Assembly: GCA_963823335.1 (NCBI GenBank)
Contig: CAWGLD010000006.1
Span: forward strand, 64,001 to 128,000
Reading direction: 5' to 3'
DNA length: 64,000 nt
DNA from: an uncultured delta proteobacterium
GTDB taxonomy: Bacteria; Desulfobacterota; Desulfobacteria; Desulfobacterales; B30-G6
Shown: positions 1 through 64,000 of the stretch, piece after piece
Layout: every line of letters begins with the position of its first letter
How positions within the stretch are numbered: the first letter of the stretch is position 1
Notes under the pieces: model-generated
What the model saw: the letters and a program-made list of their open reading frames with translations, nothing else
Databases searched by the model: none
Told to the model about the DNA's origin: nothing
Program-made: the position numbers and the translations under genes

Positions 1-609
1 ATTCTTTTCCTGGAAGCGGATGAAAATGTTCTTTTGCAACGCTATTCACAAACACGTAGACACCATCCGCTTGCCAGGGGTAAAAACCTCCTGGAGGGCG
101 TGCGGACAGAAGAGTTGTCTCTTGGCGGCTTGAAAAAAGAAGCTGACAGGGTTATCGACACGACCCAATTCACGGTCCATGAACTAAAATCGTGCATTTT
201 CAACATCGTAAAGGAAAATGCCGAGATCGCACCTATTAAAATCAATGTGCTTTCTTTCGGTTACAAATACGGCATCCCCCATCACGCGGATCTGATCATA
301 GACGTTCGTTTCCTGCCCAACCCGTATTTCATTACCGCTCTCCGGAAACTGGATGGTGAATCTGATCCGGTTAAAAAATACCTTTCCGGTAAATCAGATA
401 CTAAAGAATTTCTGAAAAAATACTTAGATCTGCTTGACTATTTGATCCCATTGTACGAAAAGGAGGGCAAAACGTATCTAACCATCGCTGTTGGGTGCAC
501 AGGAGGGCGGCATCGGTCCGTCTTCATAGCAAGAGAAATCTTTGATCATGTCAGGAAAAATGGCAGAGACGTCACTGTCAGCCATCAGGACATTGTACAG
601 AAAGATTAA
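1..609 (+). CDS. rapZ: RNase adapter RapZ (YvcJ/YhbJ P-loop family), 5'-truncated by the window edge
   Basis: Frame open from base 1 (ILFLEADENVLLQRYSQTRRHHP); SFGYKYG, DVRFLPNP and GCTGGRHRSV motifs. Confidence 0.95.
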   Translation: MLFLEADENVLLQRYSQTRRHHPLARGKNLLEGVRTEELSLGGLKKEADRVIDTTQFTVHELKSCIFNIVKENAEIAPIKINVLSFGYKYGIPHHADLIIDVRFLPNPYFITALRKLDGESDPVKKYLSGKSDTKEFLKKYLDLLDYLIPLYEKEGKTYLTIAVGCTGGRHRSVFIAREIFDHVRKNGRDVTVSHQDIVQKD

Positions 610-635
610 CCCAAACAGGCTTATCGGGATATATT

Positions 636-1049
636 ATGATCGGCATCGTTATCGTGACACACAGGCAGCTCGGAGATTCCCTCGTGGATGCTGCGCAGTT
701 TATTGTTGGTTCCAAACCAGAGTCGATTGTATCAATTTCAATTGATCTGAATGAAAACGTCGATGTGCTTAGAGATAAAATCGTAAAAGGAATCAAAAAG
801 GTCAAATCTGATGATGGTATCCTTATTCTGACTGACATGTTCGGTGGAACACCATCCAATTTAAGCTATTCTTTTCTTGAGGAAGGGCATATTGAAGTTC
901 TATCCGGTGTCAATCTACCCATTCTTATCAAAGCGATTAATTCTCGCCCCGATATGGAACTCACCAAGCTGACTGAGTGCCTCGAAATATATGGCAAAAA
1001 GAGTATATCTATGGCCAGCAGCATACTAAAGGGCAAGTCGCGCAATTAG
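636..1049 (+). CDS. PTS IIA component, mannose/fructose family
   Basis: MIGIVIVTH with phospho-His, LTDMFGGTPSN, GVNLP; usual position after rapZ. Confidence 0.92.
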   Translation: MIGIVIVTHRQLGDSLVDAAQFIVGSKPESIVSISIDLNENVDVLRDKIVKGIKKVKSDDGILILTDMFGGTPSNLSYSFLEEGHIEVLSGVNLPILIKAINSRPDMELTKLTECLEIYGKKSISMASSILKGKSRN

Positions 1050-1101
1050 CTACATTTAGTGACGCATTCTCGATATTAGAATACACCAACAGGAGGAAGA
1101 T

Positions 1102-2106
1102 ATGAGTATCAAAATAGGAATTAACGGGTTTGGTAGAATCGGGCGGCTGGTATTCAGGGCGGCATGGAAACATCCCGATGTAGAAGTCGTTGCCATCAAT
1201 GACTTGACGGACGCGGCTACCATGGCGCACCTGCTTACATATGATTCCGTACATGGCAAACTGGATCTTGACATCCGTGCCAAAGAAGACGCCATCGAAG
1301 TCGAGGGTCGATCCATCACATTTACATCCATAAAAGACCCTGAGCAGTTGAAGTGGAAGGAACTGGGTGTGGACGTCGCTGCTGAATGCACCGGTTTGTT
1401 CAGGGATCGGGAGAATGCCGGCAAGCACCTTACCGCAGGGGCGCGTAAAGTGATTATTTCCGCACCTGCCAAAGATCCTGACATTACCATCGTAATGGGA
1501 GTCAATTCCAGCAAGTATGACCCGAAACAGCATCACATTATCTCGAACGCCTCCTGTACGACCAACTGCCTCGCACCGGTAGCAAAGGTGCTTCTTGAAA
1601 ATTTTGGCTTGAAATCCGGGCTGATGACGACGATTCATGCCTATACCGGCGACCAGCGTCTTCTCGACTTTCCGCATAAAGACCTCCGGCGTGCAAGAGC
1701 GGCCTGCCTGTCCATGATCCCCACGACAACGGGTGCGGCCAAAGCCGTTTCCCTGGTGTTGCCGGAACTTAGCGGAAAGCTGAATGGACTTGCCATACGT
1801 GTGCCGACGCCCAATGTATCGATCGTAGACCTTGTGGCAACGATTGAAAAGACAGGTGTAACCACATCGGAAGTCAACCAGGCCTTGAAAACGGCGGCTG
1901 AGGGAGAACTGGCCGGTATTCTTGGGTATTCTGAACTACCTCTGGTTTCATCTGATTATAACGGCTCAAGCCTCTCTTCCATTGTGGATGCAGCAACAAC
2001 CTATGTGGTGGATGACATGGTGAAGGTGCTTTCCTGGTATGATAACGAGTCCGGGTATTCCCACCGCATGGTTGACCTGGCCGCTATGGTGGGCAGCATG
2101 CTGTAA
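1102..2106 (+). CDS. gap: Glyceraldehyde-3-phosphate dehydrogenase type I
   Basis: GINGFGRIGR, ASCTTNCL catalytic motif, WYDNE; AGGAGG RBS. Confidence 0.98.
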   Translation: MSIKIGINGFGRIGRLVFRAAWKHPDVEVVAINDLTDAATMAHLLTYDSVHGKLDLDIRAKEDAIEVEGRSITFTSIKDPEQLKWKELGVDVAAECTGLFRDRENAGKHLTAGARKVIISAPAKDPDITIVMGVNSSKYDPKQHHIISNASCTTNCLAPVAKVLLENFGLKSGLMTTIHAYTGDQRLLDFPHKDLRRARAACLSMIPTTTGAAKAVSLVLPELSGKLNGLAIRVPTPNVSIVDLVATIEKTGVTTSEVNQALKTAAEGELAGILGYSELPLVSSDYNGSSLSSIVDAATTYVVDDMVKVLSWYDNESGYSHRMVDLAAMVGSML

Positions 2107-2113
2107 CAAATTT

Positions 2114-2204
2114 AGGATTCGAGTGATACAAGGGTTCGAGGATGGCTGAGAGCTATAAGCGAACAGCAGCCTTCAAGCCTCCCAGGATCCTCGCTTCCCA
2201 GCAT
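2114..2204 (+). repeat. Composite octamer-array element, copy A
   Basis: AGGGTTCG-like units, GGCTGAGAGCTATAAGCGAACAGCAGC core, CCTCCCAG-like units; related copies at 25812, 44237, 50816. Confidence 0.7.
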
Positions 2205-2222
2205 TACAACAAGGAGTAATAA

Positions 2223-2978
2223 ATGAGTGCTCGTAGACCGCTTATCGCAGGCAACTGGAAGATGTATAAAACCTGTACCGAAGCAGTAGAGACAGCCAAG
2301 AAACTTAAAGGTCTCGTTAAAAGCGCTTCCGAGGTCGATATCATGATCGCACCCTCGTTCACATCGCTCTCCCAGGTATCGGAAGCCCTGTCCGGAAGTA
2401 ACATCCATGTGGGTGCTCAAAATCTTTCCTGGCATGCGGAAGGGGCTTTCACCGGCGACATATCGCCGTCCATGGTAGTGTCGACTGGCTGTGATCATGT
2501 TATACTGGGGCATTCCGAACGACGGCAGTACTTCCACGAGACTGATGAAACCGTGAACAAAAGGATCGTTGCCGCCATCAAACACCATCTGGTGCCGGTA
2601 TTCTGCGTTGGGGAAACCGAAACCGAGCGTGAAACGAACATTACCTTTTCTGTACTTGACAAACAGGTCACAACTGGTTTACAAGATATCGCTTTGGAAG
2701 ACTTGGCTACACTGGTGATTGCCTATGAACCTGTCTGGGCCATCGGCACCGGCAAGACCGCAACAATGGAACAGGCCCAGGAAGTTCACCAGTTTCTACG
2801 GTCCCTGCTTGAAAAAGCATATGGTTCAGAATTTGCGCAATCTGTCAGAATTCTATACGGCGGAAGCGTTAAACCGGGGAATATCGCTGAACTGATGTCC
2901 ATGCCGGATGTGGATGGAGGGCTCGTTGGGGGCGCTAGTCTGGATGCTGAAACCTTCAGTCAAATTGTTCTATTTTAA
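2223..2978 (+). CDS. tpiA: Triosephosphate isomerase
   Basis: AGNWKM, GHSERR, AYEPVWAIGTG, YGGSV, LVGGASL. Confidence 0.98.
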   Translation: MSARRPLIAGNWKMYKTCTEAVETAKKLKGLVKSASEVDIMIAPSFTSLSQVSEALSGSNIHVGAQNLSWHAEGAFTGDISPSMVVSTGCDHVILGHSERRQYFHETDETVNKRIVAAIKHHLVPVFCVGETETERETNITFSVLDKQVTTGLQDIALEDLATLVIAYEPVWAIGTGKTATMEQAQEVHQFLRSLLEKAYGSEFAQSVRILYGGSVKPGNIAELMSMPDVDGGLVGGASLDAETFSQIVLF

Positions 2979-3008
2979 CCTAAAACATAAAATGTAAAAC
3001 TAAAGAAA

Positions 3009-3368
3009 ATGTTATTATTCATTATTGTTATACACATTGTCGTGTGCATTGCACTTATTATGATTGTACTTCTGCAGACCGGTAAGGGCGCCGACATGGG
3101 CGCAGCATTTGGAGGAGGTTCAAGCCAGACGCTCTTTGGCAGCACGGGCGCGTCTACTTTTTTGAGTAAAGCCACCACGGCTGCAGCCATCTTGTTCATG
3201 TTGACATCGTTGATACTGGCGTATATGTCGGGGAACAAATCCGGCAAATCCATCGTTATGGATGCACCGGCCCCCATCGAACAGACACTACCGGCGCAGG
3301 AGACTGCACCGGTAGCACCAGTTCTGCCTGCCGATACAGCTTCGGGTGAACCGGCGAAAGCAGAGTAG
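3009..3368 (+). CDS. secG: Preprotein translocase subunit SecG
   Basis: Two TM segments, LLQTGKGADMGAAFGGG; tpiA-secG-tRNA-Leu synteny. Confidence 0.96.
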   Translation: MLLFIIVIHIVVCIALIMIVLLQTGKGADMGAAFGGGSSQTLFGSTGASTFLSKATTAAAILFMLTSLILAYMSGNKSGKSIVMDAPAPIEQTLPAQETAPVAPVLPADTASGEPAKAE

Positions 3369-3380
3369 AAAAGGGATTGT

Positions 3381-3466
3381 GCCGAAGTGGTGGAACTTGG
3401 TAGACACGCTATCTTGAGGGGGTAGTGGGGAGACCCGTGCCGGTTCAAGTCCGGCCTTCGGCACCA
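3381..3466 (+). tRNA. tRNA-Leu(GAG)
   Basis: GCCGAAG/CTTCGGC acceptor stem, anticodon arm CTATC-TTGAGGG-GGTAG, long variable arm, GGTTCAAGTCC T-loop, encoded CCA. Confidence 0.96.
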
Positions 3467-3476
3467 GCAATAATTT

Positions 3477-3508
3477 TAAAAGGTTATACACTATTGTATA
3501 ACCTTTTA
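3477..3508 (+). terminator. Perfect 14-bp hairpin after the tRNA, probable terminator
   Basis: TAAAAGGTTATACA-CTAT-TGTATAACCTTTTA. Confidence 0.6.
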
Positions 3509-3856
3509 CTTTATGAGAGAGTATCTTCCCGTAAGAGAATGGCTGAAACCCAATCCTCATGTGATGGTGTGGAACACCGGAATGATTCCCTATTGCCTCT
3601 TTATCTGAGATCTCTTTTTGTCCTTGAAAATTTATGTTTCTCCCAAATAAAACTTGAAATATTCCTATATGTAGTATAATTTTTTTACACCCTGTACTTC
3701 ATATAGGTCATTGCTTAATTTGCAAGAGGTTTAACATCGAGAAAACCATGAGAGACAAATATGGTTTTGCCAGTCCGCCTTACGGCCTATTAGAGATACA
3801 CACCGCAACAATGAGGAAATGGTTTGACAAAGCTACGTTAAGAATCAGGAGACAGC

Positions 3857-4189
3857 ATGGTTTCCCACAAGAAAAAACAGGTTTCAATATTTGACACAAT
3901 GGTTTTGACCGGAATAGGCCTTGGGATTATTTACTGGATAATCGAGACCATTTACGATGTCTTGACTGTTGATGGAGCCGGTTTTCTGGGAGGCCTGTTC
4001 GGAGGCGGGTTGTCCGGGATAGGAACACGGATTATCGTGATCTGTCTGTTCATAATTTTTGGAGCGCACGCCCAGTATAATATCAATAAGCGTAAGCAGG
4101 CAGAATCTGAATTAGCCGACCTCACATCCAAAATCGAAACTTTTAAAGCGGATACAGAAACTTCAAAAAAAAGAAGAAAAACGACCTGA
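3857..4189 (+). CDS. Small membrane protein (two TM helices plus charged tail); resembles a stand-alone sensor N-terminal module
   Basis: 110-aa ORF with AGGAG RBS and two hydrophobic stretches. Confidence 0.7.
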   Translation: MVSHKKKQVSIFDTMVLTGIGLGIIYWIIETIYDVLTVDGAGFLGGLFGGGLSGIGTRIIVICLFIIFGAHAQYNINKRKQAESELADLTSKIETFKADTETSKKRRKTT

Positions 4190-4416
4190 AATATGTGACA
4201 TAACCACCCTATTCTTCAAGCCAGTCCTTCGCAAACGCATTTATTGATTATCTACCGCAAGCATCCCAACTACCATCATCTAAGCATTGGACGTTTTACA
4301 ACCTGCTAGAAAAACTGACACATGCATCCTGTAATCCTTTTTACTTAATTGATAATATGCATTAATAATCACAGATAATTTAAATAGATACACTGCTTGA
4401 TCGATAATTATAAAAG

Positions 4417-4432
4417 TGGCCTCACTTTTGCA
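4417..4432 (+). promoter_or_regulatory. Sigma-54 (-24/-12) promoter
   Basis: TGGCCTCACTTTTGCA, GG-N10-GC, about 30 bp upstream of the 4461 start. Confidence 0.7.
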
Positions 4433-4460
4433 AATTATATTTTAAACAAGGAGGTGATTT

Positions 4461-4757
4461 ATGCAAAAGATCAAATCAAAACAAGAGATCAAAAAACGCA
4501 AGGCAGAATTTTCGATATATTCTGCCGATGCCAAAGAGGTGTACCTGATGGGGTCTTTCAACAATTGGAACCCAAGAAAACACCCCATGCATCAGAACCA
4601 TATGGGGATGTGGGAAAAGACCGTGATAATTCCTCCTGGTATCTATGAATATAAATTCCTGGTTGACGGTCAGTGGAAAATTGATCCCCAAAATTGTCTA
4701 ACCTGTATGAACGGCTTTGGGACCAAGAACAGCGTGCTCGATCTTACCCGGAAGTAA
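4461..4757 (+). CDS. Stand-alone glycogen-binding domain protein (CBM48 / AMPK-beta-like)
   Basis: VYLMGSFNNW, PGIYEYKFLVDGQWKIDP, NGFGTKNS; AGGAGG RBS. Confidence 0.9.
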   Translation: MQKIKSKQEIKKRKAEFSIYSADAKEVYLMGSFNNWNPRKHPMHQNHMGMWEKTVIIPPGIYEYKFLVDGQWKIDPQNCLTCMNGFGTKNSVLDLTRK

Positions 4758-4803
4758 AAAAAGCGCATACTGTCAGGATAGTTGAACCGAAAAAGCGATT
4801 GCT

Positions 4804-4851
4804 AACCCCGTAGGTTCTGCCATTCGGCAGTGCTTCGCATGCTACGGGGTT
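4804..4851 (-). repeat. REP-like palindromic repeat, long form
   Basis: Reverse complement closely matches 56338-56386 (AACCYCGYAGCATGCGAAGCA...CCGAAYGGCAGAACCTRCGRGG). Confidence 0.7.
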
Positions 4852-5029
4852 TGCGATCGAGTCTAAATTAGACAGAATTCCTTACGGTCGAAGTTTTCTC
4901 GTAGCTTGTGCTGCGAGGTTCTTCAAATATCATCAGGTTTCCATGTTACTTAGTATGAAAATAGAGATGTGTTTCATCTGACATTATTGGGCGATATTGA
5001 TGGAGCATTTATAGAAAAGGGGGCGTTAC

Positions 5030-5476
5030 ATGTATCAAAAGATTCTGGTTCCTCTGGATGGATCCAAACGGGCGGAAAAAATCCTGCCCCATGTTGAAAA
5101 TTTAGCGAGCCAATACCATTCTACAATTTTTCTGCTGACGGCCCTTGAGTATAATTTTAACTTTGGTATTGAAGGAACGTTTATCGAGACGGTTGAAAAA
5201 GAATTTGACCTAAAACAAGAAAAAGCAGAGTCTTACCTGAGTAGAATTGCTCGTAAATTAACTTCAAAAAATATAAATACTGAAACGCGATTGGCTTCAG
5301 GAAACGCGATCAGTTCCATCATTGAAGCAGCAAATATTTATAGCGTGGACCTTATCGCCATGGCGAGTCATGGTCGTGGGGCCCTTACACGGGTATTTTA
5401 TGGCAGTGTTGCCTCAGGGGTTTTGAACCGTGTGGATCGTCCCCTGCTGATTGTTCGATCCAGAAAATTACATTAG
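5030..5476 (+). CDS. Universal stress protein (UspA family)
   Basis: MYQKILVPLDGS, DLIAMASHGRG, GSVASGVL; the TAG stop is the first 3 nt of the MITE. Confidence 0.93.
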   Translation: MYQKILVPLDGSKRAEKILPHVENLASQYHSTIFLLTALEYNFNFGIEGTFIETVEKEFDLKQEKAESYLSRIARKLTSKNINTETRLASGNAISSIIEAANIYSVDLIAMASHGRGALTRVFYGSVASGVLNRVDRPLLIVRSRKLH

Positions 5477-5619
5477 AAGCCATCTCAAAAAAAGGGTTTT
5501 GGTTCAAGTTCAAGGCGGGCCCGAACTTCAACCCGCAGGCATACTCAAGTATTCCGAGGAGTTGAAGCAAGGGACCAACACAGAAATTGGGCTAAAAAAC
5601 TTGTTTGAGATAGCTTCTA
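5474..5619 (+). mobile_element. 146-bp MITE-like element, copy 1
   Basis: Terminal inverted repeats TAGAAGCCATCTCAAA / TTTGAGATAGCTTCTA; near-identical copies at 21680, 34763, 46557. Confidence 0.9.
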
Positions 5620-5919
5620 GTATTGACCCGTTGAAACGCAACAGAACATTATACAACTTGTCACCAATAAGCTCCGAACGGTATCATGACTAACGCACTA
5701 TTTTTTCATAACGGATGCCAGTCATGCTTTCCTATTTCGGAATTCTATAAAAACCTGCGCTCTTCCCCTCAGTTTTAACCTACAGGCCAGTCAAAGTCGT
5801 CGATCAAGTAATTTAATATCTCTCAGCTATGTAATATAATTCCTATTATGGAAACGTTTGTCGGAATAAATTATATTTAACTACCTGATATAGTAATTAA
5901 AGATGCGATATCTGTATTG

Positions 5920-5935
5920 CGGCATGATAATTGCT
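5920..5935 (+). promoter_or_regulatory. Sigma-54 promoter with an upstream IHF-like site (~5879-5891)
   Basis: CGGCATGATAATTGCT, GG-N10-GC; the reverse complement TATCAGGTAGTTA fits WATCARNNNNTTR. Confidence 0.7.
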
Positions 5936-5991
5936 ATACTATGTTTTTGATATGAATTAACAATACAAGAATGCTAAATGGGAAGGTTCTT

Positions 5992-6204
5992 ATGAAACAT
6001 TATTCAATTATTGTAATTTGGTCGGCGGTTTTCGCCCTGATCATGGTGTCCTCGGTTGCTGCGAGATATGTTTCCATTCCAGCCGAGACCTTAGTGGACA
6101 ATTTCATTAAAACCATGGAACCATCAAAAGAATTTATGTATTTTGCCTTTGTGGGTCTTATCTCCTGCCTGATTGGTACATTGATTAGACCTCGTCGAAA
6201 ATAA
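5992..6204 (+). CDS. Small secreted/membrane protein with a PEP-CTERM-like C-terminus
   Basis: Signal-like N-terminus; ends MEPSK, hydrophobic helix, RPRRK; sigma-54 promoter upstream. Confidence 0.55.
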   Translation: MKHYSIIVIWSAVFALIMVSSVAARYVSIPAETLVDNFIKTMEPSKEFMYFAFVGLISCLIGTLIRPRRK

Positions 6205-6284
6205 AATCATACCCCTTCCGACTCCGCTTACGTATCATATTCATTTGTACAATTAGTCAAGGACGTCCCCTATAGGGACTTTAT

Positions 6285-6300
6285 CGGCATAAAGATTGCC
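6285..6300 (+). promoter_or_regulatory. Sigma-54 promoter
   Basis: CGGCATAAAGATTGCC, GG-N10-GC. Confidence 0.6.
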
Positions 6301-6387
6301 CAATTCTTGGCAGTAATGAATTATCTTCTTGCACAGCCCTTATTGATTATATAGGCTAATGATCAAACCAATGAATTGGAGAAAAAA

Positions 6388-6570
6388 ATGGGCAGGGACA
6401 GACGCATAGATACAGACCGCAGAATGGAAAGAGATAGACGACTGGGTAACAGCCGTGATGGGTATAACGGCCCTGAAAGAAGAAGCGTCTATGATCGTAG
6501 AAGTTATAGCGAAAGAAGATATTTAAGACATATGTCTTCCAAGATTGATTTATTCCAAAGCGCATATTAG
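6388..6570 (+). CDS. 60-aa arginine-rich protein with six [DE]RR repeats and a YNGPERR motif
   Basis: GGAG RBS before ATG 6388; RDRR, TDRR, RDRR, YNGPERR, YDRR, SERR. Confidence 0.7.
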   Translation: MGRDRRIDTDRRMERDRRLGNSRDGYNGPERRSVYDRRSYSERRYLRHMSSKIDLFQSAY

Positions 6571-6674
6571 ACCATACTAATTTGAGAAGCATCCACAGGA
6601 TCTAATCGGCCCTGTTTTTTATGTCTGAACGACCTTTTTCATTTAGGTCCAACACCTGCTGACTAAGGAGCAAA

Positions 6675-7256
6675 ATGAAAAAAATCTATTTATTCCCCAT
6701 GATAGTGATAACGATTGTGTTTGCTCTGGCTTTATCAACACCTGCAATTGCTGACAATTTTAACAACACAATCGAGATCTTCAAAAAGTCTGAAGCGACA
6801 CAGCCATTTTTCAAGAGCGCGTACGGCTTTGCGGTTTTCCCGACAGTCGGAAAGGCCGGCATCGTTATCGGCGGTGCGTACGGCAAAGGTCAGGTATACC
6901 GTGAAGGCGATATTACCGGCGAAACCACTCTAATCAAGGCGACCATTGGTCTTCAACTTGGCGGTCAGGCCTTCAGCGAGATAATATTTTTTGAAGACAA
7001 ACGTGCCTATGACGATTATACCAGCGGGAATTTTGAGTTTGACGCTTCGGCTTCCGCTGTTGTGATCACCGCCGGGATTCAGGCAAAAGCTGGTACAGAG
7101 GGCGCGACTGCCGGTGCAAGCGCAGGTCCGGCAACTGGTACACAGGCTCAGACGAGCTATCATAAAGGCATGGCCGTATTCGTTCATATAAAAGGCGGTT
7201 TGATGTACGAGGCCAGTATTGGTGGCCAAAAATTTAATTTTACCGCCAAGGAATAA
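6675..7256 (+). CDS. Exported lipid-binding SYLF/YSC84 domain protein
   Basis: Signal peptide; AVFPTVGKAGIVIGGAYGKG, GLQLGGQ, KGGLMYEASIGGQKF. Confidence 0.9.
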   Translation: MKKIYLFPMIVITIVFALALSTPAIADNFNNTIEIFKKSEATQPFFKSAYGFAVFPTVGKAGIVIGGAYGKGQVYREGDITGETTLIKATIGLQLGGQAFSEIIFFEDKRAYDDYTSGNFEFDASASAVVITAGIQAKAGTEGATAGASAGPATGTQAQTSYHKGMAVFVHIKGGLMYEASIGGQKFNFTAKE

Positions 7257-7341
7257 GCGCGGGACCCTTCCACATTAATTCCTATATTCCCAACTTCTAA
7301 TACAAATATAGCTTGACAAACGTGTCGATCTTCCATAATTG

Positions 7342-7359
7342 TATGGTTGTATATACATT
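7342..7359. promoter_or_regulatory. Candidate HutC/GntR operator near a TTGACA -35 (7313-7318)
   Basis: TATGGTTGTATATACATT contains the palindrome TGTATATACA, typical of HutC-subfamily boxes; a UTRA GntR is encoded at 9397. Confidence 0.6.
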
Positions 7360-7425
7360 TATAACTCTATACGTTGTTGCACGGTCCGATAACAGTCAAA
7401 TTGCCGGACAAAAAGGAGGATGCAC

Positions 7426-9324
7426 ATGCAGTTTCCCTTTAATTTAGAGACATACACACCTGTCAAATTCGATCTTTCCCAAAAAGAGATGACCAACGAG
7501 CAAAAAGAGCAATTGAGTATAAATATACAATTAATTCGGGATAGTATCGTATTTTTTACGGCCTATGCCAACACAAAGGGTCTTGGTGGCCACACAGGCG
7601 GCGCATATGATATCGTTCCGGAGATACTGATCATTGACGGTTTCATGAAAAAGCACTCGTCCATATACCCTGTCTTTTTCGACGAGGCCGGACACCGGGT
7701 TGCTGCCCAATATCAGATGGCGGTATTAAATGGATACATGCCCATCGAATCGCTGTTTCATTATCGTGAATTTGAAAGCGGACTTTATGGCCACCCTGAA
7801 AGAGACGATGCCAAAGGTATCTTTTTTAGTTCGGGTCGTCTGGGACATCTCTGGAGTTATGTCAATGGCATTGCCACCGCCCATCCGGAAAAGACCGTTG
7901 TGATGTTCGGCAGTGATGGATCCCAGCAGGAAGGTGGAGACGCAGAAGCGGCACGGTATGCCGTAGCACAAAATCTTAATGTGAAACTACTCATCGATGA
8001 CAACGATGTGACAATCGCCGGCCACCCCAGCGAATATTTGAAGGGATTCAGCGTCGCGACCACCCTCAAAGGACACGGAATGCCGGTAGACACATGCGAC
8101 GGAGAAGATCTGGAAGCACTTTACAGGAACATCCGGAAACTGCTGTCCACCGAAGGCCCCATGGCCTTGGTCAACTATCGGAAAATGGGTGTTGGTATCA
8201 AGGGGATTGAAGGAACCCCCAAGGGTCATGATGTCATAGCTGTGGATCTGGCCATTGATTACCTCAAAGAAAAAGGACGAGATGCGGCCGTCATTATATT
8301 GGAAAATGCTACCAAAAAATCCGCTGCTCGAACATACCTTGGCAGTTCTACGGAAAAAGCGAAAAACCGGGATAATTTTGGTAAAATTATCTGCGATATC
8401 CTTCAAAATATACCCGACCGGAAATCGAAAGTACTGGTGGTGGACTCGGATCTTGAGGGATCATGCGGTCTACACCATATTCGCAAGACCTTTCCCGAAG
8501 TATATGTGCACGGCGGAATCATGGAAAGGAACAATTTTTCAGTGGCGGCCGGATTTGGTGCGACATCGGGAAAACAAGGCATTTTCGGTACGTTTTCAGC
8601 ATTCCTTGAAATGGTTGTTTCAGAAATAACCATGGCCCGTTTGAACAATGCCAACCTCCTGGCCCATTTTTCCCATGCGGGTGTGGACGATATGGCCGAC
8701 AATACCTGCCATTTCGGTATCAACAATTTCTTTGCCGACAATGGCTTGCAGGACAATGACACGACCCGTCTCTATTATCCGGCGGACTCTCATCAATTGA
8801 GGGCGCTTCTCACTAAAATCTTTGATGACGAAGGGCTGCGCTTCGTGTTTTCAACCCGATCTGCGGTTCCTTTTATACAAAACCAGGCAGGCCAGCCTCT
8901 TTTTGATGATGAATACCAATTTACTCCTGGAAAAGACGAGATCATTCGCGAAGGTGACCTGGGATATGTGGTTTCCTACGGTGAAATGCTCTACCGATGC
9001 CTGGATGCCGTGGATCGATTGCGGAAAGAAGGCATACGGGTCGGACTGATCAACAAACCGACCCTGAATGTGGTGGATGAGGAAATGATGACCCGCCTGG
9101 GTTCCGCAGGTTTTGTTCTGCTGGTGGAGACCCAAAACATCAAGTCGGGTTTAGGCGTCAGATTCGGCACATGGCTACTCGAAAGGGGCCACGCAACTAG
9201 GTATGCGCACCTGGGTGTTACACGGGAGGGTCATGGTGGCATCGTAGAACAGATTCCCTGTCAGGGACTCGACCCGGCCGACATCCTGAGCAAGATACGG
9301 TCTATGATTCAGAGTAAAGCGTAG
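7426..9324 (+). CDS. Single-chain transketolase-family TPP enzyme (divergent)
   Basis: GGHTGG, GHPE, SSGRLGH, TPP motif GSDGSQQEG...DDND, DSDLEGS, GIMERN; AGGAGG RBS favours ATG 7426. Confidence 0.85.
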   Translation: MQFPFNLETYTPVKFDLSQKEMTNEQKEQLSINIQLIRDSIVFFTAYANTKGLGGHTGGAYDIVPEILIIDGFMKKHSSIYPVFFDEAGHRVAAQYQMAVLNGYMPIESLFHYREFESGLYGHPERDDAKGIFFSSGRLGHLWSYVNGIATAHPEKTVVMFGSDGSQQEGGDAEAARYAVAQNLNVKLLIDDNDVTIAGHPSEYLKGFSVATTLKGHGMPVDTCDGEDLEALYRNIRKLLSTEGPMALVNYRKMGVGIKGIEGTPKGHDVIAVDLAIDYLKEKGRDAAVIILENATKKSAARTYLGSSTEKAKNRDNFGKIICDILQNIPDRKSKVLVVDSDLEGSCGLHHIRKTFPEVYVHGGIMERNNFSVAAGFGATSGKQGIFGTFSAFLEMVVSEITMARLNNANLLAHFSHAGVDDMADNTCHFGINNFFADNGLQDNDTTRLYYPADSHQLRALLTKIFDDEGLRFVFSTRSAVPFIQNQAGQPLFDDEYQFTPGKDEIIREGDLGYVVSYGEMLYRCLDAVDRLRKEGIRVGLINKPTLNVVDEEMMTRLGSAGFVLLVETQNIKSGLGVRFGTWLLERGHATRYAHLGVTREGHGGIVEQIPCQGLDPADILSKIRSMIQSKA

Positions 9325-9396
9325 TGCATCAATGGAACAAATGAAACCATGTCCGGGAACATCTGCCGTGTTTCCGGAAGTTGAAATGGACGAAAT

Positions 9397-10152
9397 ATGC
9401 AAATAGTCGACCCCAACAATCCCATACCTAAATATCTTCAGATCAGTATTTGGCTCAAGGAAGCGATCCAGATCGGCAGATATCCTTTGGGAGAGAAAAT
9501 TCCTTCCGAAGTCGAACTGTCACGCATGTGCCAGGTCAACCGCAACACCCTGAGACAGGCTATTGCCGAATTATCGAAGAATGGCCTTCTAACCAAGAAA
9601 AAAGGCAAGGGAACCTTTGTAACCGCATCGAAACCCACCGCGCTCAGGCATCAGCTCAATCGGATATCCAGTTTCAGCAAAGAGCTTTCTGCGGCGGGCA
9701 TTCAGGAGAACACCTGCCTGCTCGGCAAGGGTATCGAGAAACCGTCTGAACGTACAGCAAAGGCACTTACCCTCGGGCCCGACACCGATGTAATCGCCAT
9801 TCGGCGTCTGAGGACCGGGGACGATCTGCCTCTCATTTATGAGGAAACGTATCTTCCGGTCGATCTGTACGACGGTATTTTAAAAATGGATCTGACCGGA
9901 TCCCTGTATGAGATATTCACGACTTCGTTCAACACCGTGCTGGCCCGTTGCGAGCAGACCATTACGGCCGTCAACCTGAACGGCGAGATTGCGCATTCGC
10001 TGAAATTGAAGAAAAACGCTGCTGCGCTATACATGGAAAGCGTTACCTATAACGACCACAATATGCCGGTTGAATTTCTGTGCGGCTATTTCAGGGGTGA
10101 TAAATACGCATTTGCTGTCGAGCTCGGTCGATACCATTTAACAGAACAATAA
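9397..10152 (+). CDS. GntR-family regulator, HutC/UTRA subfamily
   Basis: PKYLQI...PSEVEL...VNRNTLRQAI...GKGTFV wHTH plus UTRA C-domain. Confidence 0.93.
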   Translation: MQIVDPNNPIPKYLQISIWLKEAIQIGRYPLGEKIPSEVELSRMCQVNRNTLRQAIAELSKNGLLTKKKGKGTFVTASKPTALRHQLNRISSFSKELSAAGIQENTCLLGKGIEKPSERTAKALTLGPDTDVIAIRRLRTGDDLPLIYEETYLPVDLYDGILKMDLTGSLYEIFTTSFNTVLARCEQTITAVNLNGEIAHSLKLKKNAAALYMESVTYNDHNMPVEFLCGYFRGDKYAFAVELGRYHLTEQ

Positions 10153-10260
10153 ATGTGTTATACAAATTTATTTGACGCGACTGCGTCGCTTATAGAACGA
10201 ACGGATGAATCAAGTTTTAACGAGACATCGATATCAATTAGAAAGTTAAAGCAGTTTTAC

Positions 10261-10286
10261 TAGAAGCCATTTTGAGATAGCTTCTA
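10261..10286 (+). mobile_element. 26-bp internally deleted remnant of the 146-bp MITE
   Basis: TAGAAGCCAT joined to TTTGAGATAGCTTCTA, i.e. the two MITE termini fused. Confidence 0.75.
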
Positions 10287-10306
10287 AAACCGCCAAGGAG
10301 GCAAAC

Positions 10307-11506
10307 ATGCAAGAAAGAAATCTGTTAGAAAAATTAGTCGACGTCAGCCCCGGAATGGAGATCTGGTGGGATTCATCACCGGTCATTTATAACAACTGGT
10401 GCAAGAAATTGCTCGACAAGGCCGATGTTGCCGATCGAGGGCTTCTGCAGGCCCAGTTTGACCGGATGTATAATCCCTCCAGTCCCGAGACACAGCTTTT
10501 CAGGGGTGTAACCACCAACCCGCCCCTCTCTCTCCAGGCAATTCAGGATGATGTTCCCCTGTGGCAAAAAAAGGCCCAGGAAATCATCACCGCCAATCCA
10601 GGCATCGACACGGAGTCGCTTTTCTGGAAACTCTACCTTTCCGTTGTCAAACTGGGTTCGGATCTGTATCTGCCCCTGTTTGAAAAGTCTGGATATACCG
10701 AGGGCTTTCTTTCAGGTCAGACAGATCCCCGCAGTGCGTTTGACAAAGATGCCATGATTAAGCAAGCTCTCGATATCGCCAAAATAAATCCCAACGTCAT
10801 GATCAAGGTGCCGGGAACCAAAGAAGGCTATGAGGTCATCGAATTTCTGACATCCAAAGGTATTGCCACCAACAACACCCTGACCTTTGTACTGCCCCAA
10901 CTGGTTGATTGTGCCGAGTCGGTTAAGCGCGGTCTTGAAACGGCCAAAAAGAACAATGTGGATCTTTCCAAATGGCGCTCAGTGATTACGCACATGGAAT
11001 CGAGATACGGTGATCTTGGGGGTCTTAGGGATTTTGCAGCCGAGAAAAATATCGAACTTTCGGACATGGACGTCAGATGGGCGGAGCTGGCCATTTTCAA
11101 AAAAGCTTATAAGTACCTGATCGACAACAAAATGTCGAGCAAGATGCTCTCCTGTTCCCTGCGGATCGGTCCCGTGGTGGACGGTGTCACACGCATTCCG
11201 CATCTGGAGGAAAAAGCAGGCTGTGCAACGGTCGTAACCTGCCCGCCGACCTTTATCGACCAGATCATCAACTTTGCAGAACAGGATAAAATTGTCTTCG
11301 AGAAAGACCGTATCCTCAAAGACATTCCCAAGGATGTCATGGACAAGCTGATGCAGGTACCCTATTTTGAAAAAGCCTATGCAGTGGACGGCTATTCCCG
11401 GGATGAGTACAATACCCACCCCGCACTTCAGCGGACGGCGGCACAATTTTCCAAAGCCACCGAAGAAATGGTGGCGTTTGCAGACAATTGTCTGAATAAC
11501 GCTTAA
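10307..11506 (+). CDS. Transaldolase-family protein (long, divergent)
   Basis: WWDS Asp, GVTTNP, Schiff-base Lys in MIKVPGT, NNTLTF. Confidence 0.85.
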   Translation: MQERNLLEKLVDVSPGMEIWWDSSPVIYNNWCKKLLDKADVADRGLLQAQFDRMYNPSSPETQLFRGVTTNPPLSLQAIQDDVPLWQKKAQEIITANPGIDTESLFWKLYLSVVKLGSDLYLPLFEKSGYTEGFLSGQTDPRSAFDKDAMIKQALDIAKINPNVMIKVPGTKEGYEVIEFLTSKGIATNNTLTFVLPQLVDCAESVKRGLETAKKNNVDLSKWRSVITHMESRYGDLGGLRDFAAEKNIELSDMDVRWAELAIFKKAYKYLIDNKMSSKMLSCSLRIGPVVDGVTRIPHLEEKAGCATVVTCPPTFIDQIINFAEQDKIVFEKDRILKDIPKDVMDKLMQVPYFEKAYAVDGYSRDEYNTHPALQRTAAQFSKATEEMVAFADNCLNNA

Positions 11507-11536
11507 TATTTGTTCCCTTACGTAAAGGAGGACCTT

Positions 11537-12649
11537 ATGAAAGTAGGTGTTTTAAAAGAAATCAAAACAAAGGAGAACCGCGTCGCCATGACACCTGCGG
11601 GTGTCGAACAGATGGTTGTCCACGGACATACGGTCATGGTGGAAACCACCGCCGGTGAAGGCTCAGGCTTTTCCGACAAGACCTATGAAAAAGCCGGTGC
11701 CAGGATCGAACCTTCGGCCCAGGCGATTTACGAAAAAAATGAAATGGTCATGAAAGTAAAAGAACCCTTACCGGTGGAATTCCCTCTGATCCGTAAAGGT
11801 CAGGTGCTGTTTACCTACTTTCATTTTGCTGCCTCAGAGGTGTTGACACGTGCCATCATCGACACCGGCTCCATTGCCGTTGCCTATGAAACCGTCGAAA
11901 AAGCCAACGGTTCCCTGCCCCTGCTGACGCCCATGAGCGAAGTGGCCGGGCGGATGGCGATTCATGAAGGTGCCAAGTACCTTGAAAAGACCTACAATGG
12001 CAAAGGCATTCTGCTGGGCGGGGTTCCGGGAACGGAACCGGGAACCGTCATCGTCATTGGCGGCGGCATTGTCGGTACCAATGCAGCTAAAATAGCCTGT
12101 GGCATGGGGGCCAAGGTATATCTTCTGGACACCAATCTGGAACGGCTCCGGTATCTTTCGGATGTCATGCCAAAAAATTGTTTCCCCCTCATGTCCAACC
12201 CGGCTATCCTGCGCAAACTGCTCAAGGAGGCCGATCTGGTCGTAGGCGCCGTCTTGATTCCAGGCGCCGTGGCCCCCAAGCTGATCACCCGTGAGATGTT
12301 GGGGTACATGAAAAAAGGATCCGTGATTGTGGATGTGGCCATCGATCAGGGCGGGTGTTTTGAAACGTCAAAAGCCACCACCCATGACGATCCCATCTAT
12401 GAGGTGGACGGTATTATTCACTATTGTGTGGCCAATATGCCTGGAGCGGTTTCCATGACCTCAACGGTCGCTCTGACAAACGCCACCCTGCCCTATGCCC
12501 TTCAACTCGCAAACAAGGGCTACAGGATTGCAGCTCTGGAAAACCCCGAACTCGCCAAAGGTCTAAATATAGTTGAAGGAAAAGTGACCTACAAAGGCGT
12601 AGCTGATGCATTTAACCTGGCATTCGAACCATTCGAATCCGTTTTATAG
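11537..12649 (+). CDS. ald: Alanine dehydrogenase
   Basis: [51 protein letters not shown] favours ATG 11537. Confidence 0.96.
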
Positions 12650-12699
12650 GACATTTATTTTGCAACGCACCCAATCAATCATATGAAAGGACACTAAAA

Positions 12700-13788
12700 A
12701 TGAAAAAAGTACTAAAAGACTGGATCGTACCCTGGCTCTATACGGCTAGAGAATATAATGTCGGCATTCTGGACAAGGCATGGGCCAATCCGGACCACGC
12801 CCGCCTCATGCTCAATGAAAACCCCATTCAACCCTCGGAAAAGGTGGTGGAGGCAGTGGCGCAAGCCATCCGCAATGGCAACCGCTATCCTGACAGCTTT
12901 CTGCGCTTGAGGACCAAAATCGGCAAGATGTATGGCCTGGGACCGGACAACGTGGCACTTTGCAATGGTTCTTCTGAGACCATCGATGCCATGATGCGTG
13001 TTTTCCTGCAGCCTGGCGACGAGTTCATGCTGTCCACGCCGACCTTCGAGCTTTTTCCACCGCGTGCAGAGCTGTGCAATGCCAAGGTTGTTTCAATCCC
13101 GGTTCGGGAAGAAGACCTGCAGTATGATGTCGATGCGATGCTGGCCGCCATCAACGACAGGACCAAACTGATCCTGATCATCAACCCTAACAACCCCACC
13201 GGCGTCTTCATCGATGATGCCGATCTGGACCGATTCTGTGAAACGGGTGTCCCCCTCTGTGTGGACGAGGCTTACCTGGACTACAACCCTGACAGACCTT
13301 CGAAAGCGTATCTGATCAAGAAATATCCCCAGGTATTCCTGTCGGTAACTTTTTCCAAGGCCTATGGGTTTGCAGGCATTCGTTTCGGGTTCGTACTGGG
13401 AACCGAAGAGATGATCGCCGCCTTCAACCGCATGTTCCTGCCCTGGAACGTGAGCCTGATGTCCGCTGCCGCTGCTGAAGCCATCCTCGACAATCCAGAC
13501 GAGGTCAAGCAAAAGGTCGCGCACAACAACAAGTGGATGGCTGTTTTTTCCGAAGAACTCAAGAAGCTGGGGCTCAAACCTTTTCCGGCCAATGGTAATT
13601 ACATGCTTATCGACGGTACCATGACGGGCAAGAGCACCGAAGAAATCCTCAAAGCCGCTCTTGACGAAAAAATATATCTCAAGAAAATAGGTGAAATCCA
13701 CGGGAAGACCGGCTATTTCAGGGTAACCCCTGGAACGGATGCAGAAAACGAGAAGTTCATAAAATTTATCCGCGCTTATTTCGCATAA
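12700..13788 (+). CDS. HisC-like PLP-dependent aminotransferase (class I/II)
   Basis: LNENP, NPNNPTG, VDEAY, TFSKAYGFAGIRFG; not in a his operon. Confidence 0.88.
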   Translation: MKKVLKDWIVPWLYTAREYNVGILDKAWANPDHARLMLNENPIQPSEKVVEAVAQAIRNGNRYPDSFLRLRTKIGKMYGLGPDNVALCNGSSETIDAMMRVFLQPGDEFMLSTPTFELFPPRAELCNAKVVSIPVREEDLQYDVDAMLAAINDRTKLILIINPNNPTGVFIDDADLDRFCETGVPLCVDEAYLDYNPDRPSKAYLIKKYPQVFLSVTFSKAYGFAGIRFGFVLGTEEMIAAFNRMFLPWNVSLMSAAAAEAILDNPDEVKQKVAHNNKWMAVFSEELKKLGLKPFPANGNYMLIDGTMTGKSTEEILKAALDEKIYLKKIGEIHGKTGYFRVTPGTDAENEKFIKFIRAYFA

Positions 13789-14045
13789 ATTATCAAAAAA
13801 AATATAGATCTCCCAAGCTAAAATCGGACATTCCATGAGAAGGCAGTTGTTTCCTCTTTCATGGAATGATCCGGTTTCTTGTACCTGAGCGGCACACATG
13901 ATTGGGTGTGCCGAAATGGACCACTCGGTTTATTTCCTCTTGTTTTGTCTGAATAATTCATATAGGGAATTCCCAAACAATGGAACCTCCTCAAAATTAA
14001 AGACGTTCCCAAATCACCGACCGACACCTTAGAAAGGGAAGCTGA

Positions 14046-14891
14046 ATGGATATCTATTACATCGACGGGCAGTATGTAGATGAGGACAAATGTGTACTGT
14101 CCGTGAAAGACATTATCGTTCTGAGGGGTTTTGGTGTATTCGATTTCTTGATTACCTATAACAAACGACCCTTCTATTTAAAGGAACACGTTCAACGCCT
14201 GGAAACATCAGCCCAAAAAATTGGACTCAAGATAAGACACGCCAACGACGAGATCTGTCGTATTGTCGAAGAAACAATCCGGCGTAACACCCACCACGAT
14301 GAATCGAACATCCGTATCGTTTACACCGGCGGCATCAGCTCGGATGGCGTCACACCAGAGGGAAACGGATACCTGATCGTCATGGTGACACCCAAACACC
14401 AACTGCCTGAATGGTGGTATTCCGACGGTGCAAAATTGATTACCGCGGAGATCGAGCGTTTTATCCCCGGCGCCAAAAGCACCAACTATCTGACAGCGGT
14501 ATGGGCTCTGGAGCGGGCACACGCCATGGGTGCCATCGAGTCCATCTATGTGGATCGCAACAACCGACTTCTTGAAGGCACCACCACGAATTTTTTCTGT
14601 TTCAAGGAGAACAAACTTATCACACCCAAACTGGATATATTGCCGGGTATTACGCGCAGTGTACTGGTGGACCTGGTCGAGGGACACTTTGATCTGGAAA
14701 TCAGGGAAATCCATAGGGCTGAACTCTCCTCCATGGAAGAGGTTTTCATTTCTGCCTCTAATAAAGAGATCGTACCGATTATAGAAGTGGACGACATCAA
14801 AATCGGAAACGGTCGGCCCGGTCAGAGAACACAAAAAGTGATGCAGCTTTTCAAAGACTACACCACTGCGTACGGACAGGGAAAGGTGTGA
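14046..14891 (+). CDS. Class IV aminotransferase, D-amino-acid transaminase-like
   Basis: RGFGVFD, AKSTNYL PLP-Lys, EGTTTNF, LPGITR. Confidence 0.88.
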   Translation: MDIYYIDGQYVDEDKCVLSVKDIIVLRGFGVFDFLITYNKRPFYLKEHVQRLETSAQKIGLKIRHANDEICRIVEETIRRNTHHDESNIRIVYTGGISSDGVTPEGNGYLIVMVTPKHQLPEWWYSDGAKLITAEIERFIPGAKSTNYLTAVWALERAHAMGAIESIYVDRNNRLLEGTTTNFFCFKENKLITPKLDILPGITRSVLVDLVEGHFDLEIREIHRAELSSMEEVFISASNKEIVPIIEVDDIKIGNGRPGQRTQKVMQLFKDYTTAYGQGKV

Positions 14892-14892
14892 C

Positions 14893-16080
14893 ATGGAAGC
14901 CATGCCCGGCCCAGCCGGTGACATTCCTCCCCTGACCTGGGCGGAAATCGATCTTGGTGCGCTGGCACATAATTATCGTGAATTGCGACGTGTCACCAAA
15001 TCGTCTGCTGTCATGATGGCTGTTGTAAAAGCGGATGGATATGGCCATGGTGCACCCCAGGTGGCCCGGGTGGCCCTTGAAAATGGTGCCGAACTTCTCG
15101 CAGTGGCACGTATGGGTGAGGCTATCAGACTTCGGGAAGCCGGTATATCGGCACCCATACTTCTTTTTGGTCACAGCTTGCCCGCGTATGTAGATATTCT
15201 GGCAGTCAGTGACATTCGGGCGGCCCTTAACTCACTGGATGGTGCCCGTTCCATTTCAGCGCAGGCCGTACGCCGCAAAACAAGCATCAAGGCCCACATC
15301 AAGGTTGACACCGGCATGGGGCGTCTGGGTCTTCTGGCGGATGAAATTGCAATCCAGACAGATGCCGGCGAACAGTTCAACCGTGCCGTAAATGACATTC
15401 TGTCTATCTCCGCCCTTCCCGGCATCGAAGTGGAGGGTATTTTTACGCATTTTGCCACTGCAGACAGTCGGGACAAGCGTTATGCAACGACCCAGTTGTC
15501 GCGCTTTACCAGACTGCTGGAAACGCTGGAAACGCATTCTTTACGGGTCCGGTATCGCCACGCCGCCAACAGTGCCGCCATCATTGAAATGCCCGAGTCC
15601 CACCTGGATCTGGTGAGACCCGGAATTGCCCAATATGGACTCTGGCCGTCGGATGAAGTGGACAAGCAACGAATCCATCTCAAGCCGGTAATGTCCATTA
15701 AATCCAGGGTAATTCATGTAAAGGATGTTGGTGCTGATTTTGCCGTCAGCTACGGCAGCACCCATGTTACATCCCATCCCACACGGATTGCCACCATTCC
15801 CATCGGTTACGCCGACGGATACAACCGGGTCCTTTCCTCCAATGGCTATATGCTGGTAAAGGGTGTGCGAGCTCCTATCATCGGCAGGGTTTGTATGGAT
15901 CTGACCATGATCGATGTGGGTCATGTGCCGGATGTTTCTCTCGAAGATGAAGTCGTTATACTGGGATCGCAAGGAGACGAAACCATCTCAGCAGATGAGA
16001 TTGCAAAAAAGGCAGGCACCATTAATTACGAAATCGTATCGTCGCTGACATCCAGGGTACCCAGGGTATATGTTCGGTGA
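14893..16080 (+). CDS. alr: Alanine racemase
   Basis: AVVKADGYGHG, HIKVDTGMGRLG, HAANS, VSYG, GYADG, GRVCMD. Confidence 0.96.
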   Translation: MEAMPGPAGDIPPLTWAEIDLGALAHNYRELRRVTKSSAVMMAVVKADGYGHGAPQVARVALENGAELLAVARMGEAIRLREAGISAPILLFGHSLPAYVDILAVSDIRAALNSLDGARSISAQAVRRKTSIKAHIKVDTGMGRLGLLADEIAIQTDAGEQFNRAVNDILSISALPGIEVEGIFTHFATADSRDKRYATTQLSRFTRLLETLETHSLRVRYRHAANSAAIIEMPESHLDLVRPGIAQYGLWPSDEVDKQRIHLKPVMSIKSRVIHVKDVGADFAVSYGSTHVTSHPTRIATIPIGYADGYNRVLSSNGYMLVKGVRAPIIGRVCMDLTMIDVGHVPDVSLEDEVVILGSQGDETISADEIAKKAGTINYEIVSSLTSRVPRVYVR

Positions 16081-16118
16081 GTTTGTTGAGTTCTTTGCGT
16101 TTGTTGGGTGTCCCTTAA

Positions 16119-16184
16119 AAATTGTTTTAACGCTGGTAAACGAACGAACATCGAACATCGAACGTCCAACATCGAATTTTGAAT
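16119..16184 (+). repeat. AACATCG heptamer array inside a ~66-bp unit duplicated at 62002-62067
   Basis: AAATTGTTTTAA...GAACATCGAACATCGAACGTCCAACATCGAATTTTGAAT at both loci. Confidence 0.85.
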
Positions 16185-17426
16185 ATGAATCGCCCACCTG
16201 AAAATACAATAGACTGGCAGACAGGCACATACCACAATCCTCGGGCCGGAGAAACACAGGCTGACGTCATCATATGCTCTGACTGGGCACCTATTCGCGG
16301 ATTCAAGGATATCATTCTCCAGAATCCGGAAGCTGTTTATGGTGATCTGCTTCCGGAGTTGCGAGACGGCGATATGCGGATCGTCAACCTGGAATGCCCC
16401 CTAGTGGATCAAGGGGAGCCGGTTTCCAAAAGTGGGGCTGTCCTGAAGGGTCTTTCCGGGCACATTACAGGACTCACCAGCATTCCCTTCGAGGTGGCCA
16501 CCCTGGGCAATAATCACGTTTTTGATTACGGGACCGAAGCCTTTGTCCAAACCAGGGATCTGCTGTATCAAAACAATATCAAGACCGTTGGTGCCGGCAT
16601 GTCCATAGAGGAAGCGGCAGTGCCGTTGATTGTCACATCCAGGGGTGTTGCCATCGCTATTGTCAATTTCAGTGAAGGTGAGGATCTGACCGCTGCAGGA
16701 GAAAACCCGGGCGTTCATGGCTGGGAAATCGATCGGGTGGTCGCTCAGGTTCAGGAGCTGCAGAGTCAGGTCAATGCAACCATCGTTGTCTGCCATGGTG
16801 GTGTCGAGTACATCCCCTATCCCCCACCCTACCTGGCTGCCGCATTTCATCGGATTGCCGATGCGGGTGCAGACCTGATCATCGGTCACCACCCCCACGT
16901 ACCCCAAGGTGTTGACATACGAAACCATGTGCCCATCTGCTACAGCCTGGGCAATTTTGTTTTCTTTCAACACACCCGGCTGCAGTTCAGAAAAATAGGT
17001 TATTTTGTTAAAGCCGGAATTGCCGAAAATGGCCTCGCTCGAATGCGTATCGTACCTTACGAAATCTTGCCCACCCGACTTCAATTGTTGAAAGAGGAAA
17101 AGTATCGCTGGATAATGAAAAAACTCAAAACCATATCTGAGCCTTTGAACGATTTATCCCGGATCATCCAGGCCTGGAACGGATTTATAAAACACTATGG
17201 TATCAACGGTTTTCAGAATGAGGTTGCCAACATTATGGAAACCCTTGCCCGGGAACCTGCCAAAGGAGCCGCCATGTTCCGAAACCGGATCACGACCATG
17301 CAGCACAACCAGCACCTGGTTGACACCATGACCCGTATCATGGACGGAACCATTGACCAGGCACCGGCATGGGCTCTCGACACTGTGTCCGAATGGCTCA
17401 CACGGCAGATATCAGACAAACAGTAG
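16185..17426 (+). CDS. CapA/PGA_cap family metallophosphoesterase-fold protein
   Basis: VNLECP, LGNNHVFDYG, GAG, HGG, GHHPHV, YSLGNF; no signal peptide. Confidence 0.88.
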   Translation: MNRPPENTIDWQTGTYHNPRAGETQADVIICSDWAPIRGFKDIILQNPEAVYGDLLPELRDGDMRIVNLECPLVDQGEPVSKSGAVLKGLSGHITGLTSIPFEVATLGNNHVFDYGTEAFVQTRDLLYQNNIKTVGAGMSIEEAAVPLIVTSRGVAIAIVNFSEGEDLTAAGENPGVHGWEIDRVVAQVQELQSQVNATIVVCHGGVEYIPYPPPYLAAAFHRIADAGADLIIGHHPHVPQGVDIRNHVPICYSLGNFVFFQHTRLQFRKIGYFVKAGIAENGLARMRIVPYEILPTRLQLLKEEKYRWIMKKLKTISEPLNDLSRIIQAWNGFIKHYGINGFQNEVANIMETLAREPAKGAAMFRNRITTMQHNQHLVDTMTRIMDGTIDQAPAWALDTVSEWLTRQISDKQ

Positions 17427-17441
17427 GAAAATTGATTGACC

Positions 17442-18371
17442 ATGCCCCTTTCTGAATCCAAAAAAATCAGCCGGTTTTATGAGAAAAAGCAGGTCACAGT
17501 TCTCATTACCGACTCCGGTCTGGGGGGTATCTCCATTTGTGCAGAAATCGCCAATGAATTAAGGCGACGTCATATATTCGAAAATGTTTCACTGGTCTAT
17601 TTCAACGCCTGGCCGGAGAAAGACCGGGGGTACAATCGGCTCAGCAACACAGCCGAAAGAATCCAGGTGTTTGATGGCGCTCTGGAAGGGATGATGAAAT
17701 TTAAGCCGGATTTCATCATGATCGCCTGCAATACCCTGTCTGTTCTCTATCATCGTACACAATTCAGTCACCATGTACGAATCCCGGTTGTTGACATTGT
17801 CGGGTTTGGCGTGGAGATGATGGCCGATGCTCTGGAGAAATCATCACAGGCCCAGGCAGTTATCCTGGGAACCGTAACCACCATCGACAGCCGGTTGCAT
17901 CACGATCAGCTGATTCAAAGAGGGATTCAACCCGCACAAATCGTTTCGCAGCCGTGCGATCAGCTTGCAACACAGATCGAAATGGGACCCGACAGCTCTA
18001 TTGTATCTGAAATGATTGATACGTTCATGCGCCAGGCAGCCCGAAATATCGATCCTGGTTCAAGTAAAATATATGCTGCCCTTTGCTGTACCCATTTTGG
18101 CTATTGTCAGGAATTGATTCAAGCCAGCCTGGCTGATTTCGCAAATAAACCGGTGACAATTCTAAACCCGAACCATAAAATGGCCGCCTGTCTGTCGGCC
18201 AACGGCCGCAAGATTCGTTTTTCAGACACCAAAATTCAAATACAGGTGGTTTCAAAGATCACTTGGGAAGAAAGGAAGATCAATTCCATTTCGAGTTTCA
18301 TTCAGTCGCTTTCTGCTGAAACAGCGCATGCTTTAATGAACTATGCGCAAATTCCAAACCTGTTTAGCTGA
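17442..18371 (+). CDS. Asp/Glu racemase family (glutamate racemase-like)
   Basis: DSGLGG, ACNT and CCTHF catalytic Cys motifs. Confidence 0.88.
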   Translation: MPLSESKKISRFYEKKQVTVLITDSGLGGISICAEIANELRRRHIFENVSLVYFNAWPEKDRGYNRLSNTAERIQVFDGALEGMMKFKPDFIMIACNTLSVLYHRTQFSHHVRIPVVDIVGFGVEMMADALEKSSQAQAVILGTVTTIDSRLHHDQLIQRGIQPAQIVSQPCDQLATQIEMGPDSSIVSEMIDTFMRQAARNIDPGSSKIYAALCCTHFGYCQELIQASLADFANKPVTILNPNHKMAACLSANGRKIRFSDTKIQIQVVSKITWEERKINSISSFIQSLSAETAHALMNYAQIPNLFS

Positions 18372-18438
18372 AAAGAGTTTGCCTGCCCGATCTGCATACA
18401 ATCCGAATATGACCCAATCAAATCTGGAGGAAGTGAGC

Positions 18439-19431
18439 ATGAAAAGAGTATTAATCATTACCGGCCCCGGCGGCGATGCCCAGGGGTGGGGAAATCTTGA
18501 AGTAACCCAAACACTCAGCCAGGCACTCAATTCCGATGGCAAGTCGTCTGAAATAGTATTTGTCAATACCATGGATGGCTTTTTAAAAGCCATTGACAGC
18601 CATACCTATGATATTGTCTGGAGTGCCCTTTACTATATCTCCGAAAAGGAAGATATCATCGGGTTGAACATTGATGACGGTGCCTGGCTGGCGGACGAAC
18701 TCGATCGGCGTCAGATACCCTATATCGGTCCCAGTGCCCAGACCATGAAAGATCTCATCAATAAAACAGCAACCCACCGCATTCTCAGTTCAAAAAACAT
18801 CTCCGTTCCCGAACATCATCAGGTGGATATGGGAGAATCTGTACCCGACATTCGATTTCCGGCTTTTGTCAAGCCCAGTTGTGAATCGCGATCTGTTGGG
18901 ATCAGTGATGAGAGCGTTGTCCAGAACACGACAGAGCTTCAAAAACGGATTGCATTCATCCACAGGCAATTCGAACAGCCGGCCCTGATCGAGGATTACC
19001 TTCCGGGAGAAGAATACACAGTTCTGATGATCGGCAATGGAAAAGATCAGATATTCATTCCCGGTGTCGTGACGGTAAAGGGGGGCAACAACGGAAAATT
19101 TCCTATCCTGCGAAGTGACATGCGGGGAGTCGGCATTACCAAAATTGGCATACCCGAACATAGTGCCGAGGCAGCCAATGCCTTGTGCCTAGAAGCGGTT
19201 GAAGCTTTGAACTGTTTGGATCATGTTCGTGTGGATATGCGTTTCGACACCCATTCAAAATTGAAAATCATCGAAGTCAACGGTATCCCGGGACTCAAGC
19301 CGATCAAAAGCTGGAGCCCCCAGATGTTTACACTGTACAATAAATCACCTCAAGGTCCTCTTGAGGATTATCGACTCCTGCTGCATAAAATTGTGGATTC
19401 CGGCCTCACACGCTACAATATATCGCTTTGA
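18439..19431 (+). CDS. D-Ala-D-Ala ligase-like ATP-grasp enzyme (divergent)
   Basis: IPYIGPS, FVKPSCESRSVGI, IEDYLPGEEYTV, RVDMR, EVNGIPG; GGAGG RBS before ATG 18439. Confidence 0.85.
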   Translation: MKRVLIITGPGGDAQGWGNLEVTQTLSQALNSDGKSSEIVFVNTMDGFLKAIDSHTYDIVWSALYYISEKEDIIGLNIDDGAWLADELDRRQIPYIGPSAQTMKDLINKTATHRILSSKNISVPEHHQVDMGESVPDIRFPAFVKPSCESRSVGISDESVVQNTTELQKRIAFIHRQFEQPALIEDYLPGEEYTVLMIGNGKDQIFIPGVVTVKGGNNGKFPILRSDMRGVGITKIGIPEHSAEAANALCLEAVEALNCLDHVRVDMRFDTHSKLKIIEVNGIPGLKPIKSWSPQMFTLYNKSPQGPLEDYRLLLHKIVDSGLTRYNISL

Positions 19432-19525
19432 TTATACCCTTTGATGTGATAAGGCTTTGTGCGGTTTTTCTGATCTGGCCCAGAGGACCAGGTTTTTAAT
19501 GACGGAATAAATAAAGGTGAATAAC

Positions 19526-20290
19526 ATGAAAATTCTTGTATGTGTCAAACATGTGCCGGATACTGCGGCAAACATCAAGGTCGTGGGAGATAACGGATTT
19601 GACGAGTCGGTAAAATTCGTCATGAATCCCTATGACGAATATGCGGTGGAAGAGGCCGTCAGAACCGTTCAGAAGAACGGCGGTGAAGTAGTGGTGGTAT
19701 CTGTGGGAAAGCCAAGTGCCGCCAACACCCTGCGAAGCGCGCTGGCGGTGGGCGCCGACAGGGGCATCCTTGTCAAGACAGATGCCCAGTTTCTGGACAG
19801 CGAAACGACCGCCCGGGCCCTCAAGGCCGTTATTGATCAGGATGGTGCTCCGGATCTTATTTTTACCGGAAAACAGTCCGTAGACAGCGAAGGCATGCAG
19901 ACCCATTATCGGCTGGCTGGAAAACTGGGCCTCCCTGTTGCATCGGAGGTGTCGGCTTTCAGTATGGAAAACGATAAAGCCATTGTAGAATGTGAAATTG
20001 GCGGTGGCAACCGAGAAGTGATTGAAATGACCATGCCTTGCGTCATCGGTGCTACAAAGGGTTTGAACGAGCCCCGCTACCCCAAACTGCCCGATATTCT
20101 CAAAGCCAAAAAGAAACCTCTTGTTGAAATGGAATTGTCCGATTTGGGCATTGCCATGTCATCGATTTCATCCACGACAAAGCTGACACCGGTAAAAGAA
20201 CGTGGTGCAGCGACGATGCTCCAAGGCTCGGTCGGGGATATGGTTGCAGACCTGGTCAACCGGCTTGAAAACGAGGTTAAGGTTCTTTAA
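19526..20290 (+). CDS. etfB: Electron transfer flavoprotein beta subunit
   Basis: VCVKHVPDT, NPYDEYAVEEA, GKQSVD, NEPRYP. Confidence 0.95.
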   Translation: MKILVCVKHVPDTAANIKVVGDNGFDESVKFVMNPYDEYAVEEAVRTVQKNGGEVVVVSVGKPSAANTLRSALAVGADRGILVKTDAQFLDSETTARALKAVIDQDGAPDLIFTGKQSVDSEGMQTHYRLAGKLGLPVASEVSAFSMENDKAIVECEIGGGNREVIEMTMPCVIGATKGLNEPRYPKLPDILKAKKKPLVEMELSDLGIAMSSISSTTKLTPVKERGAATMLQGSVGDMVADLVNRLENEVKVL

Positions 20291-20412
20291 TAAATTCGGT
20301 GCACGAATTTATTCCGTGCCGGGCCCTTCGGACCCGGGTATCTGCAATATACTTGGGTTTTATTGATAACTACATATTTTTTGATCATCTCCCAAAGAGT
20401 TGATCAAAATGA

Positions 20413-20686
20413 AGGGTTCAAGGATTCCAGGGGTCCAGGGTTCGAGTGAGATGAAGTAGGGTGTCAGCTAAATGCTTAAGAATTATAAAGAGTTAAACGA
20501 TTGGAAAAAATCGTATAAACTTTGTTTGGATAAACGATGATATCTGGCGATTTGGGTTATGTGGAGAAAGAAAGGCTTGAGGAATTAAGAATGAAGATCG
20601 GAGATGTAGAGAGAATGCTAAAAGTGATGATCACATCCCTGGAAAACAAACACTTGAATCCTTGAATCCTGGACTCCTTGAACCCT
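20413..20686 (+). pseudogene. Internally deleted four-helix-bundle (23S rRNA IVP-like) gene flanked by inverted octamer arrays
   Basis: 20472-20540 MLKNYKELNDWKKSYKLCLD and 20537-20665 MISGDLGYVEKERLEELRMKIGDVERMLKVMITSL match the family N- and C-termini; arrays at 20413-20446 and 20653-20686. Confidence 0.8.
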
Positions 20687-20738
20687 TTCTCCCAACTTAT
20701 TGGGAGAAGAACCATATTTTTAACGCACGAGGGAGAGT

Positions 20739-21674
20739 ATGAGCATGTCCAATATTGGTGTATTGATAGAAATGGATGGGCAAGAGATAAAGGCACCCAA
20801 TTACGGTGTCTTGACGGCAGCCTGCGCGGGCGGGAATGTCGTAGCGCTGGTTTTTACCGATGACGGTCAGGCCTGTAAAGGCGAGTTGGAACGATTTGGC
20901 GCAGAGAAGATTGTGACAATGTCTGCGGAGAGTCCGGTTCAAAAGGCAAACCTGCTGGCAGCCGCGATCAAAGAATATGATCTGCGTGTGCTGATGGGAC
21001 TTTCCAGCGCACGGGGTCGCGATCTTCTGAGCCGATGCGCCTGCATACTTGATGCACCGCTGGCTCTGGATGCCATACAAGCAAACCTGTCGGACGGAAC
21101 GGTAGTAAAAAGCCATTTTTCAGGGAAAACAACGGCAGCCATAAAACTCACAGGCGAAACGCTGCTGATCGGCCTGCGTCCCAATGTGATCGAGCCCATT
21201 GAAAATCCCGTGTCCGCTGAACGTATCTCCTTCAGCGCAGAAGCAGGCAACAGCGATGGTTTTAAAGTCCTTGAAGTCAAAAAGGGGGGTTCAGGTGCCA
21301 TTGATCTGACCGAAGCTGAAATTATCATTACCGGTGGACGCCCCATGGATTCGGCTGAGAACTTCAAGATCCTTTATGCTTGTGCCAAGGAGCTGGGCGC
21401 TGCCGTGGGGGCCTCTCGTGCGGCTGTGGACGCAGGTTTCGCACCACACAGCATGCAGGTGGGCCAGACCGGCAAGACGGTTTCGCCCAAACTTTATATT
21501 GGCTGTGGCCTGTCCGGTTCTGTTCAGCATTTTGCTGGAATGAAAACTTCCCGGGTGATTGTGGGTATCAACACGGACAAAGATGCACCCATTTTCGGTA
21601 AGTGCGACTATGGCATCGTAGGGGATCTGTTCGAAGTCGTTCCGGCATTGACGGAAGCACTAAAAGCTCGTTAG
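20739..21674 (+). CDS. etfA: Electron transfer flavoprotein alpha subunit
   Basis: LTEAEIIITGGR, GASRAAVD, QVGQTGKTV, SGSVQH. Confidence 0.95.
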   Translation: MSMSNIGVLIEMDGQEIKAPNYGVLTAACAGGNVVALVFTDDGQACKGELERFGAEKIVTMSAESPVQKANLLAAAIKEYDLRVLMGLSSARGRDLLSRCACILDAPLALDAIQANLSDGTVVKSHFSGKTTAAIKLTGETLLIGLRPNVIEPIENPVSAERISFSAEAGNSDGFKVLEVKKGGSGAIDLTEAEIIITGGRPMDSAENFKILYACAKELGAAVGASRAAVDAGFAPHSMQVGQTGKTVSPKLYIGCGLSGSVQHFAGMKTSRVIVGINTDKDAPIFGKCDYGIVGDLFEVVPALTEALKAR

Positions 21675-21679
21675 ACGAT

Positions 21680-21825
21680 TAGAAGCTATCTCAAAAAAGT
21701 TTTTTAGCCCAATTTCTGTGTTGGTCCCTTGCTTCAACTCCTCGGAATACTTGAGTATGCCTGCGGGTTGAAGTTCGGGCCCGCCTTGAACTTGAGCCAA
21801 AACCCTTTTTTTGAGATGGCTTCTA
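21680..21825 (-). mobile_element. 146-bp MITE-like element, copy 2
   Basis: Reverse-complement copy lying between convergent etfA and the mttB-like gene. Confidence 0.9.
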
Positions 21826-21878
21826 GACTGTTAGACCCTATGCGGCCTATTAGTCTAACAGCCTAACAGCCTAAATAC

Positions 21879-23159
21879 CTACCGTTTTTCAGGTATGAGT
21901 CCCTTCTCTACCACCATTCTGGCCCAGTCGTCAAAGGCACTCAAATTCGCCGTGGTATGTGCATCCGTATGATAGTCACAACTGGCTACCCGCTGAATGA
22001 CATCAAATGCCTGCCTGTCTTCCGGGAGATACAGTGGTTTCAATTCTGACGAATCCCTGCCGGATTCCAGGTATTCACGATGTGACTGGCAATCGCGCTG
22101 GAATGCATCCTCACTGAAGAAATTGAGATTGTCCAGTACACCGAAACAGTGACGGGCCTTGTGGACACCGAAATCGCAAAGTATTTTTCGCCCGCGTTCC
22201 CCATCGGAAAGGGCCTGTTTGTTCGGGTTCTTTTCACCCGTGCTTCCACCGGACTGAACGGTGGGAAGCCCGGTCACCCACATGTTCAAACGCGCCACGG
22301 CCACATTTAAAAGATTCATGGCATCATTTGAATAATCGAGATCGCCATCGGGTCTTGTGGTGCAGGGCATGCCGCCAAACATGCACAACATTCCGGGGTT
22401 GACTGTCTGGGTTACGGCCAGCATGAACAGGACCTCGGCATGGGTGATCACGATGCAGGCTTCGGGTGTCTGAGGGGCTGTTCTTCCTGCCAGCGGCATG
22501 GTTGTCAAGCGTAGATTGTTTCCAGACTTGGCGCTCTTTATGAGCGCATCCATCATGTTGTCCATGCAGATCAGAGGGGACTTGACACCGCAGATGGAAT
22601 CGTGCCAGTCTTCCCGACCGGAAAACCATTTTACAGCGGCGTCCTCTTCCATGTAGGCGCTGCAGGTAACCTTGATGCAGCCGCTCAGCCGGTCCATGAT
22701 CTGGTTACATTTGAGCGGATCACCTTTTTGGACCTTGACCGGCTGGCTTAGAAATCGAACGACATCGAGGTTTTCCCCAATAACCCCGATGAGATGTTCC
22801 AGTTCTTCGTAGGATGCCGGCATGGGGTAACGATCTGCTTCCCGGTATAAAAATGGTGGAATACCGCCGATCCCTAGCGTGTTTTGCCCCTCGTCGCCTT
22901 GAAACGATTTTGCCGCCGAGGACAGGCATTGATCCACCAATTCCGGAAGTAGATAGATACGACCGGCAGAAGAATCGTAGCCGGCAAGACCGGTGCCTTC
23001 CAAAATAGAAATGACATCCTGGTTTTTTGTTTCTATGCCGACTTCGGCCAGGACTGATTTGGTGGTGTCATGAATTCTCTCATAGGATTCTTTTTCTTTC
23101 AGAAGTGCGTCTTGATAAACTTCGGGAGCCTTTTCTATCAATGCGTTGATATGGGTCAT
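21879..23159 (-). CDS. Divergent MttB-superfamily methyltransferase without pyrrolysine (426 aa)
   Basis: RIHDTTKSVLAEVGI, MPLAGRTAPQT, HAEVLFMLAVTQTVNPG, GLPTVQSGGST; GGAG RBS before ATG 23159. Confidence 0.8.
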   Translation of the reverse strand: MTHINALIEKAPEVYQDALLKEKESYERIHDTTKSVLAEVGIETKNQDVISILEGTGLAGYDSSAGRIYLLPELVDQCLSSAAKSFQGDEGQNTLGIGGIPPFLYREADRYPMPASYEELEHLIGVIGENLDVVRFLSQPVKVQKGDPLKCNQIMDRLSGCIKVTCSAYMEEDAAVKWFSGREDWHDSICGVKSPLICMDNMMDALIKSAKSGNNLRLTTMPLAGRTAPQTPEACIVITHAEVLFMLAVTQTVNPGMLCMFGGMPCTTRPDGDLDYSNDAMNLLNVAVARLNMWVTGLPTVQSGGSTGEKNPNKQALSDGERGRKILCDFGVHKARHCFGVLDNLNFFSEDAFQRDCQSHREYLESGRDSSELKPLYLPEDRQAFDVIQRVASCDYHTDAHTTANLSAFDDWARMVVEKGLIPEKR

Positions 23160-23175
23160 GACATTTTCTCCAGTC

Positions 23176-25599
23176 TTAAGCGAGTATCTTCTTCCGTTCA
23201 GGATCATACAATTGACGGTTGAGTTCCAGTTGGATCGGGAAGACTGTTTTATAAGACTCGATTTCATATCCATCTGTGACCCCGCTCATGTCTGCGGGAA
23301 GATATCCATAACAGATATTTTTTCCGATGGTGTGACCGTACCCTGAACTGGAGGTTACACCCACCACGGTGCCGTTGTGCAGAATAGGCGCGCTTCCCTG
23401 GAGCATTAGCGGCTTTTCCGCATGGATGGTGAAAGTGCACAGCTTCCAAGGGGCACCTTCGGTCTTGATTCTTGCCAGGGCCTCTTTGCCGATAAAATCA
23501 TTCTTGTCAAGCGCAACACAAAAACCCAGACCGACATCAAATGGGGTGTATTCGGGAGTGAGCTCGGAACCCCAGTCGGCGTATCCTTTTTCCAGATGCA
23601 GGGAGGCGATTGTTCGGTATCCGGCGTTTTTAATTCCGAGATCCTGACCGGCCTCCCATAGTGTATCGTATACATGGCCAGCAAATTCTGTGGGGATATA
23701 CAGTTCGTAACCGAGTTCCCCCACATAGGTCACCCGAAAGGAAATGACCGGTGCATACCCTACGCTGAAAGATTTGCAGGTCCCGAACGGAAAACTCTTG
23801 TTGGTCAGGTCTTCTTGGGTTGTTTTTTTCAACAGTTCTCTCGATTTGGGCCCGATGACATTGATGACAGCATAGGCCGACGTAACTTCCCGGAATGAAA
23901 CGGTGCCGTCAGTGGGCATGTGGTTTTCGATCCACCACGATGTGCGGAGACCGAAGGCCGTGCCGACAACGATCATAAATTTATCTGTTGTCAAGCGACC
24001 GACGGTCATGTCACATTCGATGGTGCCGCGTCCATTGCACATCTGCGTGTAGATCACCTTCCCCACAGGCTGGTCGATCTGATTGGCACAAAGCCGGTTC
24101 AGAAACGGAAGGGCGCCCGGACCTTGCACCTCGAATTTGCAGAAAGAGCTCTGGTCGATTAGCACCACATTTTCGCGAGCGTTTTGATGCTCGGCAGCCA
24201 CATATCCAAACCAGTTCGGGGTTTCGAAAGTAACATCATCTTGCGGCTCAATACCTTCCGGCGCAAACCAGTTGGCCCTTTCCCACCCGTATTTTGCCCC
24301 GTAAACGGCACCTTTATCTTTGAGCTGGTAATAGAGGGGGCTACGTCTCACCCCTCTTGCGGAGTCATGCTCTTCGTGAGGCCAATGAATGGTATAATGT
24401 TTGCCGTATAGTTCCCTTGTTCTTTCCACATTGTACCTTCGGCTATGGTGATACGGACCAAATCTTCGGATATCCAGCGGCCAGATATCGAGACTCGGCT
24501 CTCCCTCGATAATCCATTCAGCCATCATCCGCCCGGCGCCACCACCGGCAGCTATTCCGAACGCGTTGAATCCCGCAGCTACGAAACAGTTATCGAGTTC
24601 CGGGGCGGGCCCCATAATGGCATCACCGTCCGGGGTAAATGCCTCCGGCCCATTGACCAGACGGGCAATACCGGCTTCTTCGAGGCACGGCGTTCGCCGC
24701 ATGGCCGGATCTGATAGCGATTGGAAATGGTCATAATCGGGTTCCAGCAACTGAGAAATGAAATCATTGCCCACGCCATTGATGGCCCACGGTATTCCGT
24801 TGCGTTCATAGCCGCCCATGACCAGACCACCCACTTCGTCTTTATAATAGAGAAGACTGTCTTTGTCGCGGATGGTGGGAAGGTTTGGTGGCATCCCCTG
24901 GATCTCATCCGTGACTAGAAACTGGTGCTGGAAAGGAACCAGGGGTATGTTGACGCCCAGCATTTCCCCTACCTGGTATCCCCACATGCCCGTACAGTTG
25001 ACGACAATATCGCATTGAATATCACCTTTGTCGGTTTTTACCGTGGTAACCCGTCTCTTGTCGAATTCAAAGCCGGTCACCAGCGTGTGCTCATATATGC
25101 TCGCACCTCGATTCCTGGCACCTTTGGCCATGGCCTGGGTGATCCCCGCAGGATCCGCCTGGCCATCTGTGGGCATAAAAGCTGCGCCAATAATATCATC
25201 TATAGTAATGATCGGGCAAAGATCGTAAGCCTCCTTGGGCGTGATAATGTTCATCTCCAGTCCGAAACTGCGTGCCGTGGTAGCCCCCTTTTTCAGTTCG
25301 TACATACGCTCTTTTGTGCTGGCCAGATGAAGACAACCACTTTTTTTCCAGCCCGTGGTCAATCCTGTTTCAGCCTCGAGCTGTTCGTAGAGACTAACGC
25401 TGTACTGCAGCATCCGGGTAATGTTTCGTTCACTGCGCAGTTGACCCACAAGCCCGGCAGCATGCCAGGTGGAACCACTGGTGAGCTCTCCCTTTTCGAG
25501 TATCACCACATCGTTCCATCCCATCTTGGTTAGATGGTAGGCTGTGCTGCAACCAATAATGCCACCGCCAATAATTACAACCTGTGCACGATCTTGCAT
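23176..25599 (-). CDS. Dimethylglycine/sarcosine dehydrogenase-like FAD oxidoreductase with GcvT (folate) domain
   Basis: IIGGGIIG, LTSGSTWHAAG, NGPEAFTPD, GWERANWF, YVGELGYE, LEKGY. Confidence 0.9.
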   Translation of the reverse strand: MQDRAQVVIIGGGIIGCSTAYHLTKMGWNDVVILEKGELTSGSTWHAAGLVGQLRSERNITRMLQYSVSLYEQLEAETGLTTGWKKSGCLHLASTKERMYELKKGATTARSFGLEMNIITPKEAYDLCPIITIDDIIGAAFMPTDGQADPAGITQAMAKGARNRGASIYEHTLVTGFEFDKRRVTTVKTDKGDIQCDIVVNCTGMWGYQVGEMLGVNIPLVPFQHQFLVTDEIQGMPPNLPTIRDKDSLLYYKDEVGGLVMGGYERNGIPWAINGVGNDFISQLLEPDYDHFQSLSDPAMRRTPCLEEAGIARLVNGPEAFTPDGDAIMGPAPELDNCFVAAGFNAFGIAAGGGAGRMMAEWIIEGEPSLDIWPLDIRRFGPYHHSRRYNVERTRELYGKHYTIHWPHEEHDSARGVRRSPLYYQLKDKGAVYGAKYGWERANWFAPEGIEPQDDVTFETPNWFGYVAAEHQNARENVVLIDQSSFCKFEVQGPGALPFLNRLCANQIDQPVGKVIYTQMCNGRGTIECDMTVGRLTTDKFMIVVGTAFGLRTSWWIENHMPTDGTVSFREVTSAYAVINVIGPKSRELLKKTTQEDLTNKSFPFGTCKSFSVGYAPVISFRVTYVGELGYELYIPTEFAGHVYDTLWEAGQDLGIKNAGYRTIASLHLEKGYADWGSELTPEYTPFDVGLGFCVALDKNDFIGKEALARIKTEGAPWKLCTFTIHAEKPLMLQGSAPILHNGTVVGVTSSSGYGHTIGKNICYGYLPADMSGVTDGYEIESYKTVFPIQLELNRQLYDPERKKILA

Positions 25600-25811
25600 G
25601 AATCCTCTCCTTATCGGATCGTTTCACGATCCAATCTGACGCGGCCTGGCCGCTTTTTTGAAATTAGCAGACATTGTATTTTTTGTGTTTTGTTTTTCGT
25701 ATTTTGTGTTTGTGTTTGTGGTTGGAATTAGGCCAAATTCTTTTCGCAATTAGACTGTAAACCACTAACAGCTTATTGCTTAAAGCTTATAGCCACCCGC
25801 CAACCCTTGTG

Positions 25812-25912
25812 TGCTGTGATGCTATGATGCTTGGAAGCTGGGTTGCTGCTGTCCGCTCATAGCCGTCAGCTACCCTCCAACCCTGGTATCCCCCTCCACC
25901 CCTCGAACCCTT
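25812..25912 (-). repeat. Composite octamer-array element, copy B
   Basis: Reverse-strand core GCTGACGGCTATGAGCGGACAGCAGC flanked by octamer runs. Confidence 0.7.
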
Positions 25913-25915
25913 TCT

Positions 25916-27919
25916 TTACCCCGTTGCCTCATCGACGATTTCAGCAATATCTTTGACAGTTGCATCTTCCCGGCAGTCCGAAATGCCGTCGGTTAGCATG
26001 GTCACACAGAATGGACAGGCCGCGGCAACCGTTTTCGAACCGGTTGACAGTAACTCTTCGGCACGTTCTATGTTGATGCGTTTTCCAATGGTTTCCTCCA
26101 TAAACATCCTTGCGCCACCAGCGCCACAGCAAAAGCCTTTGTCCCCGTGGCGTTCGGGCAAAACCAATTCACCACCTGTGTTAATGCTGCGCAGGAGTTC
26201 TCGCGGAGCAGCGATAATGCCGTTCCACCTCCCCAGATAGCAAGAATCATGAAAAGCAATATCTCCCAAAGAAGTACCGTTGGGCTTCAGACGACCCTGT
26301 TTCACCAAATCCAGCAAAAACGCCGTGTGGTGGACAACGTCAAATTTTGCGCCAAACTGAGGGTATTCGTTTTTTATGATGTTGTAACAGTGAGGGCAGC
26401 CTGTAAGAATTTTTTTGGGTTTGTAGTGATTGAGGGTCTCAACGTTTTCCTGAATCATGGTCTGAGCCAGGTATTCGTTTCCAGCCCTGCGGGCCATATC
26501 TCCGTTACAGCGTTCCTCCTGACCGAGTATGGCAAAATTGATTCCGGCTCTTTTTAATACGCGCACCAGCGCTCGAGATATTTTTTTCCCACGATCGTCG
26601 AATGATCCGGCACATCCGACGAAATAGAGAAGGTCCGTTTCGGGTTGATCCGACATGAGGGGTACATCCATGTCTTTGCACCAGTCAGCCCGGGTGTCGT
26701 CGGAAAACCCCCATGGATTCGACTGGTTTTCCAGATTCGTAAATGTTTCCTGCATTTCCGGCGGGAATGCAGCCTCCATAAGAACCTGGTATTTTCTAGC
26801 TTCCAGGATAATATCCAGATGCTGGATATTGACAGGACAAATGTCTTCGCAGGCCCGGCAGGTAGTGCATGACCACAGGACATCTTCAGTTACGTGAGAC
26901 GCTTCTCGAATCAACGGTTCGACAGCGTCGATGTTGCCTGCCAAAAGTGGTCCTGCCTGATCGAAAAGATCGTGTTTGATATCGGACACCACTCTCTTTG
27001 GTGAAAGAGGCTTGCCGCTGTAGTCTGCCGGACATTGCTCCTGGCACCGGCCACACTCCGTGCAGGCATACAGATCGAGTACCGATTTCCAGTTTAAATC
27101 CGAAACACGGCCGAGTCCGAAGCTGTCCGCATCCTCGTCTTCGATATCTGTTTTAATGATCGCTTTTTCCCGTTCCAAAGGCTTTAAATAAACATTGGGG
27201 ACGGCTGCCAGCAGATGCAGATGCTTGGACCCGGGAATATAAATGAGAAACCCAAGAATCGTCAGGATGTGGATCCAGTAGGATATTTCATACCCTATCG
27301 TTAACTGACCTACAGTCAGAGACGAAAAAGCGAATAGATTCGCCAAACCGGCTGACACCGTGAAAAAGGCTGAATAGTCAAAACCATCCTCAGCGGGTTG
27401 CGACATCTGGAAGGCATTGACAAGGTGAAACGACACGATGATGACGGCTGTGAAAAGAATGATAAGTTTTGCATCCAGATTATTGGTTAAATATTCAGGT
27501 TTTTCAATCAAGCGTCTGTAAAGAGCATACCCAAGCCCAAACAGAACAAAGATTGCGAGGGTGTCTGCGACAAAGAGGTACGCACCATAGAGGCCAGGCG
27601 ATAAATGAGAAACGTGAAAACCGGGAAATACGCCTTGAACCATCAACTCCAGGGAGTGAGGCTGGACAGCTATAAAACCAAAAAATATCAAGGTATGCGC
27701 CATGCCTGGGAGGAACTTTCTCCTGACATTCGACTGGCCGATCACGTCCGTGAAAAGTGTTTTGACCCTCTCGGGAAAACGATCTATTTGCAGGGACGCC
27801 TTGCCTTTTACGGCCATCATAATTCTGACAAGATGCCTGACCTTTACAAAAAAAAGACTGAATGCGGTTATAAGGAAGACCGCCATTATCAAAGATTTAA
27901 TTATCGTATAGGTACCCAT
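25916..27919 (-). CDS. Membrane Fe-S oxidoreductase (FadF/HdrF-like, probable ETF:quinone oxidoreductase)
   Basis: N-terminal TM domain with KHLH, two CxxCxxCxxxCP motifs, two CCG domains. Confidence 0.88.
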   Translation of the reverse strand: MGTYTIIKSLIMAVFLITAFSLFFVKVRHLVRIMMAVKGKASLQIDRFPERVKTLFTDVIGQSNVRRKFLPGMAHTLIFFGFIAVQPHSLELMVQGVFPGFHVSHLSPGLYGAYLFVADTLAIFVLFGLGYALYRRLIEKPEYLTNNLDAKLIILFTAVIIVSFHLVNAFQMSQPAEDGFDYSAFFTVSAGLANLFAFSSLTVGQLTIGYEISYWIHILTILGFLIYIPGSKHLHLLAAVPNVYLKPLEREKAIIKTDIEDEDADSFGLGRVSDLNWKSVLDLYACTECGRCQEQCPADYSGKPLSPKRVVSDIKHDLFDQAGPLLAGNIDAVEPLIREASHVTEDVLWSCTTCRACEDICPVNIQHLDIILEARKYQVLMEAAFPPEMQETFTNLENQSNPWGFSDDTRADWCKDMDVPLMSDQPETDLLYFVGCAGSFDDRGKKISRALVRVLKRAGINFAILGQEERCNGDMARRAGNEYLAQTMIQENVETLNHYKPKKILTGCPHCYNIIKNEYPQFGAKFDVVHHTAFLLDLVKQGRLKPNGTSLGDIAFHDSCYLGRWNGIIAAPRELLRSINTGGELVLPERHGDKGFCCGAGGARMFMEETIGKRINIERAEELLSTGSKTVAAACPFCVTMLTDGISDCREDATVKDIAEIVDEATG

Positions 27920-27950
27920 TGATTCTCCACCGTGATTCAGATGCGCTCGC

Positions 27951-27997
27951 TAACCCCGCAGCAAGCTAAGGGGGAATGCGCTCGTTGTTTCGGTTCA
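27951..27997 (+). repeat. REP-like GCAGCAAGC repeat; supplies the DeoR stop codon
   Basis: CCCCGCAGCAAGCTAAGGGGGAATGCGCTCGTTGTTTCGGTTCA; similar at ~37868, ~48857, ~52155, ~62894. Confidence 0.65.
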
Positions 27998-28807
27998 AGA
28001 CACAATCACGACGTTAACGCCCATTTTATCGATATATTTCTGAAAATCGGAAGGTATTTTCCGGTTGGTTATAAGGACATTAATGTGTTTAAGAGGTGCA
28101 ATCGATATTTCAGCAACCAGACCGAATTTGAAATGATCCGCCATGACGATCACCTGACCCCGCGTCTGCTGAATCATACTTCTTTCGATGGCAGCTATTT
28201 CAAAATCCGGTGTGCTCACACCGGCACTGAGACTGAGCCCGTCGGCACCGATAAAAACCTTGGTGGCGTTTACCTGTCGGATCATTTCCATGGTCAACGG
28301 CCCTGAAAGCGCGTGGGTTGTGGGGTTGTATCTACCGGGCAACAACACCAGCTCGGCTGCCATGTTTACCGTTTCCGACTCCGGTATTACACCGAGATTG
28401 TTGGTAAATATGGTAAAAGGCAGGGCGGGGTCCACAAAACGAACCAACATCGATGCCGTGGTTCCTTCCCCAATGTAAACCGTGTCATGGGGTTCGATCA
28501 GGGACGCAGCTTTTTGGGCAATTTTTTCTTTTTGCTCACGATTCTCATTTATGCTGTTTCGGTAATGAAAGTTGCTTGTCACCCGCTCCTGCCGGAACAC
28601 GGCCCCGCCGTGGGTTCTTTCCACAAGCCCCGATTGTTCTAGAACATCCAGATCTCGGCGAATCGTCATCTCGGATACACCGAGCAGTTTGCTCAAATTT
28701 GAACTCCGCGTACTGAAATCTTCTTTCAGGATATCGATTATTCGCTGCTGCCGCTCGACAGGCAGGAACGAATTATTTTTACTCTTGTTTATCAGTGTGT
28801 GTTTCAT
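27995..28807 (-). CDS. DeoR/GlpR-family transcriptional regulator
   Basis: ERQQRII, VSEMTIRRDL, RTHGGA, GEGTT. Confidence 0.93.
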   Translation of the reverse strand: MKHTLINKSKNNSFLPVERQQRIIDILKEDFSTRSSNLSKLLGVSEMTIRRDLDVLEQSGLVERTHGGAVFRQERVTSNFHYRNSINENREQKEKIAQKAASLIEPHDTVYIGEGTTASMLVRFVDPALPFTIFTNNLGVIPESETVNMAAELVLLPGRYNPTTHALSGPLTMEMIRQVNATKVFIGADGLSLSAGVSTPDFEIAAIERSMIQQTRGQVIVMADHFKFGLVAEISIAPLKHINVLITNRKIPSDFQKYIDKMGVNVVIVS

Positions 28808-28837
28808 TTGTTAAACGGACATGTTTAAAAAGTTTGT

Positions 28838-30355
28838 TCAGGTATTCATTACCAGACTAGCCGGATCGAAGTCGGGATTTTTCGGTTCAACTCCCCATTC
28901 TTTTTCCACTTCAGTCACAAACCTTCGTAAATCAGCGGCTACGGACTCAGAAAGAGGTGTCGGTTTATGGTTGACTAATATATCTTTGACCTTTGCATTG
29001 GCCAAATCATAGGGGTCGGGTTTTCCGGCATTTATCCAGGTGGTTCGATTCATGCGTTGAAAAAATTTCGGTCTGCTTTGTGTCCGCATATATTTCAGGG
29101 TCATGGGTGACATTAGAAAATCGGACTTGGAGCCCCCTTGCCTAACTTCATCCACACATAATGTCTCATCACTGACTTCGACCCCACCAAGAAAATACTT
29201 TACCATATCAATTATGTCGCTATCTAATAACAATTGGGCATAATCCACAACCATGCCACACTCTAACATTCCTGCTCCGTATAAGACATTGTTCCCTGAC
29301 ATTGCCGCAATGAGAGCTGTTAGAGTTTTTTCATGGCCGGCTTGTGCCCCACCGGCGATATTGCTATCCGTCTACGTCCCGCCGCTCCAGGAGGGTACTT
29401 TGTAAAACTGGGCCATTTGGGCGTTCATGGCGGCAAATAACGCCATTTCCGGAGAACCCACCGCAGCTTCGGCACTTTTTAGATCCATTGATGTCGTTGA
29501 ACTGCTGCAAATCACCGGGGCTCCGGGACGCACAGCTTGGTGCATCACGACACAGGCGAGAAATTCGGCATTTTGAACAGCCTGGGTGCCAGCCAGGGTA
29601 ATCGGACTGGTAGCGCCCGAGAGCGCCATCGTTGTAAAACGAACAGGAATGCTGAGTTCGGCGGCCTTCATGCCAATTTCGCAGCAATGTTTGACCAGGC
29701 GCAAAGGGGTAACCGGGCAGGTAGAGGCGCATATCAGGGGGTTATCCACCAAGGTATCTTCTCCACCGGCAATGATGGCTGACATTTGATAGATTTTTTC
29801 CAGACACCTCCCGTCACCGGGTCCTAAGCTGACCGGTTTGTCCGTGTTATTTACAAGTGCTTCATAATTATGGAGTGTATAGGTAACAGGGTCTACATCC
29901 AGAGAAGAAACAGGTCGATGACAAACGCCATAGGCATCCAGTGCATCCATCAATCTTGCTCCGGCAGCCAGATCTTTTTTGGTCGAGTCCCTGATTTTAC
30001 CGGTATTGATATCCACAACACTGACACCTTCGCCAAATGAGGTGAAGGTTACCCTTTTACCTTCCATGATGTAACTTTTATCATGGTTACGTGCGCCCAG
30101 CGTAATTCTGGACGGCGCTGTTCTTATGGCTTTTTCTACAAGGTAGTGAGGTATTTTGACTATTTTTTTGTCGATATCTACACGGCAGCCGATGGAATGG
30201 AAGAGATCGATGGCGTCATCATCTTCCACATAAACACCGGTTTTTTCGAGTATTTCAAGGCTGGCATAGTGGATATCGGTAATCTCATCGTCGGACAATA
30301 CCTTGAAATCAATACCTTTGATTTGATATTTGCCGCTGCAAATGGCACGATTCAT
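28838..30355 (-). CDS. mttB: Trimethylamine:corrinoid methyltransferase MttB, 505 aa, in-frame TAG (pyrrolysine) at codon 328
   Basis: ORFs 29372-30355 and 28838-29302 share a frame and are joined by one TAG (29374-29372) plus 23 sense codons: YKVPSWSGGT-TAG-TDSNIAGGAQAGHEKTLT, the Pyl context of MttB; AGGAGG RBS. Confidence 0.9.
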
Positions 30356-30980
30356 ATTTATCCTCCTTTCACATGGTAATGGTTTTCGGTGTGCGCCTTT
30401 AAAGCTGGATGCTTATCTCACGCGAACCGTGCCACAACTTCCGTATTAAATCTATGGCTTAGCAAAGAAATGCAGCATCGTAGCTGTTGTTTCCCCCGGT
30501 GTATATTATGTTTGAATCTGATGTCAAGTGTTAGTTTTAAAATGATAATGAACATAGAGATAAAAAGGGAAGACAATCATATTTATGGAATTTAATGGAT
30601 ACGAATATTTGTTTTCAATATACTAGATTAATTAGATATAAAAATAGTACAGAATATGTAAACCAGATCTTTCATGTCTGCAAGCGCGTTGCCGCGAGGG
30701 ATTGAAGCTACCCATTTCCAGCTGATTAATTACCTATCGAATCTGTCAATCATCACTAATACGAACATTAATCAATTTAGCTGCATTTTTTTTGACGACA
30801 AATGCAAAACAACCCCTGCATTAACCTGCCTTAAAGTATTGACACGATTCAATATATTTTATATCGTCAACAGATTGTGGTTATGCATATGTTTATGAAA
30901 CGCGTCGTTCTCGCTTATATGGTCAAAGATTTAACATCCTGCTTGCAGGCAAATTTTCTATCCTTAAAGGAATCTCCAAT

Positions 30981-31724
30981 ATGAGCACCCTTCGGATAAA
31001 AACCATCTTTGCTGTTTCTGTTTTGTTATGTAGTCTTTATGGTATTGTTCTAGTGTCCGCCGCCATGGCCGACACCCAATATGTTTCAGAGTTGTTGATT
31101 ATTTCGATCAAAGAAAGCCAGGATCCTGATGCCGCTGTGACAGGGTATCTGCGGTCCGCCGACCCGGTGGAGGTCCTGGAAGAAACCGAAGAATTGATGC
31201 AAATTCTGACAGCAGACGGCACCCAGGGATGGGTCAGAAAAAAATTCATTGTGAAAGAAAAACCCAAAGCCGTCATCATCAGTGAACTCGAAGAAAAAAT
31301 CGCCCTGCTGGAGGACGACATTAAAACCCTCCAGGAAGGATCTGACACGCAGGGGTTAATGAATACGATCAAGGAGAACAGACAGCAGATTGCAGCCCTG
31401 ACGGCATCTCTGGAAAATGAAAAGAAGACATCATTGAGCTTGAAAGAGAACCTGACCCAGGTCAACACCTCGTATCAGGATCTTGAGAACACGCACAAAA
31501 ACGACGCTGGCAAGATAAAAGAACTCGCCTCTATTAAAAAAGAACTCGCCTCCATTAAAGAAGAAAACAAAGCCCTGAAAGATAAAATAGCAGCCATGAC
31601 GCCCACTGATTCAACCCCCATGCTGTCGGGAAACATGAAATGGTTTCTCATCGGGGGCAGTGTTTTGCTTTTGGGTTTTCTCATCGGAAGGTCCATCAGG
31701 GGAAACCGGACGCATCGGTATTAA
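30981..31724 (+). CDS. SH3-domain, coiled-coil, C-terminal-anchor protein (TIGR04211-like)
   Basis: Signal peptide, DGTQGWV SH3 motif, coiled coil, WFLIGGSVLLLGFLIG anchor. Confidence 0.85.
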   Translation: MSTLRIKTIFAVSVLLCSLYGIVLVSAAMADTQYVSELLIISIKESQDPDAAVTGYLRSADPVEVLEETEELMQILTADGTQGWVRKKFIVKEKPKAVIISELEEKIALLEDDIKTLQEGSDTQGLMNTIKENRQQIAALTASLENEKKTSLSLKENLTQVNTSYQDLENTHKNDAGKIKELASIKKELASIKEENKALKDKIAAMTPTDSTPMLSGNMKWFLIGGSVLLLGFLIGRSIRGNRTHRY

Positions 31725-31729
31725 AATTC

Positions 31730-31778
31730 AGCCATAAGCAATAAGCAGCTTAGCGCTTAATGCTTATGGCTTATAGCT
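31730..31778. repeat. Inverted heptamer array between convergent genes, possible bidirectional terminator
   Basis: AGCCATAAGCAATAAGC...GCTTAATGCTTATGGCTTATAGCT. Confidence 0.6.
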
Positions 31779-31801
31779 CAATAACCGATCCCCCTGATTT
31801 G

Positions 31802-33106
31802 TCATTTGATCAAGCCCGGCAGAAACAGAACAAGTTTCGGGAATATCATGAGTATGAAGATACAGAGAAGATAGGCAGGCAGAAAATAGGTCACACCCTT
31901 GAATACATCTTCCAGGGGCACATCTTTTGCCATGCCGCCGACCACATAAGTGGTAGCCCCCACGGGAGGTGTGACAGCACCGAGCGTTGTCACCACGGTA
32001 ATGGTAACCCCGAACCAGATGGGGTCGTATCCAAGTTCCATGGCTACAGGAAAGAAAATAGGGATTGTGATCAAGAGCAGTGCCAGGGCATCCATCACCG
32101 CACCACCCACAATATATATGGCAAAGATAATTGCCATGATGGCCATGTCAGGAACCGGCAAGCCTACAACCCAGGAGGCGATGTCATAGGGTATCCGGGT
32201 TACCGCCAGAAATCGACCGAATATCATGGCACCGGCCACGATAACGATCACCATACAGGAGACCCGGATGGTATCGGTGATGGCCCTCAGAAAACCCTCC
32301 CAACTGAGTTTTTTCTGAATCACACTGAGCAGGACGGCGAAAAGAGACCCAACGGCACCGGCCTCGGTGGGTGTAAAAAAGCCGAAATAGAGACCCATCA
32401 TCACCAGCATGAACAGAATGGCCATTTCAAAGGCACCCGAGAGACCCTTTATCTTTTCGACAAAGGTGGTCCTGGGTCCCACCGGCCCCCAGTCCGGATG
32501 CATTGTGCAGACAACATAGACCGTCAGAATCAGCAAAACCGCCAGAACAACTCCGGCACCGATTCCGCCGTAAAACAGGCGGGCAATGGACTGTTCAGTG
32601 GAAAGCCCGATGACGATCAGCACTACGCTCGGCGGTATCACGACACCTAGTGTCGAGCCGCATGCTATCGCTCCTGTACTCAGACGTGAATCATAGCGGT
32701 ACTTTTTCATCTGGGGGAGCGCTACCGTGGTCATGGTGGCTGCAGTGGCTGCATTGGAACCGCAAATAGCTGAAAACGCCGAACAGGCCATGATGGTGGC
32801 CATGGCCACGCCGCCACGAATCTGGCCCACCCATTGATAGGCCGCTTTGTACAGTTTCTCGTTGACACCCGAATAAAATGCGATCTGCCCCATGAAAATA
32901 AACAAAGGGATGACGGTCAGGCCATATTTGGAAAAGGTCTCCCACAAAACGGAGCCCAGCATGTTCAATCCTGCCTTGAAAGAGATAAGATAGCAGAACC
33001 CGCAGAATCCCACGATGCCCATGGCGAAGCCCACAGGAGTACCGAGCAAGAAGAGCATCAACAAGAGGATGACGATGCCGAGGATACCAATAGCAGCTGG
33101 CGTCAC
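31802..33106 (-). CDS. dctM: TRAP transporter large permease
   Basis: IPLFIFMG, SAICGS, IPPS, FTPTEAG, TPPVG; GTG start overlaps the dctQ stop. Confidence 0.93.
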   Translation of the reverse strand: MTPAAIGILGIVILLLMLFLLGTPVGFAMGIVGFCGFCYLISFKAGLNMLGSVLWETFSKYGLTVIPLFIFMGQIAFYSGVNEKLYKAAYQWVGQIRGGVAMATIMACSAFSAICGSNAATAATMTTVALPQMKKYRYDSRLSTGAIACGSTLGVVIPPSVVLIVIGLSTEQSIARLFYGGIGAGVVLAVLLILTVYVVCTMHPDWGPVGPRTTFVEKIKGLSGAFEMAILFMLVMMGLYFGFFTPTEAGAVGSLFAVLLSVIQKKLSWEGFLRAITDTIRVSCMVIVIVAGAMIFGRFLAVTRIPYDIASWVVGLPVPDMAIMAIIFAIYIVGGAVMDALALLLITIPIFFPVAMELGYDPIWFGVTITVVTTLGAVTPPVGATTYVVGGMAKDVPLEDVFKGVTYFLPAYLLCIFILMIFPKLVLFLPGLIK

Positions 33107-33594
33107 GATTCTGCCTCCTTGGTGGAAATGAGCTGTTTTAAGAAATCCGTAAGAAGAATCAATGCGAGCACCCCACACCCAAGGGCGACCGCATACGTGA
33201 ATGGGTAGTAGATGATTCTGAGGGTTTCCGTGACTTCACCGGTACTTCTGAGGGTATTGGCTTTTAATGCCAGCTGCCAGCCGGCCAGGATAAAAAATAC
33301 GGAACACATAGCATTGTTGACTGCCGCAAGAACCCAACGGGTCTTGGGAGGAAAGACATTTACCAGTACATCCACGGCAATATGGCCTTTTTTGATCTGT
33401 GTGTAGGCCAAGGCAAAGGCTGTCAAAAGCGCTCCTGAAAATCCCATCAGTTCATATGTCCCGCTGATGGGCACCCAGAACATACGAAAAACAATATTGG
33501 CACATGTCAACAGAACCATGACAATCAGAACAAGGCCCGCCAGAAACGTCAGTATTTTGTTAAGGTACGCTGTAATCTTCGTTAAATAGTTCAT
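33103..33594 (-). CDS. dctQ: TRAP transporter small permease
   Basis: Four TM segments, GHIAVD. Confidence 0.92.
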   Translation of the reverse strand: MNYLTKITAYLNKILTFLAGLVLIVMVLLTCANIVFRMFWVPISGTYELMGFSGALLTAFALAYTQIKKGHIAVDVLVNVFPPKTRWVLAAVNNAMCSVFFILAGWQLALKANTLRSTGEVTETLRIIYYPFTYAVALGCGVLALILLTDFLKQLISTKEAES

Positions 33595-33603
33595 GATACA
33601 TCC

Positions 33604-33682
33604 GAAGCACGAAATTCGAAATACGAAACAATACTCAATGTTTGGATTTGTTTCGTATTTCGATATTCGAATTTAGAGTTTT
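33604..33682. repeat. Inverted heptamer array (CGAAATT/ATTTCG type)
   Basis: CACGAAATTCGAAATACGAAAC...GTTTCGTATTTCGATATTCGAATTT. Confidence 0.7.
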
Positions 33683-33698
33683 CTTTCGGCCGTACGTT

Positions 33699-34724
33699 TT
33701 ACTTTCCAGCGTGTTTTGCGGTGAGCGCTTTGATGTCGTTCACAATGGCTTCACCGGGATAGCCCTTTTCCGTAGCACTTTTGATCCAGTCTTCAGTCAT
33801 AAAGGTAAGTTTGGCATCCCATTTGGCTTTCTCTGCAGAAGACAGGCGGATGAATTCCACACCCTGTTCTTTTTGCGACCATGCATTGGCCTCTTTCACG
33901 TGATTGTCCATATACGTGCCCGTCCAAAGGGCCTGCTCCACACGCAGGTTTTCAATCACTGCCTTGACATCATCGGGCAATGCATTCCATTTTTCGATAT
34001 TCATGACCACCGCAAATGGATAGATGACCGTATCGGTTTGGGTAACATATTTACAAATTTCTGCAAATTTAAAATCTTTCATGACCTCCGTGGAGGTAAA
34101 GAGACCCTGAACAACACCCTTTTGCAGGGCTTCGGGTGTTTCAGACATGGGCATACCTACCTGGTTGGCACCCCAGGCTTTAAGGATCTGGGCCGCCCCA
34201 CCAGAGGCTCTTAAGTCCAGGCCTTTGATATCATCAAGGGTTCTTACCGGTACTTTGGACATGATATTGGCGGGTGCTGTGGTAAACATGGTCAGGACCC
34301 GGACCTTGGCAAAAGATGTGGGCAGGTATTTCTGATAGAGATCCCAGAGTACCAGACTACCGGTTTTAGCATCGGGCAATCCCAATGGAAGGCTGGTGGC
34401 GTTGGTGGTGATAAAACGGCCGGGCTGATAGGCCATGCAGAGGCAACCGATATCTGCCGTTCCGGCGATGACACCGTCCATCATGTCCATGGCACCCAGG
34501 AGGGTTCCACCCGGGTATGTGTTGATGGCGACTTTGTTGGCAGTTCTTTGCTCAACTTCCGTTTTCCAGCGTTCCATTTGAACACAGGGAAATGTCGGGG
34601 CCGGTGGAAAATTGGCATAGCTGAGTTTTATGGATCCGGCCAGCGTCATTGTCGGCGTCAAAAAGGTCGCGACAAGGGCAGCAGCAAAGAAAATGGTGCC
34701 TAAAAGAACAATATTTTTCCTCAT
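33699..34724 (-). CDS. dctP: TRAP transporter substrate-binding protein
   Basis: Signal peptide, YPGGTLL, LDLRASG, ALQKGVVQG. Confidence 0.93.
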   Translation of the reverse strand: MRKNIVLLGTIFFAAALVATFLTPTMTLAGSIKLSYANFPPAPTFPCVQMERWKTEVEQRTANKVAINTYPGGTLLGAMDMMDGVIAGTADIGCLCMAYQPGRFITTNATSLPLGLPDAKTGSLVLWDLYQKYLPTSFAKVRVLTMFTTAPANIMSKVPVRTLDDIKGLDLRASGGAAQILKAWGANQVGMPMSETPEALQKGVVQGLFTSTEVMKDFKFAEICKYVTQTDTVIYPFAVVMNIEKWNALPDDVKAVIENLRVEQALWTGTYMDNHVKEANAWSQKEQGVEFIRLSSAEKAKWDAKLTFMTEDWIKSATEKGYPGEAIVNDIKALTAKHAGK

Positions 34725-34762
34725 GATAGATCCTCCTTTTGAGATTAGAGATTTGTTCTAAA

Positions 34763-34908
34763 TAGAAGCCATCTCAAAAAAAGGGTTTTGGCTCAAGTTC
34801 AAGGCGGGCCCGAACTTCAACCCGCAGGCATACTCAAGTATTCCGAGGAGTTGAAGCAAGGGACCAACACAGAAATTGGGCTAAAAAACTTTTTTGAGAT
34901 AGCTTCTA
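34763..34908 (+). mobile_element. 146-bp MITE-like element, copy 3
   Basis: Same TIRs and interior as copy 1. Confidence 0.9.
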
Positions 34909-34930
34909 ATGTGTTATTTTAAGTTACCTC

Positions 34931-37255
34931 CTAGCACGGCTGTTCTTTTTCGGTCAGGGGGTCGATGCCGCAGGAGTCGATACCTTTTTTCTTTTTTATC
35001 TCAGCCAGCACTCTCTCAGGTGTTATGGGAAGATCCGTAATCCGCACACCGATGGCGTCATAGATGGCGTTGGCAATTGCCGGGGCGGTGGGCACACAAC
35101 CTGGTTCGCCGATTCCTTTGGCCCCATAAGGCCCGTCCGGGTCAATGGTTTCAATGACCACAGGTGTCAAGGGGAACGCATCCTTGGCGGTAAGTATTTT
35201 GTAATCGCGAAAATCAGGATTCATGTTACGTCCTTTTTCGAGTATCACCTGCTCGGTGAGGGCATAACCGACACCCATCATAACCCCCCCATGGACCTGG
35301 CCGTCCAAAAGCATGGGATTGATGGCCCGGCCAACATCATGGGCAGCAACATAATCGAGAATTTCAACTTTTCCGGTTTCTTCATCTACCTTCAACCGTA
35401 CGCCGTGGGTCCCGAAGGCATAGGTCATGGAAAGGTTTCCCCGAAAATCTCTACCCATGTTTTCATTTGCGGGATCATAAAAATAATCGGCCATCATCAT
35501 GGTACCGCCGTGGCTGAAATGAGCCTTTCGAAGCAGTTTGGCAATCGAGATGCTCTTTTCGGGATCGTCCTGGACAAACACATGCCGATTTTGAAGACGG
35601 AGTTTAGCTTGTGGTACACCCAGAGCCCCGGCACCCATTTCTAAAATACGGGTCCTGATTTTTTCTGCAGCTCCAAGTGCGGCATTTCCCGCCACAAAAG
35701 TCGTCCGGCTGGCGTGGGCACCTACATCCCAGGGACAAATGTCACTGTCGTGATGAATAACATGGATATCGTCAACCTCAAGACCCAGGTGTTCAGCTAC
35801 TATTTGGGCCAGCACCGTATCGGCACCCTGCCCCATGTCCGAGGCGCCTGTAAAAACATCGGCTTTCCCGAAGTCATCCAGCTTGATAATTGCACCGCAG
35901 CCATCGGATTTATATATTCGGGCGCCACCCCCGACATGAATTAAAGAAGCGATCCCTATACCTTCTCCTGCAGCTCTGGGTTTATCAAGGTGCAATGCCT
36001 TTTCAACCGCGTCAATACATTCCGGTAAACCGCAGGTGGTAATTTTAAACCCCTGGGGCGTTTCGTCTCCGGGCTGATTGGCGTTGATCCGTCGGATTTC
36101 CAGGCGATCGATACCAGCGGTTTCGGCCAATATATCCATGGCGCTTTCGATGGCAAATGTAGCCTGGGGATTGCCATAACCCCGCATGGCCTGGGAATAG
36201 GTATTGTTCGTGTAAACACATTTGGCCTCGTAACGAACATTGGGCACTCGGTAAAGAGATGTGATCGGCATCATCATCACCGATGGCGTGGTAACACCCC
36301 AGGAGGTATAAGCGCCATTATCCAGCACCATATTTATATCCCGGAACAGCAGACGACCCTGGGCGTCGCAACCCATGGCTATGTCGATGATGGTTGGCTG
36401 CCGGGTGGATGTGGCCTTAAACTCCTCATCCCGGTCAAACAAGATTTTCACCGGTCGGCGGGCCCGCCAGGCCAGCAAAATAGCCACATGTTCATAAGCA
36501 TAAGTGTCAAGTTTGCTGCCAAAGCCTCCCCCGATAACAGGCTTGATGACCCGTACGCGTTTATCAGAGATTCCCAACGCCTTGAGAGTCTCTTGAAAAT
36601 CCTTTTGCGCAAGGGATGGAATCTGGGTGTTGGTATGGATGGTTAGGTTGTTGTTATTGTCAAAGTCAGCGATGGCACCGCTGGTTCCAAGACAGCAGTG
36701 GGTGACCCATGTGGTTGTGAAGCGCTTTTCAACCACATGGGCAGCCTCTTTGCGAGCACTATTTACATCACCGTAGTGCAGCTTCCATGGCATTTTCAGA
36801 ATGTTCGTTTTATGGTTTTCGTGCACCAGTGGTGCGTCGGGTTGCATGGCCGTTATGGGATCGAAAACAGATGGCAGGGCCTGATACGTCACCTCGATTA
36901 AATCGATGGCCTGCTTGGCAATTTCCGGATCCGTTGCTGCCACGGCAGCTACTTCATCCCGGTAGGATCTCACCTTGCCGGCTTTCAAAGGAGGATTGTC
37001 TTTATAGACACCCATGCGGATATTGGGAATATCTTTCCCGGTGAGTACAACCCGAACACCACTGAGTTTCTCTGCTTCGGATGTATCAATGTTGACGATT
37101 CTGGCGTGCGGGTATTTGCTGTATAATAGTTTACCATAAAGCATGCCGGGTAGTTTGACATCCTGAATGTACTGAGCACGTCCCGTGGCCTTGTCAACGG
37201 CATCCAGTTTGGGCACCCGTTTGCCAACCGTTGAAAATTCCTGTTTTGTTTCCAT
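34931..37255 (-). CDS. Xanthine-dehydrogenase-family molybdopterin subunit
   Basis: IGGGFGSK, AMRGYGNPQ, DMGQG, ASRTT, GAKGIGEP. Confidence 0.93.
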   Translation of the reverse strand: METKQEFSTVGKRVPKLDAVDKATGRAQYIQDVKLPGMLYGKLLYSKYPHARIVNIDTSEAEKLSGVRVVLTGKDIPNIRMGVYKDNPPLKAGKVRSYRDEVAAVAATDPEIAKQAIDLIEVTYQALPSVFDPITAMQPDAPLVHENHKTNILKMPWKLHYGDVNSARKEAAHVVEKRFTTTWVTHCCLGTSGAIADFDNNNNLTIHTNTQIPSLAQKDFQETLKALGISDKRVRVIKPVIGGGFGSKLDTYAYEHVAILLAWRARRPVKILFDRDEEFKATSTRQPTIIDIAMGCDAQGRLLFRDINMVLDNGAYTSWGVTTPSVMMMPITSLYRVPNVRYEAKCVYTNNTYSQAMRGYGNPQATFAIESAMDILAETAGIDRLEIRRINANQPGDETPQGFKITTCGLPECIDAVEKALHLDKPRAAGEGIGIASLIHVGGGARIYKSDGCGAIIKLDDFGKADVFTGASDMGQGADTVLAQIVAEHLGLEVDDIHVIHHDSDICPWDVGAHASRTTFVAGNAALGAAEKIRTRILEMGAGALGVPQAKLRLQNRHVFVQDDPEKSISIAKLLRKAHFSHGGTMMMADYFYDPANENMGRDFRGNLSMTYAFGTHGVRLKVDEETGKVEILDYVAAHDVGRAINPMLLDGQVHGGVMMGVGYALTEQVILEKGRNMNPDFRDYKILTAKDAFPLTPVVIETIDPDGPYGAKGIGEPGCVPTAPAIANAIYDAIGVRITDLPITPERVLAEIKKKKGIDSCGIDPLTEKEQPC

Positions 37256-37330
37256 TCCTTATCCGTTCCTTTGGTTGTATATCAAGAAAGGTTGCATTTT
37301 TATCTCATCTGGAAGCACATCAAAATCAGG

Positions 37331-37837
37331 TCAAGTTTGGTTCTTCCAGGCTACGACTTTCACATCCTGTGACCCTTTATCTACAGCGGCCTGGATGGAT
37401 TCGAATATCTGGGTATAGCCGGTACAACGACAAAGATTACCGGCCAGAGCGTGTTTGATGTCGCCCAGCGCGGGAGTCGGGTTTTCATCCAGAAGAGCCT
37501 TAGACGACATGATCATGCCCGGCGTACAAAACCCGCATTGAATACCGCCGTGTTCCACAAATGCACGCTGCAGCGTGTGCAGAGTGCCGTCTGCGCCCGA
37601 CAGTCCTTCAATGGTCGTCAAGACCCGGTCATTGACTTCTGCCGCCAAATACAGGCAGCTGTTGACAGCCTGGCCGTCGATAATGACGGTACAGGCACCG
37701 CATTCGCCACTGCCGCAGCCCTCTTTGGTTCCGGTGAGTCCCATTACCTCTCTAAGCAGATAAAGCAAGGTCCAATGATCCTCTATCTCCATCTGGATAT
37801 CATTACCGTTTAGATTGAACTGTATCTTTGTGGACAT
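37331..37837 (-). CDS. Xanthine-dehydrogenase-family 2x[2Fe-2S] subunit
   Basis: GCGSGECGACTV, QCGFCTPG, GNLCRCTGY; GGAGG RBS before ATG 37837. Confidence 0.94.
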   Translation of the reverse strand: MSTKIQFNLNGNDIQMEIEDHWTLLYLLREVMGLTGTKEGCGSGECGACTVIIDGQAVNSCLYLAAEVNDRVLTTIEGLSGADGTLHTLQRAFVEHGGIQCGFCTPGMIMSSKALLDENPTPALGDIKHALAGNLCRCTGYTQIFESIQAAVDKGSQDVKVVAWKNQT

Positions 37838-37897
37838 GTACAAACCTCCAAGGAATTTGAAGTATGTCGCAGCAGGCAAAGAGGAATGCGCTGGCTG

Positions 37898-38779
37898 CTA
37901 ATATTTTTCTTCGATTCGCCTTAGGCACAGCATACCCATTCTTCGAACAAACACAGACACCATTTCACGGCGGTACCAGGCTTGTCCACGGGTGCTGTCT
38001 CGTACCCTGGATTCTTCGGCTGCGATTTTTCCAGCTTCAGTCAGAATATTTTCATTTAGCGCCTTGCCCATGAGAAATCGCTCGGCGCTGAGGGTTCGCA
38101 GCGGAGTGGGTGCGGCTACCCCTAGACAGATTCGGGCTTTTCGACAAGTAGCTGTATCCTGATCCAAGGTCAAGACAATACCCACACCGATAAGGGGTAG
38201 TTCCATTGCAGCCCGCCGGCCGAGTTTTTGATAAGCGCCGCCGGTATGAGGGGGCTGGGGTGGAATGACAATTTCAGTCAGGATCTCACCTGATTCCATT
38301 ACGGTTTGCCCCGGCCCCTCAAAAAAGTGAATCAGATCCACAGTTCTTTCACCGTTTGGGCCATATATTTTAGCCACCCCGTCGAGAGCGATCAAAGGAA
38401 TGGCACCGTCTGCCGACGGTACGGCGTTGACGAGGTTGCCGCCGATAGTGGCCACATTTCGAATCTGCGTAGATCCTATGTGCTGCACAGCATCGTGGAT
38501 GATGGGATATTGATTTCGGATGAGAACGGAGTTTTCCAGGGTTCGGTGAGTTGCCAAGGCACCGATAATCAGTTCATGAGTGTCCGGATTGATCTGCACC
38601 CGTTCCAGACCCGAAAGATGTTTTAAAGAGATGAGATAATCAGGGGCGATCTTTCCTTGTTTCGCCTTGACGATTACATCGGTTCCTCCGGCCACGTACA
38701 TAACGCGATCACCATGGGACTCAAACAAGGACACCGCTTCATCGAGTGTTTGGGGCACAAGGTAAGTAAATGTTTTCAT
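37898..38779 (-). CDS. Xanthine-dehydrogenase-family FAD subunit (no HcrB-type 4Fe-4S insert)
   Basis: AGGTD, QIRNVATIGGNLVNAVPSAD with no Cys-rich insertion. Confidence 0.92.
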   Translation of the reverse strand: MKTFTYLVPQTLDEAVSLFESHGDRVMYVAGGTDVIVKAKQGKIAPDYLISLKHLSGLERVQINPDTHELIIGALATHRTLENSVLIRNQYPIIHDAVQHIGSTQIRNVATIGGNLVNAVPSADGAIPLIALDGVAKIYGPNGERTVDLIHFFEGPGQTVMESGEILTEIVIPPQPPHTGGAYQKLGRRAAMELPLIGVGIVLTLDQDTATCRKARICLGVAAPTPLRTLSAERFLMGKALNENILTEAGKIAAEESRVRDSTRGQAWYRREMVSVFVRRMGMLCLRRIEEKY

Positions 38780-38839
38780 ACGTTCCTCTATACATCACGT
38801 TGGGATAGATTGATATCAGTTAATCCGCAAACTATCATT

Positions 38840-40132
38840 TTATACAGGTCTGTTGTCAAATACACGTTTAGATTTTCGCTCCGACCTCGGCAAGGAGCAG
38901 GTATCGAGCAACTCTACTTCGCAGCTTACCATGATACTGTTTTTAATTTTACGACAAATGGAAGCCTCGAGTTCCCTGGCCTGTTCGGCGTCGGTATCTG
39001 ATCCACATTCCACACGAAGCGTCATGGTATCTTTACCGTTTGATTCCCGTTCAAGTATCACCTGGTACTCACAGGATATTTCAGGTATGGAGGAAAGAAC
39101 TTCATCAATCTGGCCCGGATAAATGTTAACGGCCCGGAAAATAATCATATCGTCCGAACGCCCCAAAATGCTGTCATGCATGGGAAGCAGGTTGCCGCAA
39201 GAACAGGGTGACGGTATCATGCGGGTCAGATCTCGTGTACGATACCGTATCAAGGGTGATGCCTCCTTGCACAGGGTCGTAACCACCATTTCACCGACCT
39301 CACCCTCGGGTACCGGTTCCAGGGTTTCCGGATCGAGAATTTCAAGGAGGTAATAATCGGCCCAGTAGTGAATACCTTCATGCCGGGAACATTCAAGACC
39401 GGTGCCTGGTCCATAGAGCTCGGTCATGCCCGGGATATCAAACATGTCTTCCAGGCCAAGCAAGGTCTTGATACGCTGACGCATGGCATGACTACTTCTT
39501 TCAGACCCGAAAATCATTTTCTTTAAGACTATTTTATCTTTCAGATGCCGTCTTTCGATCTCTTCCGCCATGAGAAGAGCCATGCTTGCGGTGCAACACA
39601 TAACCGTTGTTTGCAGATCCACCAGAAACTGACACTGCATATCGATATTTCCAGGCCCGATGGGCAGCGCCATGGCACCGAAACGTTCACAGCCAAGTTG
39701 AAAGCCGACTCCCGCTGTCCAGACACCATAACCAACGGCGATCTGAACACGATCCTCCTGGGATAGTTCAGCCATTTCGTAGCAACGCGCAAAAAAATGG
39801 CCCCAGTCATCGACATCTTTGCGGGTGTATGCCAGAATTTTTCGTTTTCCGGTGGTACCCGACGATGCATGAATCCGAACCACTTCGGATTCTGGGACAG
39901 ACAAGAGGGGCAACGGGTACCCGTTTCGTAAATCCTCTGCGTTTGTAAAGGGCAGTTTTCGGATATCGTCCAGTGTGTGGATATCTTGCGGAGTTACCCC
40001 TGAGAGATCCATCATCTTTTTGTAAAATGCGGAACCCTCATACACATGGGATGCTGTCCATTGCAGGCCCTTCAACTGGTGTGCTTTCAACTCGTCTCGT
40101 GATTGAAAAGCCGGCATAAATGTTCTACTCAT
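38840..40132 (-). CDS. Arylacetate-CoA ligase (PaaK-like)
   Basis: HASSGTTGK, GMTELYGPG, RYRTRD, GRSDDM. Confidence 0.9.
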   Translation of the reverse strand: MSRTFMPAFQSRDELKAHQLKGLQWTASHVYEGSAFYKKMMDLSGVTPQDIHTLDDIRKLPFTNAEDLRNGYPLPLLSVPESEVVRIHASSGTTGKRKILAYTRKDVDDWGHFFARCYEMAELSQEDRVQIAVGYGVWTAGVGFQLGCERFGAMALPIGPGNIDMQCQFLVDLQTTVMCCTASMALLMAEEIERRHLKDKIVLKKMIFGSERSSHAMRQRIKTLLGLEDMFDIPGMTELYGPGTGLECSRHEGIHYWADYYLLEILDPETLEPVPEGEVGEMVVTTLCKEASPLIRYRTRDLTRMIPSPCSCGNLLPMHDSILGRSDDMIIFRAVNIYPGQIDEVLSSIPEISCEYQVILERESNGKDTMTLRVECGSDTDAEQARELEASICRKIKNSIMVSCEVELLDTCSLPRSERKSKRVFDNRPV

Positions 40133-40187
40133 TTCACACCTCCTTCATCAAGATCTCGGCACATCTCTTCGGGAGAAATCGCGCAGT

Positions 40188-41954
40188 TCAGGTTTCCAGT
40201 GATGTTTGATCATCGCTCATGGAAGCGCGCAGTCTCCGGGTAGCATCTTGATCGGCTCTGAGAGACCCTGTGTCGATTACCACGCCATAATCGCTTTTAG
40301 CCTTTTCAACACTTACATATCCATATCTGACATCTCTTTCCACCGCAGGGATATCTCTTTCCAACGGGGCACCGAAACCACCTCCTCCGGCGCTCTGAAA
40401 ATCAATGGTGTCACCCGGGTCGCAAAGCGTCAGGCCACTGGGGTCTCCGGGATGATCGTTTTTCAGAAAGCGGGCCTTGGAGCCGTTTTTCCCGCCGAAT
40501 ATCCCCCTAGGCGGGTATCGAAAACGACCAGCCTGAACGGCAATGGCTACCGGTGGCTCTGGTGCAAGAGCATCATCCGGAACACGGACGCGCATGCGGC
40601 GGCCCAAACCACCCCTCTGCTTTCCGGCACCGCCTGAATCACAGATGAGTTCCCGTGCAAGCACCATCAGAGGTGTGTCGCTTTCCAGGATTTCAACCGG
40701 TGTGTTGGCACCATTGGCGGGGAAAATGGCACACTGGTGTCCATCTTTGGCCCGGCTCGCCCCCAGACCACCGCCGCGAATAATCATGGTGTGAAATGGT
40801 TTCCCGTCATGCCGTTTTCCATAAAATATATTGGTTTGGGCCGGTGTCCCGCCGCTGTCCGCAATTATCCGGTCCGGGACGGCAATGGAAAGCGCCCTGA
40901 AAACCATTTCGGTCATAAAATGACCTACCTGCATGCGTGCGGCAACGGCAGCCGGGAACCGGCAGTTAACAACGCTGCCCTCGGGTGCCGTCATGGTTAC
41001 CGGGCGAATGGCGCCTTCATTTATAGGAAGATCCGGGTCGAAGACACTTTTGATGGCCATAAAAACATAGGCATAGGTGAAGTTATAGACAACATTGACC
41101 CCCCAGTTGACCTGGGGAGATGTGTTTGAAAAATCAACCTGAATGTCACTCCCATTTACCGCAACTGTCAGACAGATATGAATGTCATCACGTTTTCCCG
41201 CCCCCTCGATGACGCCCTCGTAGGGGTATACACCATCGGGAATACGATCGATCGCCTGCCGCATACTCTGCTCGGTTCTCTGAATGATTTCATCGGCGAG
41301 TCCTTCGAGGTTATCGAGACCTTCATCCGCCAGCATTTCAATAATTTTTTCACCGCAGACATGATTTGCCGCAACCTGTGAGCGGATGTCGCCGGTAACC
41401 TCCTCGGGTGTTCGAACATTCCAGCGAATCATCTCGAGGACATCCTTATTCAGTACACCCGCATCGTACAGTTTGACACGGGGAATAAAAAGACCTTCTT
41501 CAAACACCTCACGATTATCAGACGATACCCGTCCGCCGATATCCGAGTGATGAAACACACACGCCGTAAAGGCCACCGGTCGTTTCTTGTAGAAGATGGG
41601 GCTCAGGACGCAGACATCGTTCAGATGGCCTGCCAGTAACCACGGGTCGTTTACGATGATCACGTCACCGGGGTGATATTCACTCAAGGGCAGTGCTTGA
41701 ATCACTTTTTTTACACCCAGCGCCATGGCACCGGCTTGTCCCGGCGTACAAAACGTGCCCTGAACCAGTTCTTGGCCCCTGTGATCTGTAAACATGCATG
41801 TGTAATCATGGGCATCACGCAGCAGGCTCGAAAAGGCTGTTCTGGCAACCGATGCATCGGCTTCATCCACGATGGATATGAGACGACGCCAGAGAATTTC
41901 GAGACGAATGGGATCGAATATCGATTTGATTGGGTGGCTTGATTCAGGTGACAT
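40188..41954 (-). CDS. Hydantoinase B/oxoprolinase-family subunit
   Basis: HDYTC, NDPW-GHLND, HHSDIGG, NTPVE, GGGGFG. Confidence 0.92.
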   Translation of the reverse strand: MSPESSHPIKSIFDPIRLEILWRRLISIVDEADASVARTAFSSLLRDAHDYTCMFTDHRGQELVQGTFCTPGQAGAMALGVKKVIQALPLSEYHPGDVIIVNDPWLLAGHLNDVCVLSPIFYKKRPVAFTACVFHHSDIGGRVSSDNREVFEEGLFIPRVKLYDAGVLNKDVLEMIRWNVRTPEEVTGDIRSQVAANHVCGEKIIEMLADEGLDNLEGLADEIIQRTEQSMRQAIDRIPDGVYPYEGVIEGAGKRDDIHICLTVAVNGSDIQVDFSNTSPQVNWGVNVVYNFTYAYVFMAIKSVFDPDLPINEGAIRPVTMTAPEGSVVNCRFPAAVAARMQVGHFMTEMVFRALSIAVPDRIIADSGGTPAQTNIFYGKRHDGKPFHTMIIRGGGLGASRAKDGHQCAIFPANGANTPVEILESDTPLMVLARELICDSGGAGKQRGGLGRRMRVRVPDDALAPEPPVAIAVQAGRFRYPPRGIFGGKNGSKARFLKNDHPGDPSGLTLCDPGDTIDFQSAGGGGFGAPLERDIPAVERDVRYGYVSVEKAKSDYGVVIDTGSLRADQDATRRLRASMSDDQTSLET

Positions 41955-41997
41955 AAATCAGTTTTATCCTATATGTAACAATGGATGATAAAAATAG

Positions 41998-42074
41998 TTT
42001 TAAGTGTTAGGTTTTAAGTTTTAAGTTCCGCTAATGGCTGTTAGCTAACCTAACACCTAAAACTTAAAACCTAA
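41998..42074. repeat. Inverted heptamer array (TTTTAAG/CTTAAAA type); related array at ~46019-46098
   Basis: TTTTAAGTGTTAGGTTTTAAGTTTTAAG...CCTAACACCTAAAACTTAAAACCTAA. Confidence 0.7.
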
Positions 42075-42079
42075 ATCCG

Positions 42080-44176
42080 CTATAAATCTATCCACACAAA
42101 CCCATACGAATCCACCGTGCAGGCGGCATCTTCACCGATCACGATGGTGGATTCTCTCTCTTCTATAATTGCCGGTCCCTGAATAGCAGCACCTTGAAAG
42201 AGTTTCATCCGATCATACACCTCGTGAGGCAAAAACATCTTTCGCGTCAATGAAAATGCAGGGCGTGTTCCCTTCAGTGCATCTGTCAGCTGTCCTGTCT
42301 GCTTATCAAACCTGGGAAGTTGAAACGGTCTTTCCGGCTCACTGATCCGGACCTTGAATGTTACAAACTCGATCTGTGTTTCCGGATACGTTCGGCCATA
42401 GAGTTTCTCATAAGCCTGGTCGAAAAGATGACGAATATCAGAAATTTCCCACTCATAGAAAGGTTTGTTTTTCACGCTGAGATCAGTTTCGGCACCCTGA
42501 CCAATGAATCGCATCATAAGGGTTCTCTCAATACGCAAGGAATCGTCATCGATGGATTTTTGCAAAATAGCGGCACCCTCGGTCTCCAGGGTTTGGAAAA
42601 GATTCTCGATATAATCAAAATCGGCTTCGTCAAGTCTTACCCGATGACTCCTGGTCAGATCAAATGCCACCGGCGCTGTAAAAAATCCCAGAGCGGATCC
42701 AACACCTGCCAATGGGGGTACGAGTATTCTGGGTGCGTTGATCTTTTTTGCAAGCCCGTAGGCATGAACAGGCCCGGCGCCGCCGAAGGCCGAAATGGTG
42801 ACGATATTGGGGTTGCCGCCTTTTTCTGCAATGTGTGTTTTTGCTGCTGCGGCCATGGTTTCATTGATAAGGTCGTGGATGCCGAATGCGGCCTCCACCA
42901 GTGTGGTGCCCAGTGGTTTTGCAATTGTTTCCAGGATGGCATTTTCGGCAGCAGATTTGTCCAGTTTCATGCTGCCTCCCAGAAAATACTCCGGGTCCAG
43001 ATATCCCAGCACCAGGTCTGCATCGGTAACGGTCGGGTTGGTCCCTCCCTTACCATAGCAGACAGGGCCGGGGTCTGCGCCGGCGCTCTCCGGTCCCACC
43101 TGAAGCAGACCCATGCCACTTATCTTTGCCATGCTGCCACCGCCGGCACCGATTTCCATCAGATCGACAACCGGAACCTGAATGGGCAGTCCGCTGCCTT
43201 TTTTGAATCGCTGCACCCTTCCCACCTCAAAAGTGGAAACCATGCCTGCCTGCCCTTTTTGTATCAGACACGATTTAGCGGTGGTACCACCCATGTCAAA
43301 ACAGAACATGTCCTTGATCTGAAACAGGCCGCCATAGTGCTGGGATGCGATCACGGCAGCCGTAGGGCCAGATTCTATAATACGTACCGGATATTTACTG
43401 GCGGTTTCGATGGAGGTAATTCCGCCGCTGGATAGCATGATGAAAAGTTTTCCATTAAATCCTAGGGAGTTCAGTCTTGAAGAAAGTTTTTCAAGGTACT
43501 TGGATGTTATGGGCTTAACATATGCGTTCGTGACGGTTGTGCAGGTTCTTTCATATTCACGAATTTGGGGCAGAACCTCGAATGAAGTGGATAGTGAAAG
43601 TCCTGGTGCGAGCTTTTCTATCTCGGCTTTAACTGCTTTTTCGTGAATCGGGTTTTCAAAGGAATTGAGAAGACACACCGCCAAAGACTCGATCTGCATT
43701 TCCTGTAGTTCCTGCAGGACCGCAGCGATATCCTCTACCTGAATCGGCAGCAGGACTCTGCCGTCGCTGGCCACACGTTCGGCGATTTCCTTTCTGAGAA
43801 ACCGGGGAACCAGGGGCTCAGGATATTCCGCAAAAATATCATAGGCATCATAGCGAAGTTCTCTACCAAGTTCCAGCACATCTCTGAAACCCTGGGTGGT
43901 TATGAGGCCGGTCCTGGCACCTTTTCTTTCGATGATGGCATTGATAACCAGGGTGGTCCCATGAATAAATTCATCCGTAGAGGCCATAAATTCAGGGGCA
44001 TTGATTTCGAGCTGGCCAACGCCCTCTGCAACGGCGGTGGATGGATCCGAGGGGGTTGTCAAACACTTGTGCGTCTGGAATTCACCGGTCTGGTCATTCA
44101 CCAGTACAAAATCCGTAAATGTGCCGCCGATATCACAGCCCAAACGAAAGGCATTTTTCTTCACGTCATTCTCCAA
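42080..44176 (-). CDS. Hydantoinase A/oxoprolinase-family ATP-binding subunit
   Basis: DIGGTFTD, HGTT, ESGP, DMGGTT, IGAGGGS, SAGADPGP. Confidence 0.93.
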   Translation of the reverse strand: MENDVKKNAFRLGCDIGGTFTDFVLVNDQTGEFQTHKCLTTPSDPSTAVAEGVGQLEINAPEFMASTDEFIHGTTLVINAIIERKGARTGLITTQGFRDVLELGRELRYDAYDIFAEYPEPLVPRFLRKEIAERVASDGRVLLPIQVEDIAAVLQELQEMQIESLAVCLLNSFENPIHEKAVKAEIEKLAPGLSLSTSFEVLPQIREYERTCTTVTNAYVKPITSKYLEKLSSRLNSLGFNGKLFIMLSSGGITSIETASKYPVRIIESGPTAAVIASQHYGGLFQIKDMFCFDMGGTTAKSCLIQKGQAGMVSTFEVGRVQRFKKGSGLPIQVPVVDLMEIGAGGGSMAKISGMGLLQVGPESAGADPGPVCYGKGGTNPTVTDADLVLGYLDPEYFLGGSMKLDKSAAENAILETIAKPLGTTLVEAAFGIHDLINETMAAAAKTHIAEKGGNPNIVTISAFGGAGPVHAYGLAKKINAPRILVPPLAGVGSALGFFTAPVAFDLTRSHRVRLDEADFDYIENLFQTLETEGAAILQKSIDDDSLRIERTLMMRFIGQGAETDLSVKNKPFYEWEISDIRHLFDQAYEKLYGRTYPETQIEFVTFKVRISEPERPFQLPRFDKQTGQLTDALKGTRPAFSLTRKMFLPHEVYDRMKLFQGAAIQGPAIIEERESTIVIGEDAACTVDSYGFVWIDL

Positions 44177-44236
44177 TTATTTTTTGCACCAAACGATTAG
44201 GACATAATTCATGAAACACGCATGTGACGCAATAAC

Positions 44237-44336
44237 GCTGGGATGCCTGGAGGCCTGGAGGCTGGGAAGCTGCTAACAGGCGATAACTCTCAGCCCCCTC
44301 CAACCCTTGTATCACCCTCGGACCCTTGTACCCTCT
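44237..44336 (-). repeat. Composite octamer-array element, copy C
   Basis: Reverse-strand core GGCTGAGAGTTATCGCCTGTTAGCAGC flanked by octamer runs. Confidence 0.65.
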
Positions 44337-45971
44337 CTAGAAGATGCCCGGCTCTTGCCACTCCCCAAAAATATCACGAAGAACGGCAGTCATCTCCCCG
44401 ACAGTGGCATATTCACGGCAGCAGTCCACCAGCAAGGGCATGACATTGTCCCCCTTTCTGGTTCCCTTGTCGAGTTCTTTTAAGGTGCGGTTCACTGCCT
44501 GGTTGTTACGAGAGCCCTTTAAATCCTGTAGACTTTTGATCTGTTTTTCAACCCAGGCTTCGTTATGCTCGTGAAGTTCCACATCAGGGCCGGTTTCGTC
44601 AACGTCGGTGTATTTATTTAAACCGATCTTGATATATTCCCCACTTTGCAGTCCTTTTTCATATTCATAAGCCTGCTGGGCCACTTTTCTCTGTATATAA
44701 CCGGATGAAACTGCAGCAATCATACCACCGACGTGCTGGATAGCTGTCCTTTCCTCCTGAACTTTGTCTTCCATCTGCTTGGTGAGCGTTTCGATAAAAT
44801 AGGATCCCGCCAAGGGGTCCACAGTGTCCCTCAGACCGACTTCATCCATGATGATTTCAAGCGTTCTGAGAGAAAGCAGAGCTGCACGAGGTGTGGGGAT
44901 GGTGTATGCTTCATCAAAGGAGCACAGCGCGGTTGTCTGGGCGCCACTGAGTGCGGCACCGAGAGCATAGAAGGCACTTCTCATGATGTTGTTTTCCGGT
45001 TGCTCTTTTGTCAGACCGCTGCCACCGCCACCAAAAAGGCCCCGTAAAAAGAGTTTCTTTTTATCCTGAATACCGTATTCATCCCTCAACATCCGGGCCC
45101 AAAGCTTTCTGGCTGACCTGAATTTGGCTATTTGCTCCCACAGGTTTCCAAAGACATTCAGGTTGAAGGAAAAACGCCCCACAAAATCTCCTACATCTAT
45201 ACCTCGCGCCGCTACATTGTCTATGTAGGATTTTGCAATTTCAAAAGCACAGGCGATTTCCTGTGAGGGTGTCGCACCTGATTCCCGGATGTGATAGCCG
45301 CAGACACTCACCGGATTGCACCTGGGCAGCGCTTTCATGCTGTATTCAATACTGTCGCCAACCAGCCTAACGGCATGTTCAACAGGAAATATCCAGGCCC
45401 CGCGACCAATCATCTCCTTCAGGATATCGTTCTGGGGGGTGGCGCTGATACGGTCTATGGCATAACCGGTTTTTTCTGCAAGAGCCTGATACATGGCCAG
45501 CGTGATACATGCAATGGCGTTGATGGTGAGCCCAGTACCAATCCGATCGAGGGGGATACCGTCAAAGGCGATTTCAAAATCCCGCAGAGAATCGACAGCC
45601 ATACCAACGCGACCGACCTCTCCGGCAGCAAGTGGACTGTCGGAGTCCAATCCCATCTGTGTCGGAAGATCAAAGGCGACATTCAGCCCGGTCTGGCCGT
45701 GTGAAATCATATATTTAAATCGTTTGTTGGTCTCTTCCGGTGTTCCAAAACCGGTATACTGGCGTGTCGTCCAGGCCCGACTGCGATAACCCTGGGGGTG
45801 CAGACTCCGGGTGAACGGGTATTCCCCGGGATCACCCAGGTCCTTTTGATAATCGAAACCTACCGCCGTAAGATCATCCGGTGTGTACACAGGTTTGACT
45901 TTGATACCCGATTGATATTCAACCTCTGTGATGGCCCCTTTTTCATCTTTGATATATTTGGCAACACCCAT
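44337..45971 (-). CDS. Acyl-CoA mutase large subunit (methylmalonyl-CoA mutase family)
   Basis: PGEYPFTR, RQYTGFG, AFDLPT, QNDILKE, GYHIRESG, DPLAGSY. Confidence 0.92.
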   Translation of the reverse strand: MGVAKYIKDEKGAITEVEYQSGIKVKPVYTPDDLTAVGFDYQKDLGDPGEYPFTRSLHPQGYRSRAWTTRQYTGFGTPEETNKRFKYMISHGQTGLNVAFDLPTQMGLDSDSPLAAGEVGRVGMAVDSLRDFEIAFDGIPLDRIGTGLTINAIACITLAMYQALAEKTGYAIDRISATPQNDILKEMIGRGAWIFPVEHAVRLVGDSIEYSMKALPRCNPVSVCGYHIRESGATPSQEIACAFEIAKSYIDNVAARGIDVGDFVGRFSFNLNVFGNLWEQIAKFRSARKLWARMLRDEYGIQDKKKLFLRGLFGGGGSGLTKEQPENNIMRSAFYALGAALSGAQTTALCSFDEAYTIPTPRAALLSLRTLEIIMDEVGLRDTVDPLAGSYFIETLTKQMEDKVQEERTAIQHVGGMIAAVSSGYIQRKVAQQAYEYEKGLQSGEYIKIGLNKYTDVDETGPDVELHEHNEAWVEKQIKSLQDLKGSRNNQAVNRTLKELDKGTRKGDNVMPLLVDCCREYATVGEMTAVLRDIFGEWQEPGIF

Positions 45972-46104
45972 CTGTTCACCTTTTTTTTGAGCGGTAAGAC
46001 GTAAGCACGAACGTTATTGTTTTAAGTTTTAGGTTTTAAGTTTTAGGAAGACCCAAGCGAGACGATCGTATTTTTCAATGTCAAAACGTAACACCTAAGT
46101 ACCA

Positions 46105-46503
46105 TCATTTATTGCTGATTTCTTTTATTCCTTCAATCATAACGTCAAAAAGGGTTCCACCTGGATAGACGCCTTTGATGCCCATTTGCTCAAGTTTCAC
46201 GATGTCGCGTGCAGGTATGACACCGCCTACCACAACCCCGGTGGACTCAATGCCTTCCTGTGTCATCATCGCGAGAAGCTTTTCACAGATGCTAAGGTGA
46301 GCACCAGACATGATACTGAGCCCAATGATGTCAACGGCTTCCTGAACAGCTGTTCTTACAATCTGCTCAACCGGTTGATGAAGCCCGGTGTATACCACCT
46401 CCATGCCCGCGTCCCGAAGTGCCAGTGCAACAATCTTTGCGCCTCTGTCATGACCATCCAATCCAGGTTTTGCAATGAGTATTTTTATTTTTTTATCGCG
46501 CAT
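46105..46503 (-). CDS. Cobalamin-binding small subunit of the mutase
   Basis: KPGLDGHDRGAK (DxHxxG), SIMSGAH, GGVIP. Confidence 0.95.
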   Translation of the reverse strand: MRDKKIKILIAKPGLDGHDRGAKIVALALRDAGMEVVYTGLHQPVEQIVRTAVQEAVDIIGLSIMSGAHLSICEKLLAMMTQEGIESTGVVVGGVIPARDIVKLEQMGIKGVYPGGTLFDVMIEGIKEISNK

Positions 46504-46556
46504 AAGAAAATCCTTTTATAATTCAGGTTAATCAGACTGTATAGCCTGTCAGTCTA

Positions 46557-46702
46557 TAGAAGCCATCTCAAAAAAAGGGTTTTGGCTCAAGTTCAAGGCG
46601 GGCCCGAACTTCAACCCGCAGGCATACTGAAGTATTCCGAGGAGTTGAAGCAAGGGACCAACACAGAAATTGGATCAAAAAACTTTTTTGAGATAGCTTA
46701 TA
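46557..46702 (+). mobile_element. 146-bp MITE-like element, copy 4 (slightly diverged)
   Basis: Same element; right TIR ends GATAGCTTATA. Confidence 0.88.
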
Positions 46703-46722
46703 GTCTATCCACCTGAGGGGTC

Positions 46723-47421
46723 CTAGCTCAACTCGTCATACGATTCCATTACCGCTTTCTTCCCACGGGCCAAATGCTCCCGGACAAGATTTTCAACACC
46801 GTCCGCATCTCGCTGTCTGATGCGGTCGAGCATATCTTTATGATCCTCATTGCTCATTTTCGCCAGTTTCTCATTTCTCAGTATCAGCTGTCGAAATCGA
46901 TAGATCTGATCGCGCAGATTATTGATCATATGGATCAGCTTCGGGCTTCTGCTCAAGGCATACAATAGATCGTGAAAATCTGTGTTGATGTCGGGAAGCG
47001 CGTCGAGATCTTTATTATCCAAATGTTTCTGATATATCTTGATCTTTTTCTCAAGAGGTTTAAGGTCTGTCGGACGATGCTTTTCGGCAGCTAATCGTGC
47101 TGCATAGCTTTCCAGAACGCTTCGAATACCGAATGTTTCTTCTACGTCCTCCCGGCTGAGCCCCAGCACATTGAAGCCACCCCGGGGAAGTTTTCGTAAA
47201 TAGCCTTCTCTTTCCAGTTTGTGGATAGCTTCTCTGACCGGTGTCCGGCTGATGCCGAGCGTTTCTGCCAAACGACTTTCGATGAGCCTTCCGCCCGGTG
47301 GCACATCACCTTTGATGATCGCGTTTTTCAGATTCTCGAACACATGCTGTCCGAGTGATTTTCGTTGACCGATTTTATCGAGTTCTTCCAATCCTGTGCC
47401 GCTGTCTTTTTGGGAACCCAT
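46723..47421 (-). CDS. GntR-family regulator with FCD domain
   Basis: GISRTPVREAI HTH; N-x-x-FH...EH...H FCD motif. Confidence 0.93.
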   Translation of the reverse strand: MGSQKDSGTGLEELDKIGQRKSLGQHVFENLKNAIIKGDVPPGGRLIESRLAETLGISRTPVREAIHKLEREGYLRKLPRGGFNVLGLSREDVEETFGIRSVLESYAARLAAEKHRPTDLKPLEKKIKIYQKHLDNKDLDALPDINTDFHDLLYALSRSPKLIHMINNLRDQIYRFRQLILRNEKLAKMSNEDHKDMLDRIRQRDADGVENLVREHLARGKKAVMESYDELS

Positions 47422-47470
47422 GGTCTATCCCTGCTGTTTTCAATTGCCCCAACATCTGTTATAACAAGCG

Positions 47471-48661
47471 CTATATGACGCCTCTGCTTTTCAGAGCTTC
47501 GAGAGTTGCTGGATCATACCCCAGTTTCTGACCATAAATTTCATTGTTATGCTCACCAAAGCGGGGTGGAAACGTAAGCTGGCCCCCGCTGTTTTTTATA
47601 AATGAAGTCATGATGGGTGGTGGTGACAACGTAATTTGTTGGGAAGTGATGGGATCTTTGGCGAAGAGCAATTGTTTCTTGACCAATGGGTCTTGAATGA
47701 CATCCGTGATGGACTTGATCTTGCTGACAGGGACCGTTATGGACTGTAAGAGTTCGATAAGATCCTCGGAGGTCATTTCTTGGGTGATGGCATTCATGGC
47801 CTTATTCAAATTTGTAACATCCTGTATTCTACCGGAATTTTTCTCGTATTCTGGTTTGTCAAGGGATTTGAACATTGATTGCTTCACCAGCGTCTTCCAC
47901 TGTCGATCATTTCCGACCGCCATATAAATAAAGCCGTTTTGGGTTTTATAAACCGAAACAGGACAAAAAAATTCATGGGTGTTGCCTCTACGGGTAATTT
48001 TTTTTCCAAAACTGGACGTCAGGGTAATGGGAACCGTTAACCATGAAACAGAAGATTCGAACATGGACAAATCAATACGGCTCCCCTCTCCTGTGAATTG
48101 CTTTTTTAAAAGTGCTTTCATGAGGAGTCCGTAAGCATGTTCGCTGGTTCCCATGTCCGGCAGAGGTATGCCAAGCACCTGCGGATCACCATCCGCTGTC
48201 CCTGTGAGGTCCATCAGTCCTGATCTTGCCTGTAAAATCGGATCATAGGCACCCTCGTTGCTGTCCGGTCCGAATCCGGTGACACCCAGCCAGATGATGT
48301 CTTCCTTGACACTTTTGAGCCGATCGAAATCGATACCCAGTTTCTGATAGTTTTTTGGCAATTGATTGGTGATAAAGATATCGACGTTCAACGCATGAAT
48401 CAACCGATCAAAAATATCCCGTCCATCAGGATCGGCAAGATTCAGAGTTAAAGCCTTCTTTCCGGCATTGATACAAAGGTAATAGGCATTCATACGGTTC
48501 TCACTTAACACATTATCCCCGATCATCCTGTTAGGGTCTCCATAAACAGGGTGCTCCAGACGGATAATATTCATGCCGTCCTGGGCGAGTCGATAGGTAA
48601 GATACGGAACTACCGTGGCCTGTTCCAAGGATAACACCGTTATGGTTTTTAAAAAATCCAT
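47471..48661 (-). CDS. Class III (CaiB/BaiF) CoA transferase
   Basis: GDPNR, NAGKK, GFGPD, YDPILQARSG, GEHN. Confidence 0.92.
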   Translation of the reverse strand: MDFLKTITVLSLEQATVVPYLTYRLAQDGMNIIRLEHPVYGDPNRMIGDNVLSENRMNAYYLCINAGKKALTLNLADPDGRDIFDRLIHALNVDIFITNQLPKNYQKLGIDFDRLKSVKEDIIWLGVTGFGPDSNEGAYDPILQARSGLMDLTGTADGDPQVLGIPLPDMGTSEHAYGLLMKALLKKQFTGEGSRIDLSMFESSVSWLTVPITLTSSFGKKITRRGNTHEFFCPVSVYKTQNGFIYMAVGNDRQWKTLVKQSMFKSLDKPEYEKNSGRIQDVTNLNKAMNAITQEMTSEDLIELLQSITVPVSKIKSITDVIQDPLVKKQLLFAKDPITSQQITLSPPPIMTSFIKNSGGQLTFPPRFGEHNNEIYGQKLGYDPATLEALKSRGVI

Positions 48662-48744
48662 ATGTCTCTCCTTGATATGAAAATAGAATGTAGTGTAATT
48701 AGAGATTGCCTGTCAGTGGTGGGGCTTTCGCTGCTCAGTATAAT

Positions 48745-48761
48745 TTGTATACTGTATACAA
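48745..48761. promoter_or_regulatory. GntR-type operator palindrome in a divergent promoter
   Basis: TTGTATAC-T-GTATACAA next to a reverse-strand TTGACA; same motif at 57897. Confidence 0.75.
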
Positions 48762-48943
48762 GAAACTATTGTCAAGAATTGTTTGTGATGATATGAATGC
48801 TTTCTTGTATTGACTTTAAATTTAAGTGTACAGTAGGTGAGATTGAAGATTCCTTACAGCAAGCCACGGGGAATGCGCTCGCTGTTTCGGTTCACTGTTC
48901 GGTTCAGTAAATTTATCATCTCAAACGCAAGGAGGTTCATGTA

Positions 48944-49156
48944 ATGGCTGATGTTAATGCTCCCATGCCCGGAAAAATCTGCGAAGTAAAAGTCAGTCCT
49001 GGGGATACCGTTATAGAAGATCAGGAAGTTTTGGTTCTCGAAGCAATGAAAATGGAAATGCCGATTGTCGCAACGGCCGCCGGCACGGTTAAATCCGTCA
49101 ACTGTAGTGAAGGGGATGCGGTACAGGGTGGCGATGTCCTTATGGTCATTGATTGA
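48944..49156 (+). CDS. Stand-alone biotin carboxyl carrier protein (70 aa)
   Basis: APMPG, LEAMKME biotinylation motif. Confidence 0.94.
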   Translation: MADVNAPMPGKICEVKVSPGDTVIEDQEVLVLEAMKMEMPIVATAAGTVKSVNCSEGDAVQGGDVLMVID

Positions 49157-49218
49157 TTTCGTGACAGGCATTTTTTTCCGGTTATACGAGTTGGGGTTTA
49201 TAGCGAAAGGGGGCCGGC

Positions 49219-50781
49219 ATGTCCGACCAGACCACACATAAAAGTGAGCTGAAACGCCTAGCGGCTCTCACGGAAAGGGCTGAACTGGGGGGCGGTGTTA
49301 AAACTATCGATAAACGTCATGCCCAGGGAAAGCTTACTGCCAGAGAACGCCTGACTCTTTTATTCGACCCTCATTCATTCGTGGAAATGAATCAACTTGC
49401 CGAGAGCCAGGCCGTTGATTTCGGCATGCAGGAAAAAAAGGTTCCCGGCGACGGTGTCGTCATCGGCTATGGTAACATTGATGAGCGGCTCGTTTTTGCC
49501 TATGCCCAGGATGCCACGGTGCTGGGAGGATCGGTTGGAACCGTTCACGGCCAGAAAATATGCCGTATCATGGATGAAGCTTTGAAGGTCAAGGCACCCA
49601 TCGTGGGGCTTTTCGATTCCGGAGGCGGCAGAATCCATGAGGGCTTTTTCGCATCCAAGGGTGTGGCCGGTATGTTTTACCGCAATACAGCGGCATCAGG
49701 TGTCATCCCCCAGATCTCTGCCATGATGGGACCCTGTGCCGGCGTATCGGTCTACTCCCCTGCCCTGACAGACTTCATTATCATGGTGGAGGGTACCAGC
49801 CAGATGGCCATTACCGGTCCGGGAGTGATAAAATCCGTTACCGGTGAGGATGTGACCCTGGAAGAGCTGGGTGGCGCAAAGGTGCACAGCGAAATAACCG
49901 GCCAGGCTCATCTTGTTGTCAATACCGACCAAGACTGCATTCAGTCAATTCGCAATCTCCTGGCCTATCTCCCCTCAAACAATGAAGCATCTCCACCCCT
50001 TGTAGAATCGAATGAAGACCCCTTTCGCTCGGATCCATCTTTGGAAGATATTGTTCCTGCAGATTTCAGAAAGGCATACGATATGCGAAAGGTCATTACA
50101 CGCGTGGTGGACCAGGAGACCTTCCACGAACTGCTTCCCAGATATGCAAAAAGCATCATCATCGGATTTGCGCGAATGGATGGGCAGACCATCGGCATTG
50201 TCGCTAACCAGCCTATTTATCTTGCAGGATGTCTGGATGTCAACAGCTCGGACAAGGCCGCCAGATTCATTCGATTCTGTGATGCCTTCAATATCCCCTT
50301 GATCAACCTTGTGGATGTGCCCGGATATTTTCCAGGTGTCAAACAGGAGTACGCCGGTATCATCCGGCATGGCGCCAAAATGCTGTATGCCTATGCCGAG
50401 GCAACCGTTCCCAAAATCACCCTGGCCTTGAGAAAGGAATACGGAGGCGCCGTCATGGCCATGTGCTGCGTAGGAATGGGTGTGGACCAGATGCTGGCCT
50501 GGCCGATTGCCAAACTGGTTGTCCTGGACACCACTACGGCCGTGAACCTGATCTTTCGAAAAGAAATCCAATCTGCCGAGGATCCTGACGAATTCAGACA
50601 GCGCATGATCAAGGCCTATGACCAGAAGTATTCAAATCCTTTTCATGCGGCTTCCAACATGCTCGTGGATGCGATCATCGAACCAAGCCAGACACGACCT
50701 GAGCTAATCAAAGCCCTGCGAATGCTTAAAACAAAAAAACGTCCCGGACCTTTCAGACGACATGGGAATATACCACTATGA
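49219..50781 (+). CDS. Acyl-CoA carboxyltransferase/decarboxylase (PccB/MmdA family)
   Basis: GKLTARER, DSGGGRI, YSPALTDF, DVPGYFPG. Confidence 0.92.
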   Translation: MSDQTTHKSELKRLAALTERAELGGGVKTIDKRHAQGKLTARERLTLLFDPHSFVEMNQLAESQAVDFGMQEKKVPGDGVVIGYGNIDERLVFAYAQDATVLGGSVGTVHGQKICRIMDEALKVKAPIVGLFDSGGGRIHEGFFASKGVAGMFYRNTAASGVIPQISAMMGPCAGVSVYSPALTDFIIMVEGTSQMAITGPGVIKSVTGEDVTLEELGGAKVHSEITGQAHLVVNTDQDCIQSIRNLLAYLPSNNEASPPLVESNEDPFRSDPSLEDIVPADFRKAYDMRKVITRVVDQETFHELLPRYAKSIIIGFARMDGQTIGIVANQPIYLAGCLDVNSSDKAARFIRFCDAFNIPLINLVDVPGYFPGVKQEYAGIIRHGAKMLYAYAEATVPKITLALRKEYGGAVMAMCCVGMGVDQMLAWPIAKLVVLDTTTAVNLIFRKEIQSAEDPDEFRQRMIKAYDQKYSNPFHAASNMLVDAIIEPSQTRPELIKALRMLKTKKRPGPFRRHGNIPL

Positions 50782-50815
50782 TATTGATCGGCTCCTTTGG
50801 GGCAAATCAATATTA

Positions 50816-50897
50816 AAGGTTCAAGGGGCCAAGGATTCGAGGGTTCGAGGGTGGCTGAGGGCGATCAGCTGACAGCAGCATCCTCGCCTCCCAGCAT
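50816..50897 (+). repeat. Composite octamer-array element, copy D
   Basis: Core GGCTGAGGGCGATCAGCTGACAGCAGC flanked by octamer runs. Confidence 0.7.
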
Positions 50898-50967
50898 ACA
50901 AGGGATCAAGATACTGATTTTACTCGTATGTCTATGAAAAAAAACCAATCGAAACAGGGAGAATATC

Positions 50968-52116
50968 ATGGACTTTACCCTCTCCAAGGAACATAAGGAT
51001 ATCCAGAAAGCAGCCAGAGAATTTGCCGTGGGTGAATTTACCCATGTGGCACGTGAATTCGATTTGAATGAAACCTTTCCGCAAAAGATCCTGGACAAAG
51101 CCCGTAAGCTGGATCTTATCGGTCTGTTCATCCCGGAGGCATACGGCGGACCGGGTCTGGGTTTCCTGGAGCATGCATTGGTGCTGGAAGAATTCTGGAA
51201 AATTGATCCTGGTATCGGTCAGCAGCTCTGTTCAGTTTCGTTTGGTGCCGAAGAGCTGCTCCTGTTTGGTACAGAAGAACAGAAAAAAACATTTCTCAAT
51301 CCGATTTTCAGCGGCAAGGCCATTATGGGATTTGCCATTACCGAACCGGATGCCGGGAGCGACACGGCCGCTGTTGCAACAACCGCTGTAAGAGACGGTG
51401 ACGACTATATTATCAACGGCAGCAAGATCATGATCGGTAATGGCACGGTGGGAACATTTATGCTGGTATTTTGTCTGACCAATCCGGATGAGAAATCAAA
51501 GACAGCCCGGCACAGCGTTATCATTGTCGAAACCGATCGACAGGGGTATAAAGCCGATAAAATGGACGGCAAGATGGGACTCAGATGTTCTGACACAGCC
51601 GCTGTCTACTTCAACAATGTGCGGGTACCCAAAGAAAATCTGCTGGGTAGGGAAGGCCATGGCTTTATCCAACTGATGCATTTCTTCGATCGCTCCAGAG
51701 CCTACGTGGCCGCCCACGGCCTTGGCTTGGCACAGGGCGCCTTGGATCAGGCCGTCAAACACGTCAGAGGCAGAAAACAGTTCGGGCGCCCTTTGGGTGC
51801 TTTCCAGGCGACCCAGTTCAAGATTGCCGAAATGGCAACCAAGATCGAAGCCGCCAGGAACATGGTCTACAAATCCGCCTGGCTTCTGGACAACGGCATG
51901 GCTGATACCAAACTCACCGCCATGGCCAAACTGTATGCCTGTCATGTGGCTGTGACGGTTGTTGACGAAGCTCTTCAATTGCACGGCGGATACGGGTATT
52001 TCAACGATTATGACATCGAACGATTCTACCGGGCCGCCAAGGTACTCGAAATATATGAAGGCACCAAAGAGGTTGAAAAGATAATTATTTCTCGGGAAAT
52101 TTTGGGGAAATTATAG
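50968..52116 (+). CDS. Acyl-CoA dehydrogenase
   Basis: FAITEPDAGSD, RKQFG, QLHGGYG, IYEGT. Confidence 0.95.
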   Translation: MDFTLSKEHKDIQKAAREFAVGEFTHVAREFDLNETFPQKILDKARKLDLIGLFIPEAYGGPGLGFLEHALVLEEFWKIDPGIGQQLCSVSFGAEELLLFGTEEQKKTFLNPIFSGKAIMGFAITEPDAGSDTAAVATTAVRDGDDYIINGSKIMIGNGTVGTFMLVFCLTNPDEKSKTARHSVIIVETDRQGYKADKMDGKMGLRCSDTAAVYFNNVRVPKENLLGREGHGFIQLMHFFDRSRAYVAAHGLGLAQGALDQAVKHVRGRKQFGRPLGAFQATQFKIAEMATKIEAARNMVYKSAWLLDNGMADTKLTAMAKLYACHVAVTVVDEALQLHGGYGYFNDYDIERFYRAAKVLEIYEGTKEVEKIIISREILGKL

Positions 52117-52599
52117 ATCTCCGTAGCTTATGGCGGGGCACGCGTCAATTGAAGGACCTCGCAGCAAGCTGCGAAGATGGATGATTCTATTGTTTATCAC
52201 TTCGTTTTTATCCTGAGTTACAGATAAATTTCTTTAGGGTCGACGGTGTCACGAAAATTGCTCTCAAAAAACATCATTTTCTGATGTTTTTTTTTGATTA
52301 AATCGTCAATTATGGAATTGAAATATATCATAGGTTATATTCATTATTAATATAGTACAGCATGTTAGGTTGTCATATACATATGACTACCTGCTAATAT
52401 TGAAAATAGAGTTATGACGCTAACCAGGGCACGTTAACTATAAGCCTGCAAATGTTACTTTCATCAAACACTGGCAAGAACAAGCAAGATAAGACTTGCC
52501 ATCTTACAGATATAAACGTAAACGGGGGTAAAAAAATTGTCTGTTTACCGAAAATATTGATGCGCCACGGCGAAACTTCAGGTTCAAGGATTTATAAGG

Positions 52600-53556
52600 A
52601 TGATAAAGAAATACTGGTTTTTTATAGGTATCGCCTGTGTGATCGGCATCGCCTTTATGCTGCCCCACGTGGGGAGCTTTGTACGGACCTACAAAATTCT
52701 AAACATCGGCATTTTTATAGCCTTCCTGCTGACAGGCCTGTCTTTGGAGACGTCCAGTTTTTTTGAGCAGCTGAAAAATATCAAGGTCCTGCTGGCAGCC
52801 CTTATTTCGTCACTGATCTTTTTTCCGGTGGCGGCCTACTACTTGGGGCAGTACGTCTTCAGCGGCTGGCCGGATTTTGCCCTTGGGACACTGATCATCG
52901 GTGTCGCACCGGTGACGGTTGCCTCTGGAACGGTGATGACGGCCATCGCCCTGGGAAATGTTCCGCTGAGTCTGTTTATCTGTGTTCTGGGGAACTTCTT
53001 TTCCATTGTAACCATTCCCATCATGGTCAACTTGCTGTTGCACATGGGGGATGTGTCCATAGAACTTCCGGCTTTACAAATGCTGATGGGATTGACACTC
53101 AAAGTGCTGGTGCCAATAGTGATCGGCCAGCTTTTAAGGCCACGGTTGAAATCGAAGATACTACCGTTTTCCAAAGCTATTTCAATTTTTAACCAGAGCA
53201 TCGTACTCATGATCATTCTCAATGCAGTGTCGAGTTCGAGCCACCGGATTCTCGAGGCAGGGCCGGCCCTGTTTCTGGTTTTTCTTTTTATGATCGGGCT
53301 GCATATTTTTATTGTCCTTGTCAACAAAACAACTGCTGGGCTTATCGGGCTGGATTTGCCTTCTACCGCAGCCTTCACCATTCACACCTCTCAAAAAACC
53401 TTGACCATTTCATATCTGGTTTGGGCCGGTTATTTTGCCGATGCATACCCAATGGCCCTCATTCCAGGCATCGCCTATCATCTTACCCAGATGATTATGG
53501 ACACTTTTGTGGCGCAATGGTTCAGGAACCGTGTGGAAACATCGGCCGTTGGTTAG
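52600..53556 (+). CDS. Bile acid:sodium symporter (SBF-like) family transporter
   Basis: Multi-TM, PVTVASG, SQKTL motif. Confidence 0.85.
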   Translation: MIKKYWFFIGIACVIGIAFMLPHVGSFVRTYKILNIGIFIAFLLTGLSLETSSFFEQLKNIKVLLAALISSLIFFPVAAYYLGQYVFSGWPDFALGTLIIGVAPVTVASGTVMTAIALGNVPLSLFICVLGNFFSIVTIPIMVNLLLHMGDVSIELPALQMLMGLTLKVLVPIVIGQLLRPRLKSKILPFSKAISIFNQSIVLMIILNAVSSSSHRILEAGPALFLVFLFMIGLHIFIVLVNKTTAGLIGLDLPSTAAFTIHTSQKTLTISYLVWAGYFADAYPMALIPGIAYHLTQMIMDTFVAQWFRNRVETSAVG

Positions 53557-53595
53557 ATTTATTCCGGGATCAAGCTTGAATGCCAGGGTGGGTTA

Positions 53596-54591
53596 TTGTC
53601 ACGGATCAGACTATACATGGCCCCTATGAAGGGTCTTACCGATCATCTGTTCAGGAGCGCATTCGCCGATCACTTTGGCGGGTTCGACCTGGCGGTGGCG
53701 CCTTTCATCTCCACCAAACAAGGCCGCCGCATCAAGAGAAATTACGTCAAAGACGTTCTTCCGGAAAACAATACCCGCCTTCGAGTTGTCCCACAGATTC
53801 TAAGTAAAACCGCCGGGGATTTTATCGTTCTGGCCAACTACCTCTTTGATCTTGGGTATGACACCATCAACTGGAACCTGGGCTGCCCCTATCCCATGGT
53901 GGCCAACAAGCAACGTGGCTCCGGCATGTTGCCGTACACGGATCGGATTCAGATTTTTCTTGAAAAGGTCATTCCCGAACTTCGTGGTTCACTTTCCATT
54001 AAGCTGCGGCTGGGGTGGAAAGATACCACCGATATCTTCAGGCTGCTGCCGATAATTGACCAGTACCCGTTATCTGAGATCATGATCCATCCCCGGACCG
54101 GTCTTCAGCGTTACGAAGGCTCTGTCGACCTGGACACCTTTGCAGATTGTCTGGCCATGACCCATCACCCGGTGGTTTACAACGGGGATATTCGAACAGT
54201 GGACATTTTCAGGCGTCTTTACCAGCGCTTCGAAAGCGTGCATGCATGGATGATCGGACGCTGGTGTATAGCCGATCCGTTTCTTGCGGGTCACATCACT
54301 TCGGGTGTCGATGATATTCCGGATAAGATCTATCGAATGCAACAGTTTCACAAGGCCCTGTTTGAGGACTACAGCCACGTCCTGGATGGCCCTTCCCACG
54401 TGATGAATAAGATGAAAGGATTATGGCGCTATTTTTCACTCCCCTTCGAAAACTGCAAAAAGACTATGAAAAATATCACAAAGGCGCGCCGGCCGGATCA
54501 GTACCTGGAGCGGGTTAATGATTTCTTCGAGACGGAAGCACAATTGAGGCAATCGCCATACCATAGCCACGACGGTAGAGAGATAAAATAG
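53596..54591 (+). CDS. tRNA-dihydrouridine synthase family protein
   Basis: APMKGLT, NLGCP, SIKLRLG, HPRT, YNGDI, MIGR. Confidence 0.9.
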   Translation: MSRIRLYMAPMKGLTDHLFRSAFADHFGGFDLAVAPFISTKQGRRIKRNYVKDVLPENNTRLRVVPQILSKTAGDFIVLANYLFDLGYDTINWNLGCPYPMVANKQRGSGMLPYTDRIQIFLEKVIPELRGSLSIKLRLGWKDTTDIFRLLPIIDQYPLSEIMIHPRTGLQRYEGSVDLDTFADCLAMTHHPVVYNGDIRTVDIFRRLYQRFESVHAWMIGRWCIADPFLAGHITSGVDDIPDKIYRMQQFHKALFEDYSHVLDGPSHVMNKMKGLWRYFSLPFENCKKTMKNITKARRPDQYLERVNDFFETEAQLRQSPYHSHDGREIK

Positions 54592-54598
54592 TGTCCGT

Positions 54599-56179
54599 CT
54601 AGAGTTCGACCAGCTTGATATTCTCCACCAGTGGTAAAGCCTCTATTTCTTTCTGGACCTTCTCTGGAATCGGCGTGTCTGTGGCCAGAAAAATAATATT
54701 GGTGCTTCCTTCAGCGCTTTCTCCCACATTCATGCGACTGATATTGATCCCCCTTTCTCCAAGCAACAGTGTTATGCTGCCGAATGCACCAGGTTTATTT
54801 TTATTGCGGATATATGCGAAATGGCCTTTGGGTTCCATGGTGAGATGGAAGTCGTCGATTTTGACAATGGCGGCTCGTTTCTTGCCGAATATCGTACCCG
54901 ATATATCACAGGTGCCGTCGGTGGTCAGCACCCGAACCGTTATCAGATTGATATACTCATCCGGGTCAGATGTCGTGGTTTCAGAGATCTTGATGCCTCT
55001 TTCCTGTGCAAGTACATTCGCGTTCACGTAATTGACGTCATCTTTGACCATGGGGGTCAGCAGACCCTTCAAAACACTGGTGGTAATCGGCGTAAGCGTC
55101 ATCCCCTGAAAATCACCGGCGTATTCTACTCCCACCTCTTTTACAGCACCTTTGCACAATTGTGGCACCAGACATCCCATACGGTCACCAAGATTCAGAT
55201 AGGGTCCTATCTTGTTTAAAAGCTCACCTGCAACCGATGGCGCATTGACGGCATTTGTAATTGTTCCTGTTTTCAGATAATCAATAATCTGTCTGGCCAC
55301 CGCCACCGCTACATTGGTCTGAGCCTCCTTTGTTGAAGCACCCAGATGAGGGGTACATATAACATTTTCGTTTTCAACCAGCGTACAAGTTCCTGGAGGT
55401 TCGGTTTCAAAGACATCCAGTGCTGCTCCGCCAACTTTTCCCGAAGCAATGGCATCATTGAGAGCCTTTTCATTGACAATTCCACCCCTGGCACAGTTGA
55501 TAATCATGACCCCGTCTTTCATTTGCTCAAAGGCTTTTTTGTCTAGTAAGCCTGTGGTCTCTTTAATTTTTGGGACATGGATGGTGATGTAGTCGGCTCT
55601 TCGATAGAGCTCCTCCAGCGAGACGCTTTCAAAACCGTCTTTCCGAATCTGCTCCGGTGATACAAAGGGATCATATACGATGACCTGCATTTTAAGTCCC
55701 TGTGCCCTGTCTGCGACAATGGAACCGATTTTTCCATATCCCACCACCCCCAGGACCTTGTTAAAAACCTCCCTGCCCTGCAGTAGCTTTTTATCCCATT
55801 TTCCCGCCTTTAAAGAACTGGTTCCTCTGGGAATATTTCTTGTCAGGGCCATCATCATTGAAATGGCGTGCTCTGCCGTTGTGATCACGTTTCCGGTGGG
55901 TGTGTTCATGACAATGATGCCATGTTTCGTGGCGGCGGGAATATCCACATTGTCCAAACCGATACCTGCTCTGCCAACAACTTTGAGTTTCTTGGCCGCG
56001 AGCATTAAATCCGCAGTAACCCTGGTGGCACTTCGAATAACAAGGGCATGGTATTCACCGATGATTTTTCGGAGCTCTTCCGGCGACAAACCCGTCTTCA
56101 CATCTACCGTTATACCTTCTTCTTCCTGGAACATACTGATCCCGATATCACCCAACTGATCACTCACCAGAACTTTCAT
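54599..56179 (-). CDS. serA: D-3-phosphoglycerate dehydrogenase (with ASB/ACT domains)
   Basis: GRAGIGLDN, TTAEH, GYGKIG, NCARG, TPHLGAST. Confidence 0.95.
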   Translation of the reverse strand: MKVLVSDQLGDIGISMFQEEEGITVDVKTGLSPEELRKIIGEYHALVIRSATRVTADLMLAAKKLKVVGRAGIGLDNVDIPAATKHGIIVMNTPTGNVITTAEHAISMMMALTRNIPRGTSSLKAGKWDKKLLQGREVFNKVLGVVGYGKIGSIVADRAQGLKMQVIVYDPFVSPEQIRKDGFESVSLEELYRRADYITIHVPKIKETTGLLDKKAFEQMKDGVMIINCARGGIVNEKALNDAIASGKVGGAALDVFETEPPGTCTLVENENVICTPHLGASTKEAQTNVAVAVARQIIDYLKTGTITNAVNAPSVAGELLNKIGPYLNLGDRMGCLVPQLCKGAVKEVGVEYAGDFQGMTLTPITTSVLKGLLTPMVKDDVNYVNANVLAQERGIKISETTTSDPDEYINLITVRVLTTDGTCDISGTIFGKKRAAIVKIDDFHLTMEPKGHFAYIRNKNKPGAFGSITLLLGERGINISRMNVGESAEGSTNIIFLATDTPIPEKVQKEIEALPLVENIKLVEL

Positions 56180-56272
56180 TTTTATTCCTCCGTTTTTCAG
56201 TGTCTCCGCGATTTGGGTAGTCTTCTATCTTAATTTGTATTGCTTGTAAAGCACCCAAACCTGCTTGCTGCG

Positions 56273-56321
56273 AAAAAGAAAACGCTCCCCGTATGCTATA
56301 TACGATGAGCGTTTTCTTTTT
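56273..56321. terminator. Hairpin with A/T tails between trpB2 and serA
   Basis: AAAAAGAAAACGCTC...GAGCGTTTTCTTTTT. Confidence 0.65.
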
Positions 56322-56337
56322 GTTACAGCAATTTAAG

Positions 56338-56396
56338 AACCTCGCAGCATGCGAAGCATCACCGAACGGCAGAACCTGCGAGGAATGTGATCGCTG
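56338..56396 (+). repeat. REP-like palindromic repeat, long form
   Basis: AACCTCGCAGCATGCG...AACCTGCGAGGAAT; matches 4804-4851. Confidence 0.7.
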
Positions 56397-56413
56397 TTGT
56401 TCTTCAACCCCTG

Positions 56414-57787
56414 TTAGCGGCTTTTCAAGAGCTCTGGTTTTGGGTGTCCAGTCAGCACTTTTTGAGATTCTGCGATGGCCTCTTCGTCGAGAACAATATC
56501 TTCTAATTGACCGGATAGATACTTTTCATATGCGCCAAGATCGATCAAGCCATGGCCACTCCAGTTAAACAGAATCACCTTTTCTTTGCCCTCTTCCTTG
56601 GCCTTCCTGGCTTCATCCACCACGCATGCCAAGGCATGGTTGGTTTCGGGTGCCGGGATCACGCCTTCCGTACGTGCCAGGAGAATTCCGGCCTTATAGG
56701 TGGCAAGCTGGCCCACAGCTTTGGCTTCCATGATGCCCTCAGATACCAACTGACTGACAGTTGGCGCCATACCGTGATACCTCAACCCGCCTGCATGAAG
56801 TGGTGGGGGAACAAAGGTATGTCCCAGACTGTGCATGGGAAGCAGGGGGGTCATTTTAGCATAATCGCCATGATCATAGGCAAAGGGGGCCCTGGTCAAG
56901 GTGGGACATGCTTCGGGTTCCACCGGGTATATGGCAACGTCTTTGCCGTTGATCTTGTCATGGGCGAATGGAAATGCAAGACCGGCGAAATTGCTCCCGC
57001 CACCTGCGCATCCTATAACAATATCCGGATATTCGTTGACTTTTTCCAATTGTTTCTTGGCCTCGAGCCCGATGATGGTCTGGTGAAGCATCACATGGTT
57101 CAATACGCTTCCTAAAGAATACCGTGTCTCACCGGTTTGATCCGTGACGGCCGCCTCGACAGCTTCACTGATGGCGATTCCAAGACTGCCCGGCGTGTCC
57201 GGGTTCATCTCCAGAACACCTCTTCCGGCTTGCGTTTCCGTGCTGGGACTGGCAATACATTGGGCGCCCCAGGTGGACATCATTGCTTTGCGATACGGTT
57301 TTTGGTCGAAACTGATCCGCACCATGAAAACCTTGCACTCGAGTCCGAACTGGGAACAGGCGAAAGCCAGGGCACTTCCCCACTGACCGGCGCCGGTTTC
57401 GGTGGTCAAGCGCTTGATACCGAACTCTTTATTGTAATAGGCCTGTGCGACTGCCGTATTTGGTTTATGACTGCCCGGAGGACTGACGCCTTCATATTTG
57501 TAGTAGATGCGTGCCGGTGTATCGAGGGCTTTTTCCAATTCATAGGCTCGAATCAAGGGGGATGGACGCCAGATTCTCAGGACTCTCAAAACTTCTTCAG
57601 GAATATCGATCCAGCGTTCCGTGCTGACCTCCTGTTCAATGAGGTTCATTGGGAAAACCGGTGCCAGCATATCCGGCGTTATGGGACCATCTGGTCCCAA
57701 AGGAGGGTTCATTTTGATATCCGCAAGGATATTGTACCACTGCCGCGGCATCTCATCTTCTGATAACAGTATTTTTTTAGTTTCCAT
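56414..57787 (-). CDS. trpB2: TrpB2-type stand-alone tryptophan synthase beta
   Basis: [15 protein letters not shown]-Lys, [31 protein letters not shown]; no trpA nearby. Confidence 0.93.
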
Positions 57788-57896
57788 TGTCTCCTCCTTC
57801 CTGATAGGTATTTAAATGGTTTGATGGATTGCGCTACAGGGTAAGATTTGGTGTAACACGCTGAAAAAGATTCATTTTTTAACTTGACTTCAAACA

Positions 57897-57911
57897 TGTA
57901 TACAGTATACA
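57897..57911. promoter_or_regulatory. GntR-type operator palindrome, second copy
   Basis: TGTATAC-A-GTATACA flanked by inverted CTTGACT/AGTCAAG (divergent -35-like hexamers). Confidence 0.75.
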
Positions 57912-57976
57912 GATTTTAGTCAAGAGAATAATGATACGTATCCAATTTTTTAACATAAATAAAGAAGGAAATCTCC

Positions 57977-59998
57977 ATGAAATCACGCATTGAACTGTAC
58001 CCCACCGCCCACAACCCTCTCTTGATCAAACCGGATCGTGGATTGCCCACCGCCGCTGCCGTTATTGGGGCCGGTACCATTGGTCCCGATATTGGCTATT
58101 TTCTAAAAAGCGCCCTGCCAAATATGCCCCTTACCCTTGTGGATGTCGATGACAAACCCCTAAAGGCGGCAGAAAAACGATTGGCCGCTTATGCGGCAAA
58201 GGCTGTCGAGCGAAGAAAAATGCGACCGGAACAGGCAAAAACCGTTTTGAAAGACATCCGCTACACCACGGATTACCAGCAGCTCAAAAATTGTGATCTG
58301 GTCATCGAAGCGGCAACGGAAAACATACCTTTGAAACAGAAAATCTTTGCTCAAGTTGAAAATATTGTCAGTCAAGACACCATCATTACATCCAACACCA
58401 GCTCCATCCCGGCCGACCGTTTATTCATGAAAATGAAACACCCGGAACGAACCTCGGTCACCCATTTTTTTGCGCCTGCATGGCGGAGTCTTCCCGTGGA
58501 AGTTATCTCATGGCCTGGCGCCTCTCAGAAAACCATTGATTATCTTTTCTGGTTTCTGGCAAAAACCGGCAAAGCACCCATCGTGACGGACAATGCCATC
58601 TGTTTTGTCCTGGATCGTATTTTCGACAACTGGTGCAATGAATCCGCGTTCCTCCTGAGCCAGGCGACGGCCAGTCAAATTGACAGGGTGGCCGAAGAAT
58701 TTGTTTTTGCCGGCCCTTTTTTTGTACTGAACATGGCCAACGGCAATCCCATTATTATTGAAACAAATACTCTGCAGATGGAGGAAGGAGATCATTACAA
58801 ACCAGCACCGATACTTCATTCCGTCGATCGCTGGGCAACCCATCGTCCCGGTAGCGGGCCTGAGATCCCTGAAAATCTTCACACCGCCATTCGAGATCGA
58901 CTGCTGGGCATTCTGTTTTCTCAGTCATTTGATATTATCGACAGGGGCATCGGCACTCTGGCAGATCTCAATTTCGGTTGCCAGATTGCCCTGGGATTTA
59001 AAGAAGGCCCCCTTGATGTTATGAAACGGCTGGGAAAGACCGAAGTACATCGCATTATGACACGTTTTCAAGAAGACCGCCCAGGATTTCCTGAGGCTGC
59101 CCAGCCATTTGAAACCTATCAATCGTTTCATCGATACATTCTGACGGACGACATGGACGGTGTAAAGATTATCACCATCCGTCGTCCCCAGGCAATGAAT
59201 GCCCTCAATGACGATGTAACCGAAGAAATATGCCAGGTGCTGGCATCCAGCGAAAAGGACCCTGCCGTAAAAGGGTTTGTCATTACAGGGTTCGGTAGCA
59301 ACGCTTTCTCAGCGGGTGCCGACATCGGCAAGTTTCCGACCATGCTGGGAGATAAGGATGCATCTATGCAGTATGCCAGGGATTGCGCTAAAGTCCAGTG
59401 CTACATGGATCAAATGAACAAACCCGTGGTCGCAGCCCTCAATGGCTTGGCCATGGGAGGTGGACTGGAGGTCGCCATTCGGTGTCATGGTATTGTTTCG
59501 GTTGAAAAGGCAGTTCTGCAATTTCCGGAAATCACGTTGGGTATTCTGCCCGGTATTGGCGGTTGTGTGGTGCCTTACCGTAAGTGGCCCCAGGGGGCAG
59601 CGCTCTTTCATGAAATGATTCTGTTTGGAAAGCCGGTCCCGGCGACAACAGCCGCTGAGATGGGAATCATCAATGGTCTTGTCAAGGATCCGGCGGATCT
59701 GATAGCTGCGGCTATCAAAGAGGTTCAGCGGCTCCAAAACAACATACCGAGAATCAGTAACGCCGCCGTTGACATCCCTGAGATATCGATTCCGGAATCG
59801 CCTGCTGCCGGCAAACAGCTCCTGAGTAAGGAAGCCGTTTCCATTACCGCTGATACCATTCGAAAGGCATCGGCTGCCGACGATCTCGAAACAGCACTGG
59901 AGATAGGGTATGAGGGTTTCGGCGATATCGCCTGCTCTGCTGCCGCCAAAGAAGGAATATCCGCATTTCTACAAAAACGAAAACCGAACTTCAAATAA
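57977..59998 (+). CDS. 3-hydroxyacyl-CoA dehydrogenase / enoyl-CoA hydratase fusion
   Basis: GAGTIG, SNTSS, HFFAP; C-terminal FSAGADI, GGGLE, FPEITLG. Confidence 0.92.
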   Translation: MKSRIELYPTAHNPLLIKPDRGLPTAAAVIGAGTIGPDIGYFLKSALPNMPLTLVDVDDKPLKAAEKRLAAYAAKAVERRKMRPEQAKTVLKDIRYTTDYQQLKNCDLVIEAATENIPLKQKIFAQVENIVSQDTIITSNTSSIPADRLFMKMKHPERTSVTHFFAPAWRSLPVEVISWPGASQKTIDYLFWFLAKTGKAPIVTDNAICFVLDRIFDNWCNESAFLLSQATASQIDRVAEEFVFAGPFFVLNMANGNPIIIETNTLQMEEGDHYKPAPILHSVDRWATHRPGSGPEIPENLHTAIRDRLLGILFSQSFDIIDRGIGTLADLNFGCQIALGFKEGPLDVMKRLGKTEVHRIMTRFQEDRPGFPEAAQPFETYQSFHRYILTDDMDGVKIITIRRPQAMNALNDDVTEEICQVLASSEKDPAVKGFVITGFGSNAFSAGADIGKFPTMLGDKDASMQYARDCAKVQCYMDQMNKPVVAALNGLAMGGGLEVAIRCHGIVSVEKAVLQFPEITLGILPGIGGCVVPYRKWPQGAALFHEMILFGKPVPATTAAEMGIINGLVKDPADLIAAAIKEVQRLQNNIPRISNAAVDIPEISIPESPAAGKQLLSKEAVSITADTIRKASAADDLETALEIGYEGFGDIACSAAAKEGISAFLQKRKPNFK

Positions 59999-60031
59999 AT
60001 TCGCTACGCGAATTTATTTTCAGGAGGTATA

Positions 60032-61888
60032 ATGAAAGAAGATTTTTTTCTCGGTAACGGAGCCATCGCGCTGGGCCTTCTGGAAGCCGGATGCCAGGTA
60101 CTCACATCTTATCCGGGAACACCTAGTTCGGAGATACTGCCCGAAGCGGTCCGTTTGATAAAATCTGAAAAACTCAATACCTATGTGGAATGGTCTACCA
60201 ATGAGAAAGTGGCCCTGGACAATGCATACGCTGCCGCCATTAGCGGCAAACGATCGGCATGTATCATGAAGCAGGTAGGTCTGAACGTTGCAGCAGATTC
60301 GCTGATGAGTGCGGCTTATCTGGGAACCGTGGGGGGGCTGGTCATTATCTCCTGTGACGATCCCGGCCCGCATTCATCTCAGACGGAGCAGGATACACGC
60401 CTGATGGCCCGCTTGGCGAAAGTCCCGGTACTGGATCCGTCTAACCCGCAGGAGGCTCGGGAGATGGTTATAACTGCCTTCGAACTTTCAGAAAAATACA
60501 GACTGCCGGTTATTCTGAGACCGGCTATCCGGGTATGTCATGCCAGGCAAAACCTGACCTGGGACAGCCTCCAGGCCAACCATCGCCCAGCTGAATTTAA
60601 AAAGGATCCCTTGCGTTGGGCCGCCACGCCAAAATATCGATTTCTGCTCCACAAAGAGCTCAATAACAAGTTGAAAAAAATTGCACAAGAATTCGACGAT
60701 CTAAAGCCCTACAACACACATGATCTGAAGCCTGGAATGCATTTCCCTTTGGGTATTATTGCCGGCGGGGTTCCAAGTTCCGTTGTTAAAGACATTTTAA
60801 ATGACTATGGGCGCACAGATATCCCTATACTGAAAATCGGGGCGCCCTACCCCTTTCCCGACAGCCTCGCCATGACATTTTTACAGGCATGCGACAGGGT
60901 TCTGGTGATTGAAGAAACCGATACGCTGATTGAATACTGTCTGCGGAATCGCGCAAAGGTTTTAGGCCGTTTCACCAGTCATGTCCCGTCTGAAGGTGAG
61001 CTGGTGCCCGAGAAAGTTGAAGGAGTTCTGGAAGCGGTTTTGGCAGAACTCGATCTGCCAAAACTGAACAGCGATTCTCTGGATACTGCCCAGGCTCTCG
61101 TAAACAGTCTTGAACTGCCCATACGAAAACCGACCCTCTGTTCAGGGTGTATGCACCGGTCAGTCTTTTACAGCATTCGCAAGTCCCGTCCCAAGGCAAT
61201 TTTTACCTCCGATATCGGATGTTATACACTGGGTCTCAATCTGGGAAGCGTGGACACGGTTCTGGACATGGGCGCCTCCATCACCATGGCTTCAGGGTTT
61301 TACCATGCCTATGCACAGGATGGTAAGCAGCAACCGATCGTTGCGACCATCGGCGACTCTACCTTTTACCATTCCGGACCTGCCGGCCTGTTGAACGCCG
61401 TCTACAATGATGCCCGATTTGTACTGGTAATTCTGGACAATATGACAACCGCCATGACAGGCATGCAGCCGACCCCATCACTTGGAATACGGGCCGACGG
61501 CAGCAAAGGCAAACAGATACCGCTCGAGAGACTCATAGCAGGATGTGGTATCGACTTCATAGAGGTGATCGACCCCTATGGGCTGAAAGATCTGCACAAA
61601 ACACTCAAGAAAGCGTTTGCCTACGTAAAGGACCCTGATGGTGGTATTGCCGTCGTCATAGCCCGTCATGCTTGCGTCATTGCATACAGGGATCTGGCAA
61701 TCCAAAACAGAAAGGAAGTTACCATAACCGATGAGTGTATTGCGTGCAACCACTGCATAGAACGATTCGAATGTCCAGCCCTTTATCATGACGCCCATAA
61801 CGATAAAACGGCTATCAATCCGGCGCTGTGTATCGGATGCGCCGTCTGCGTTGATGTTTGCCCCAAACAGGCGATTGTGGCTAAATAG
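60032..61888 (+). CDS. iorA: Indolepyruvate:ferredoxin oxidoreductase alpha subunit
   Basis: YPGTPSSEI, NEKVA, MKQVGLNVA, SDIGCY, GDSTF, C-terminal ferredoxin Cys motifs. Confidence 0.93.
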   Translation: MKEDFFLGNGAIALGLLEAGCQVLTSYPGTPSSEILPEAVRLIKSEKLNTYVEWSTNEKVALDNAYAAAISGKRSACIMKQVGLNVAADSLMSAAYLGTVGGLVIISCDDPGPHSSQTEQDTRLMARLAKVPVLDPSNPQEAREMVITAFELSEKYRLPVILRPAIRVCHARQNLTWDSLQANHRPAEFKKDPLRWAATPKYRFLLHKELNNKLKKIAQEFDDLKPYNTHDLKPGMHFPLGIIAGGVPSSVVKDILNDYGRTDIPILKIGAPYPFPDSLAMTFLQACDRVLVIEETDTLIEYCLRNRAKVLGRFTSHVPSEGELVPEKVEGVLEAVLAELDLPKLNSDSLDTAQALVNSLELPIRKPTLCSGCMHRSVFYSIRKSRPKAIFTSDIGCYTLGLNLGSVDTVLDMGASITMASGFYHAYAQDGKQQPIVATIGDSTFYHSGPAGLLNAVYNDARFVLVILDNMTTAMTGMQPTPSLGIRADGSKGKQIPLERLIAGCGIDFIEVIDPYGLKDLHKTLKKAFAYVKDPDGGIAVVIARHACVIAYRDLAIQNRKEVTITDECIACNHCIERFECPALYHDAHNDKTAINPALCIGCAVCVDVCPKQAIVAK

Positions 61889-62001
61889 AGGGTGGTTGAG
61901 GGTTAGAGGGGTTGGAGGGGTTCGGCTTTTGGTTACCCTTACAAGTGGCTCACCAATTACATGAGCCTAAGAATTCAGAAGTCAGAAGTTCGTAAAGCTC
62001 C

Positions 62002-62163
62002 AAATTGTTTTAATGCTGGAAACCGAATGAACATCGAACATCGAACGTCCAACATCGAATTTTGAATTTGAAAAGACGAACTAACAGAAATAATTTGGTA
62101 TTGGTTTTTTGTTTTCATTCAACATTGAACGTTCGATGTTCGATGTTGGACGTTGGACGTTCG
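62002..62163. repeat. Inverted pair of AACATCG heptamer arrays between iorA and iorB
   Basis: Forward array 62029-62067 and inverted array ~62112-62163. Confidence 0.85.
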
Positions 62164-62216
62164 TCTTTATCATGTCATCAGTAATAAATTAAGCATTCAA
62201 AACTGAAGGAGGCTAT

Positions 62217-62786
62217 ATGCCTACCATAAATTTTGTACTCAGCGGCCTGGGTGGCCAGGGCATCCTGTTTATGACCAAAATCATTGCCAATACGGCATTG
62301 CGTAAAGGCTACAATGTCATGGGAGCGGAAACACATGGCATGGCACAGCGAGGAGGCTCTGTCATTTCTCACCTCAGGTTAGGCAATGTCAACAGCAGCC
62401 TTGTCAAAACTGGTTCAGCACAGTTCCTGCTGGCTCTTGAAGAAAATGAAGCCTACCGCAATCTTCCCTTTCTTGCAAAAAACGGACACCTATACAGCGA
62501 CACGGTTTCAGGCGATTTTCCTATGCCGAAGGTCAAACCCTATCTTGATAAAATGGGTATACGATACGATGCCCTGCCGGCCGGCAAAATCGCTCTTGAA
62601 TTAGGTGCGCCTGTGTCCTCCAATCTGGCCATGATTGGCTTTTTTGCCGCATTTCAGGAGGGACCTTTTGCAGCGGATGATTTTCAAGAGACCATCGAGA
62701 GCATCAGTCCGGGACGATTCAAGGATATCAACTTGCGGGTTTTTGAAAAAGGTCTTTCTGCAGGTAATACGGCTAGAGCATTATGA
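62217..62786 (+). CDS. iorB: Indolepyruvate:ferredoxin oxidoreductase beta subunit
   Basis: GLGGQG, ETHGMAQRGGSV. Confidence 0.93.
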   Translation: MPTINFVLSGLGGQGILFMTKIIANTALRKGYNVMGAETHGMAQRGGSVISHLRLGNVNSSLVKTGSAQFLLALEENEAYRNLPFLAKNGHLYSDTVSGDFPMPKVKPYLDKMGIRYDALPAGKIALELGAPVSSNLAMIGFFAAFQEGPFAADDFQETIESISPGRFKDINLRVFEKGLSAGNTARAL

Positions 62787-62808
62787 CGATATAATTTCTA
62801 ATTAAAAA

Positions 62809-63008
62809 GATGAACGTCCAACATCGAACGCTGAACATCGAATGAAAACGAATAGTAAAGAGCACTCTGTAACAAGATGTGTCGGCGGGCTCAAGCCCCG
62901 TCGATAGGGGAAATGTGCTCGCTGCCGGCGTTCAATACCGACATCTGTTTCTTCATGTTACAAATTTAACATTCGATGTTGGACGTTCGATGTTCAATGT
63001 TCATTCGT
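62809..63008. repeat. Inverted pair of AACATCG heptamer arrays enclosing a REP-like hairpin
   Basis: Forward array 62809-62848, inverted array 62968-63008 overlapping the 3' end of the ligase gene. Confidence 0.8.
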
Positions 63009-64000
63009 AGTTCGGTTTTTCTGACCTTCCCAAGGGCGGTCCGGGGCAGTTCTTTTACGAAAGTTAATTGTTTTGGATGTTTGTAGCGTGCCAACCGTTC
63101 ATGGCAGTACCGCTGAACATCGGCTAATTCAAAGCTGCTTTCATTTTGCGGTATGACAAAGGCATGACCGGTGAATCCCCAGACTGCATCCGGCATGCCC
63201 ACGACGGCGATATCATCGATGCCATCCATTTCCCGTAATATAGCCTCCACTTCGGCAGGGTAAACGTTTTCGCCTCCGGAAATATACATATCGTCGACCC
63301 TGTCCACCAGGTAATAATAACCGTCTTGATCCACATATGCCAGGTCTCCGGTATGGAGATACCCATTTTTAATGGTTGCATCGGTTTGTTCAGGGTCCTG
63401 CCAGTATTCTTTCATCATAATGGATCCCCGAACGACAATTTCACCGATCTCTCCCGGGCTTACCCGACGGCCGCTCCTGTCAAGAATACTGACCTCGGCA
63501 TGGAAGACAGGTCTTCCAACTGTTCCTGGTCTATTCAAGGAAACATCTTCCGACGCCCACAAAAGAATGGATGTTTCTGTTTGACCCATGATCTGGCGGA
63601 ATCCAAATCCACTCGCCTTGCAGGCCTGAAATAACTCTTTGGATGTTTTTTCTCCGCCGCCTGCAATGGTCTTTAAGGACGACACATCCCTGCGTTGCTC
63701 GGGCGGGACATTGAGAAGTGATCGAAAGACCGTTGGCACACCTAAAAATTTGCTTACACGATATTTTTCGATGTCCCTGTAAACGGATACAGCATCAAAT
63801 TTTGTGTGAAGCAGAATGGTTGCGCCTTTGTAAAGGGTCGGTGCTGCCTGGATAAAAAGGCCGCCGGAGTGAAAAAGGGGTAGCACGATCAACATGATAT
63901 CATCAAAGTTGAGTTTGAAGAATATCTCCGCATTCAGGCAGTTAAAAAAAGTTTTTCTGTGGGAGAGCACGGCGCCCTTGGGTGCACCGGTTGTCCCGGA
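62966..64000 (-). CDS. Acyl-CoA synthetase (AMP-binding), 5'-truncated by the window edge
   Basis: SGTTGAPKG at the edge, GQTET, HTGD, SGGENVYPAEVE, LPRTALGK. Confidence 0.92.
   Translation of the reverse strand, partial: SGTTGAPKGAVLSHRKTFFNCLNAEIFFKLNFDDIMLIVLPLFHSGGLFIQAAPTLYKGATILLHTKFDAVSVYRDIEKYRVSKFLGVPTVFRSLLNVPPEQRRDVSSLKTIAGGGEKTSKELFQACKASGFGFRQIMGQTETSILLWASEDVSLNRPGTVGRPVFHAEVSILDRSGRRVSPGEIGEIVVRGSIMMKEYWQDPEQTDATIKNGYLHTGDLAYVDQDGYYYLVDRVDDMYISGGENVYPAEVEAILREMDGIDDIAVVGMPDAVWGFTGHAFVIPQNESSFELADVQRYCHERLARYKHPKQLTFVKELPRTALGKVRKTELRMNIEHRTSNIEC

Follow-up and report, generated by a model that had tools for sequence, protein, structure and literature searches.

The use of pyrrolysine (Pyl) by marine Deltaproteobacteria and Desulfobacterales has already been published (Kivenson et al. 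2021, PMC8318568; PMC1976440), and the accessible text of an account of Bilophila likewise matches (PMC7593587). The closest described enzyme is MttB of M. barkeri (PDB 7XCL/7XCM/7XCN, PMC9842639, TIGR02369), in which Pyl occupies position 334. Li et al. (2023, PMC9842639) name G110, M249, Y364 and G372 as residues of its active site or in contact with the corrinoid. MtgB of Desulfitobacterium hafniense (PDB 2QNE/9YCE) belongs to the same family and is without Pyl (PMC13080624).

According to the available text of a recent paper, no mechanism for targeted Pyl insertion is known (2025, PMC12626013), and another states that Pyl suppression requires no insertion element (2026, PMC13663744). In the accessible part of a study of genes of the Olavius delta-1 symbiont, no common RNA structure was found after the UAG (Zhang and Gladyshev 2007, PMC1976440), and the accessible text of a later paper gives no common structure for the mttB region (Have et al. 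2013, PMC3639795). Two Rfam models, RF02510 (PYLIS_3, mttB) and RF02509 (PYLIS_2, mtbB), cover the same 100-nt region past the UAG; from their names and span we infer that Have et al. 2013 is linked to them. The bacterial SECIS is a small intragenic hairpin that follows a recoded stop, with an apical loop spacing of 16-37 nt and a loop with one G among its first two positions, followed by G or U (PMC13188914).

Here we describe an mttB gene in a stretch of 64,000 nucleotides from an uncultured delta proteobacterium, called the window below. A Pyl-type mttB gene alone is ordinary for marine Desulfobacterales, where the trait is published. Past its UAG we observed a hairpin element that is well supported as a feature apparently under selection, and the motif may be a bacterial signal which distinguishes Pyl codons from real stops. 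We found no description of a hairpin shared by mttB and mtbB in the literature searched, which covered few subscription journals and no supplements.

The mttB gene and its in-frame amber codon

The mttB gene was assigned to the Pyl-type trimethylamine:corrinoid methyltransferase family from its sequence, Pfam, TIGR02369 and alignment. It lies on the reverse strand at 28838..30355, begins with the ATG at 30355, preceded on the same strand by a Shine-Dalgarno-like AGGAGG (30362..30367), and ends with a TGA whose last base is 28838. It contains a single in-frame TAG, codon 328, at 29372..29374 (reverse strand, read 29374-29372). The list of open reading frames showed the gene as two halves, 29372-30355 (327 aa) and 28838-29302 (154 aa). 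As the initial annotation had stated, both are in one frame and only the TAG and 23 sense codons (codons 329-351) stand between them. Read through, the gene gives a product of 505 aa containing SWSGGT-O-TDSNIAGGAQAGHEKTLT.

The read-through protein and M. barkeri MttB formed one continuous alignment (residues 7-486, E 1e-94), which places the TAG on Pyl334; the TAG is therefore not a chance event. Pfam MTTB covered residues 16-486, and TIGR02369 matched with 580.3 bits (cut-off 525) over model positions 2-469 of 469. Both the 505-aa protein and the Pyl position of the TAG, as originally proposed, were thus borne out. The TIGR02369 cut-off alone is no proof of Pyl, since it is also passed by a non-Pyl paralog of the same genome (591.8 bits).

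Residues G108, M243, Y359 and G367 of the product correspond in the alignment to G110, M249, Y364 and G372 of M. barkeri MttB. The codon of Tyr359, the counterpart of the catalytic Tyr364 (PMC9842639), lies at 29279..29281 on the reverse strand, 3' of the TAG, so a product terminated at the TAG would lack this residue. The two proteins have the full-length alignment and the Pyl column in common. The window protein differs from M. barkeri MttB in one extra residue after Pyl, in Glu in place of T111 and in the peptide MSGNN in place of LAGAN; its gene belongs to a bacterial host with split PylS, and no corrinoid gene is nearby.

Among the species genomes, the TAG at codon 328 was retained in 15/15 ortholog loci. 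These came from MAGs labelled Desulfobacterales, Desulfosarcina, delta proteobacterium or Thermodesulfobacteriota. The dN/dS of the orthologs against the window gene was 0.02-0.07 before the TAG and 0.09-0.32 after it; as judged from these ratios, the segment after the TAG is under purifying selection. A contig from a separate DNA run corresponded to 29265-29590 with 0 differences. Contigs from three estuary RNA runs spanned both sides of the codon, which indicates the presence of related sequence only and not its strand or level. One ortholog locus (L038) had a frameshift near codon 47.

The TAG might also be a nonsense mutation or an assembly error, or the gene might be split into two separately translated proteins. 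An in-frame ATG at codon 352, a GGAG before the ATG of codon 363 and the presence of the 327-aa product in databases would fit a split gene, but the 23 codons that separate the ORFs show conservation and include the QAGHEKT motif. The GGAG lies outside the consensus of all clades, and on this ground re-initiation at ATG 352 or 363 was rejected. Mutation or error is contradicted by the location of the TAG on the Pyl column, its retention in every ortholog locus and its confirmation by the separate run. We regard these explanations as scarcely credible.

Pyrrolysine machinery in the source genome

The source genome (4.37 Mb, 93.9% complete) carries tRNA-Pyl(CUA), pylSc, pylC, pylD and pylSn in one row on contig C2, adjoining a corrinoid gene and a pair of Pyl-type mttB and mtbB genes. 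The pylB gene lies separately on contig C1, near a methyl-THF:corrinoid methyltransferase gene; this detachment from pylT-Sc-C-D-Sn distinguishes the genome from the published Pyl-using Desulfobacterales, as far as their accessible descriptions go. The proteins of pylSc, pylC, pylD, pylSn and pylB all scored above their curated cut-offs (5/5). Among genomes of the family, pylSc was found in 13/15 and pylB in 14/15. Two ORFs beside the pyl cluster gave no Pfam or NCBIfam match.

The genome search thus supports the earlier proposal that this organism encodes pyrrolysine, as pylT, pylSc, pylSn, pylB, pylC and pylD were all found. The initial annotation had also reported that pylTSBCD and a corrinoid partner could not be seen in the window, and indeed no pyl gene or MttC-type protein was detected among the 46 window ORFs scanned; the sole tRNA of the window is a tRNA-Leu. 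It had named two observations that would speak against its reading, a TAG outside the Pyl column and a genome devoid of pyl genes; the TAG aligns with that column and the pyl genes are present. On the basis of alignment and gene content, the pyl machinery encoded in this genome almost certainly reads the UAG of mttB as pyrrolysine.

We detected 26 MTTB matches in the genome, six of which were full-length with one TAG (Pyl-mttB), together with five mtbB genes that had one TAG. The genome therefore holds 11 full-length Pyl methyltransferases, compared with 8 reported for the Olavius delta-1 symbiont (PMC1976440). There were four matches to corrinoid proteins (two over the cut-off) and four to RamA-type activators, none of either kind in the window. 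The genes acsB, dsrA and selB and a tRNA-Sec were present. The organism, from sediment, resembles Pyl-using marine Desulfobacterales: it is a sulfate reducer, has Wood-Ljungdahl genes and the machinery for both Pyl and Sec, and encodes several Pyl MttB and MtbB proteins as well as many non-Pyl MTTBs (PMC8318568, PMC1976440).

By our own gene caller, TAG was the stop codon of 772/3586 genes (21.5%). A coding-like extension followed the TAG in 72 genes, and 11 of these were the Pyl methyltransferases. We scanned 12 extensions of genes other than methyltransferases: nine had separate or one-sided domains, two had none and one had a domain across the TAG. What lends the gene its interest is the question how a cell with such a share of TAG stops picks out 11 Pyl codons.

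Synonymous constraint downstream of the UAG

Related genomes supplied 128 mttB-like and 50 mtbB genes, for which we counted the synonymous changes along the tree of each clade; clusters with fewer than four members were excluded. Synonymous change was suppressed for approximately 110 nt past the UAG in 14/14 Pyl clades and not in the two non-Pyl clades. For codons +1 to +37, the ratio of observed to expected synonymous change was 0.35-0.69 in 9/9 Pyl-mttB clades (permutation p ≤ 0.002) and 0.46-0.58 in 5/5 mtbB clades (p ≤ 0.01). For the same codons the ratio was 1.13 in one non-Pyl clade (n = 10, p = 0.94) and 0.82 in the other (n = 4, p = 0.064). Upstream of the UAG the ratio scattered around 1. 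The nucleotides after the UAG are under selection that is tied to the presence of the Pyl codon.

In the window gene and its 15 orthologs, the stretch of lowest synonymous change covered codons 347-364 (29264..29317, reverse strand). In this clade the ratio for codons +19 to +37 was 0.27 (rank 1 of 471 windows of codons), and the first 18 codons after the UAG showed no clear constraint (0.74, p = 0.068). The initial annotation had not remarked on a constrained element past the UAG.

A hairpin shared by mttB and mtbB

Folding of the genes clade by clade gave a small hairpin with a four-base loop beginning with AG, located at +74 nt in mttB and +80 nt in mtbB. In the clade of the window gene the loop was at +77, owing to one extra codon. 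We scored a hairpin when its loop started between +66 and +90 and its stem had five contiguous pairs or six of eight. The discovery set served to choose this rule, and kin among the counted genes are not independent; a truncated mttB and an mtbB with an unlocated TAG were dropped from the count. In this set the hairpin was found in 89/105 Pyl mttB genes (11.0 expected from synonymous recoding), 43/49 mtbB genes (6.2 expected from such recoding) and 2/22 non-Pyl genes (0.9 expected). It was found in 10/11 Pyl genes of the source genome. As controls we scored the sequences after ordinary stop codons (TAG 34/761, TAA 71/1527, TGA 69/1287), and true TAG stops bear the hairpin only at the background rate.

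Two held-out sets gave similar counts. In the first, from other groups of the phylum, the hairpin was present in 21/24 mttB, 6/6 mtbB and 1/5 non-Pyl genes (expected 3.0, 1.0 and 0.4, respectively). The second consisted of the best 80 of 597 metagenome matches, some of them close kin of discovery clades; here we scored 84/84 mttB, 28/30 mtbB and 1/9 non-Pyl genes (expected 8.3, 4.4 and 0.8, respectively), and the GC content of the Pyl genes ranged from 44 to 71%. One of the 84 mttB genes (L305) was counted through another register, the in-register hairpin being absent. A neighbour gene of a second locus (L243) was labelled Thermoleophilia or Acidobacteriota, and a neighbour of L305 clustered with Thermoanaerobacterales proteins. 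From the affinities of these neighbour genes, the element probably extends past this phylum.

The stem was supported by covariation. In mttB the pair +68/+83, formed by synonymous third positions, was A-U in 91 of 208 distinct sequences, G-C in 87, G-U in 7 and A.C in 5. On the tree its two positions had switched together from one Watson-Crick pair to another 11 times, more often than those of any other column pair (the next had 6). The mttB loop began with A in 191/208 sequences. In mtbB the pair +77/+86 was paired in 84/84 sequences with five pair types, and the loop was AGAU in 81/84. Shared lower helices were rejected, as across mttB only the apical helix was both more than 80% paired and supported by covariation; two other 4-bp helices passed 80% pairing.

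Not every Pyl clade had the hairpin: in the discovery set it was missing from clades CL5 (0/9), CL7 (0/5) and CL13 (0/2). The two of these large enough to test still showed the synonymous drop. At one locus (L211) TGG stood in the Pyl column, the LAGAN peptide was unchanged and the hairpin was absent. In a tree built by a quick method only, the majority of the non-Pyl clades fell among Pyl clades, suggesting joint loss of the Pyl codon and the hairpin.

We compared the element with the described models. RF02510 matched the window with 55 bits (gathering threshold 38), but two non-Pyl paralogs also scored above the cut-off, so the match is no evidence of a Pyl signal and was rejected as such. 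RF02509 already includes, in its structure line, a distal hairpin where the one of mtbB lies, and the line of RF02510 is without the mttB hairpin. The mttB loop AGGN agrees with the loop rule of the bacterial SECIS, whereas the mtbB loop AGAU does not follow that pattern (PMC13188914). The distance to the apical loop is also greater than in SECIS, at 77 nt here and 74-80 nt in relatives.

A similar trace could in principle be left by a palindromic DNA site to which a regulator binds, or arise from the codon usage of a conserved peptide as a by-product; the LAGAN peptide alone can encode the inverted repeat. A C.A mismatch occurred at one mttB stem position in 19/208 sequences, and the stem of the window gene is weak, as either explanation would allow. 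However, synonymous recoding produced the hairpin only about one-tenth as often, and uncommon codons were retained even at 64-71% GC. The mtbB pair +77/+86 was U-G 10 times and never C.A. The mttB and mtbB elements share the loop start and spacing, not the stem sequence. Of the non-Pyl genes that share the peptide, most were without the hairpin (1/5 had it), and no synonymous drop was seen at other conserved parts of the protein. We therefore consider both explanations very improbable. Judged from these comparisons, the element is very likely selected at the RNA level.

The hairpin motif of the window gene

In the window gene the apical hairpin motif, GCAATGTC-AGGG-AACAATGT, lies at 29286..29305 on the reverse strand and has six of eight pairs, with C.A and A.A mismatches. 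The A that opens the loop is at 29297, 77 nt past the U of the UAG. The hairpin sequence was identical in all 15 scorable sequences of the clade. Two lower helices, 29323-29318/29268-29263 and 29317-29313/29278-29274 (together 29263..29323, reverse strand), are a prediction only, and none of the 57 predicted pairs showed two-sided changes in the 15 sequences of this clade (0/57).

The fold of the element had a z of -3.1 against dinucleotide shuffles. Of 2000 synonymous recodings, 729 folded as stably, and folding stability was therefore rejected as evidence in this gene. The evidence here is the invariance of the sequence and the register of the loop, not stability. In this clade, in which MSGNN replaces LAGAN, the stem is degenerate and the register and nucleotides of the loop are fixed; a decayed stem with such a loop may point to sequence-specific recognition. 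Gene conversion between paralogs was rejected, as the clade's invariant sequence is unlike that of the other paralogs. The window gene is thus a degenerate-stem variant which separates the loop sequence from the stability of the stem. Taking the protein and RNA comparisons together, the locus quite probably encodes a functional Pyl-MttB whose gene bears a selected RNA element.

Possible roles of the hairpin

Following the biochemistry of MttB, Pyl-tRNA would compete with the release factor at the mttB UAG. In the product, the amine would add to the Pyl imine, aided by Tyr359 and Gly108, and the methyl group would pass to a corrinoid protein that is activated by RamA and whose gene lies elsewhere. 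From there it could reach tetrahydrofolate and the Wood-Ljungdahl pathway, run in reverse and linked to sulfate reduction, and the dimethylamine formed would be a substrate for the Pyl-MtbBs. The hairpin would raise the share of ribosomes that pass the UAG, probably by way of a protein which recognizes the AG loop. Such a signal would act in a cell where about one-fifth of the genes end in TAG.

We give the proposal that the element promotes read-through of the UAG an even chance. More tentatively, we suggest that Pyl bacteria which use UAG as a stop may mark their Pyl codons, in two unrelated families, by a shared AG-tetraloop hairpin 74-80 nt 3' of the codon that is read by a factor; the window gene offers itself as a natural test of this idea. 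The bacterial SECIS has a dedicated elongation factor; we found none for the Pyl element in the source genome, where one selB scored over the cut-off and eight other matches were partial and below it, with no second SelB-like factor among them.

The main rival to the read-through model is that the hairpin governs the fate of the mRNA and not decoding, by blocking Rho loading or by serving as a nuclease site or a site for regulator binding. Ribosomes halted at the UAG would then expose the element and couple downstream genes to the supply of pyrrolysine. A distance of 74-80 nt past the UAG exceeds the ribosome footprint, and it also exceeds SECIS spacing. The hairpin is confined to genes with an in-frame UAG, mttB is the first in a run of same-strand genes, and the lack of a dedicated elongation factor in the genome search agrees with this explanation as well. 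On the other hand, the spacing is narrow in two unrelated families and shifted by exactly one codon in the clade of the window gene, which agrees with an action that depends on position. For the archaeal mtmB element, synonymous changes were reported to lower the amount of full-length product (cited in PMC3639795). We regard a role in mRNA fate as possible but rather doubtful; the present data do not separate it from the read-through model.

An element of 20 nt that has undergone compensatory synonymous changes makes the question how Pyl codons are picked out testable by a few silent mutations. If the element raises read-through, it would be useful in amber-suppression work.

Neighbourhood, paralogs and substrate

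Immediately 3' of mttB lies a gene for a DeoR-family regulator (27995..28807, reverse strand; near the ortholog in 6/15 loci). It is followed on the same strand by an Fe-S/CCG-domain oxidoreductase gene of the HdrD/GlpC-like type (25916..27919; near the ortholog in 7/15 loci), whose product is a possible ETF acceptor. Next are a gene resembling dimethylglycine (DMG) or sarcosine dehydrogenases, with DAO, FAO_M and GCV_T domains (23176..25599, reverse strand; near the ortholog in 9/15 loci), and a divergent non-Pyl MTTB-family gene with Ser in the Pyl column (21879..23273, reverse strand), whose true start is probably inside this ORF. Genes for electron transfer flavoprotein beta and alpha (19517..21674, forward strand) face the genes on the mttB side. 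These assignments came from domain scans, with alignment added for the MTTB-family gene. A plasmid search gave no match, and a scan for promoters and terminators was uninformative (18 vs 12.0 expected and 10 vs 10.6 expected, respectively).

Trimethylamine (TMA) is, from the sequence comparisons, the likely main substrate of the mttB product. The gene could instead encode a Pyl enzyme that acts on a different tertiary amine, for example dimethylglycine or an N,N-dimethyl compound related to it, and that would serve the adjacent dehydrogenase, ETF and oxidoreductase unit. This would agree with the position of the window mttB in a separate clade (at most 47% identity to any non-ortholog match), with the DMG-dehydrogenase-like gene near its orthologs, which occurred in several gene orders, and with the five further Pyl-MttBs of the genome, which could serve TMA. 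However, the window protein scores above the TIGR02369 equivalog cut-off, and at least four orthologs are without these neighbours. Each of the DMG-dehydrogenase-like paralogs of the genome (4/4) has an MTTB gene close by, and the pairing of dehydrogenase and mttB is therefore not specific.

The comparison with MtgB also argues against another amine as the main substrate. The window protein belongs to the same family (E 1e-62), but its gene has a Pyl codon. The betaine-binding residues Y97, R312, H348 and F356 of MtgB correspond to E109, W323, Y359 and G367, none of them matching (PMC13080624); with R312 replaced by W323 and H348 by Y359, the carboxylate-binding residues are absent. A main substrate other than TMA therefore seems unlikely to us.

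The window mttB product shared 35-44% identity with its five Pyl-MttB paralogs, and these six divergent enzymes pose the question whether Pyl enzymes accept amines besides TMA.

Other mttB genes and pyl genes of the genome

In the genome from which the window originates, we identified a Pyl-MttB paralog (C1:1189225-1190718, corresponding to L009:7226-8719) with an arginine before pyrrolysine. Located 5 residues ahead of pyrrolysine, this arginine falls in the alignment on R312, a carboxylate-binding residue of MtgB, the non-Pyl glycine betaine methyltransferase of Desulfitobacterium hafniense. The paralog is a candidate for a Pyl enzyme that acts on a tertiary amine with a carboxylate group, e.g. 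dimethylglycine. Another Pyl mttB (C1:641177-642709) contained a second TAG, close to the gene end and immediately ahead of mtbB. There was also a short Pyl-type mttB remnant with its own TAG retained (C5:313174-313551).

The pylB gene (C1:1461405-1462487) was separated from pylT-pylSc-pylC-pylD-pylSn, which were located on a different contig (C2:76649-80184). We observed pylB and pylSc on different contigs also in genomes G001, G004, G005, G006, G008 and G009; the two genes adjoin in G002, G010, G011, G012 and G013.

mttB genes without the amber codon

In the window's genome, a non-Pyl MttB is encoded at C7:57952-59529 (L011:8953-10530), in tandem with a Pyl mttB. Its Pyl column is occupied by Ala, and the equivalent of the catalytic Tyr364 (M. 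barkeri MttB numbering) is mostly Phe in its clade. Despite this Ala, the protein scored over the cut-off of TIGR02369, the NCBIfam model for Pyl-containing MttB; therefore this model does not discriminate Pyl use. The mttB of locus L211 (G524:C65) had TGG in the Pyl column. Apart from this codon the sequence was of Pyl type, and the hairpin, whose AG-starting four-base loop lies 74-80 nt after the Pyl UAG in mttB and mtbB, was missing. In this gene the amber codon has been lost naturally.

Sequence after TAG codons

The base directly 3' of the Pyl TAG was a purine in all 11 of 11 Pyl genes of the genome (G in 9, A in 2), compared with 460 of 761 true TAG stops. This bias may merely reflect the conserved next residue. 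One clade of Pyl mttB genes, CL5 (L058, L069, L080 and others), was devoid of the AG-loop hairpin. Synonymous change in this clade was lowest farther downstream, from codon +32, and folding suggests another hairpin in that region.

In the window's genome, an in-frame TAG was also spanned by a RhuM-family domain (C1:610387-611139). No hairpin was found after this TAG, and the gene is probably broken rather than encoding a Pyl protein.

Other gene clusters in the window

Positions 44337-46503 of the window encode a methylmalonyl-CoA-mutase-like large subunit and, separately, a B12-binding subunit, whose B12 domain is not an MttC. Their cluster partners were hydantoinase/oxoprolinase, CoA ligase, xanthine-dehydrogenase-like and TRAP genes. 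Another gene cluster (window 11510-19431) comprised alanine dehydrogenase, two aminotransferases and alanine racemase, together with CapA-like, Asp/Glu racemase-like and ATP-grasp ligase genes.

Follow-up and report, generated by a model that had tools for sequence, protein, structure and literature searches.

The closest described system is the iaa cluster of the Aromatoleum aromaticum EbN1 type, and as far as the literature covered extends, the route has been studied biochemically in denitrifiers only. Predicted iaa operons have already been published for Desulfatiglans anilini, other sulfate reducers and Ferroglobus placidus (PMC8360864). In the sections of that source available to us, the operons predicted in strict anaerobes (D. 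anilini, NaphS2, Desulfocarbo indianensis and F. placidus) have iaaF together with ETF, the physiological electron acceptor of IaaF is an open problem, and the legend of Fig. 1 begins the route with indoleacetyl-CoA, not with free indoleacetate (IAA) as the original prediction for this DNA had it. That prediction also described a strict-anaerobe version of indole ring opening; the iaa-type gene set is indeed present, but it is not new, given the operons predicted in the same sections.

We propose that the window, by which we mean the whole 64,000-nucleotide stretch analyzed, probably carries a sulfate-reducer form of the iaa regulon. Judged by homology, from which every substrate and reaction below is assigned, it would break down indoleacetate and tryptophan anaerobically to 2-aminobenzoyl-CoA, with the one-step oxidative decarboxylation of IaaF split between a biotin-dependent carboxyltransferase (CT) and a YEG acyl-CoA dehydrogenase.

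Gene content and the iaa-type core

All genes originally named are present where predicted (Pfam/NCBIfam searches of the window open reading frames); the list given for 31802..52116 was correct for every entry but omitted the biotin carrier and carboxyltransferase that lie within it. The genome also encodes a dsrA scoring over cut-off, in line with the proposed sulfate reducer. As had been noted, there is no thiolase among the 50 window open reading frames scanned with Pfam; the gene that comes closest to the Aromatoleum iaa thiolase (G000:C6:161722-162912, 45-48% identity) lies about 34 kb past the window end. Intergenic gaps within the minus-strand unit, from the TRAP transporter to the CoA transferase, range from -76 to 219 bp. 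The features are as follows.

31802..34724, minus: TRAP transporter dctM/dctQ/dctP (Pfam DctM/DctQ/DctP; no similarity to IaaM)
34931..37255, minus: Mo-hydroxylase large subunit, IaaK-like (46-47% to Aromatoleum IaaK, reciprocal best in genome; IaaK clade and motifs)
37331..37879, minus: 2x[2Fe-2S] subunit, IaaJ-like (Pfam; 49%)
37898..38779, minus: FAD subunit, IaaI-like, without 4Fe-4S insert (Pfam, NCBIfam score)
38840..40132, minus: PaaK-type aryl-acetate CoA ligase, not IaaB-type (orthologues at >=55% in 63/86 related loci)
40188..41954, minus: hydantoinase B, lactamase beta subunit, apart from the IaaE clade in the best tree (31% to IaaE; trees)
42080..44176, minus: hydantoinase A, ATP-binding alpha subunit (35% to IaaC; caprolactamase alpha is the best NCBIfam model, below cut-off)
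44337..45971, minus: B12 mutase large subunit, IaaH-like (54% to IaaH; Gly-rich pocket motif absent from MCM)
46105..46503, minus: B12-binding small subunit, IaaG-like (46-49%)
46723..47421, minus: GntR/FCD regulator (Pfam; 32% identical to the GntR at the head of the iaa operon in A. buckelii)
47471..48661, minus: class III CoA transferase, IaaL-like (37%, reciprocal best in genome)
48745..48761, unstranded: operator, a perfect palindrome (TTGTATAC-N-GTATACAA) that separates the two divergent units (genome's top PWM match, 28.5 bits)
48944..49156, plus: biotin carboxyl carrier protein, 70 aa (EAMKM motif)
49219..50781, plus: PccB/MmdA-family CT, remodelled pocket (Pfam; structure-database match; pocket residues)
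50968..52116, plus: YEG-type acyl-CoA dehydrogenase, not IaaF (motif and identity to IaaF)
54599..56179, minus: serA, 3-phosphoglycerate dehydrogenase, second copy (NCBIfam; other copy C7:304977, 65%)
56414..57787, minus: trpB2 (NF009057 and TIGR01415 over cut-off)
57896..57912, unstranded: second operator, between trpB2 and HADH/ECH (26.8 bits)
57977..59998, plus: HADH/ECH fusion (57% and 54%; orthologue of the fusion beside the Aromatoleum iaa cluster)
60032..62786, plus: indolepyruvate:ferredoxin oxidoreductase iorAB (TIGR03336 over cut-off)
62966..64000, minus: IaaB-like CoA ligase, truncated at the window end (full C6:126966-128648; 36% to IaaB)
C6:128614-129036: methylmalonyl-CoA-epimerase-like gene after the IaaB-like ligase (TIGR03081 below cut-off)

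With iaa loci anchored by a published iaaF primer as reference (A. buckelii U120, A. anaerobium LuFRes1 and a Rhodocyclales MAG), the genome's closest counterparts of Aromatoleum iaa proteins are the Mo-hydroxylase, the B12 mutase, the CoA transferase and the HADH/ECH fusion (37-57% identity). Best hits are reciprocal for the Mo large subunit (46-47%), the mutase (54%/48%), the CoA transferase (37%) and HADH/ECH (57%), and the CoA transferase is the sole close homologue in the genome. Together with the regulator, these proteins uphold the iaa identity originally proposed; the acyl-CoA dehydrogenase, hydantoinase and ligase differ from the Aromatoleum enzymes, and no NCBIfam model named for any Iaa protein was among the matches. 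The mutase carries IaaH pocket motifs absent from MCM. Since the genome has its own MCM and MmdA, the window CT and mutase are extra copies.

The Mo subunit clusters with IaaK (SH-aLRT 99) in a quick tree that did not include HcrA, and it shares IaaK motifs but not those of HcrA. It is highly improbable that the molybdoenzyme is instead 4-hydroxybenzoyl-CoA-reductase-like and the hydantoinases an acetophenone-carboxylase-like carboxylase. HcrA is the Mo subunit's top PDB and NCBIfam match, but at 635 bits against a cut-off of 995; Apc subunits score 142-301 against 1250-1500, and there is just a single hydantoinase A and a single B. As originally stated, the FAD subunit lacks the 4Fe-4S insert (293 aa, three scattered Cys, 118 bits against an HcrB cut-off of 405). 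The Geobacter Hcr beta subunit may also lack this insert. We rejected 4-hydroxybenzoyl-CoA reductase on the HcrA/HcrB cut-offs, insert and motifs, and acetophenone carboxylase on the ApcA/C/D cut-offs and multi-subunit set; the proteins fit neither group, and clustering with either had been named as grounds for abandoning the original prediction.

Carboxyltransferase, dehydrogenase and IaaF

The window acyl-CoA dehydrogenase has the motif YEG where IaaF has GGG and is 34% identical to IaaF; on these grounds we rejected it as IaaF. The A. buckelii protein that it resembles most is 38% identical and is not iaaF. No IaaF orthologue was found in the window genome (93.9% complete), where the best match is at most 39% identical and none reaches E<=1e-90. 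Across 401 genomes sampled from the class, 73 are mutase-positive, among which 44 have the CT, 26 have IaaF, three have neither and none has both. CT and IaaF labels change six times on the mutase tree, at least three of these changes being forced. The mutase is likewise present in 44 of the 48 CT-positive genomes, the remaining four being fragmented assemblies. GGG-motif IaaF and ETF occupy the same operon in 8/20 class-mate loci; in the 26 class-mates with the iaaF form, ETF adjoins wherever the contig extended far enough, and the other genes and their order are as in the window. Seven loci from other classes show neither CT nor IaaF, a count that covers the loci and not whole genomes.

The CT matches 1VRG (591 bits, same fold family) and is 52% identical to housekeeping MmdA/PccB. 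With pocket positions in MccB numbering mapped by motif spacing, the substitutions Tyr157Val, Leu154Ser, Gly184Val and Tyr422Val are identical in 24/24 orthologues; the CT keeps Phe161 (Gly in MccB) and has Met at 423. In the part of the source available to us, Phe at MccB position 161 is tied to acyl chains of at most four carbons (PMC5187497). The palindromic operator lies 54-612 bp upstream of the CT in 24/24 loci, in several of which the CT is the first gene of an operon shared with the CoA transferase; the biotin carrier was detected at just 5/24. We predict that the CT is a (2-aminobenzyl)malonyl-CoA decarboxylase/transcarboxylase and the YEG dehydrogenase a 3-(2-aminophenyl)propionyl-CoA dehydrogenase, so that a biotin-type carboxyltransferase and an ordinary acyl-CoA dehydrogenase likely do IaaF's job; related genomes repeatedly show this swap. 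The retained Phe161, the few CT loci with a biotin carrier and the seven loci with neither enzyme weigh against this reading.

These three plus-strand genes could instead be an adjoining propionyl/methylmalonyl-CoA module beside an iaa left operon, with another enzyme in the role of IaaF, as the CT's identity to housekeeping enzymes and its Phe161 might suggest. Four other GGG-motif dehydrogenases in the genome might fill that role, but none exceeds 39% identity to either type of IaaF. The mutual exclusion of CT and IaaF in 70 genomes, the operator before every CT, the CT at the head of CoA transferase operons and the mutase in 44/48 CT-positive genomes also argue against this explanation, which we regard as quite improbable.

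In the split-decarboxylation route that we favor, IAA would be imported by the TRAP transporter, likely in place of the ABC binding protein IaaM, and activated by the PaaK-type ligase, the likely indoleacetate-CoA ligase; alternatively, tryptophan would enter by way of indolepyruvate, which IorAB would convert to indoleacetyl-CoA. The Mo-hydroxylase would produce 2-oxo-indoleacetyl-CoA, hydantoinase A/B would open the lactam in an ATP-driven step, and after CoA is moved by the CoA transferase the B12 mutase would form (2-aminobenzyl)malonyl-CoA. Following a likely epimerization, the CT would pass the carboxyl to the biotin carrier, leaving 3-(2-aminophenyl)propionyl-CoA for the YEG dehydrogenase to turn into 2-aminocinnamoyl-CoA. 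HADH/ECH and the thiolase at C6:161722 would then yield acetyl-CoA and 2-aminobenzoyl-CoA, which could go to the genome's BamB-type reductase (1244 bits against 4Z3W).

Substrate range and regulation

The lactamase sets the ring specificity of the pathway. Hydantoinase A/B are 31-35% identical to IaaCE, belong to the same family and occupy the same operon slot; the best tree places the hydantoinase apart from IaaE, although the AU test does not reject a joint clade (p = 0.065). The 150 representatives listed all outscore IaaE's class of match, with at most 34% identity to IaaE. In 6/21 loci from other classes, the slot is occupied by a hydantoinase 69-72%/55-60% identical to IaaE/IaaC, beside the same PaaK-type ligase. 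IaaE-like copies also occur alongside the window-type lactamase in 5/401 class genomes, all mutase-positive, and often have their own PaaK-like ligase. This co-occurrence suggests that each lactamase type may have a substrate of its own. The operon ligase itself belongs to the PaaK type and bears no real resemblance to IaaB; an IaaB-like ligase with 36% identity is found at the edge of the window.

The same chemistry might serve another main substrate, with a different heteroaryl-acetate (e.g., a ring-substituted indoleacetate) handled by the PaaK-type ligase and the divergent lactamase, and IAA by IaaCE-type copies. The separate hydantoinase clade and the co-occurring copies would fit this, as would the second subtype of Mo subunit carried by G296, G104 and G244, the closest relatives (52-55% to the window protein). 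We nonetheless consider it unlikely: both lactamase types share slot, mutase clade and ligase clade, IorAB and TrpB2 are linked, and the operator is common to the Aromatoleum loci.

The genome's two strongest operator sites (PWM) both lie inside the window, and the operator occurs once in each of three Rhodocyclales iaa loci. GTATAC-core palindromes may be common to FCD regulators, which weakens the match to Aromatoleum. The second operator, 109 bp from trpB2 and shared with HADH/ECH, separates trpB2-serA from HADH/ECH-iorAB. IorAB and TrpB2 are indole-ring enzymes beside this second operator, which supports tryptophan/indoleacetate catabolism. An operator stands upstream of trpB2 in 8/10 loci, in at least four arrangements, including an unshared one at 216 bp in G079; iorA orthologues occur in 27/86 related loci. 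TrpB2 is also present in 5/5 mutase-negative genomes, and the window genome also has trpAB1 and another serA. Neither a tryptophan aminotransferase nor serC was located in the genome; a class III aminotransferase lies near trpB2 in four relatives, its best match in the window genome being 30%.

A doubtful but possible extension joins an indole trap to the auxin pathway. Under shared control, TrpB2 and the spare SerA would make tryptophan from free indole and phosphoserine, IorAB would lead on to indoleacetyl-CoA and the iaa enzymes would open the ring; biotin-dependent decarboxylation would save the energy that IaaF loses, through a transcarboxylase or a Na+-pump beta subunit, which the genome encodes. 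The operators near trpB2 and the presence of trpAB1 and another serA count in its favor. Counting against it, TrpB2 also occurs in the mutase-negative genomes, the window site is shared with HADH/ECH, and the single described indole-degrading sulfate reducer reportedly uses oxindole and isatin (PMC6221969). If the trap were real, sulfate reducers would gain a genetically defined indole-degradation route that bypasses free oxindole or isatin.

Part of the stretch is contained in 17 estuary RNA runs. In four of these, contigs cover the cluster, the sequence on either side of it and the divergent intergenic regions evenly, and therefore do not show transcription or induction, only the presence of 98-99% identical relatives. 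Scans for sigma-70 promoters and terminators were at chance (22 vs 18.0 and 14 vs 15.5, respectively).

Relation to known systems

The mutase clade is found in 73/401 genomes sampled from the class and 85/381 from the phylum, a frequency at which indole-ring catabolism by an iaa-type route may be common among sulfate reducers. The class's most frequent form lacks IaaF and predicts an aryl-malonyl-CoA decarboxylase/transcarboxylase with an ordinary dehydrogenase. These two predictions, the divergent lactamase and the TrpB2 link are testable leads, and a benzylmalonyl-CoA assay is already published, according to the sections of PMC8360864 available to us.

The window resembles the Aromatoleum aromaticum EbN1-type iaa cluster, compared through the primer-anchored A. 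buckelii, A. anaerobium and Rhodocyclales loci, in its IaaIJK-like hydroxylase, IaaGH-like mutase, IaaL-like CoA transferase, HADH/ECH fusion, a thiolase set apart on the same contig and GntR with a similar operator. It differs in having a biotin carrier, CT and YEG dehydrogenase and no IaaF, a hydantoinase that the best tree puts in another clade, an operon ligase of the PaaK type, a TRAP transporter where Aromatoleum has IaaM, and iorAB, trpB2 and serA beside a second operator. Anaerobic alkane degradation employs a mutase and then a carboxyltransferase, and the proposed route would share with it a B12 rearrangement, non-oxidative decarboxylation and an ordinary acyl-CoA dehydrogenase, while differing in its aryl substrate and in entry via hydroxylation and lactam hydrolysis, not fumarate addition. 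The alkane intermediates run from (methylalkyl)succinyl-CoA through alkylmalonyl-CoA to acyl-CoA, in the sections of PMC8360864 available.

The CT shares the fold family of PccB/MmdA/12S carboxyltransferases and MccB, as described in the available part of PMC5187497, but is changed at Tyr157, Leu154, Gly184 and Tyr422; relative to MccB (Gly161, non-Asp at 423) it has Phe161, Met423 and Val for both Tyr157 and Tyr422. Finally, the strict-anaerobe iaaF and ETF operons are known here by description; class-mates with the iaaF form otherwise match the window in genes and order. The window represents the CT form, which goes unmentioned in the available sections of PMC8360864 and is the commoner form in its class (44/73).

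Gene content and likeness to iaa loci

Every gene named in the original prediction of an iaa-like, anaerobic indole-3-acetate (IAA) cluster was found intact in the window. On the minus strand, thirteen genes follow one another, the CoA transferase (47471–48661) at one end and dctM (31802) at the other, spaced −76 to 219 bp apart. The source genome (G000; completeness 93.9%) contains dsrA and a BamB orthologue (1244 bits vs. 4Z3W). Two of the following plus-strand genes, for the biotin carrier and the PccB/MmdA-family carboxyltransferase (CT), were missing from the predicted list:

48944–49156, plus strand: biotin carrier, 70 aa
49219–50781, plus strand: carboxyltransferase (CT)
50968–52116, plus strand: acyl-CoA dehydrogenase

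Reference iaa loci were located with a portion of the iaaF primer given in the available text of PMC8360864, whose Fig. 1 legend was followed in assigning letters B, F, G, H, L, and M by family. The primer part matched three genome stretches, from A. buckelii, A. anaerobium, and a Rhodocyclales MAG (EbN1 was not among them), and the matched gene carries a GGG motif. Letters A, C, E, I, J, K, and P are putative assignments that follow gene order. Window proteins matched these loci at identities of 46–47% (Mo subunit), 49% (FeS subunit), 30–35% (FAD subunit), 54–55% and 46–49% (subunits of the split B12 mutase), 37% (CoA transferase), 35% and 31–32% (hydantoinases A and B), 57% (HADH/ECH; 54% in A. 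buckelii), and 34% (acyl-CoA dehydrogenase). The proposed reciprocal comparison returned the Mo subunit, mutase, transferase, hydantoinases, and HADH/ECH as best matches within G000; the acyl-CoA dehydrogenase was not the best match, and the small FeS and FAD subunits could not be separated from G000 paralogues. The iaa thiolase counterpart (45–48%) lies farther along the contig at C6:161722, where its neighbours are oah, had, dch, and Bcr-like genes. This region, 13–35 kb past the window, is a benzoyl-CoA pathway island (G000:C6:141395–162912; L004, L005) with oah, had, dch-like, a second iorAB, PaaK, one activator, one BcrB/HadB-like subunit, and an IaaA-like thiolase.

Trees and motifs support the iaa reading for the Mo subunit and mutase; the dehydrogenase, ligase, and hydantoinase B depart from the Aromatoleum pattern. 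The Mo subunit clusters with IaaK (SH-aLRT 99; quick 31-row tree with HcrA left out), and the motifs common to both include HCC[LM]GT, GGGFGSKLD, GAYTSWG, and HASRTTF, which HcrA lacks. The mutase retains the RQY, QND..R, and GYH motifs of methylmalonyl-CoA mutase, and in 20/20 aligned relatives an IaaH-type Gly run replaces HxQTSG and IaaH-type ALCS replaces HTNS. Compared with Aromatoleum iaa, the window differs in its acyl-CoA dehydrogenase, which has YEG and not GGG, the defining motif of IaaF (benzylmalonyl-CoA dehydrogenase) in the text available from PMC8360864; in the operon's PaaK-type CoA ligase; and in hydantoinase B, which forms a separate clade of its own. A genome search for an IaaF orthologue of either type found no G000 protein above 39% identity. 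Among the best 150 hydantoinase B representatives in a 50%-identity library, none exceeded 34% identity to IaaE, and the best tree (21 rows) places the window protein apart from IaaE, with a joint clade not rejected (p-AU 0.065).

Elsewhere in the window, two called ORFs at 28838–30355 (minus strand) form one trimethylamine methyltransferase (MttB) frame with a single in-frame TAG; since pylB scores above cut-off in G000 (C1:1461420), pyrrolysine read-through is likely. A second MttB-family gene and a sarcosine/dimethylglycine-dehydrogenase-like gene occupy 21879–25599. On the plus strand, 11510–21674 holds genes for alanine dehydrogenase, alanine racemase, an Asp/Glu racemase, two aminotransferases, an ATP-grasp ligase, and a CapA-like protein, along with etfBA; together they resemble a unit for the catabolism of D-amino acids or peptides.

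A putative two-step counterpart of IaaF

(2-Aminobenzyl)malonyl-CoA from the mutase would require both CO2 loss and oxidation. IaaF performs both and has no catalytic Glu. We infer that CT and the biotin carrier, acting ahead of a dehydrogenase that contains this Glu, would substitute for IaaF, yielding its product in two steps. Relative to the housekeeping copy, 24/24 CT orthologues replace Tyr157 with Val, Leu154 with Ser, Gly184 with Val, and Tyr422 with Val, and all retain Phe161 (numbering after the available part of PMC5187497, transferred by motif spacing). The biotin carrier was seen in only 5/24 CT loci. Either of two G000 proteins unlinked to the cluster, a Na+-pump decarboxylase beta subunit and a 5S/pyruvate-carboxylase-B protein, could be the carboxyl acceptor. 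An epimerase-like gene lies just past the window end.

The mutase was matched in 101/401 class genomes (E ≤ 1e-120), of which 73 at 73–100% identity (five with partial genes) make up the mutase-positive set and 28 at 40–46% were dropped. The CT clade occurs in 48 of the 401 and an IaaF-type gene in 26, with GGG in 8/8 aligned copies. Among mutase-positive genomes, 44 have CT, 26 IaaF, 3 neither, and 0 both, a tally that scored only 3–4 candidates per genome in incomplete assemblies from related, nonindependent genomes. Four CT-positive genomes without a mutase match are all fragmented. In a FastTree with 88 mutases, 60 of which carry a label, the CT/IaaF label needs 6 changes; starred branches force at least 3 of them, and one genus (g33) contains both forms.

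In a phylum sample, 85/381 genomes had a mutase match (E ≤ 1e-165). Within the fetched stretches of 21 other-class loci, CT was absent (0/21), a window-type hydantoinase was present in 11, and an IaaE/IaaC-like hydantoinase (69–72%, 55–60%) was present in 6, with slot and PaaK-type ligase as in the window. In the suggested synteny check across Desulfobacterota, these loci connect the window's operon with iaa. Seven (G483, G578, G516, G488, G610, G452, and G703; L064–L088) have the iaa core with neither CT nor IaaF in the fetched stretch and may represent a third decarboxylation solution. IaaE-like copies occur in only 5/401 class genomes, every one mutase-positive. G045, G313, G184, and G421 (L043, L083, L081, and L052) have one more IaaE-like hydantoinase B, with the A subunit alongside where seen, and a further PaaK-like ligase; these are joined to the cluster or stand apart from it, and possibly serve a second indole substrate.

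Other slots also vary. In the closest relatives (G296, G104, and G244; L007, L039, and L020) the Mo subunit is of another subtype in an unchanged slot, 52–55% identical to that of the window vs. 70–77% in distant relatives, which suggests module exchange. The interval from gntR to the mutase small subunit often holds a MeaB-type GTPase (39 related loci, e.g., L027:17748–18716); the window has none there or elsewhere, and the closest G000 copy (C5:231362) is 45% identical. A second XDH-family enzyme (L014:8330–10663, with orthologues in 17/86 related loci), whose large subunit has Met for the Glu of the others' AKGIGEP motif in 9 aligned copies, adjoins the cluster in many relatives and was not found in G000 (best match 38%).

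Predicted operator, possible indole link, and precedents

For the predicted operator, a palindrome presumed to serve the GntR/FCD regulator, a weight matrix was built without G000, using 45 sites that precede the CoA transferase gene in 35 relatives. Scanning G000 (4.37 Mb) gave two standout sites, at window positions 48745 (28.5 bits) and 57896 (26.8), the next scoring 16.5. Candidate operators number 99 in 87 loci, matrix-building sites included, vs. 0 in one shuffle. One lies 54–612 bp upstream of CT in 24/24 loci, often separate from the transferase's site, and in family f7 the gene run that includes the iaa core often begins with CT and the dehydrogenase. Rhodocyclales loci have one candidate each (3/3), ahead of GntR. 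A 147-bp intergenic repeat has two copies inside the operon (34762–34908 and 46556–46702; 97% identical), and short inverted repeats flank iorB (62024–62163 and 62947–63007); extra contig cover over both sets indicates that they are probably dispersed repeats.

The site at 57896 is 81 bp from HADH/ECH–iorAB and 109 bp from trpB2–serA. Among 86 related loci, IorA orthologues occur in 27, TrpB2 in 9, and SerA in 6; G000 also has a complete trp operon, trpAB1 included, plus a further serA. According to the accessible portions of PMC11917138 and PMC2700814, TrpB2 enzymes hold indole tightly and take O-phosphoserine as a substrate. A candidate operator precedes trpB2 in 8/10 loci: in 3 a divergent gene shares it, in 1 it is unshared, and in 4 it lies 2.4–6.5 kb away across same-strand genes. 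TrpB2 was found in 5/5 mutase-negative genomes too, and D. indolicum is reported to use an oxindole and isatin route (PMC6221969, in part); indole capture via TrpB2 in the iaa regulon thus stands only as a lead.

Operons of this pathway that carry iaaF and ETF have already been predicted in F. placidus and in sulfate reducers (PMC8360864, available text). Mostly open-access literature, surveyed at title and abstract level for this pathway in sulfate-reducing bacteria or in combination with TrpB2, yielded no paper on the CT form, which subscription literature may mention. The iaa pathway is already known; judged from sequence, the CT form appears to be a new variant of it, with predicted substrates.

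Follow-up and report, generated by a model that had tools for sequence, protein, structure and literature searches.

A biotin carrier, carboxyltransferase and acyl-CoA dehydrogenase operon as a probable replacement for IaaF in an iaa-type cluster of the Desulfobacterales

The iaa-like cluster and the divergent operon

The 64-kb window, i.e., the whole stretch of DNA analysed, contains a PaaK-type ligase, a molybdenum hydroxylase, hydantoinase A and B subunits, a CoA-transferase and a split mutase, which together characterize an iaa-type cluster (Table 1). With a GntR-type regulator, these are the elements that it has in common with the iaa operon of Aromatoleum aromaticum, as described in PMC8360864. 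As the earlier note had read them, the carrier, carboxyltransferase (CT) and acyl-CoA dehydrogenase (ACAD) genes are divergent from the mutase operon; the open reading frames were recovered at the positions given in Table 1, and their domains by profile search.

Table 1. Features of the window, with positions counted from its first nucleotide.
Feature	Position	Strand	Remarks
TRAP transporter DctPQM	31802..34724	-	
Molybdenum hydroxylase	34931..38779	-	Mo, 2Fe-2S and FAD subunits
PaaK-type aryl-acetate CoA ligase	38840..40132	-	IaaB-like
Hydantoinase/oxoprolinase-type A and B subunits	40188..44176	-	predicted lactam ring opening
B12 acyl-CoA mutase large subunit	44337..45971	-	IaaG-like; predicted maker of the substituted malonyl-CoA
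B12-binding mutase small subunit	46105..46503	-	IaaH-like
GntR/FCD-family regulator	46723..47421	-	candidate palindrome binder
Family III CoA-transferase	47471..48661	-	IaaL-like; promoter-proximal gene of the divergently transcribed iaa-like operon
Perfect 8-1-8 palindrome TTGTATAC-T-GTATACAA	48745..48761		divergent promoter region, CoA-transferase/carrier
Biotinyl carrier domain, free-standing	48944..49156	+	70 aa; Pfam Biotin_lipoyl, EAMKM, Lys36
Carboxyltransferase (CT), PccB/12S/MmdA type	49219..50781	+	520 aa; distinct clade
Acyl-CoA dehydrogenase (ACAD), conventional	50968..52116	+	382 aa; YEG; Bcd/MCAD/CarC group
Second palindrome copy ATGTATACAGTATACAG	57896..57912		perfect 15-bp core; intergenic, TrpB-like gene/hydroxyacyl-CoA DH-hydratase-IOR operon
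Fused 3-hydroxyacyl-CoA dehydrogenase/enoyl-CoA hydratase	57977..59998	+	predicted next beta-oxidation steps
Indolepyruvate:ferredoxin oxidoreductase alpha and beta	60032..62786	+	TIGR03336

The iaa-like genes of the window have orthologs in clusters that also hold etfBA and an ACAD with a GGG motif, both of which have been described in iaa clusters of sulfate reducers (PMC8360864). Orthologs of the CoA-transferase (56-89% identity) were present in CT-type as well as IaaF-type clusters, and the large mutase subunit shared 63-92% identity with mutases from iaa-like clusters and 36% with the true MCM of the same genome. The indolepyruvate:ferredoxin oxidoreductase scored 658 bits on TIGR03336 (cut-off 650.9) and may supply indoleacetyl-CoA directly.

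The iaa-like operon and the CT operon are both preceded by the same 15-bp palindrome. Genome-wide (4.37 Mb), its core had two perfect matches and no more, one at each divergent promoter region of this island. Of the 52 class-A loci among the related loci, 46 had the core upstream of the CT at a distance of 600 bp or less, even with 3-8 kb of unrelated cargo between the CT and the cluster; among the 20 IaaF-type loci, at least 6 had it upstream of the CoA-transferase. The position of the second copy was conserved in L004, L010, L030, L038, L063 and others. This palindrome is the putative operator of the GntR/FCD regulator of the cluster, under which the pathway genes would form one regulon, and such a defined operator and regulon could be used for annotating iaa-like clusters. 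In four estuary metatranscriptome libraries, contigs spanned both operons and bridged the carrier and CT genes; this evidence is weak, as libraries of this kind can contain DNA.

Distribution of the carboxyltransferase and IaaF-type variants

Among 301 genomes of the order Desulfobacterales, 59 encoded an iaa-type mutase. Thirty of these carried the CT without an IaaF-type gene, 24 an IaaF-type gene without the CT, and five neither (these five being 71-89% complete); no genome had both. This exclusivity represents about two evolutionary events, and not 54 independent ones. In the mutase tree, 25 of the 26 CT-type mutases fell in one clade, and that of L070 grouped with an IaaF-type cluster at 0.993, apart from the others, which places the CT module in two lineages.

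Of 80 related loci, 50 had an orthologous ACAD (≥70% identity) as the gene immediately after the CT, with no fewer than three gene arrangements represented, and 36 contained iaa-like core genes. The carrier, CT and ACAD trio is thus no chance neighbourhood. Across the phylum, all 20 mutase-anchored loci were iaa-like, with a GGG ACAD in 12 and etfBA in 11, and a CT or carrier in none of the 20; etf genes were found at none of the 80 CT loci. The division between strict and facultative anaerobes that had been suggested beforehand was not borne out, since the order and the phylum in question are strictly anaerobic and IaaF-type clusters with etfBA are frequent there; each of the two variants is thus found in strict anaerobes.

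CTs of the same clade were also observed outside iaa contexts, which counts against a role in the iaa pathway: in six class-B loci the CT adjoins a GGG ACAD from the sister group of the IaaF type, so that a CT can occur together with an ACAD presumed to decarboxylate. Seven further loci had a same-clade CT directly after hydantoinase A/B, and in at least two of these the surrounding 10 kb contained no mutase.

Properties of the carboxyltransferase, carrier and dehydrogenase

The CT matched Pfam PF01039 (Carboxyl_trans) with 598.5 bits (cut-off 22.3) over profile positions 2-493 of 493, and PDB entries 1on3, 1x0u and 1vrg with 549-591 bits. Its top NCBIfam match was TIGR01117 (mmdA), with 738.9 bits, below the cut-off of 998.8; the housekeeping CT of the same genome, with 872.3 bits, was also below it. 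Substitutions common to all 81 clade members are located in each of the two glycine-rich active-site loops, AGGAVYSPA and YGGA, the latter of which binds biotin in PccB. The clade signature is AG-V-[SA]-VYSPA plus YGGA-VM-AM-CC, and it is missing from the housekeeping CT; at the first loop, the window CT has AG-V-S-VYSPA, the clade as a whole AGV[SA] and the housekeeping paralog AGGAVYSPA, and YGGA itself is kept.

The window CT also retains the Phe of the motif GMFYRN, a residue reported to be universal in CT subunits for acyl groups of up to four carbons and replaced by Gly in the medium-chain enzyme MccB (PMC5187497). Because this short-chain Phe is kept, the pocket is not obviously enlarged in the known way. 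Like MccB, the window CT is a PccB homolog with a bulky 2-substituted malonyl-CoA as its proposed substrate and a non-acidic residue at the position of PccB Asp422. MccB, however, is described as a biosynthetic enzyme with an ATP-dependent biotin carboxylase partner and with the conserved Phe changed to Gly (PMC5187497), whereas the window CT keeps the Phe and alters the AGG and YGGAY loops instead. Moreover, no biotin carboxylase subunit is linked to the window CT, which sets it apart from ATP-dependent acyl-CoA carboxylases.

The mmdA/PccB affinity of the CT, its short-chain Phe and an MCM-family mutase as neighbour are what would be seen if the CT and carrier were an ordinary methylmalonyl-CoA/propionyl-CoA carboxyltransferase of propionate or succinate metabolism that merely adjoins the iaa-like cluster. 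We consider this very unlikely. A full housekeeping methylmalonyl-CoA set is present on contig C1 (SucCD, 5S-biotin, CT, MeaB, MCM and epimerase), with a true MCM at 1246 bits, above its cut-off, and with a CT that scores higher on TIGR01117 than the window CT (872 versus 739 bits). The two CTs are 52% identical and the window CT has an active-site signature of its own; in addition, its operon shares the iaa operator, and CT and IaaF-type genes are mutually exclusive. The claim that the window CT is not the housekeeping enzyme therefore holds, and we propose that it is a (2-aminobenzyl)malonyl-CoA:biotin carboxyltransferase. A point against this proposal is that the enantiomer of methylmalonyl-CoA used by PccB-type CTs is the opposite of that used by MCM-type mutases, and yet there is no epimerase gene in the CT operon, only a weak paralog 0.6 kb beyond the end of the window.

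The carrier matched PF00364 (Biotin_lipoyl) with 77.2 bits (cut-off 22.1) and has an intact biotinylation motif, VLEAMKMEM. Its nearest relative in the genome was the C-terminal biotin domain of a 5S/OadA-like protein (45% identity). MmdC and the 1.3S subunit of transcarboxylase are longer than a bare biotin domain, with a linker or assembly peptide; the window carrier is such a bare 70-aa domain, with neither. It was adjacent to the CT in only 15 of the 80 related loci and missing there in 65, and one subclade and L064 have it directly upstream of the CT. The carrier gene is hence lineage-specific rather than a fixed component of the module.

On the model of the CT-fold subunits of biotin-independent malonate decarboxylase, the CT could be a biotin-free (2-aminobenzyl)malonyl-CoA decarboxylase that conserves no energy, the 70-aa carrier being a late and dispensable addition. 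The 65 loci with no adjacent carrier fit this explanation, as do the five genomes searched for a close carrier ortholog in trans (none in five, with best matches at 40-54% identity) and the fact that no membrane or 5S gene was present in the module in any arrangement seen. We nevertheless judge it improbable, as the YGGA loop is retained clade-wide, other biotin domains were present in every genome checked, and one subclade and L064 have recruited, immediately 5' of the CT and behind the shared operator, a carrier with an intact EAMKM motif.

The window ACAD has all ACAD domains and the motif EIYEGT, and all of its orthologs (71-97% identity) that could be aligned at this motif have YEG. In the IaaF subclass, every member is reported to have GGG and not YEG (PMC8360864). 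In a quick IQ-TREE analysis of 52 ACADs, the window type (SH-aLRT 100) and the GGG type encoded inside iaa clusters (98) came out as separate clades, the GGG reference clade consisting of Desulfobacterota proteins. No ACAD of this genome fell inside the GGG clade, and an IaaF-type query had no match in the genome at E ≤ 1e-80. The dehydrogenase is thus not of the IaaF type, an outcome in favour of the earlier note, and the ACAD is proposed to be a 3-(2-aminophenyl)propionyl-CoA dehydrogenase.

Glutaryl-CoA dehydrogenase decarboxylates with its YEG retained (PMC8360864), and class-B loci pair the CT with a GGG ACAD from the IaaF sister group; both observations would suit a YEG ACAD that is itself the oxidative decarboxylase, with the CT in an accessory role (CO2 salvage, handling of a side product or wrong enantiomer, or carboxylation). 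On chemical grounds, however, C2-C3 oxidation of benzylmalonyl-CoA would put the carboxyl on an sp2 carbon, and therefore leave no vinylogous route for CO2 loss. Moreover, the CT and ACAD genes have been passed on and relocated together (they are neighbours in 50 of the 80 loci), and the sole biotin carboxylase gene above the family cut-off belongs to a separate AccC-BCCP-CT operon. An accessory role for the CT accordingly appears quite improbable.

A proposed two-enzyme route and the possible fate of the carboxyl group

Taken together, the gene content points to the BCCP-CT-ACAD operon being, probably, a two-enzyme, non-orthologous replacement of IaaF in an otherwise ordinary iaa-type pathway, a variant that seems to be undescribed so far. 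The B12 mutase would convert (2-aminophenyl)succinyl-CoA to (2-aminobenzyl)malonyl-CoA. The CT would then transfer the free carboxyl to protein-bound biotin, leaving 3-(2-aminophenyl)propionyl-CoA; the biotin would be on the 70-aa carrier in the window lineage and on a carrier encoded in trans elsewhere. The conventional, ETF-dependent ACAD would oxidize this product to 2-aminocinnamoyl-CoA, which would enter beta-oxidation through the fused hydroxyacyl-CoA dehydrogenase/hydratase. The CT is placed before the ACAD because only a saturated malonyl half-thioester yields a stabilized enolate on CO2 loss. The proposal of an (amino)benzylmalonyl-CoA decarboxylase or transcarboxylase in the earlier note gains support from the exclusivity with IaaF-type genes and the common operator; we infer the substrate, as well as the direction, the use of biotin in carrier-less lineages and the energy coupling.

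The route would occupy the same position as IaaF in A. aromaticum, between the mutase product and a cinnamoyl-CoA analogue (PMC8360864). IaaF is described as a single GGG enzyme from which phenylpropionyl-CoA is never released (PMC8360864), whereas the window system would use a CT and a YEG ACAD via free arylpropionyl-CoA, with no dedicated etfBA in the cluster. According to PMC8360864, one version of the anaerobic auxin/tryptophan-side-chain pathway has been studied biochemically, its IaaF step is chemically unusual, and the natural electron acceptor of IaaF is still unknown. The operon would be a second solution to this step, and a common one, since 30 of the 301 genomes sampled from this major order of sulfate-reducing marine bacteria have it.

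The absence of a biotin carboxylase and a pump beta subunit, as claimed earlier, is correct for the window and not for the genome, which has one of each elsewhere. The single biotin carboxylase above the family cut-off is at C1:485733, and the single OadB, at C1:966465, scored 472 bits on TIGR01109 and is accompanied by an OAD_gamma-like ORF. The search for an OadB/GcdB partner thus had a positive outcome for the genome, but not for linkage to the CT: no OadB-type beta subunit (PF03977/TIGR01109) or gamma/delta anchor was found in the window or at any of the 80 CT loci. Furthermore, OadB was present in 29 of the 30 CT-type and 22 of the 24 IaaF-type genomes, and its presence therefore does not discriminate between them. 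The genome also encodes one 5S/OadA-like protein (HMGL-like plus PYC_OADA) with its own fused biotin domain, which adjoins the housekeeping CT on C1; no such gene is near the window CT. With one OadB plus gamma-like subunit and one 5S/OadA-like protein, a decarboxylase and a transcarboxylase are both possible. Within the two-enzyme reading, we consider three fates of the carboxybiotin to be nearly equally likely, each of them tentative: discharge at the single OadB-type Na+ pump, shared with GcdA; some other fate; and, with slightly less confidence, transfer to pyruvate via the 5S/OadA-like protein. A Na+-translocating, energy-conserving (2-aminobenzyl)malonyl-CoA decarboxylase, with the CT as its soluble alpha subunit and an OadB/gamma module shared with GcdA, we regard as unlikely as a complete statement. 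If the Na+-pump reading were true, one pump would serve exchangeable, pathway-specific CT heads under separate regulation, and part of an ATP would be gained at a step that is wasted by IaaF-type organisms.

The same logic is known from obligate anaerobes, in which a non-decarboxylating Acd is combined with the Na+-pumping glutaconyl-CoA decarboxylase GcdABCD (PMC5852087, citing Wischgoll 2009). There, as would be the case in the window system, the work of one decarboxylating dehydrogenase is divided between a dehydrogenase without this activity and a biotin enzyme, but in the window system the order would be reversed, with decarboxylation first, and the CT is of the PccB/MmdA type and not the GcdA type, with no membrane subunit linked. 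The genome itself splits the glutaryl-CoA step, with an Acd (777 bits, cut-off 470) followed by a GcdA-like CT, and its one OadB could serve both systems. The CT is likewise homologous to MmdA, 12S and PccB of MmdABCDE and of the 12S/5S/1.3S transcarboxylase, with which it would share a 2-substituted malonyl-CoA as substrate, the substituent being aminobenzyl, not methyl; unlike these, it scores below the mmdA cut-off and has no beta, delta or 5S gene adjacent.

In anaerobic alkane degradation, decarboxylation of (2-methylalkyl)malonyl-CoA by PccB/'mcd' after the mutase has been proposed (PMC6776118, PMC6163223), a step that PMC6163223 calls "not conclusively described". The series is the same, from substituted succinyl-CoA through the mutase to substituted malonyl-CoA, carboxyltransferase and beta-oxidation, and the substrate class is different. 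Use of an arylmethyl-malonyl-CoA by a PccB-type CT is testable and bears on that undemonstrated step, and testable too are the conservation of decarboxylation energy and the service of one Na+ pump to several soluble carboxyltransferases.

As an additional observation on gene order, the CT of L035 is followed directly by a fused hydroxyacyl-CoA dehydrogenase/hydratase.

The gene trio and its dehydrogenase

The earlier note had read a biotin carrier, a carboxyltransferase (CT) of the PccB/MmdA type and an acyl-CoA dehydrogenase (ACAD) side by side, and the three open reading frames were found exactly where it placed them (see table). The trio is divergent from a minus-strand cluster resembling that for anaerobic indoleacetate degradation (iaa), which consists, in gene order, of a family III CoA-transferase, a GntR/FCD regulator, a split B12 mutase (small then large subunit), hydantoinase/oxoprolinase A and B, a PaaK-type ligase, a three-subunit molybdenum hydroxylase and a TRAP transporter. 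On the plus strand, downstream of the trio and separated from it by a few genes, are a fused hydroxyacyl-CoA dehydrogenase/enoyl-CoA hydratase and an indolepyruvate:ferredoxin oxidoreductase (IOR).

Positions of the features discussed (window coordinates, unless a contig, C, of the source genome G000 or a related locus, L, is named)
Feature	Position	Strand	Remarks
Biotinyl carrier, 70 aa	48944-49156	+	Pfam Biotin_lipoyl, 77.2 bits; motif VLEAMKMEM
CT, 520 aa	49219-50781	+	Carboxyl_trans, 598.5 bits
ACAD, 382 aa	50968-52116	+	
Perfect palindrome	48745-48761		TTGTATAC-T-GTATACAA; between CoA-transferase and carrier
Palindrome, second copy	57896-57912		perfect 15-bp core; between TrpB-like gene and hydratase-IOR operon
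Region with second palindrome copy	56414-62786		TrpB-like PLP enzyme, fused hydroxyacyl-CoA dehydrogenase/hydratase, IOR
VOC-family paralog of methylmalonyl-CoA epimerase	G000:C6:128614-129036	-	about 0.6 kb past the window's end
Orthologs of the VOC paralog	L099:8058-8585; L100:8043-8480; L086:2005-2427; L008:16733-17119		
OadB and gamma-like pair	G000:C1:965957-967536 (L002:7958-9536)		
Acd and 577-aa GcdA-like CT behind it	G000:C3:45970-49573 (L103:2971-6573)		
Biotin carboxyltransferase module on C8	G000:C8:93848-99719 (L104:2848-8719)		
Class-B CT	about 10001-11550 in L014-L018 and L032		
Class-B GGG ACAD	about 8640-9786 in L014-L018 and L032	-	divergent from CT
Hydantoinase A, hydantoinase B and CT, contiguous	e.g. 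L022:6071-13733		
Short dispersed intergenic repeats	41994-42078; 46016-46047; 48859-48894		TTTTAAG/TTTTAGG arrays among them
24-nt direct repeat	52146-52169; 56329-56352		3' of ACAD; 3' of PGDH gene
Joints and loose ends of RNA-library contigs	48859-48894; 52148-52173; 56356		

The earlier note had proposed a decarboxylation step different from that of IaaF, the decarboxylating benzylmalonyl-CoA dehydrogenase, in which a GGG motif stands in place of YEG. The window ACAD is indeed not an IaaF: it reads EIYEGT, as do its orthologs in related loci (71-97% identity), and lies in a separate clade from the GGG type. The tree that the earlier note had suggested (quick IQ-TREE, 52 ACADs) separated the window type as one clade (SH-aLRT 100) from the cluster-borne GGG type as another (98), and no ACAD of the source genome fell inside the latter; a GGG-type query against this genome likewise gave no match at E<=1e-80. 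Four other ACADs of the genome carry GGG and were placed in a neighbouring clade, so that GGG alone does not define the IaaF-type group; the label "IaaF-type" rests here on the published motif and cluster context. The closest solved relatives of the window ACAD were butyryl-CoA dehydrogenases, MCAD and CarC. The last is a caffeyl-CoA reductase, which interconverts arylacryloyl-CoA and arylpropionyl-CoA.

PMC8360864 states that in sulfate reducers the iaa operons encode, besides an orthologue of iaaF, a dedicated ETF. Among 20 loci anchored on the mutase, from genomes drawn phylum-wide, all exhibited an iaa-like cluster, 12 had a GGG ACAD reading RFLL(Y)GGGTHE, 11 had etfBA, and none had a CT or a carrier.

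Distribution and shared putative operator of the carboxyltransferase

Four lines of evidence (synteny, exclusivity, regulation and enzyme sequence) agree that the CT belongs to the iaa-like pathway. The CT query yielded 80 loci with 70-92% identity, all from Desulfobacterota MAGs. An ortholog of the ACAD was present in 53 of them, immediately downstream of the CT in 50, and CoA-transferase or mutase genes were present in 36; etf genes were found in none of the 80. At least three gene arrangements were observed: divergent, as in the window; colinear, in the order CT-ACAD-(IOR)-CoA-transferase-GntR-mutase; and with the CT within a ligase-Mo-hydantoinase-CT-hydratase operon.

An iaa-type mutase was identified in 59 of 301 sampled genomes of the order. 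Thirty of these encode the CT, all without an IaaF-type gene (at least 61% identity), which was present in 24 of the 29 genomes without CT; no genome among the 59 had both. The remaining five had neither; their completeness is 71-89%, and in the families they come from the CT type is the usual one. In a tree of 46 mutases (FastTree only, partial ORFs left out), 25 of the 26 CT-type sequences fell into a single clade (support 0.918) that arises from within the IaaF-type ones; only the mutase of locus L070 stood apart, grouped with an IaaF-type cluster from the same order (0.993). The exclusivity therefore amounts to about two replacements, or one module transfer, followed by inheritance, and is not the outcome of dozens of independent trials. 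The CT type was inherited across 11 or more GTDB families, with no reversal. Overall, the comparison shows the IaaF type as the ancestral form and the CT type as derived, and shows that carrier, CT and ACAD move as one unit. The presence of OadB was also considered as a discriminator and was rejected: it was near-universal whichever cluster type was present (29 of 30 CT-type and 22 of 24 IaaF-type genomes) and is thus not informative.

Regulation was assessed through the palindrome TGTATAC-N-GTATACA, a putative operator. Across the 4.37 Mb of the genome, its core was matched perfectly only by the two copies in the window, and the 13 matches with two mismatches agree with a chance expectation of about 14. 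No further copies beyond these two promoter regions were found genome-wide as pointers to OadGB, 5S, thiolase or ETF genes. When up to two substitutions were allowed, 46 of the 52 loci of the class-A grouping with 300 bp or more of sequence ahead of the CT had the core no further than 600 bp upstream of that gene. It was absent upstream of the CT in the six class-B loci, where the CT lies beside a GGG ACAD, and in seven hydantoinase-CT loci. Of the 20 IaaF-type loci, at least 6 have the same core ahead of their CoA-transferase gene. The second copy in the window assigns the TrpB-like enzyme, the fused dehydrogenase/hydratase and IOR to the same putative regulon, so the island may be supplied by tryptophan, via indolepyruvate to indoleacetyl-CoA, besides free indoleacetate.

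The operator before the CT persists in Desulfosarcinaceae-type loci despite 3-8 kb of cargo up to the CoA-transferase. In six loci (L012, L048, L051, L053, L055 and L073), unrelated cargo of this size was inserted in the divergent promoter region, with the operator now on both flanks; the cargo genes encode PqiA/MlaD/lipoprotein, MFS, rhodanese-metallo-beta-lactamase, TusA, PilZ and adenylate cyclase-AAA proteins. Neither a carrier nor a membrane subunit was found in the inserts between CoA-transferase and CT (six loci scanned), and an enoyl-CoA hydratase was divergent from the CT in four of six scanned Desulfosarcinaceae-type loci. In locus L057 a distance of 99 bp separates the operator from the CT downstream of it; if the locus belongs to genome G458, as matching figures suggest, this CT would be about 2.5 Mb from the mutase.

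Sequence of the carboxyltransferase and predicted reaction

The best NCBIfam match of the window CT was TIGR01117 (mmdA), with 738.9 bits, below the model cut-off of 998.8; the housekeeping CT of the genome, to which it is only 52% identical, scored 872 bits. In a FastTree phylogeny, from which two sequences of less than 450 aa were left out, all 81 CTs grouped tightly together and well apart from the housekeeping CT. Moreover, in 81 of 81, AG-V-[SA]-VYSPA replaces AGGAVYSPA and YGGA-VM-AM-CC replaces YGGAY(D/I/L)xMGSK, and the housekeeping paralog retains the usual form of both loops. The second change falls at the position of PccB Asp422, which faces the acyl group according to PMC7835884 and PMC5187497. 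The window CT retains a Phe, which counts against the proposed substrate; the medium-chain enzyme MccB has Gly at this position (PMC5187497).

In the proposed mechanism, the mutase would supply (2-aminobenzyl)malonyl-CoA, the CT would transfer its free carboxyl group to biotin, releasing 3-(2-aminophenyl)propionyl-CoA, and the YEG ACAD would yield 2-aminocinnamoyl-CoA for the hydratase/dehydrogenase. The order, CT first and ACAD second, is suggested by the chemistry. Since IaaF never released phenylpropionyl-CoA in the work of PMC8360864, free arylpropionyl-CoA would be diagnostic of the CT variant.

Only 15 of the 80 loci, namely one subclade and L064, have the carrier gene next to the CT. 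A search for a trans-encoded ortholog in five CT-type genomes without an adjacent carrier gave only matches of 40-54%, to 5S-fused domains and small ORFs. The carrier is of the OadA/5S type: its identity to the biotin domain of the 5S-like protein is 45%, and its scores with the models of OadA and PycB (57.9-61.9 bits) exceed that with AccB (32 bits). No epimerase gene is present in the CT operon. The VOC paralog past the window's end, which scored 73.8 bits on TIGR03081, below the cut-off of 115, has orthologs directly upstream of the mutase genes in the IaaF-type clusters L099 and L100, and is a candidate benzylmalonyl-CoA epimerase.

Two further contexts of the CT were observed. The GGG ACAD of the class-B loci is sister to the IaaF-type clade; its neighbours are an aldehyde:ferredoxin oxidoreductase and a sigma-54 activator, with iaa genes and the iaa operator absent, and this pair fits poorly with a simple rule whereby the CT replaces IaaF. 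Hydantoinase A, hydantoinase B and CT were contiguous in loci L019-L022, L028, L031, L034, L066 and L079. Seven loci had the CT immediately behind hydantoinase A/B, and at least two of these had no mutase within 10 kb and an ACAD reading YTG where alignment was possible. In the loci scanned, L019 and L022, the cluster also contained an M24 peptidase, Hdr/MvhD-like proteins and an ACAD gene, and L019 additionally MarR, a CoA ligase and a Mo hydroxylase. This cluster may correspond to a pathway where lactam opening directly gives a malonyl-type thioester.

Biotin enzymes elsewhere in the genome and RNA libraries

The source genome (4.37 Mb, 11 contigs, 93.9% completeness), in which the window corresponds to C6:64001-128000, encodes seven CTs. 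The housekeeping CT, on contig C1, is part of a textbook methylmalonyl-CoA set: succinyl-CoA ligase, a 670-aa 5S/OadA-like protein with a fused biotin domain, CT, MeaB, full-length methylmalonyl-CoA mutase (1246 bits, cut-off 876) and epimerase. The window mutase is only 36% identical to this mutase. A single biotin carboxylase exceeded its family cut-off, in an AccC-BCCP-CT operon of its own.

A candidate for the Na+-pump partner that the earlier note had proposed to look for is present in the genome, as one OadB-type subunit on C1 (472 bits on TIGR01109) with an OAD_gamma-like ORF upstream; no CT, carrier or alpha subunit was found beside it. The OadA-like 5S protein is the more likely candidate to bind the His-rich tail of the gamma-like protein. 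On C3, an ACAD passing the equivalog model of the non-decarboxylating glutaryl-CoA dehydrogenase Acd (777 bits, cut-off 470) is followed by a GcdA-like CT, again with no carrier or membrane subunit alongside. This genome thus already splits the glutaryl-CoA step as obligate anaerobes do according to PMC5852087, citing Wischgoll 2009. Parts of Na+ decarboxylases are scattered across the genome. For the carboxybiotin, coupling to a Na+ pump and transcarboxylation to pyruvate are both candidate routes, with the former slightly ahead. A biotin carboxyltransferase module without biotin carboxylase was also observed on C8, comprising two tandem MmdA-like CTs, a 111-aa AccB-type carrier, a GGG-motif ACAD, an enoyl-CoA hydratase and a FabK-like reductase.

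Comparative genomics gives good support to a CT-plus-ACAD variant of the iaa pathway, taken as a prediction from gene content and sequence. The literature searched yielded no account of a carboxyltransferase within an iaa cluster, and an earlier mention may exist elsewhere; the nearest precedents are the Acd/Gcd split of the glutaryl-CoA step and the still unproven post-mutase carboxyltransferase step of anaerobic alkane degradation.

Part of the stretch was detected in 18 RNA-library runs, mostly from estuaries. Contigs of four runs (95-100% identity) were compared with window 40001-60000: in two runs they covered it completely (30 of 30 bins), in the other two all but one bin (29 of 30). Such contigs establish neither a single transcript nor a strand or level, DNA may be present, and a bin without coverage carries no evidential weight. 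The four coded studies have year and habitat in common and may be one campaign. The junction between carrier and CT was bridged by contigs in three runs. Joints and loose ends of the contigs were observed at one of the short intergenic repeats and around the two copies of the 24-nt direct repeat (see table). The short intergenic repeats of the window are probably copies of dispersed intergenic elements.

Follow-up and report, generated by a model that had tools for sequence, protein, structure and literature searches.

A locus pairing trpB2 and serA with HADH/ECH-iorAB in the Desulfobacterales: a candidate route of free indole through tryptophan into indoleacetate degradation

Few aromatic products of fermentation are as abundant as indole in anoxic sediments, guts, and sludge. 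The role of the widespread enzyme TrpB2 is under debate, and the IOR of anaerobes serves aromatic amino-acid oxidation to aryl-acetyl-CoA. In the stretch of DNA analysed here (64,000 nt in full, hereafter the window), trpB2 and serA face the genes for an HADH/ECH fusion and for IOR, close to a set of iaa-like catabolic genes. The locus raises the question of whether free indole is led through tryptophan into indoleacetate degradation, as the first-pass annotation had proposed. Genomic and regulatory evidence supports this interpretation, and the direction and size of the flux are what we infer from it.

Gene content of the locus and the surrounding island

All five genes were found where they had been claimed, with serA and trpB2 on the minus strand divergent from HADH/ECH-iorA-iorB (57977-62786, plus strand), as judged from ORFs, Pfam, and NCBIfam (Table 1). 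SerA showed the 2-Hacid_dh, PGDH_inter, and ACT domains (Pfam) of a long-form PGDH, and the genome has a second full-length serA (G000:C7:304992-306554, 616.5 bits). The trpB1 model TIGR00263 gave 149.4 against a cut-off of 392.45 for the trpB2 product (NCBIfam). Solved TrpB2 chains matched this protein over its full length (6hul_B, 424 bits, residues 9-424; 4qys_B, 396.8 bits), and its PLP-lysine motif GSHK was aligned with those chains. Among the four full-length iorA paralogues of the genome, the one at this locus was the sole one above the TIGR03336 cut-off. All NCBIfam IorB models stayed under their cut-offs for the iorB product (best 132.2/238 and 130.1/205.8); its role as an IOR subunit is supported because the gene adjoins iorA. 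The context of iaa genes and trpB2 suggests that IorAB may prefer indolepyruvate over other arylpyruvates. The HADH/ECH fusion, which is conserved beside iaa genes in the loci of relatives, is likely to carry out the beta-oxidation steps on 2-aminocinnamoyl-CoA. An Rfam scan of 54-64 kb gave no T-box and no Trp leader. The only two Rfam matches, both on the REP-like hairpin, were miRNA families below threshold and were discarded as spurious.

Table 1 Features of the window around trpB2 and iorAB. Scores are given as bits/cut-off where both are available.
Feature	Position	Strand	Basis or remark
iaa-like catabolic genes	31802-48661	-	Pfam and NCBIfam, family level only, no equivalog cut-off passed
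GntR/FCD-family regulator, candidate palindrome binder	46723-47421	-	Pfam GntR and FCD
Second palindrome copy, TGTATACTGTATACA	48746-48760	.	Between CoA-transferase/GntR operon and carboxyltransferase/ACAD operon
Small biotin-carrier-like ORF, carboxyltransferase, acyl-CoA dehydrogenase	48944-52116	+	
serA, long-form D-3-phosphoglycerate dehydrogenase with ACT domain	54599-56179	-	TIGR01327 641.6 bits, cut-off 454
Strong terminator-like hairpin	about 56273-56321	-	In 234-nt trpB2-serA spacer
trpB2, stand-alone TrpB2-type tryptophan synthase beta	56414-57787	-	NF009057 716.9/366, TIGR01415 624.7/518.85
Core of overlapping divergent promoters	57884-57923	.	Own reading of the sequence
Perfect 15-bp palindrome TGTATAC-N-GTATACA, TGTATACAGTATACA, putative GntR/FCD operator	57897-57911	.	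trpB2-HADH/ECH spacer
3-Hydroxyacyl-CoA dehydrogenase (N-terminal) and enoyl-CoA hydratase (C-terminal) fusion	57977-59998	+	Pfam 3HCDH_N and ECH
iorA, indolepyruvate:ferredoxin oxidoreductase alpha subunit	60032-61888	+	TIGR03336 658/650.9, marginal pass
REP-like inverted repeat	62026-62168	.	Inside 328-nt iorA-iorB spacer
iorB, gamma-domain IOR subunit	62217-62786	+	Pfam POR 110 bits
AMP-dependent CoA ligase, cut by window end	62966-64000	-	Recurs next to island in other families

The iaa-like genes comprise a TRAP transporter, a three-subunit Mo-hydroxylase, a PaaK-like CoA ligase, hydantoinase-like B and A, a B12 mutase, the GntR regulator, and a family III CoA-transferase. At the domain and family level, the gene set of the iaa cluster is thus co-located in the window. 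The biotin-carrier-like call on the small ORF beyond them is based on an EAMKM motif read from the DNA. The first-pass annotation had cautioned that no Trp aminotransferase is adjacent, and Pfam indeed found no aminotransferase gene within 46-64 kb; the nearest ones (12700-13788 and 14046-14891) belong to an unrelated alanine/D-amino-acid operon. A canonical trpB1-trpA pair is present elsewhere in the genome and makes TrpB2 dispensable for de novo Trp synthesis. No match to tryptophanase was obtained in the genome, which leaves indole without an evident internal source.

The terminator-like hairpin between trpB2 and serA, also raised beforehand as a caveat, proved real by folding. Its stem of about 15 bp is flanked by an A-run and a U-run, and the fold of the spacer reached -83.1 kcal/mol (z = -5.95). 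A simple terminator scan misses it because the loop is longer than the limit of the scan. As this strong hairpin parts serA from trpB2, co-regulation of serA is only putative in this genome. RNA-library contigs from two runs stop near the hairpin, at 56297 and 56322, which is a weak hint only. A small Cys-rich ORF, orf95, follows trpB2 in other genomes. No remnant of it was found in the trpB2-serA spacer by tblastn, and the only homologue in the genome is fused to NusB.

Estuary RNA libraries contained 26-46% of the words of the stretch in a run search. In four runs the whole 17.5 kb was covered, and the contig depth was flat and low in all 30 bins (29 in X14). The high-depth bins were repeats, and the REP-like repeat in the iorA-iorB spacer showed very high summed depth with many loose contig ends. 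Because of the flat low contig depth, these libraries give no reading of induction, strand, or operon structure; genes cannot be ranked, and DNA carry-over is possible.

The shared palindrome and the divergent promoters

According to the first-pass annotation, the promoter between trpB2 and HADH/ECH carries the same palindrome as that of the iaa-like cluster. Indeed, exact copies of a perfect palindrome were observed at both places. When the window was searched with up to 3 mismatches, 5 matches including the 2 exact ones were obtained, a count reached in 0 of 100 shuffles. In the 4.37-Mb assembly, only two sites were found with at most 1 mismatch, both at promoters of the island. By our own reading of the trpB2-HADH/ECH spacer, the rightward promoter consists of TTGACT (57884-57889), 16 nt, and TATACA (57906-57911), and the leftward one, on the minus strand, of TTGACT (57918-57923), 15 nt, and TATACA (57897-57902). 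Both -10-like hexamers fall within the palindrome. This promoter block is kept in 8 of 10 aligned spacers of the host family, and two genera share the symmetric TTGACT boxes. A consensus scan for promoters and terminators gave counts near the shuffle expectation; the operator-overlapping promoters and the big hairpin were absent from its list.

A GT..AC-type palindrome is the operator rule for GntR/FadR-type repressors. The palindrome found here has the form GTATAC-N-GTATAC, and the island encodes a protein with a GntR HTH and an FCD domain (Pfam), which is the candidate to bind it. This regulator was always present in the iaa islands of relatives. As a GntR/FCD-type repressor site, the palindrome would cover both -10 elements, one for each direction, so that trpB2 and HADH/ECH-iorAB would be switched on with the rest of the island. 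Each of five other genomes had 2-6 copies of the palindrome, most of them located in the iaa island and ahead of trpB2. In the host family, 12 loci included the upstream DNA of trpB2 or HADH/ECH, and 11 of these had the palindrome. These sequence comparisons support the palindrome as a predicted mark of an iaa regulon that takes in trpB2 in five or more families and, in one of them, a bona fide serC as well.

Conserved linkage and its interpretation

Conservation of the trpB2/serA-ior-iaa linkage had been named as the check to be made across genomes. Its outcome was positive, further than expected, and the adjacency is not unique to this genome. HydA orthologues at 70% identity or more served as the iaa marker and were found in 41 of the 201 genomes of the host order; the iaa set is also conserved in synteny. 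The linkage held in 11 of 12 informative loci of the host family. HydA and trpB2 lay on a common contig in 16 genomes, with 15 kb or less between them in 11 (6 families), 28-47 kb in 3, and a far greater distance in 2. In a search from the iorA side (79 loci), the class with 65-79% identity had trpB2 in 23 of 32 loci, or in 23 of 25 when at least 2 kb upstream was available; in 21 of those 23, trpB2 was on the same strand as iorA and within 1 kb. The same class had serA in 10 loci and a serC-like gene in 8. Many of the iorA-linked loci, some of them from Betaproteobacteria, were serC-serA-trpB2-orf95-iorA-iorB strings. The divergent layout of trpB2 and HADH/ECH-iorAB was seen in betaproteobacterial loci too (L216 and L221). 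At 50-64% identity (mostly Betaproteobacteria), trpB2 was found in 13 of 30 loci, and for the PaaK-linked type of IOR in 0 of 7.

Taken together, the identified genes, the palindrome that only two promoters share, the layout of the divergent promoters, and the wide trpB2-ior-iaa conservation suggest a best reading to which we give slightly better than an even chance: exogenous indole and (phospho)serine would be converted to tryptophan, then to indolepyruvate and indoleacetyl-CoA, and finally enter the iaa pathway. The trpB2 gene, the extra serA, and HADH/ECH-iorAB would then make up the module through which substrate enters an island for anaerobic, iaa-type indoleacetate degradation. TrpB2 would form L-tryptophan from exogenous indole and O-phosphoserine or serine supplied by SerA, a general aminotransferase encoded elsewhere would convert L-tryptophan to indolepyruvate, and IorAB would carry out the oxidative decarboxylation to indoleacetyl-CoA. 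The latter would yield 2-aminobenzoyl-CoA and acetyl-CoA by way of the Mo-hydroxylase, the hydantoinase-like enzyme, the CoA-transferase, the mutase, the decarboxylase/ACAD, and HADH/ECH. Induction, phosphoserine use, the aminotransferase step, and the catabolic flux are presumed in this scheme. The co-regulation of serA with serC agrees with a C3 donor that is consumed catabolically and in stoichiometric amounts. Dependence on O-phospho-L-serine has been reported for TrpB2 enzymes (Busch 2014, as cited in the accessible text of PMC11917138). As trpB2, serA, and ior are paired in many distant anaerobes, indole is possibly consumed via tryptophan first. The points counted against this reading are the hairpin, the lack of an aminotransferase in the island, the near-universal TrpB2, the IorB scores below the cut-offs, the number of phylogenetically independent contrasts (about 5), and the published indole intermediates, among which tryptophan is not named. 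Our literature searches found an entry of indole through tryptophan into the iaa pathway in no paper.

The same steps may form a co-substrate cycle, in which anaerobic indole catabolism opens with a C-C bond at C3 instead of a hydroxylation; we consider the chances of this evenly balanced. TrpB2 would add a C3 unit derived from O-phosphoserine, which dedicated SerA and SerC would provide. One carbon would be removed by IOR as CO2, the iaa pathway would return the other two as acetyl-CoA, and the C3 co-substrate could be rebuilt from it, a logic analogous to fumarate addition.

Another explanation is tryptophan homeostasis or salvage. The island would degrade Trp and IAA via IOR, and TrpB2 and SerA would scavenge traces of indole or refill the drained Trp pool at a biosynthetic-scale flux. 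Stand-alone trpB2 had been called common beforehand, and TrpB2 was in fact present in 168 of the 201 genomes of the host order. In most cases it lay apart from iaa genes, in keeping with salvage as an ancestral role. The TrpB2 of the window is 75-84% identical to unlinked TrpB2 and sits on a short branch, and hence the protein is without sign of a new function. All 20 iaa-negative genomes sampled for a distant TrpB2 had the trpB2-orf95 pair (an orf95 match in 18). Furthermore, the cluster serA is the sole PGDH found, and thus a housekeeping one, in several families (genomes G159, G042, G207, and G078). An extra serA copy as an iaa-specific trait was rejected: two copies occur in iaa-negative genomes too, and several iaa-positive genomes have a single one. 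For these reasons the extra serA of the host family is weak evidence. However, salvage would be expected to come with Trp-sensing control, and none of the 32 linked trpB2 contexts had a WWW-type leader. The linked trpB2 genes carry the catabolic palindrome; unlinked ones often have Trp-rich leader peptides. Trp-rich leader ORFs preceded trpB2 in 11 of 61 iaa-negative contexts and in 5 of 42 iaa-positive ones, four of these five being unlinked trpB2. In addition, a trace flux needs no co-regulated serA and serC, and to make Trp while its breakdown is induced would be futile if the substrate were anything but indole. We accordingly regard salvage as unlikely.

IOR-type reductive carboxylation of aryl-acetates to aromatic amino acids is known in anaerobes (rumen bacteria, Methanococcus). 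Indoleacetyl-CoA, which the PaaK-like ligase of the island could make, might be carboxylated in this way to indolepyruvate and aminated to Trp, with TrpB2 making Trp from indole, both being biosynthetic uses of environmental indoles. This is very unlikely. An operon or operator is common to trpB2-iorAB and to HADH/ECH and other catabolic genes. Moreover, iaa-positive genomes had iorA next to trpB2 in 23 of 36 contexts and iaa-negative ones in 0 of 58, and the pair is therefore tied to the full catabolic island, not merely to a ligase. Reverse IOR would also make serA/serC unnecessary, and no Trp-sensing leader is present.

Still less probable is an inherited neighbourhood of no functional tie, in which the adjacency is ancestral chance and the palindrome serves the HADH/ECH-iorAB side only. 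The iaa-positive TrpB2 proteins fell into three clades only, and the independent contrasts are few: the sign test had 5 pairs on supported branches only, with a median p of 0.5 and no power. A TrpB2 clade that appeared all iaa-positive was rejected, as it comprised 15 iaa-positive and 2 iaa-negative rows once 20 iaa-negative genomes were added. Also in favour of this reading, the palindrome of the host family stands anywhere between 50 and 273 nt from the start of trpB2 and at a nearly fixed distance from HADH/ECH. Nevertheless, the linkage outlasts many rearrangements across Desulfobacterales, Desulfatiglandales, and Betaproteobacteria, with gene orders such as HADH/ECH-trpB2-iorA-iorB, trpB2-orf95-serA-iorA'-iorB', and trpB2-palindrome-serC. 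In the last arrangement (G042, G205, G120), neither side of the palindrome is catabolic. The exception in the host family, G012, is without the palindrome, the HADH/ECH neighbour, and the HydA match together.

The least probable alternative is that TrpB2 acts on another nucleophile such as oxindole, giving 2-oxo-tryptophan and, by IOR, 2-oxindole-3-acetyl-CoA directly: oxindole is a classic anaerobic indole intermediate (as stated in the accessible text of PMC6221969) and G108, G025, G160, G032, and G148 have a further Mo-hydroxylase set immediately next to trpB2, but the window has one such set only and its TrpB2 is not diverged from ordinary TrpB2. Oxindole as the nucleophile is likewise the less likely variant of the co-substrate cycle.

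If indole does enter through tryptophan as we prefer to read the locus, testable genes are named for anaerobic indole degradation in Desulfobacterales, Desulfatiglandales, and uncultured Betaproteobacteria. A biosynthetic enzyme would have been recruited as a catabolic activating step, which would explain the retention of TrpB2 beside serine-pathway genes, and tryptophan and indole would join the natural substrates of the little-studied iaa pathway. In metagenomes, the combination trpB2-iorAB-iaa could be used as a marker.

Relation to known systems

The iaa cluster of Aromatoleum/Azoarcus reportedly goes back to the studies of Ebenau-Jehle 2012 and Schuhle 2016. At the enzyme-family level, the island shares with it the PaaK-like indoleacetate-CoA ligase, the Mo-hydroxylase, hydantoinase-like A/B, the family III CoA-transferase, the B12 mutase, the ACAD, a TRAP transporter, and a regulator. 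In contrast, a biotin-carrier-like ORF, a carboxyltransferase, and an ACAD appear here in place of the single decarboxylating IaaF. PMC8360864 deals with the cluster by which Aromatoleum aromaticum and Azoarcus evansii degrade indoleacetate anaerobically and with predicted iaa operons in sulfate reducers. The words "tryptophan" and "indolepyruvate" occur zero times in the accessible text of that paper, and hence no TrpB2/SerA/IOR entry module is described in it.

TrpB2 enzymes have been described as indole-salvage tryptophan synthases (Hettwer & Sterner 2002; Busch et al. 2014; both as cited in the accessible text of PMC11917138). The protein studied here belongs to this family by curated models and structure alignment, and the canonical TrpA/TrpB1 are likewise encoded elsewhere in the genome. 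The usual interpretation is salvage for biosynthesis, often with Trp-sensing leaders, whereas here the gene has a putative catabolic operator and stands beside IOR. The IOR of fermenters (for anaerobe IOR in aromatic amino-acid oxidation, see the accessible part of bioRxiv 10.64898/2026.01.29.702580) is similarly a two-subunit enzyme converting indolepyruvate to indoleacetyl-CoA. There, the CoA ester is turned into free IAA for ATP, whereas here it would feed ring degradation.

The published anaerobic route of indole, known from Desulfobacterium indolicum and consortia, runs through oxindole, isatin, and anthranilate and, in the accessible text of the review PMC6221969, does not include tryptophan. 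That text of the 2018 review gives metabolites of oxygen-free indole breakdown and names no genes or enzymes. The route proposed here has the substrate, the kind of habitat, and the class of end product (an anthranilate derivative) in common with it. The two differ in the first step, which is a hydroxylation at C2 in the published route and would be the formation of a C-C bond at C3 with a serine-derived C3 unit in the proposed one.

Genes of the trpB2 locus and of its genome

The first-pass annotation had called serA, trpB2, HADH/ECH, iorA and iorB, and these calls were borne out by ORF listing and family scans; the trpB2/serA-ior-iaa arrangement described there from the sequence was confirmed (iaa, anaerobic indoleacetate degradation). 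The window's TrpB2 could be aligned over its full length with solved structures of TrpB2 and contains the GSHK lysine motif. The iorA-iorB spacer of 328 nt is occupied by a REP-like inverted repeat. Palindromic repeats of this one family were observed in intergenic spacers of the island, among them those of iorA-iorB and trpB2-serA (48859-48894, 52148-52178, 56338-56357, 62026-62168, 62813-62839, and 62971-63002), and RNA-library contigs showed joins or breaks and very high summed depth at them.

Table. Features of the trpB2 locus and the iaa-like cluster (window coordinates)
Feature	Position	Strand	Evidence and remarks
iaa-pathway enzyme families	31.8-52.1 kb		Pfam and NCBIfam scans: TRAP transporter, Mo-hydroxylase, PaaK-like ligase, hydantoinase-like A/B, B12 mutase, GntR/FCD regulator, family III CoA-transferase, carboxyltransferase, ACAD; matches at family level only
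Palindrome, second copy	48746-48760		Differs at the centre base alone; between the CoA-transferase/GntR and carboxyltransferase/ACAD operons
serA	54599-56179	-	Passes the PGDH equivalog
Hairpin	~56273-56321		Long A-tract/stem/U-tract; folding, z -5.95; in the 234-nt trpB2-serA spacer
trpB2	56414-57787	-	Passes both TrpB2 models, fails the TrpB1 model
Palindrome, first copy	57897-57911		TGTATACAGTATACA; inside the 189-nt spacer between trpB2 and HADH/ECH
3-Hydroxyacyl-CoA dehydrogenase/enoyl-CoA hydratase fusion (HADH/ECH)	57977-59998	+	Family scan
iorA	60032-61888	+	Barely exceeds the IOR-alpha cut-off
iorB	62217-62786	+	Pfam POR domain; under all NCBIfam IorB cut-offs

The same genome (G000) contains a canonical trpB1-trpA pair on contig C1, and TrpB2 is therefore dispensable for de novo tryptophan synthesis. 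No tryptophanase was matched in the assembly, which is 93.9% complete; hence, free indole has no evident origin within the cell. Two full-length PGDH genes, one inside the window, and four full-length iorA paralogues were found, and only the window copy of the latter exceeded the IOR-alpha cut-off.

Other genes around the island were also observed. Those for ETF beta and alpha and an HdrD-like CCG/4Fe-4S protein (19517-21674, 25916-27919) lie approximately 10 kb upstream of the iaa-like genes; an excerpt of PMC8360864 mentions dedicated ETF paralogues for the iaa operons of strict anaerobes. Downstream of the window (G000:C6:144-157 kb; L151:16221-19837, L152:1313-9318), genes for an SDR, a thiolase, a DUF35-type protein, and an enoyl-CoA hydratase are followed by a second IOR-like pair, a PaaK-like ligase, and 2-hydroxyacyl-CoA dehydratase genes; the island itself lacks a thiolase, which this gene may supply. 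The MttB-family (trimethylamine methyltransferase-like) gene at 28838-30355 (minus strand) is a single 505-residue frame with one in-frame TAG at 29372-29374, and a PylS C-terminal domain above cut-off is encoded in the assembly (G000:C2:79183-79914). The gene probably encodes a pyrrolysine-containing methyltransferase rather than being broken. Another MttB-like ORF is present at 21879-23273.

Linkage of trpB2 with ior and iaa genes

Orthologous TrpB2 was found in all 15 genomes of the family (GTDB B30-G6, three genera) with 86-97% identity. Where contigs sufficed, the gene order was GntR-CoAT <> BCCP-CT-ACAD ... serA-trpB2 <> HADH/ECH-iorA-iorB ("<>", divergent genes), with SBF and Dus variably present between ACAD and serA; HADH/ECH was missing from one genus (compared genome G010). 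In the order Desulfobacterales, TrpB2 was near-universal (168/201 genomes, 112/125 genera), which agrees with the earlier caveat that stand-alone trpB2 is common. HydA, the hydantoinase-like A protein by which genomes were judged iaa-positive, was detected at 70% identity or higher in 41 of the 201 genomes; it shared a contig with trpB2 in 16, at 15 kb or less in 11 (six families), at 28-47 kb in three, and far apart in two. When nine rows near contig ends were dropped, iorA adjoined trpB2 in 23/36 iaa-positive versus 0/58 iaa-negative contexts, a raw association that is not readable as a probability and comprises only about five independent contrasts, for which a sign test is without power. 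Within the fetched flanks of 60 trpB2 contexts of iaa-negative genomes, iorA was found in none and serA in two.

Several linked layouts were observed: HADH/ECH-trpB2-iorA-iorB on a single strand (G193, G096), trpB2-iorA-iorB next to a second Mo-hydroxylase (G025, G160, G108), HADH/ECH <> trpB2-orf95-serA-iorA'-iorB' (G159, G024, G199, G207, G168), and serA-trpB2 <> HADH/ECH as in the window (G098). The second three-subunit Mo-hydroxylase set, adjoining trpB2 in G108, G025, G160, G032, and G148, showed 29-53% identity to the island's own. The orf95-type protein is Cys- and Trp-rich, has ~95 aa and a conserved motif with several cysteines (L044:8714-9001, L045:8770-9057, L043:10449-10754), and matched no Pfam or NCBIfam family. 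Across the order, its gene follows trpB2 in most genomes, whether iaa-positive or iaa-negative, and many loci have it between trpB2 and iorA. The window's family has no copy next to trpB2, and the sole homologue in G000 forms the C-terminal portion of a NusB-domain ORF (G000:C1:704770-705456). The biotin-carrier-like ORF, carboxyltransferase, and ACAD at 48944-52116, compared with the loci of G108, G025, G151, G148, G098, G160, and G193, are shared by the window's family and its nearest relatives at 80-97% mutual identity. In iaa islands further removed, another ACAD (30-35% identity) is encoded between GntR and the CoA-transferase instead, a difference that suggests two ways of decarboxylating benzylmalonyl-CoA.

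The window's IorA was also used as the query, with one genome per species (79 loci). At 65-79% identity, trpB2 was present in 23 of 32 loci, and in 23/25 when only loci with 2 kb or more of upstream DNA are counted; 21 of them had it co-oriented with iorA and no more than 1 kb away, most commonly as trpB2-orf95-iorA-iorB, and serA and a serC-like gene were found in 10 and eight loci, respectively. Same-strand strings like serC-serA-trpB2-orf95-iorA-iorB occurred in loci titled Desulfatiglandales or broadly 'Deltaproteobacteria' or 'Pseudomonadota' (e.g. L177), with partial or reordered forms in L176 and L178. At 50-64% identity (30 loci, mostly uncultured Betaproteobacteria), 13 had trpB2, and the betaproteobacterial loci L216 and L221 repeated the window's divergent layout. 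None of the seven loci with the PaaK-ligase-linked IOR type (Syntrophales, Geobacterales, and others) had trpB2. The trpB2/serA-ior-iaa linkage, which the first-pass annotation had proposed to follow across genomes, is conserved in the family, across the order, and from the iorA side.

In a TrpB2 tree of 103 rows, the proteins of iaa-positive genomes fell into three clades, namely the window's (20/22 rows iaa-positive), a second one (15/17), and a very long-branched pair from G098 and G123. These two proteins (loci L093 and L116, both genomes iaa-linked; 60-62% identical to the window's TrpB2, on a branch of ~1.35 changes per column) could have an altered function. The window's TrpB2 is short-branched and shares 75-84% identity with unlinked TrpB2; accordingly, nothing in the protein points to a changed reaction.

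Palindrome and transcription signals around trpB2

As first noticed from the sequence, the trpB2/HADH-ECH promoter and the iaa-like cluster have the same 15-bp palindrome; these two were the only sites with one mismatch or fewer in the whole 4.37-Mb assembly. On reading the sequence, we found overlapping promoter-like arrangements at the first copy, rightward (TTGACT, 16 nt, TATACA) and leftward (TTGACT, 15 nt, TATACA), with the outer arms of the palindrome as both -10 hexamers. Therefore, one bound dimer would shut both directions. A consensus promoter scan did not return these candidate divergent promoters; the block was kept in 8/10 aligned family spacers. Within the family, the palindrome lay at a near-constant distance from the HADH/ECH start, and at a variable one, 50 to 273 nt, from that of trpB2.

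With up to two mismatches, the palindrome was present in 11 of the 12 family loci having DNA upstream of trpB2 or HADH/ECH. The exception (G012) had no palindrome, no HydA match, and a different neighbour upstream of trpB2. Five other genomes had only 2-6 sites each, mostly within the iaa island and ahead of trpB2. With one mismatch or fewer, it was absent near trpB2 from all iaa-negative contexts examined, and two matches there, one with two mismatches ~8 kb off (L062) and the other at L077, appear fortuitous. The palindrome thus appears to mark a regulon, for which G042 is the most telling case. In this genome, trpB2-orf95 sits 26 kb from the remainder of the iaa island and shares the palindrome with a divergent gene passing the SerC equivalog (466/443.6), and a further copy lies between HADH/ECH and serA-iorA'-iorB'. 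Accordingly, trpB2, serC, serA, and iorAB are all placed behind the island's putative operator in G042's family.

The terminator-like hairpin reported between trpB2 and serA was recovered by folding, and trpB2 may therefore be largely monocistronic and serA may own a promoter. RNA-library contigs of two runs stop at 56297 and 56322, a weak hint of termination. A short ORF with W-W or W-x-W preceded trpB2 in 11/61 iaa-negative contexts (WWW in six of the 11) and in 5/42 iaa-positive contexts; in four of these five (G015, G055, G127, G210) trpB2 is not linked to ior, and the remaining ORF (G168, 41 codons) is doubtful. Judging from these leaders and the palindrome, unlinked trpB2 thus often looks Trp-starvation-controlled, and linked trpB2 appears to have a catabolic operator.

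A putative route from indole through tryptophan

We lean slightly towards the reading that indole is funnelled catabolically through Trp into the iaa pathway. Indole and O-phosphoserine would be converted to Trp via SerA, then SerC, then TrpB2, and a general aminotransferase would form indolepyruvate. IorAB would then produce indoleacetyl-CoA, CO2, and reduced ferredoxin, and the iaa enzymes with HADH/ECH would yield 2-aminobenzoyl-CoA and acetyl-CoA. According to excerpts of the sources, TrpB2 enzymes have tight indole binding and a reported dependence on O-phospho-L-serine (cited in PMC11917138), and the iaa intermediates are of the benzylmalonyl-CoA type (PMC8360864); the remaining steps to 2-aminobenzoyl-CoA are our proposal. 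This indole-to-Trp-to-IAA reading, raised in the first-pass annotation, was favoured by every computational test applied, and the biochemistry of the route remains putative.

That TrpB2 serves salvage or homeostasis seems unlikely. The strongest discriminator is that serine-pathway genes are co-located with trpB2 and, in G042, co-regulated with it, which would be sensible only with stoichiometric flux, not mere salvage. Less credible still than salvage are IOR running in reverse, an inherited neighbourhood, and another nucleophile for TrpB2.

In the literature searched, covering few subscription journals, we found no paper on TrpB2 together with indolepyruvate and no description of an indole-to-Trp-to-indoleacetyl-CoA route. 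The iaa operons of sulfate reducers are reportedly listed by Schuhle et al. in 2016. For anaerobic indole breakdown, an excerpt of a 2018 review, in which no genes are named, gives oxindole, isatin, and anthranilate as the intermediates (PMC6221969).
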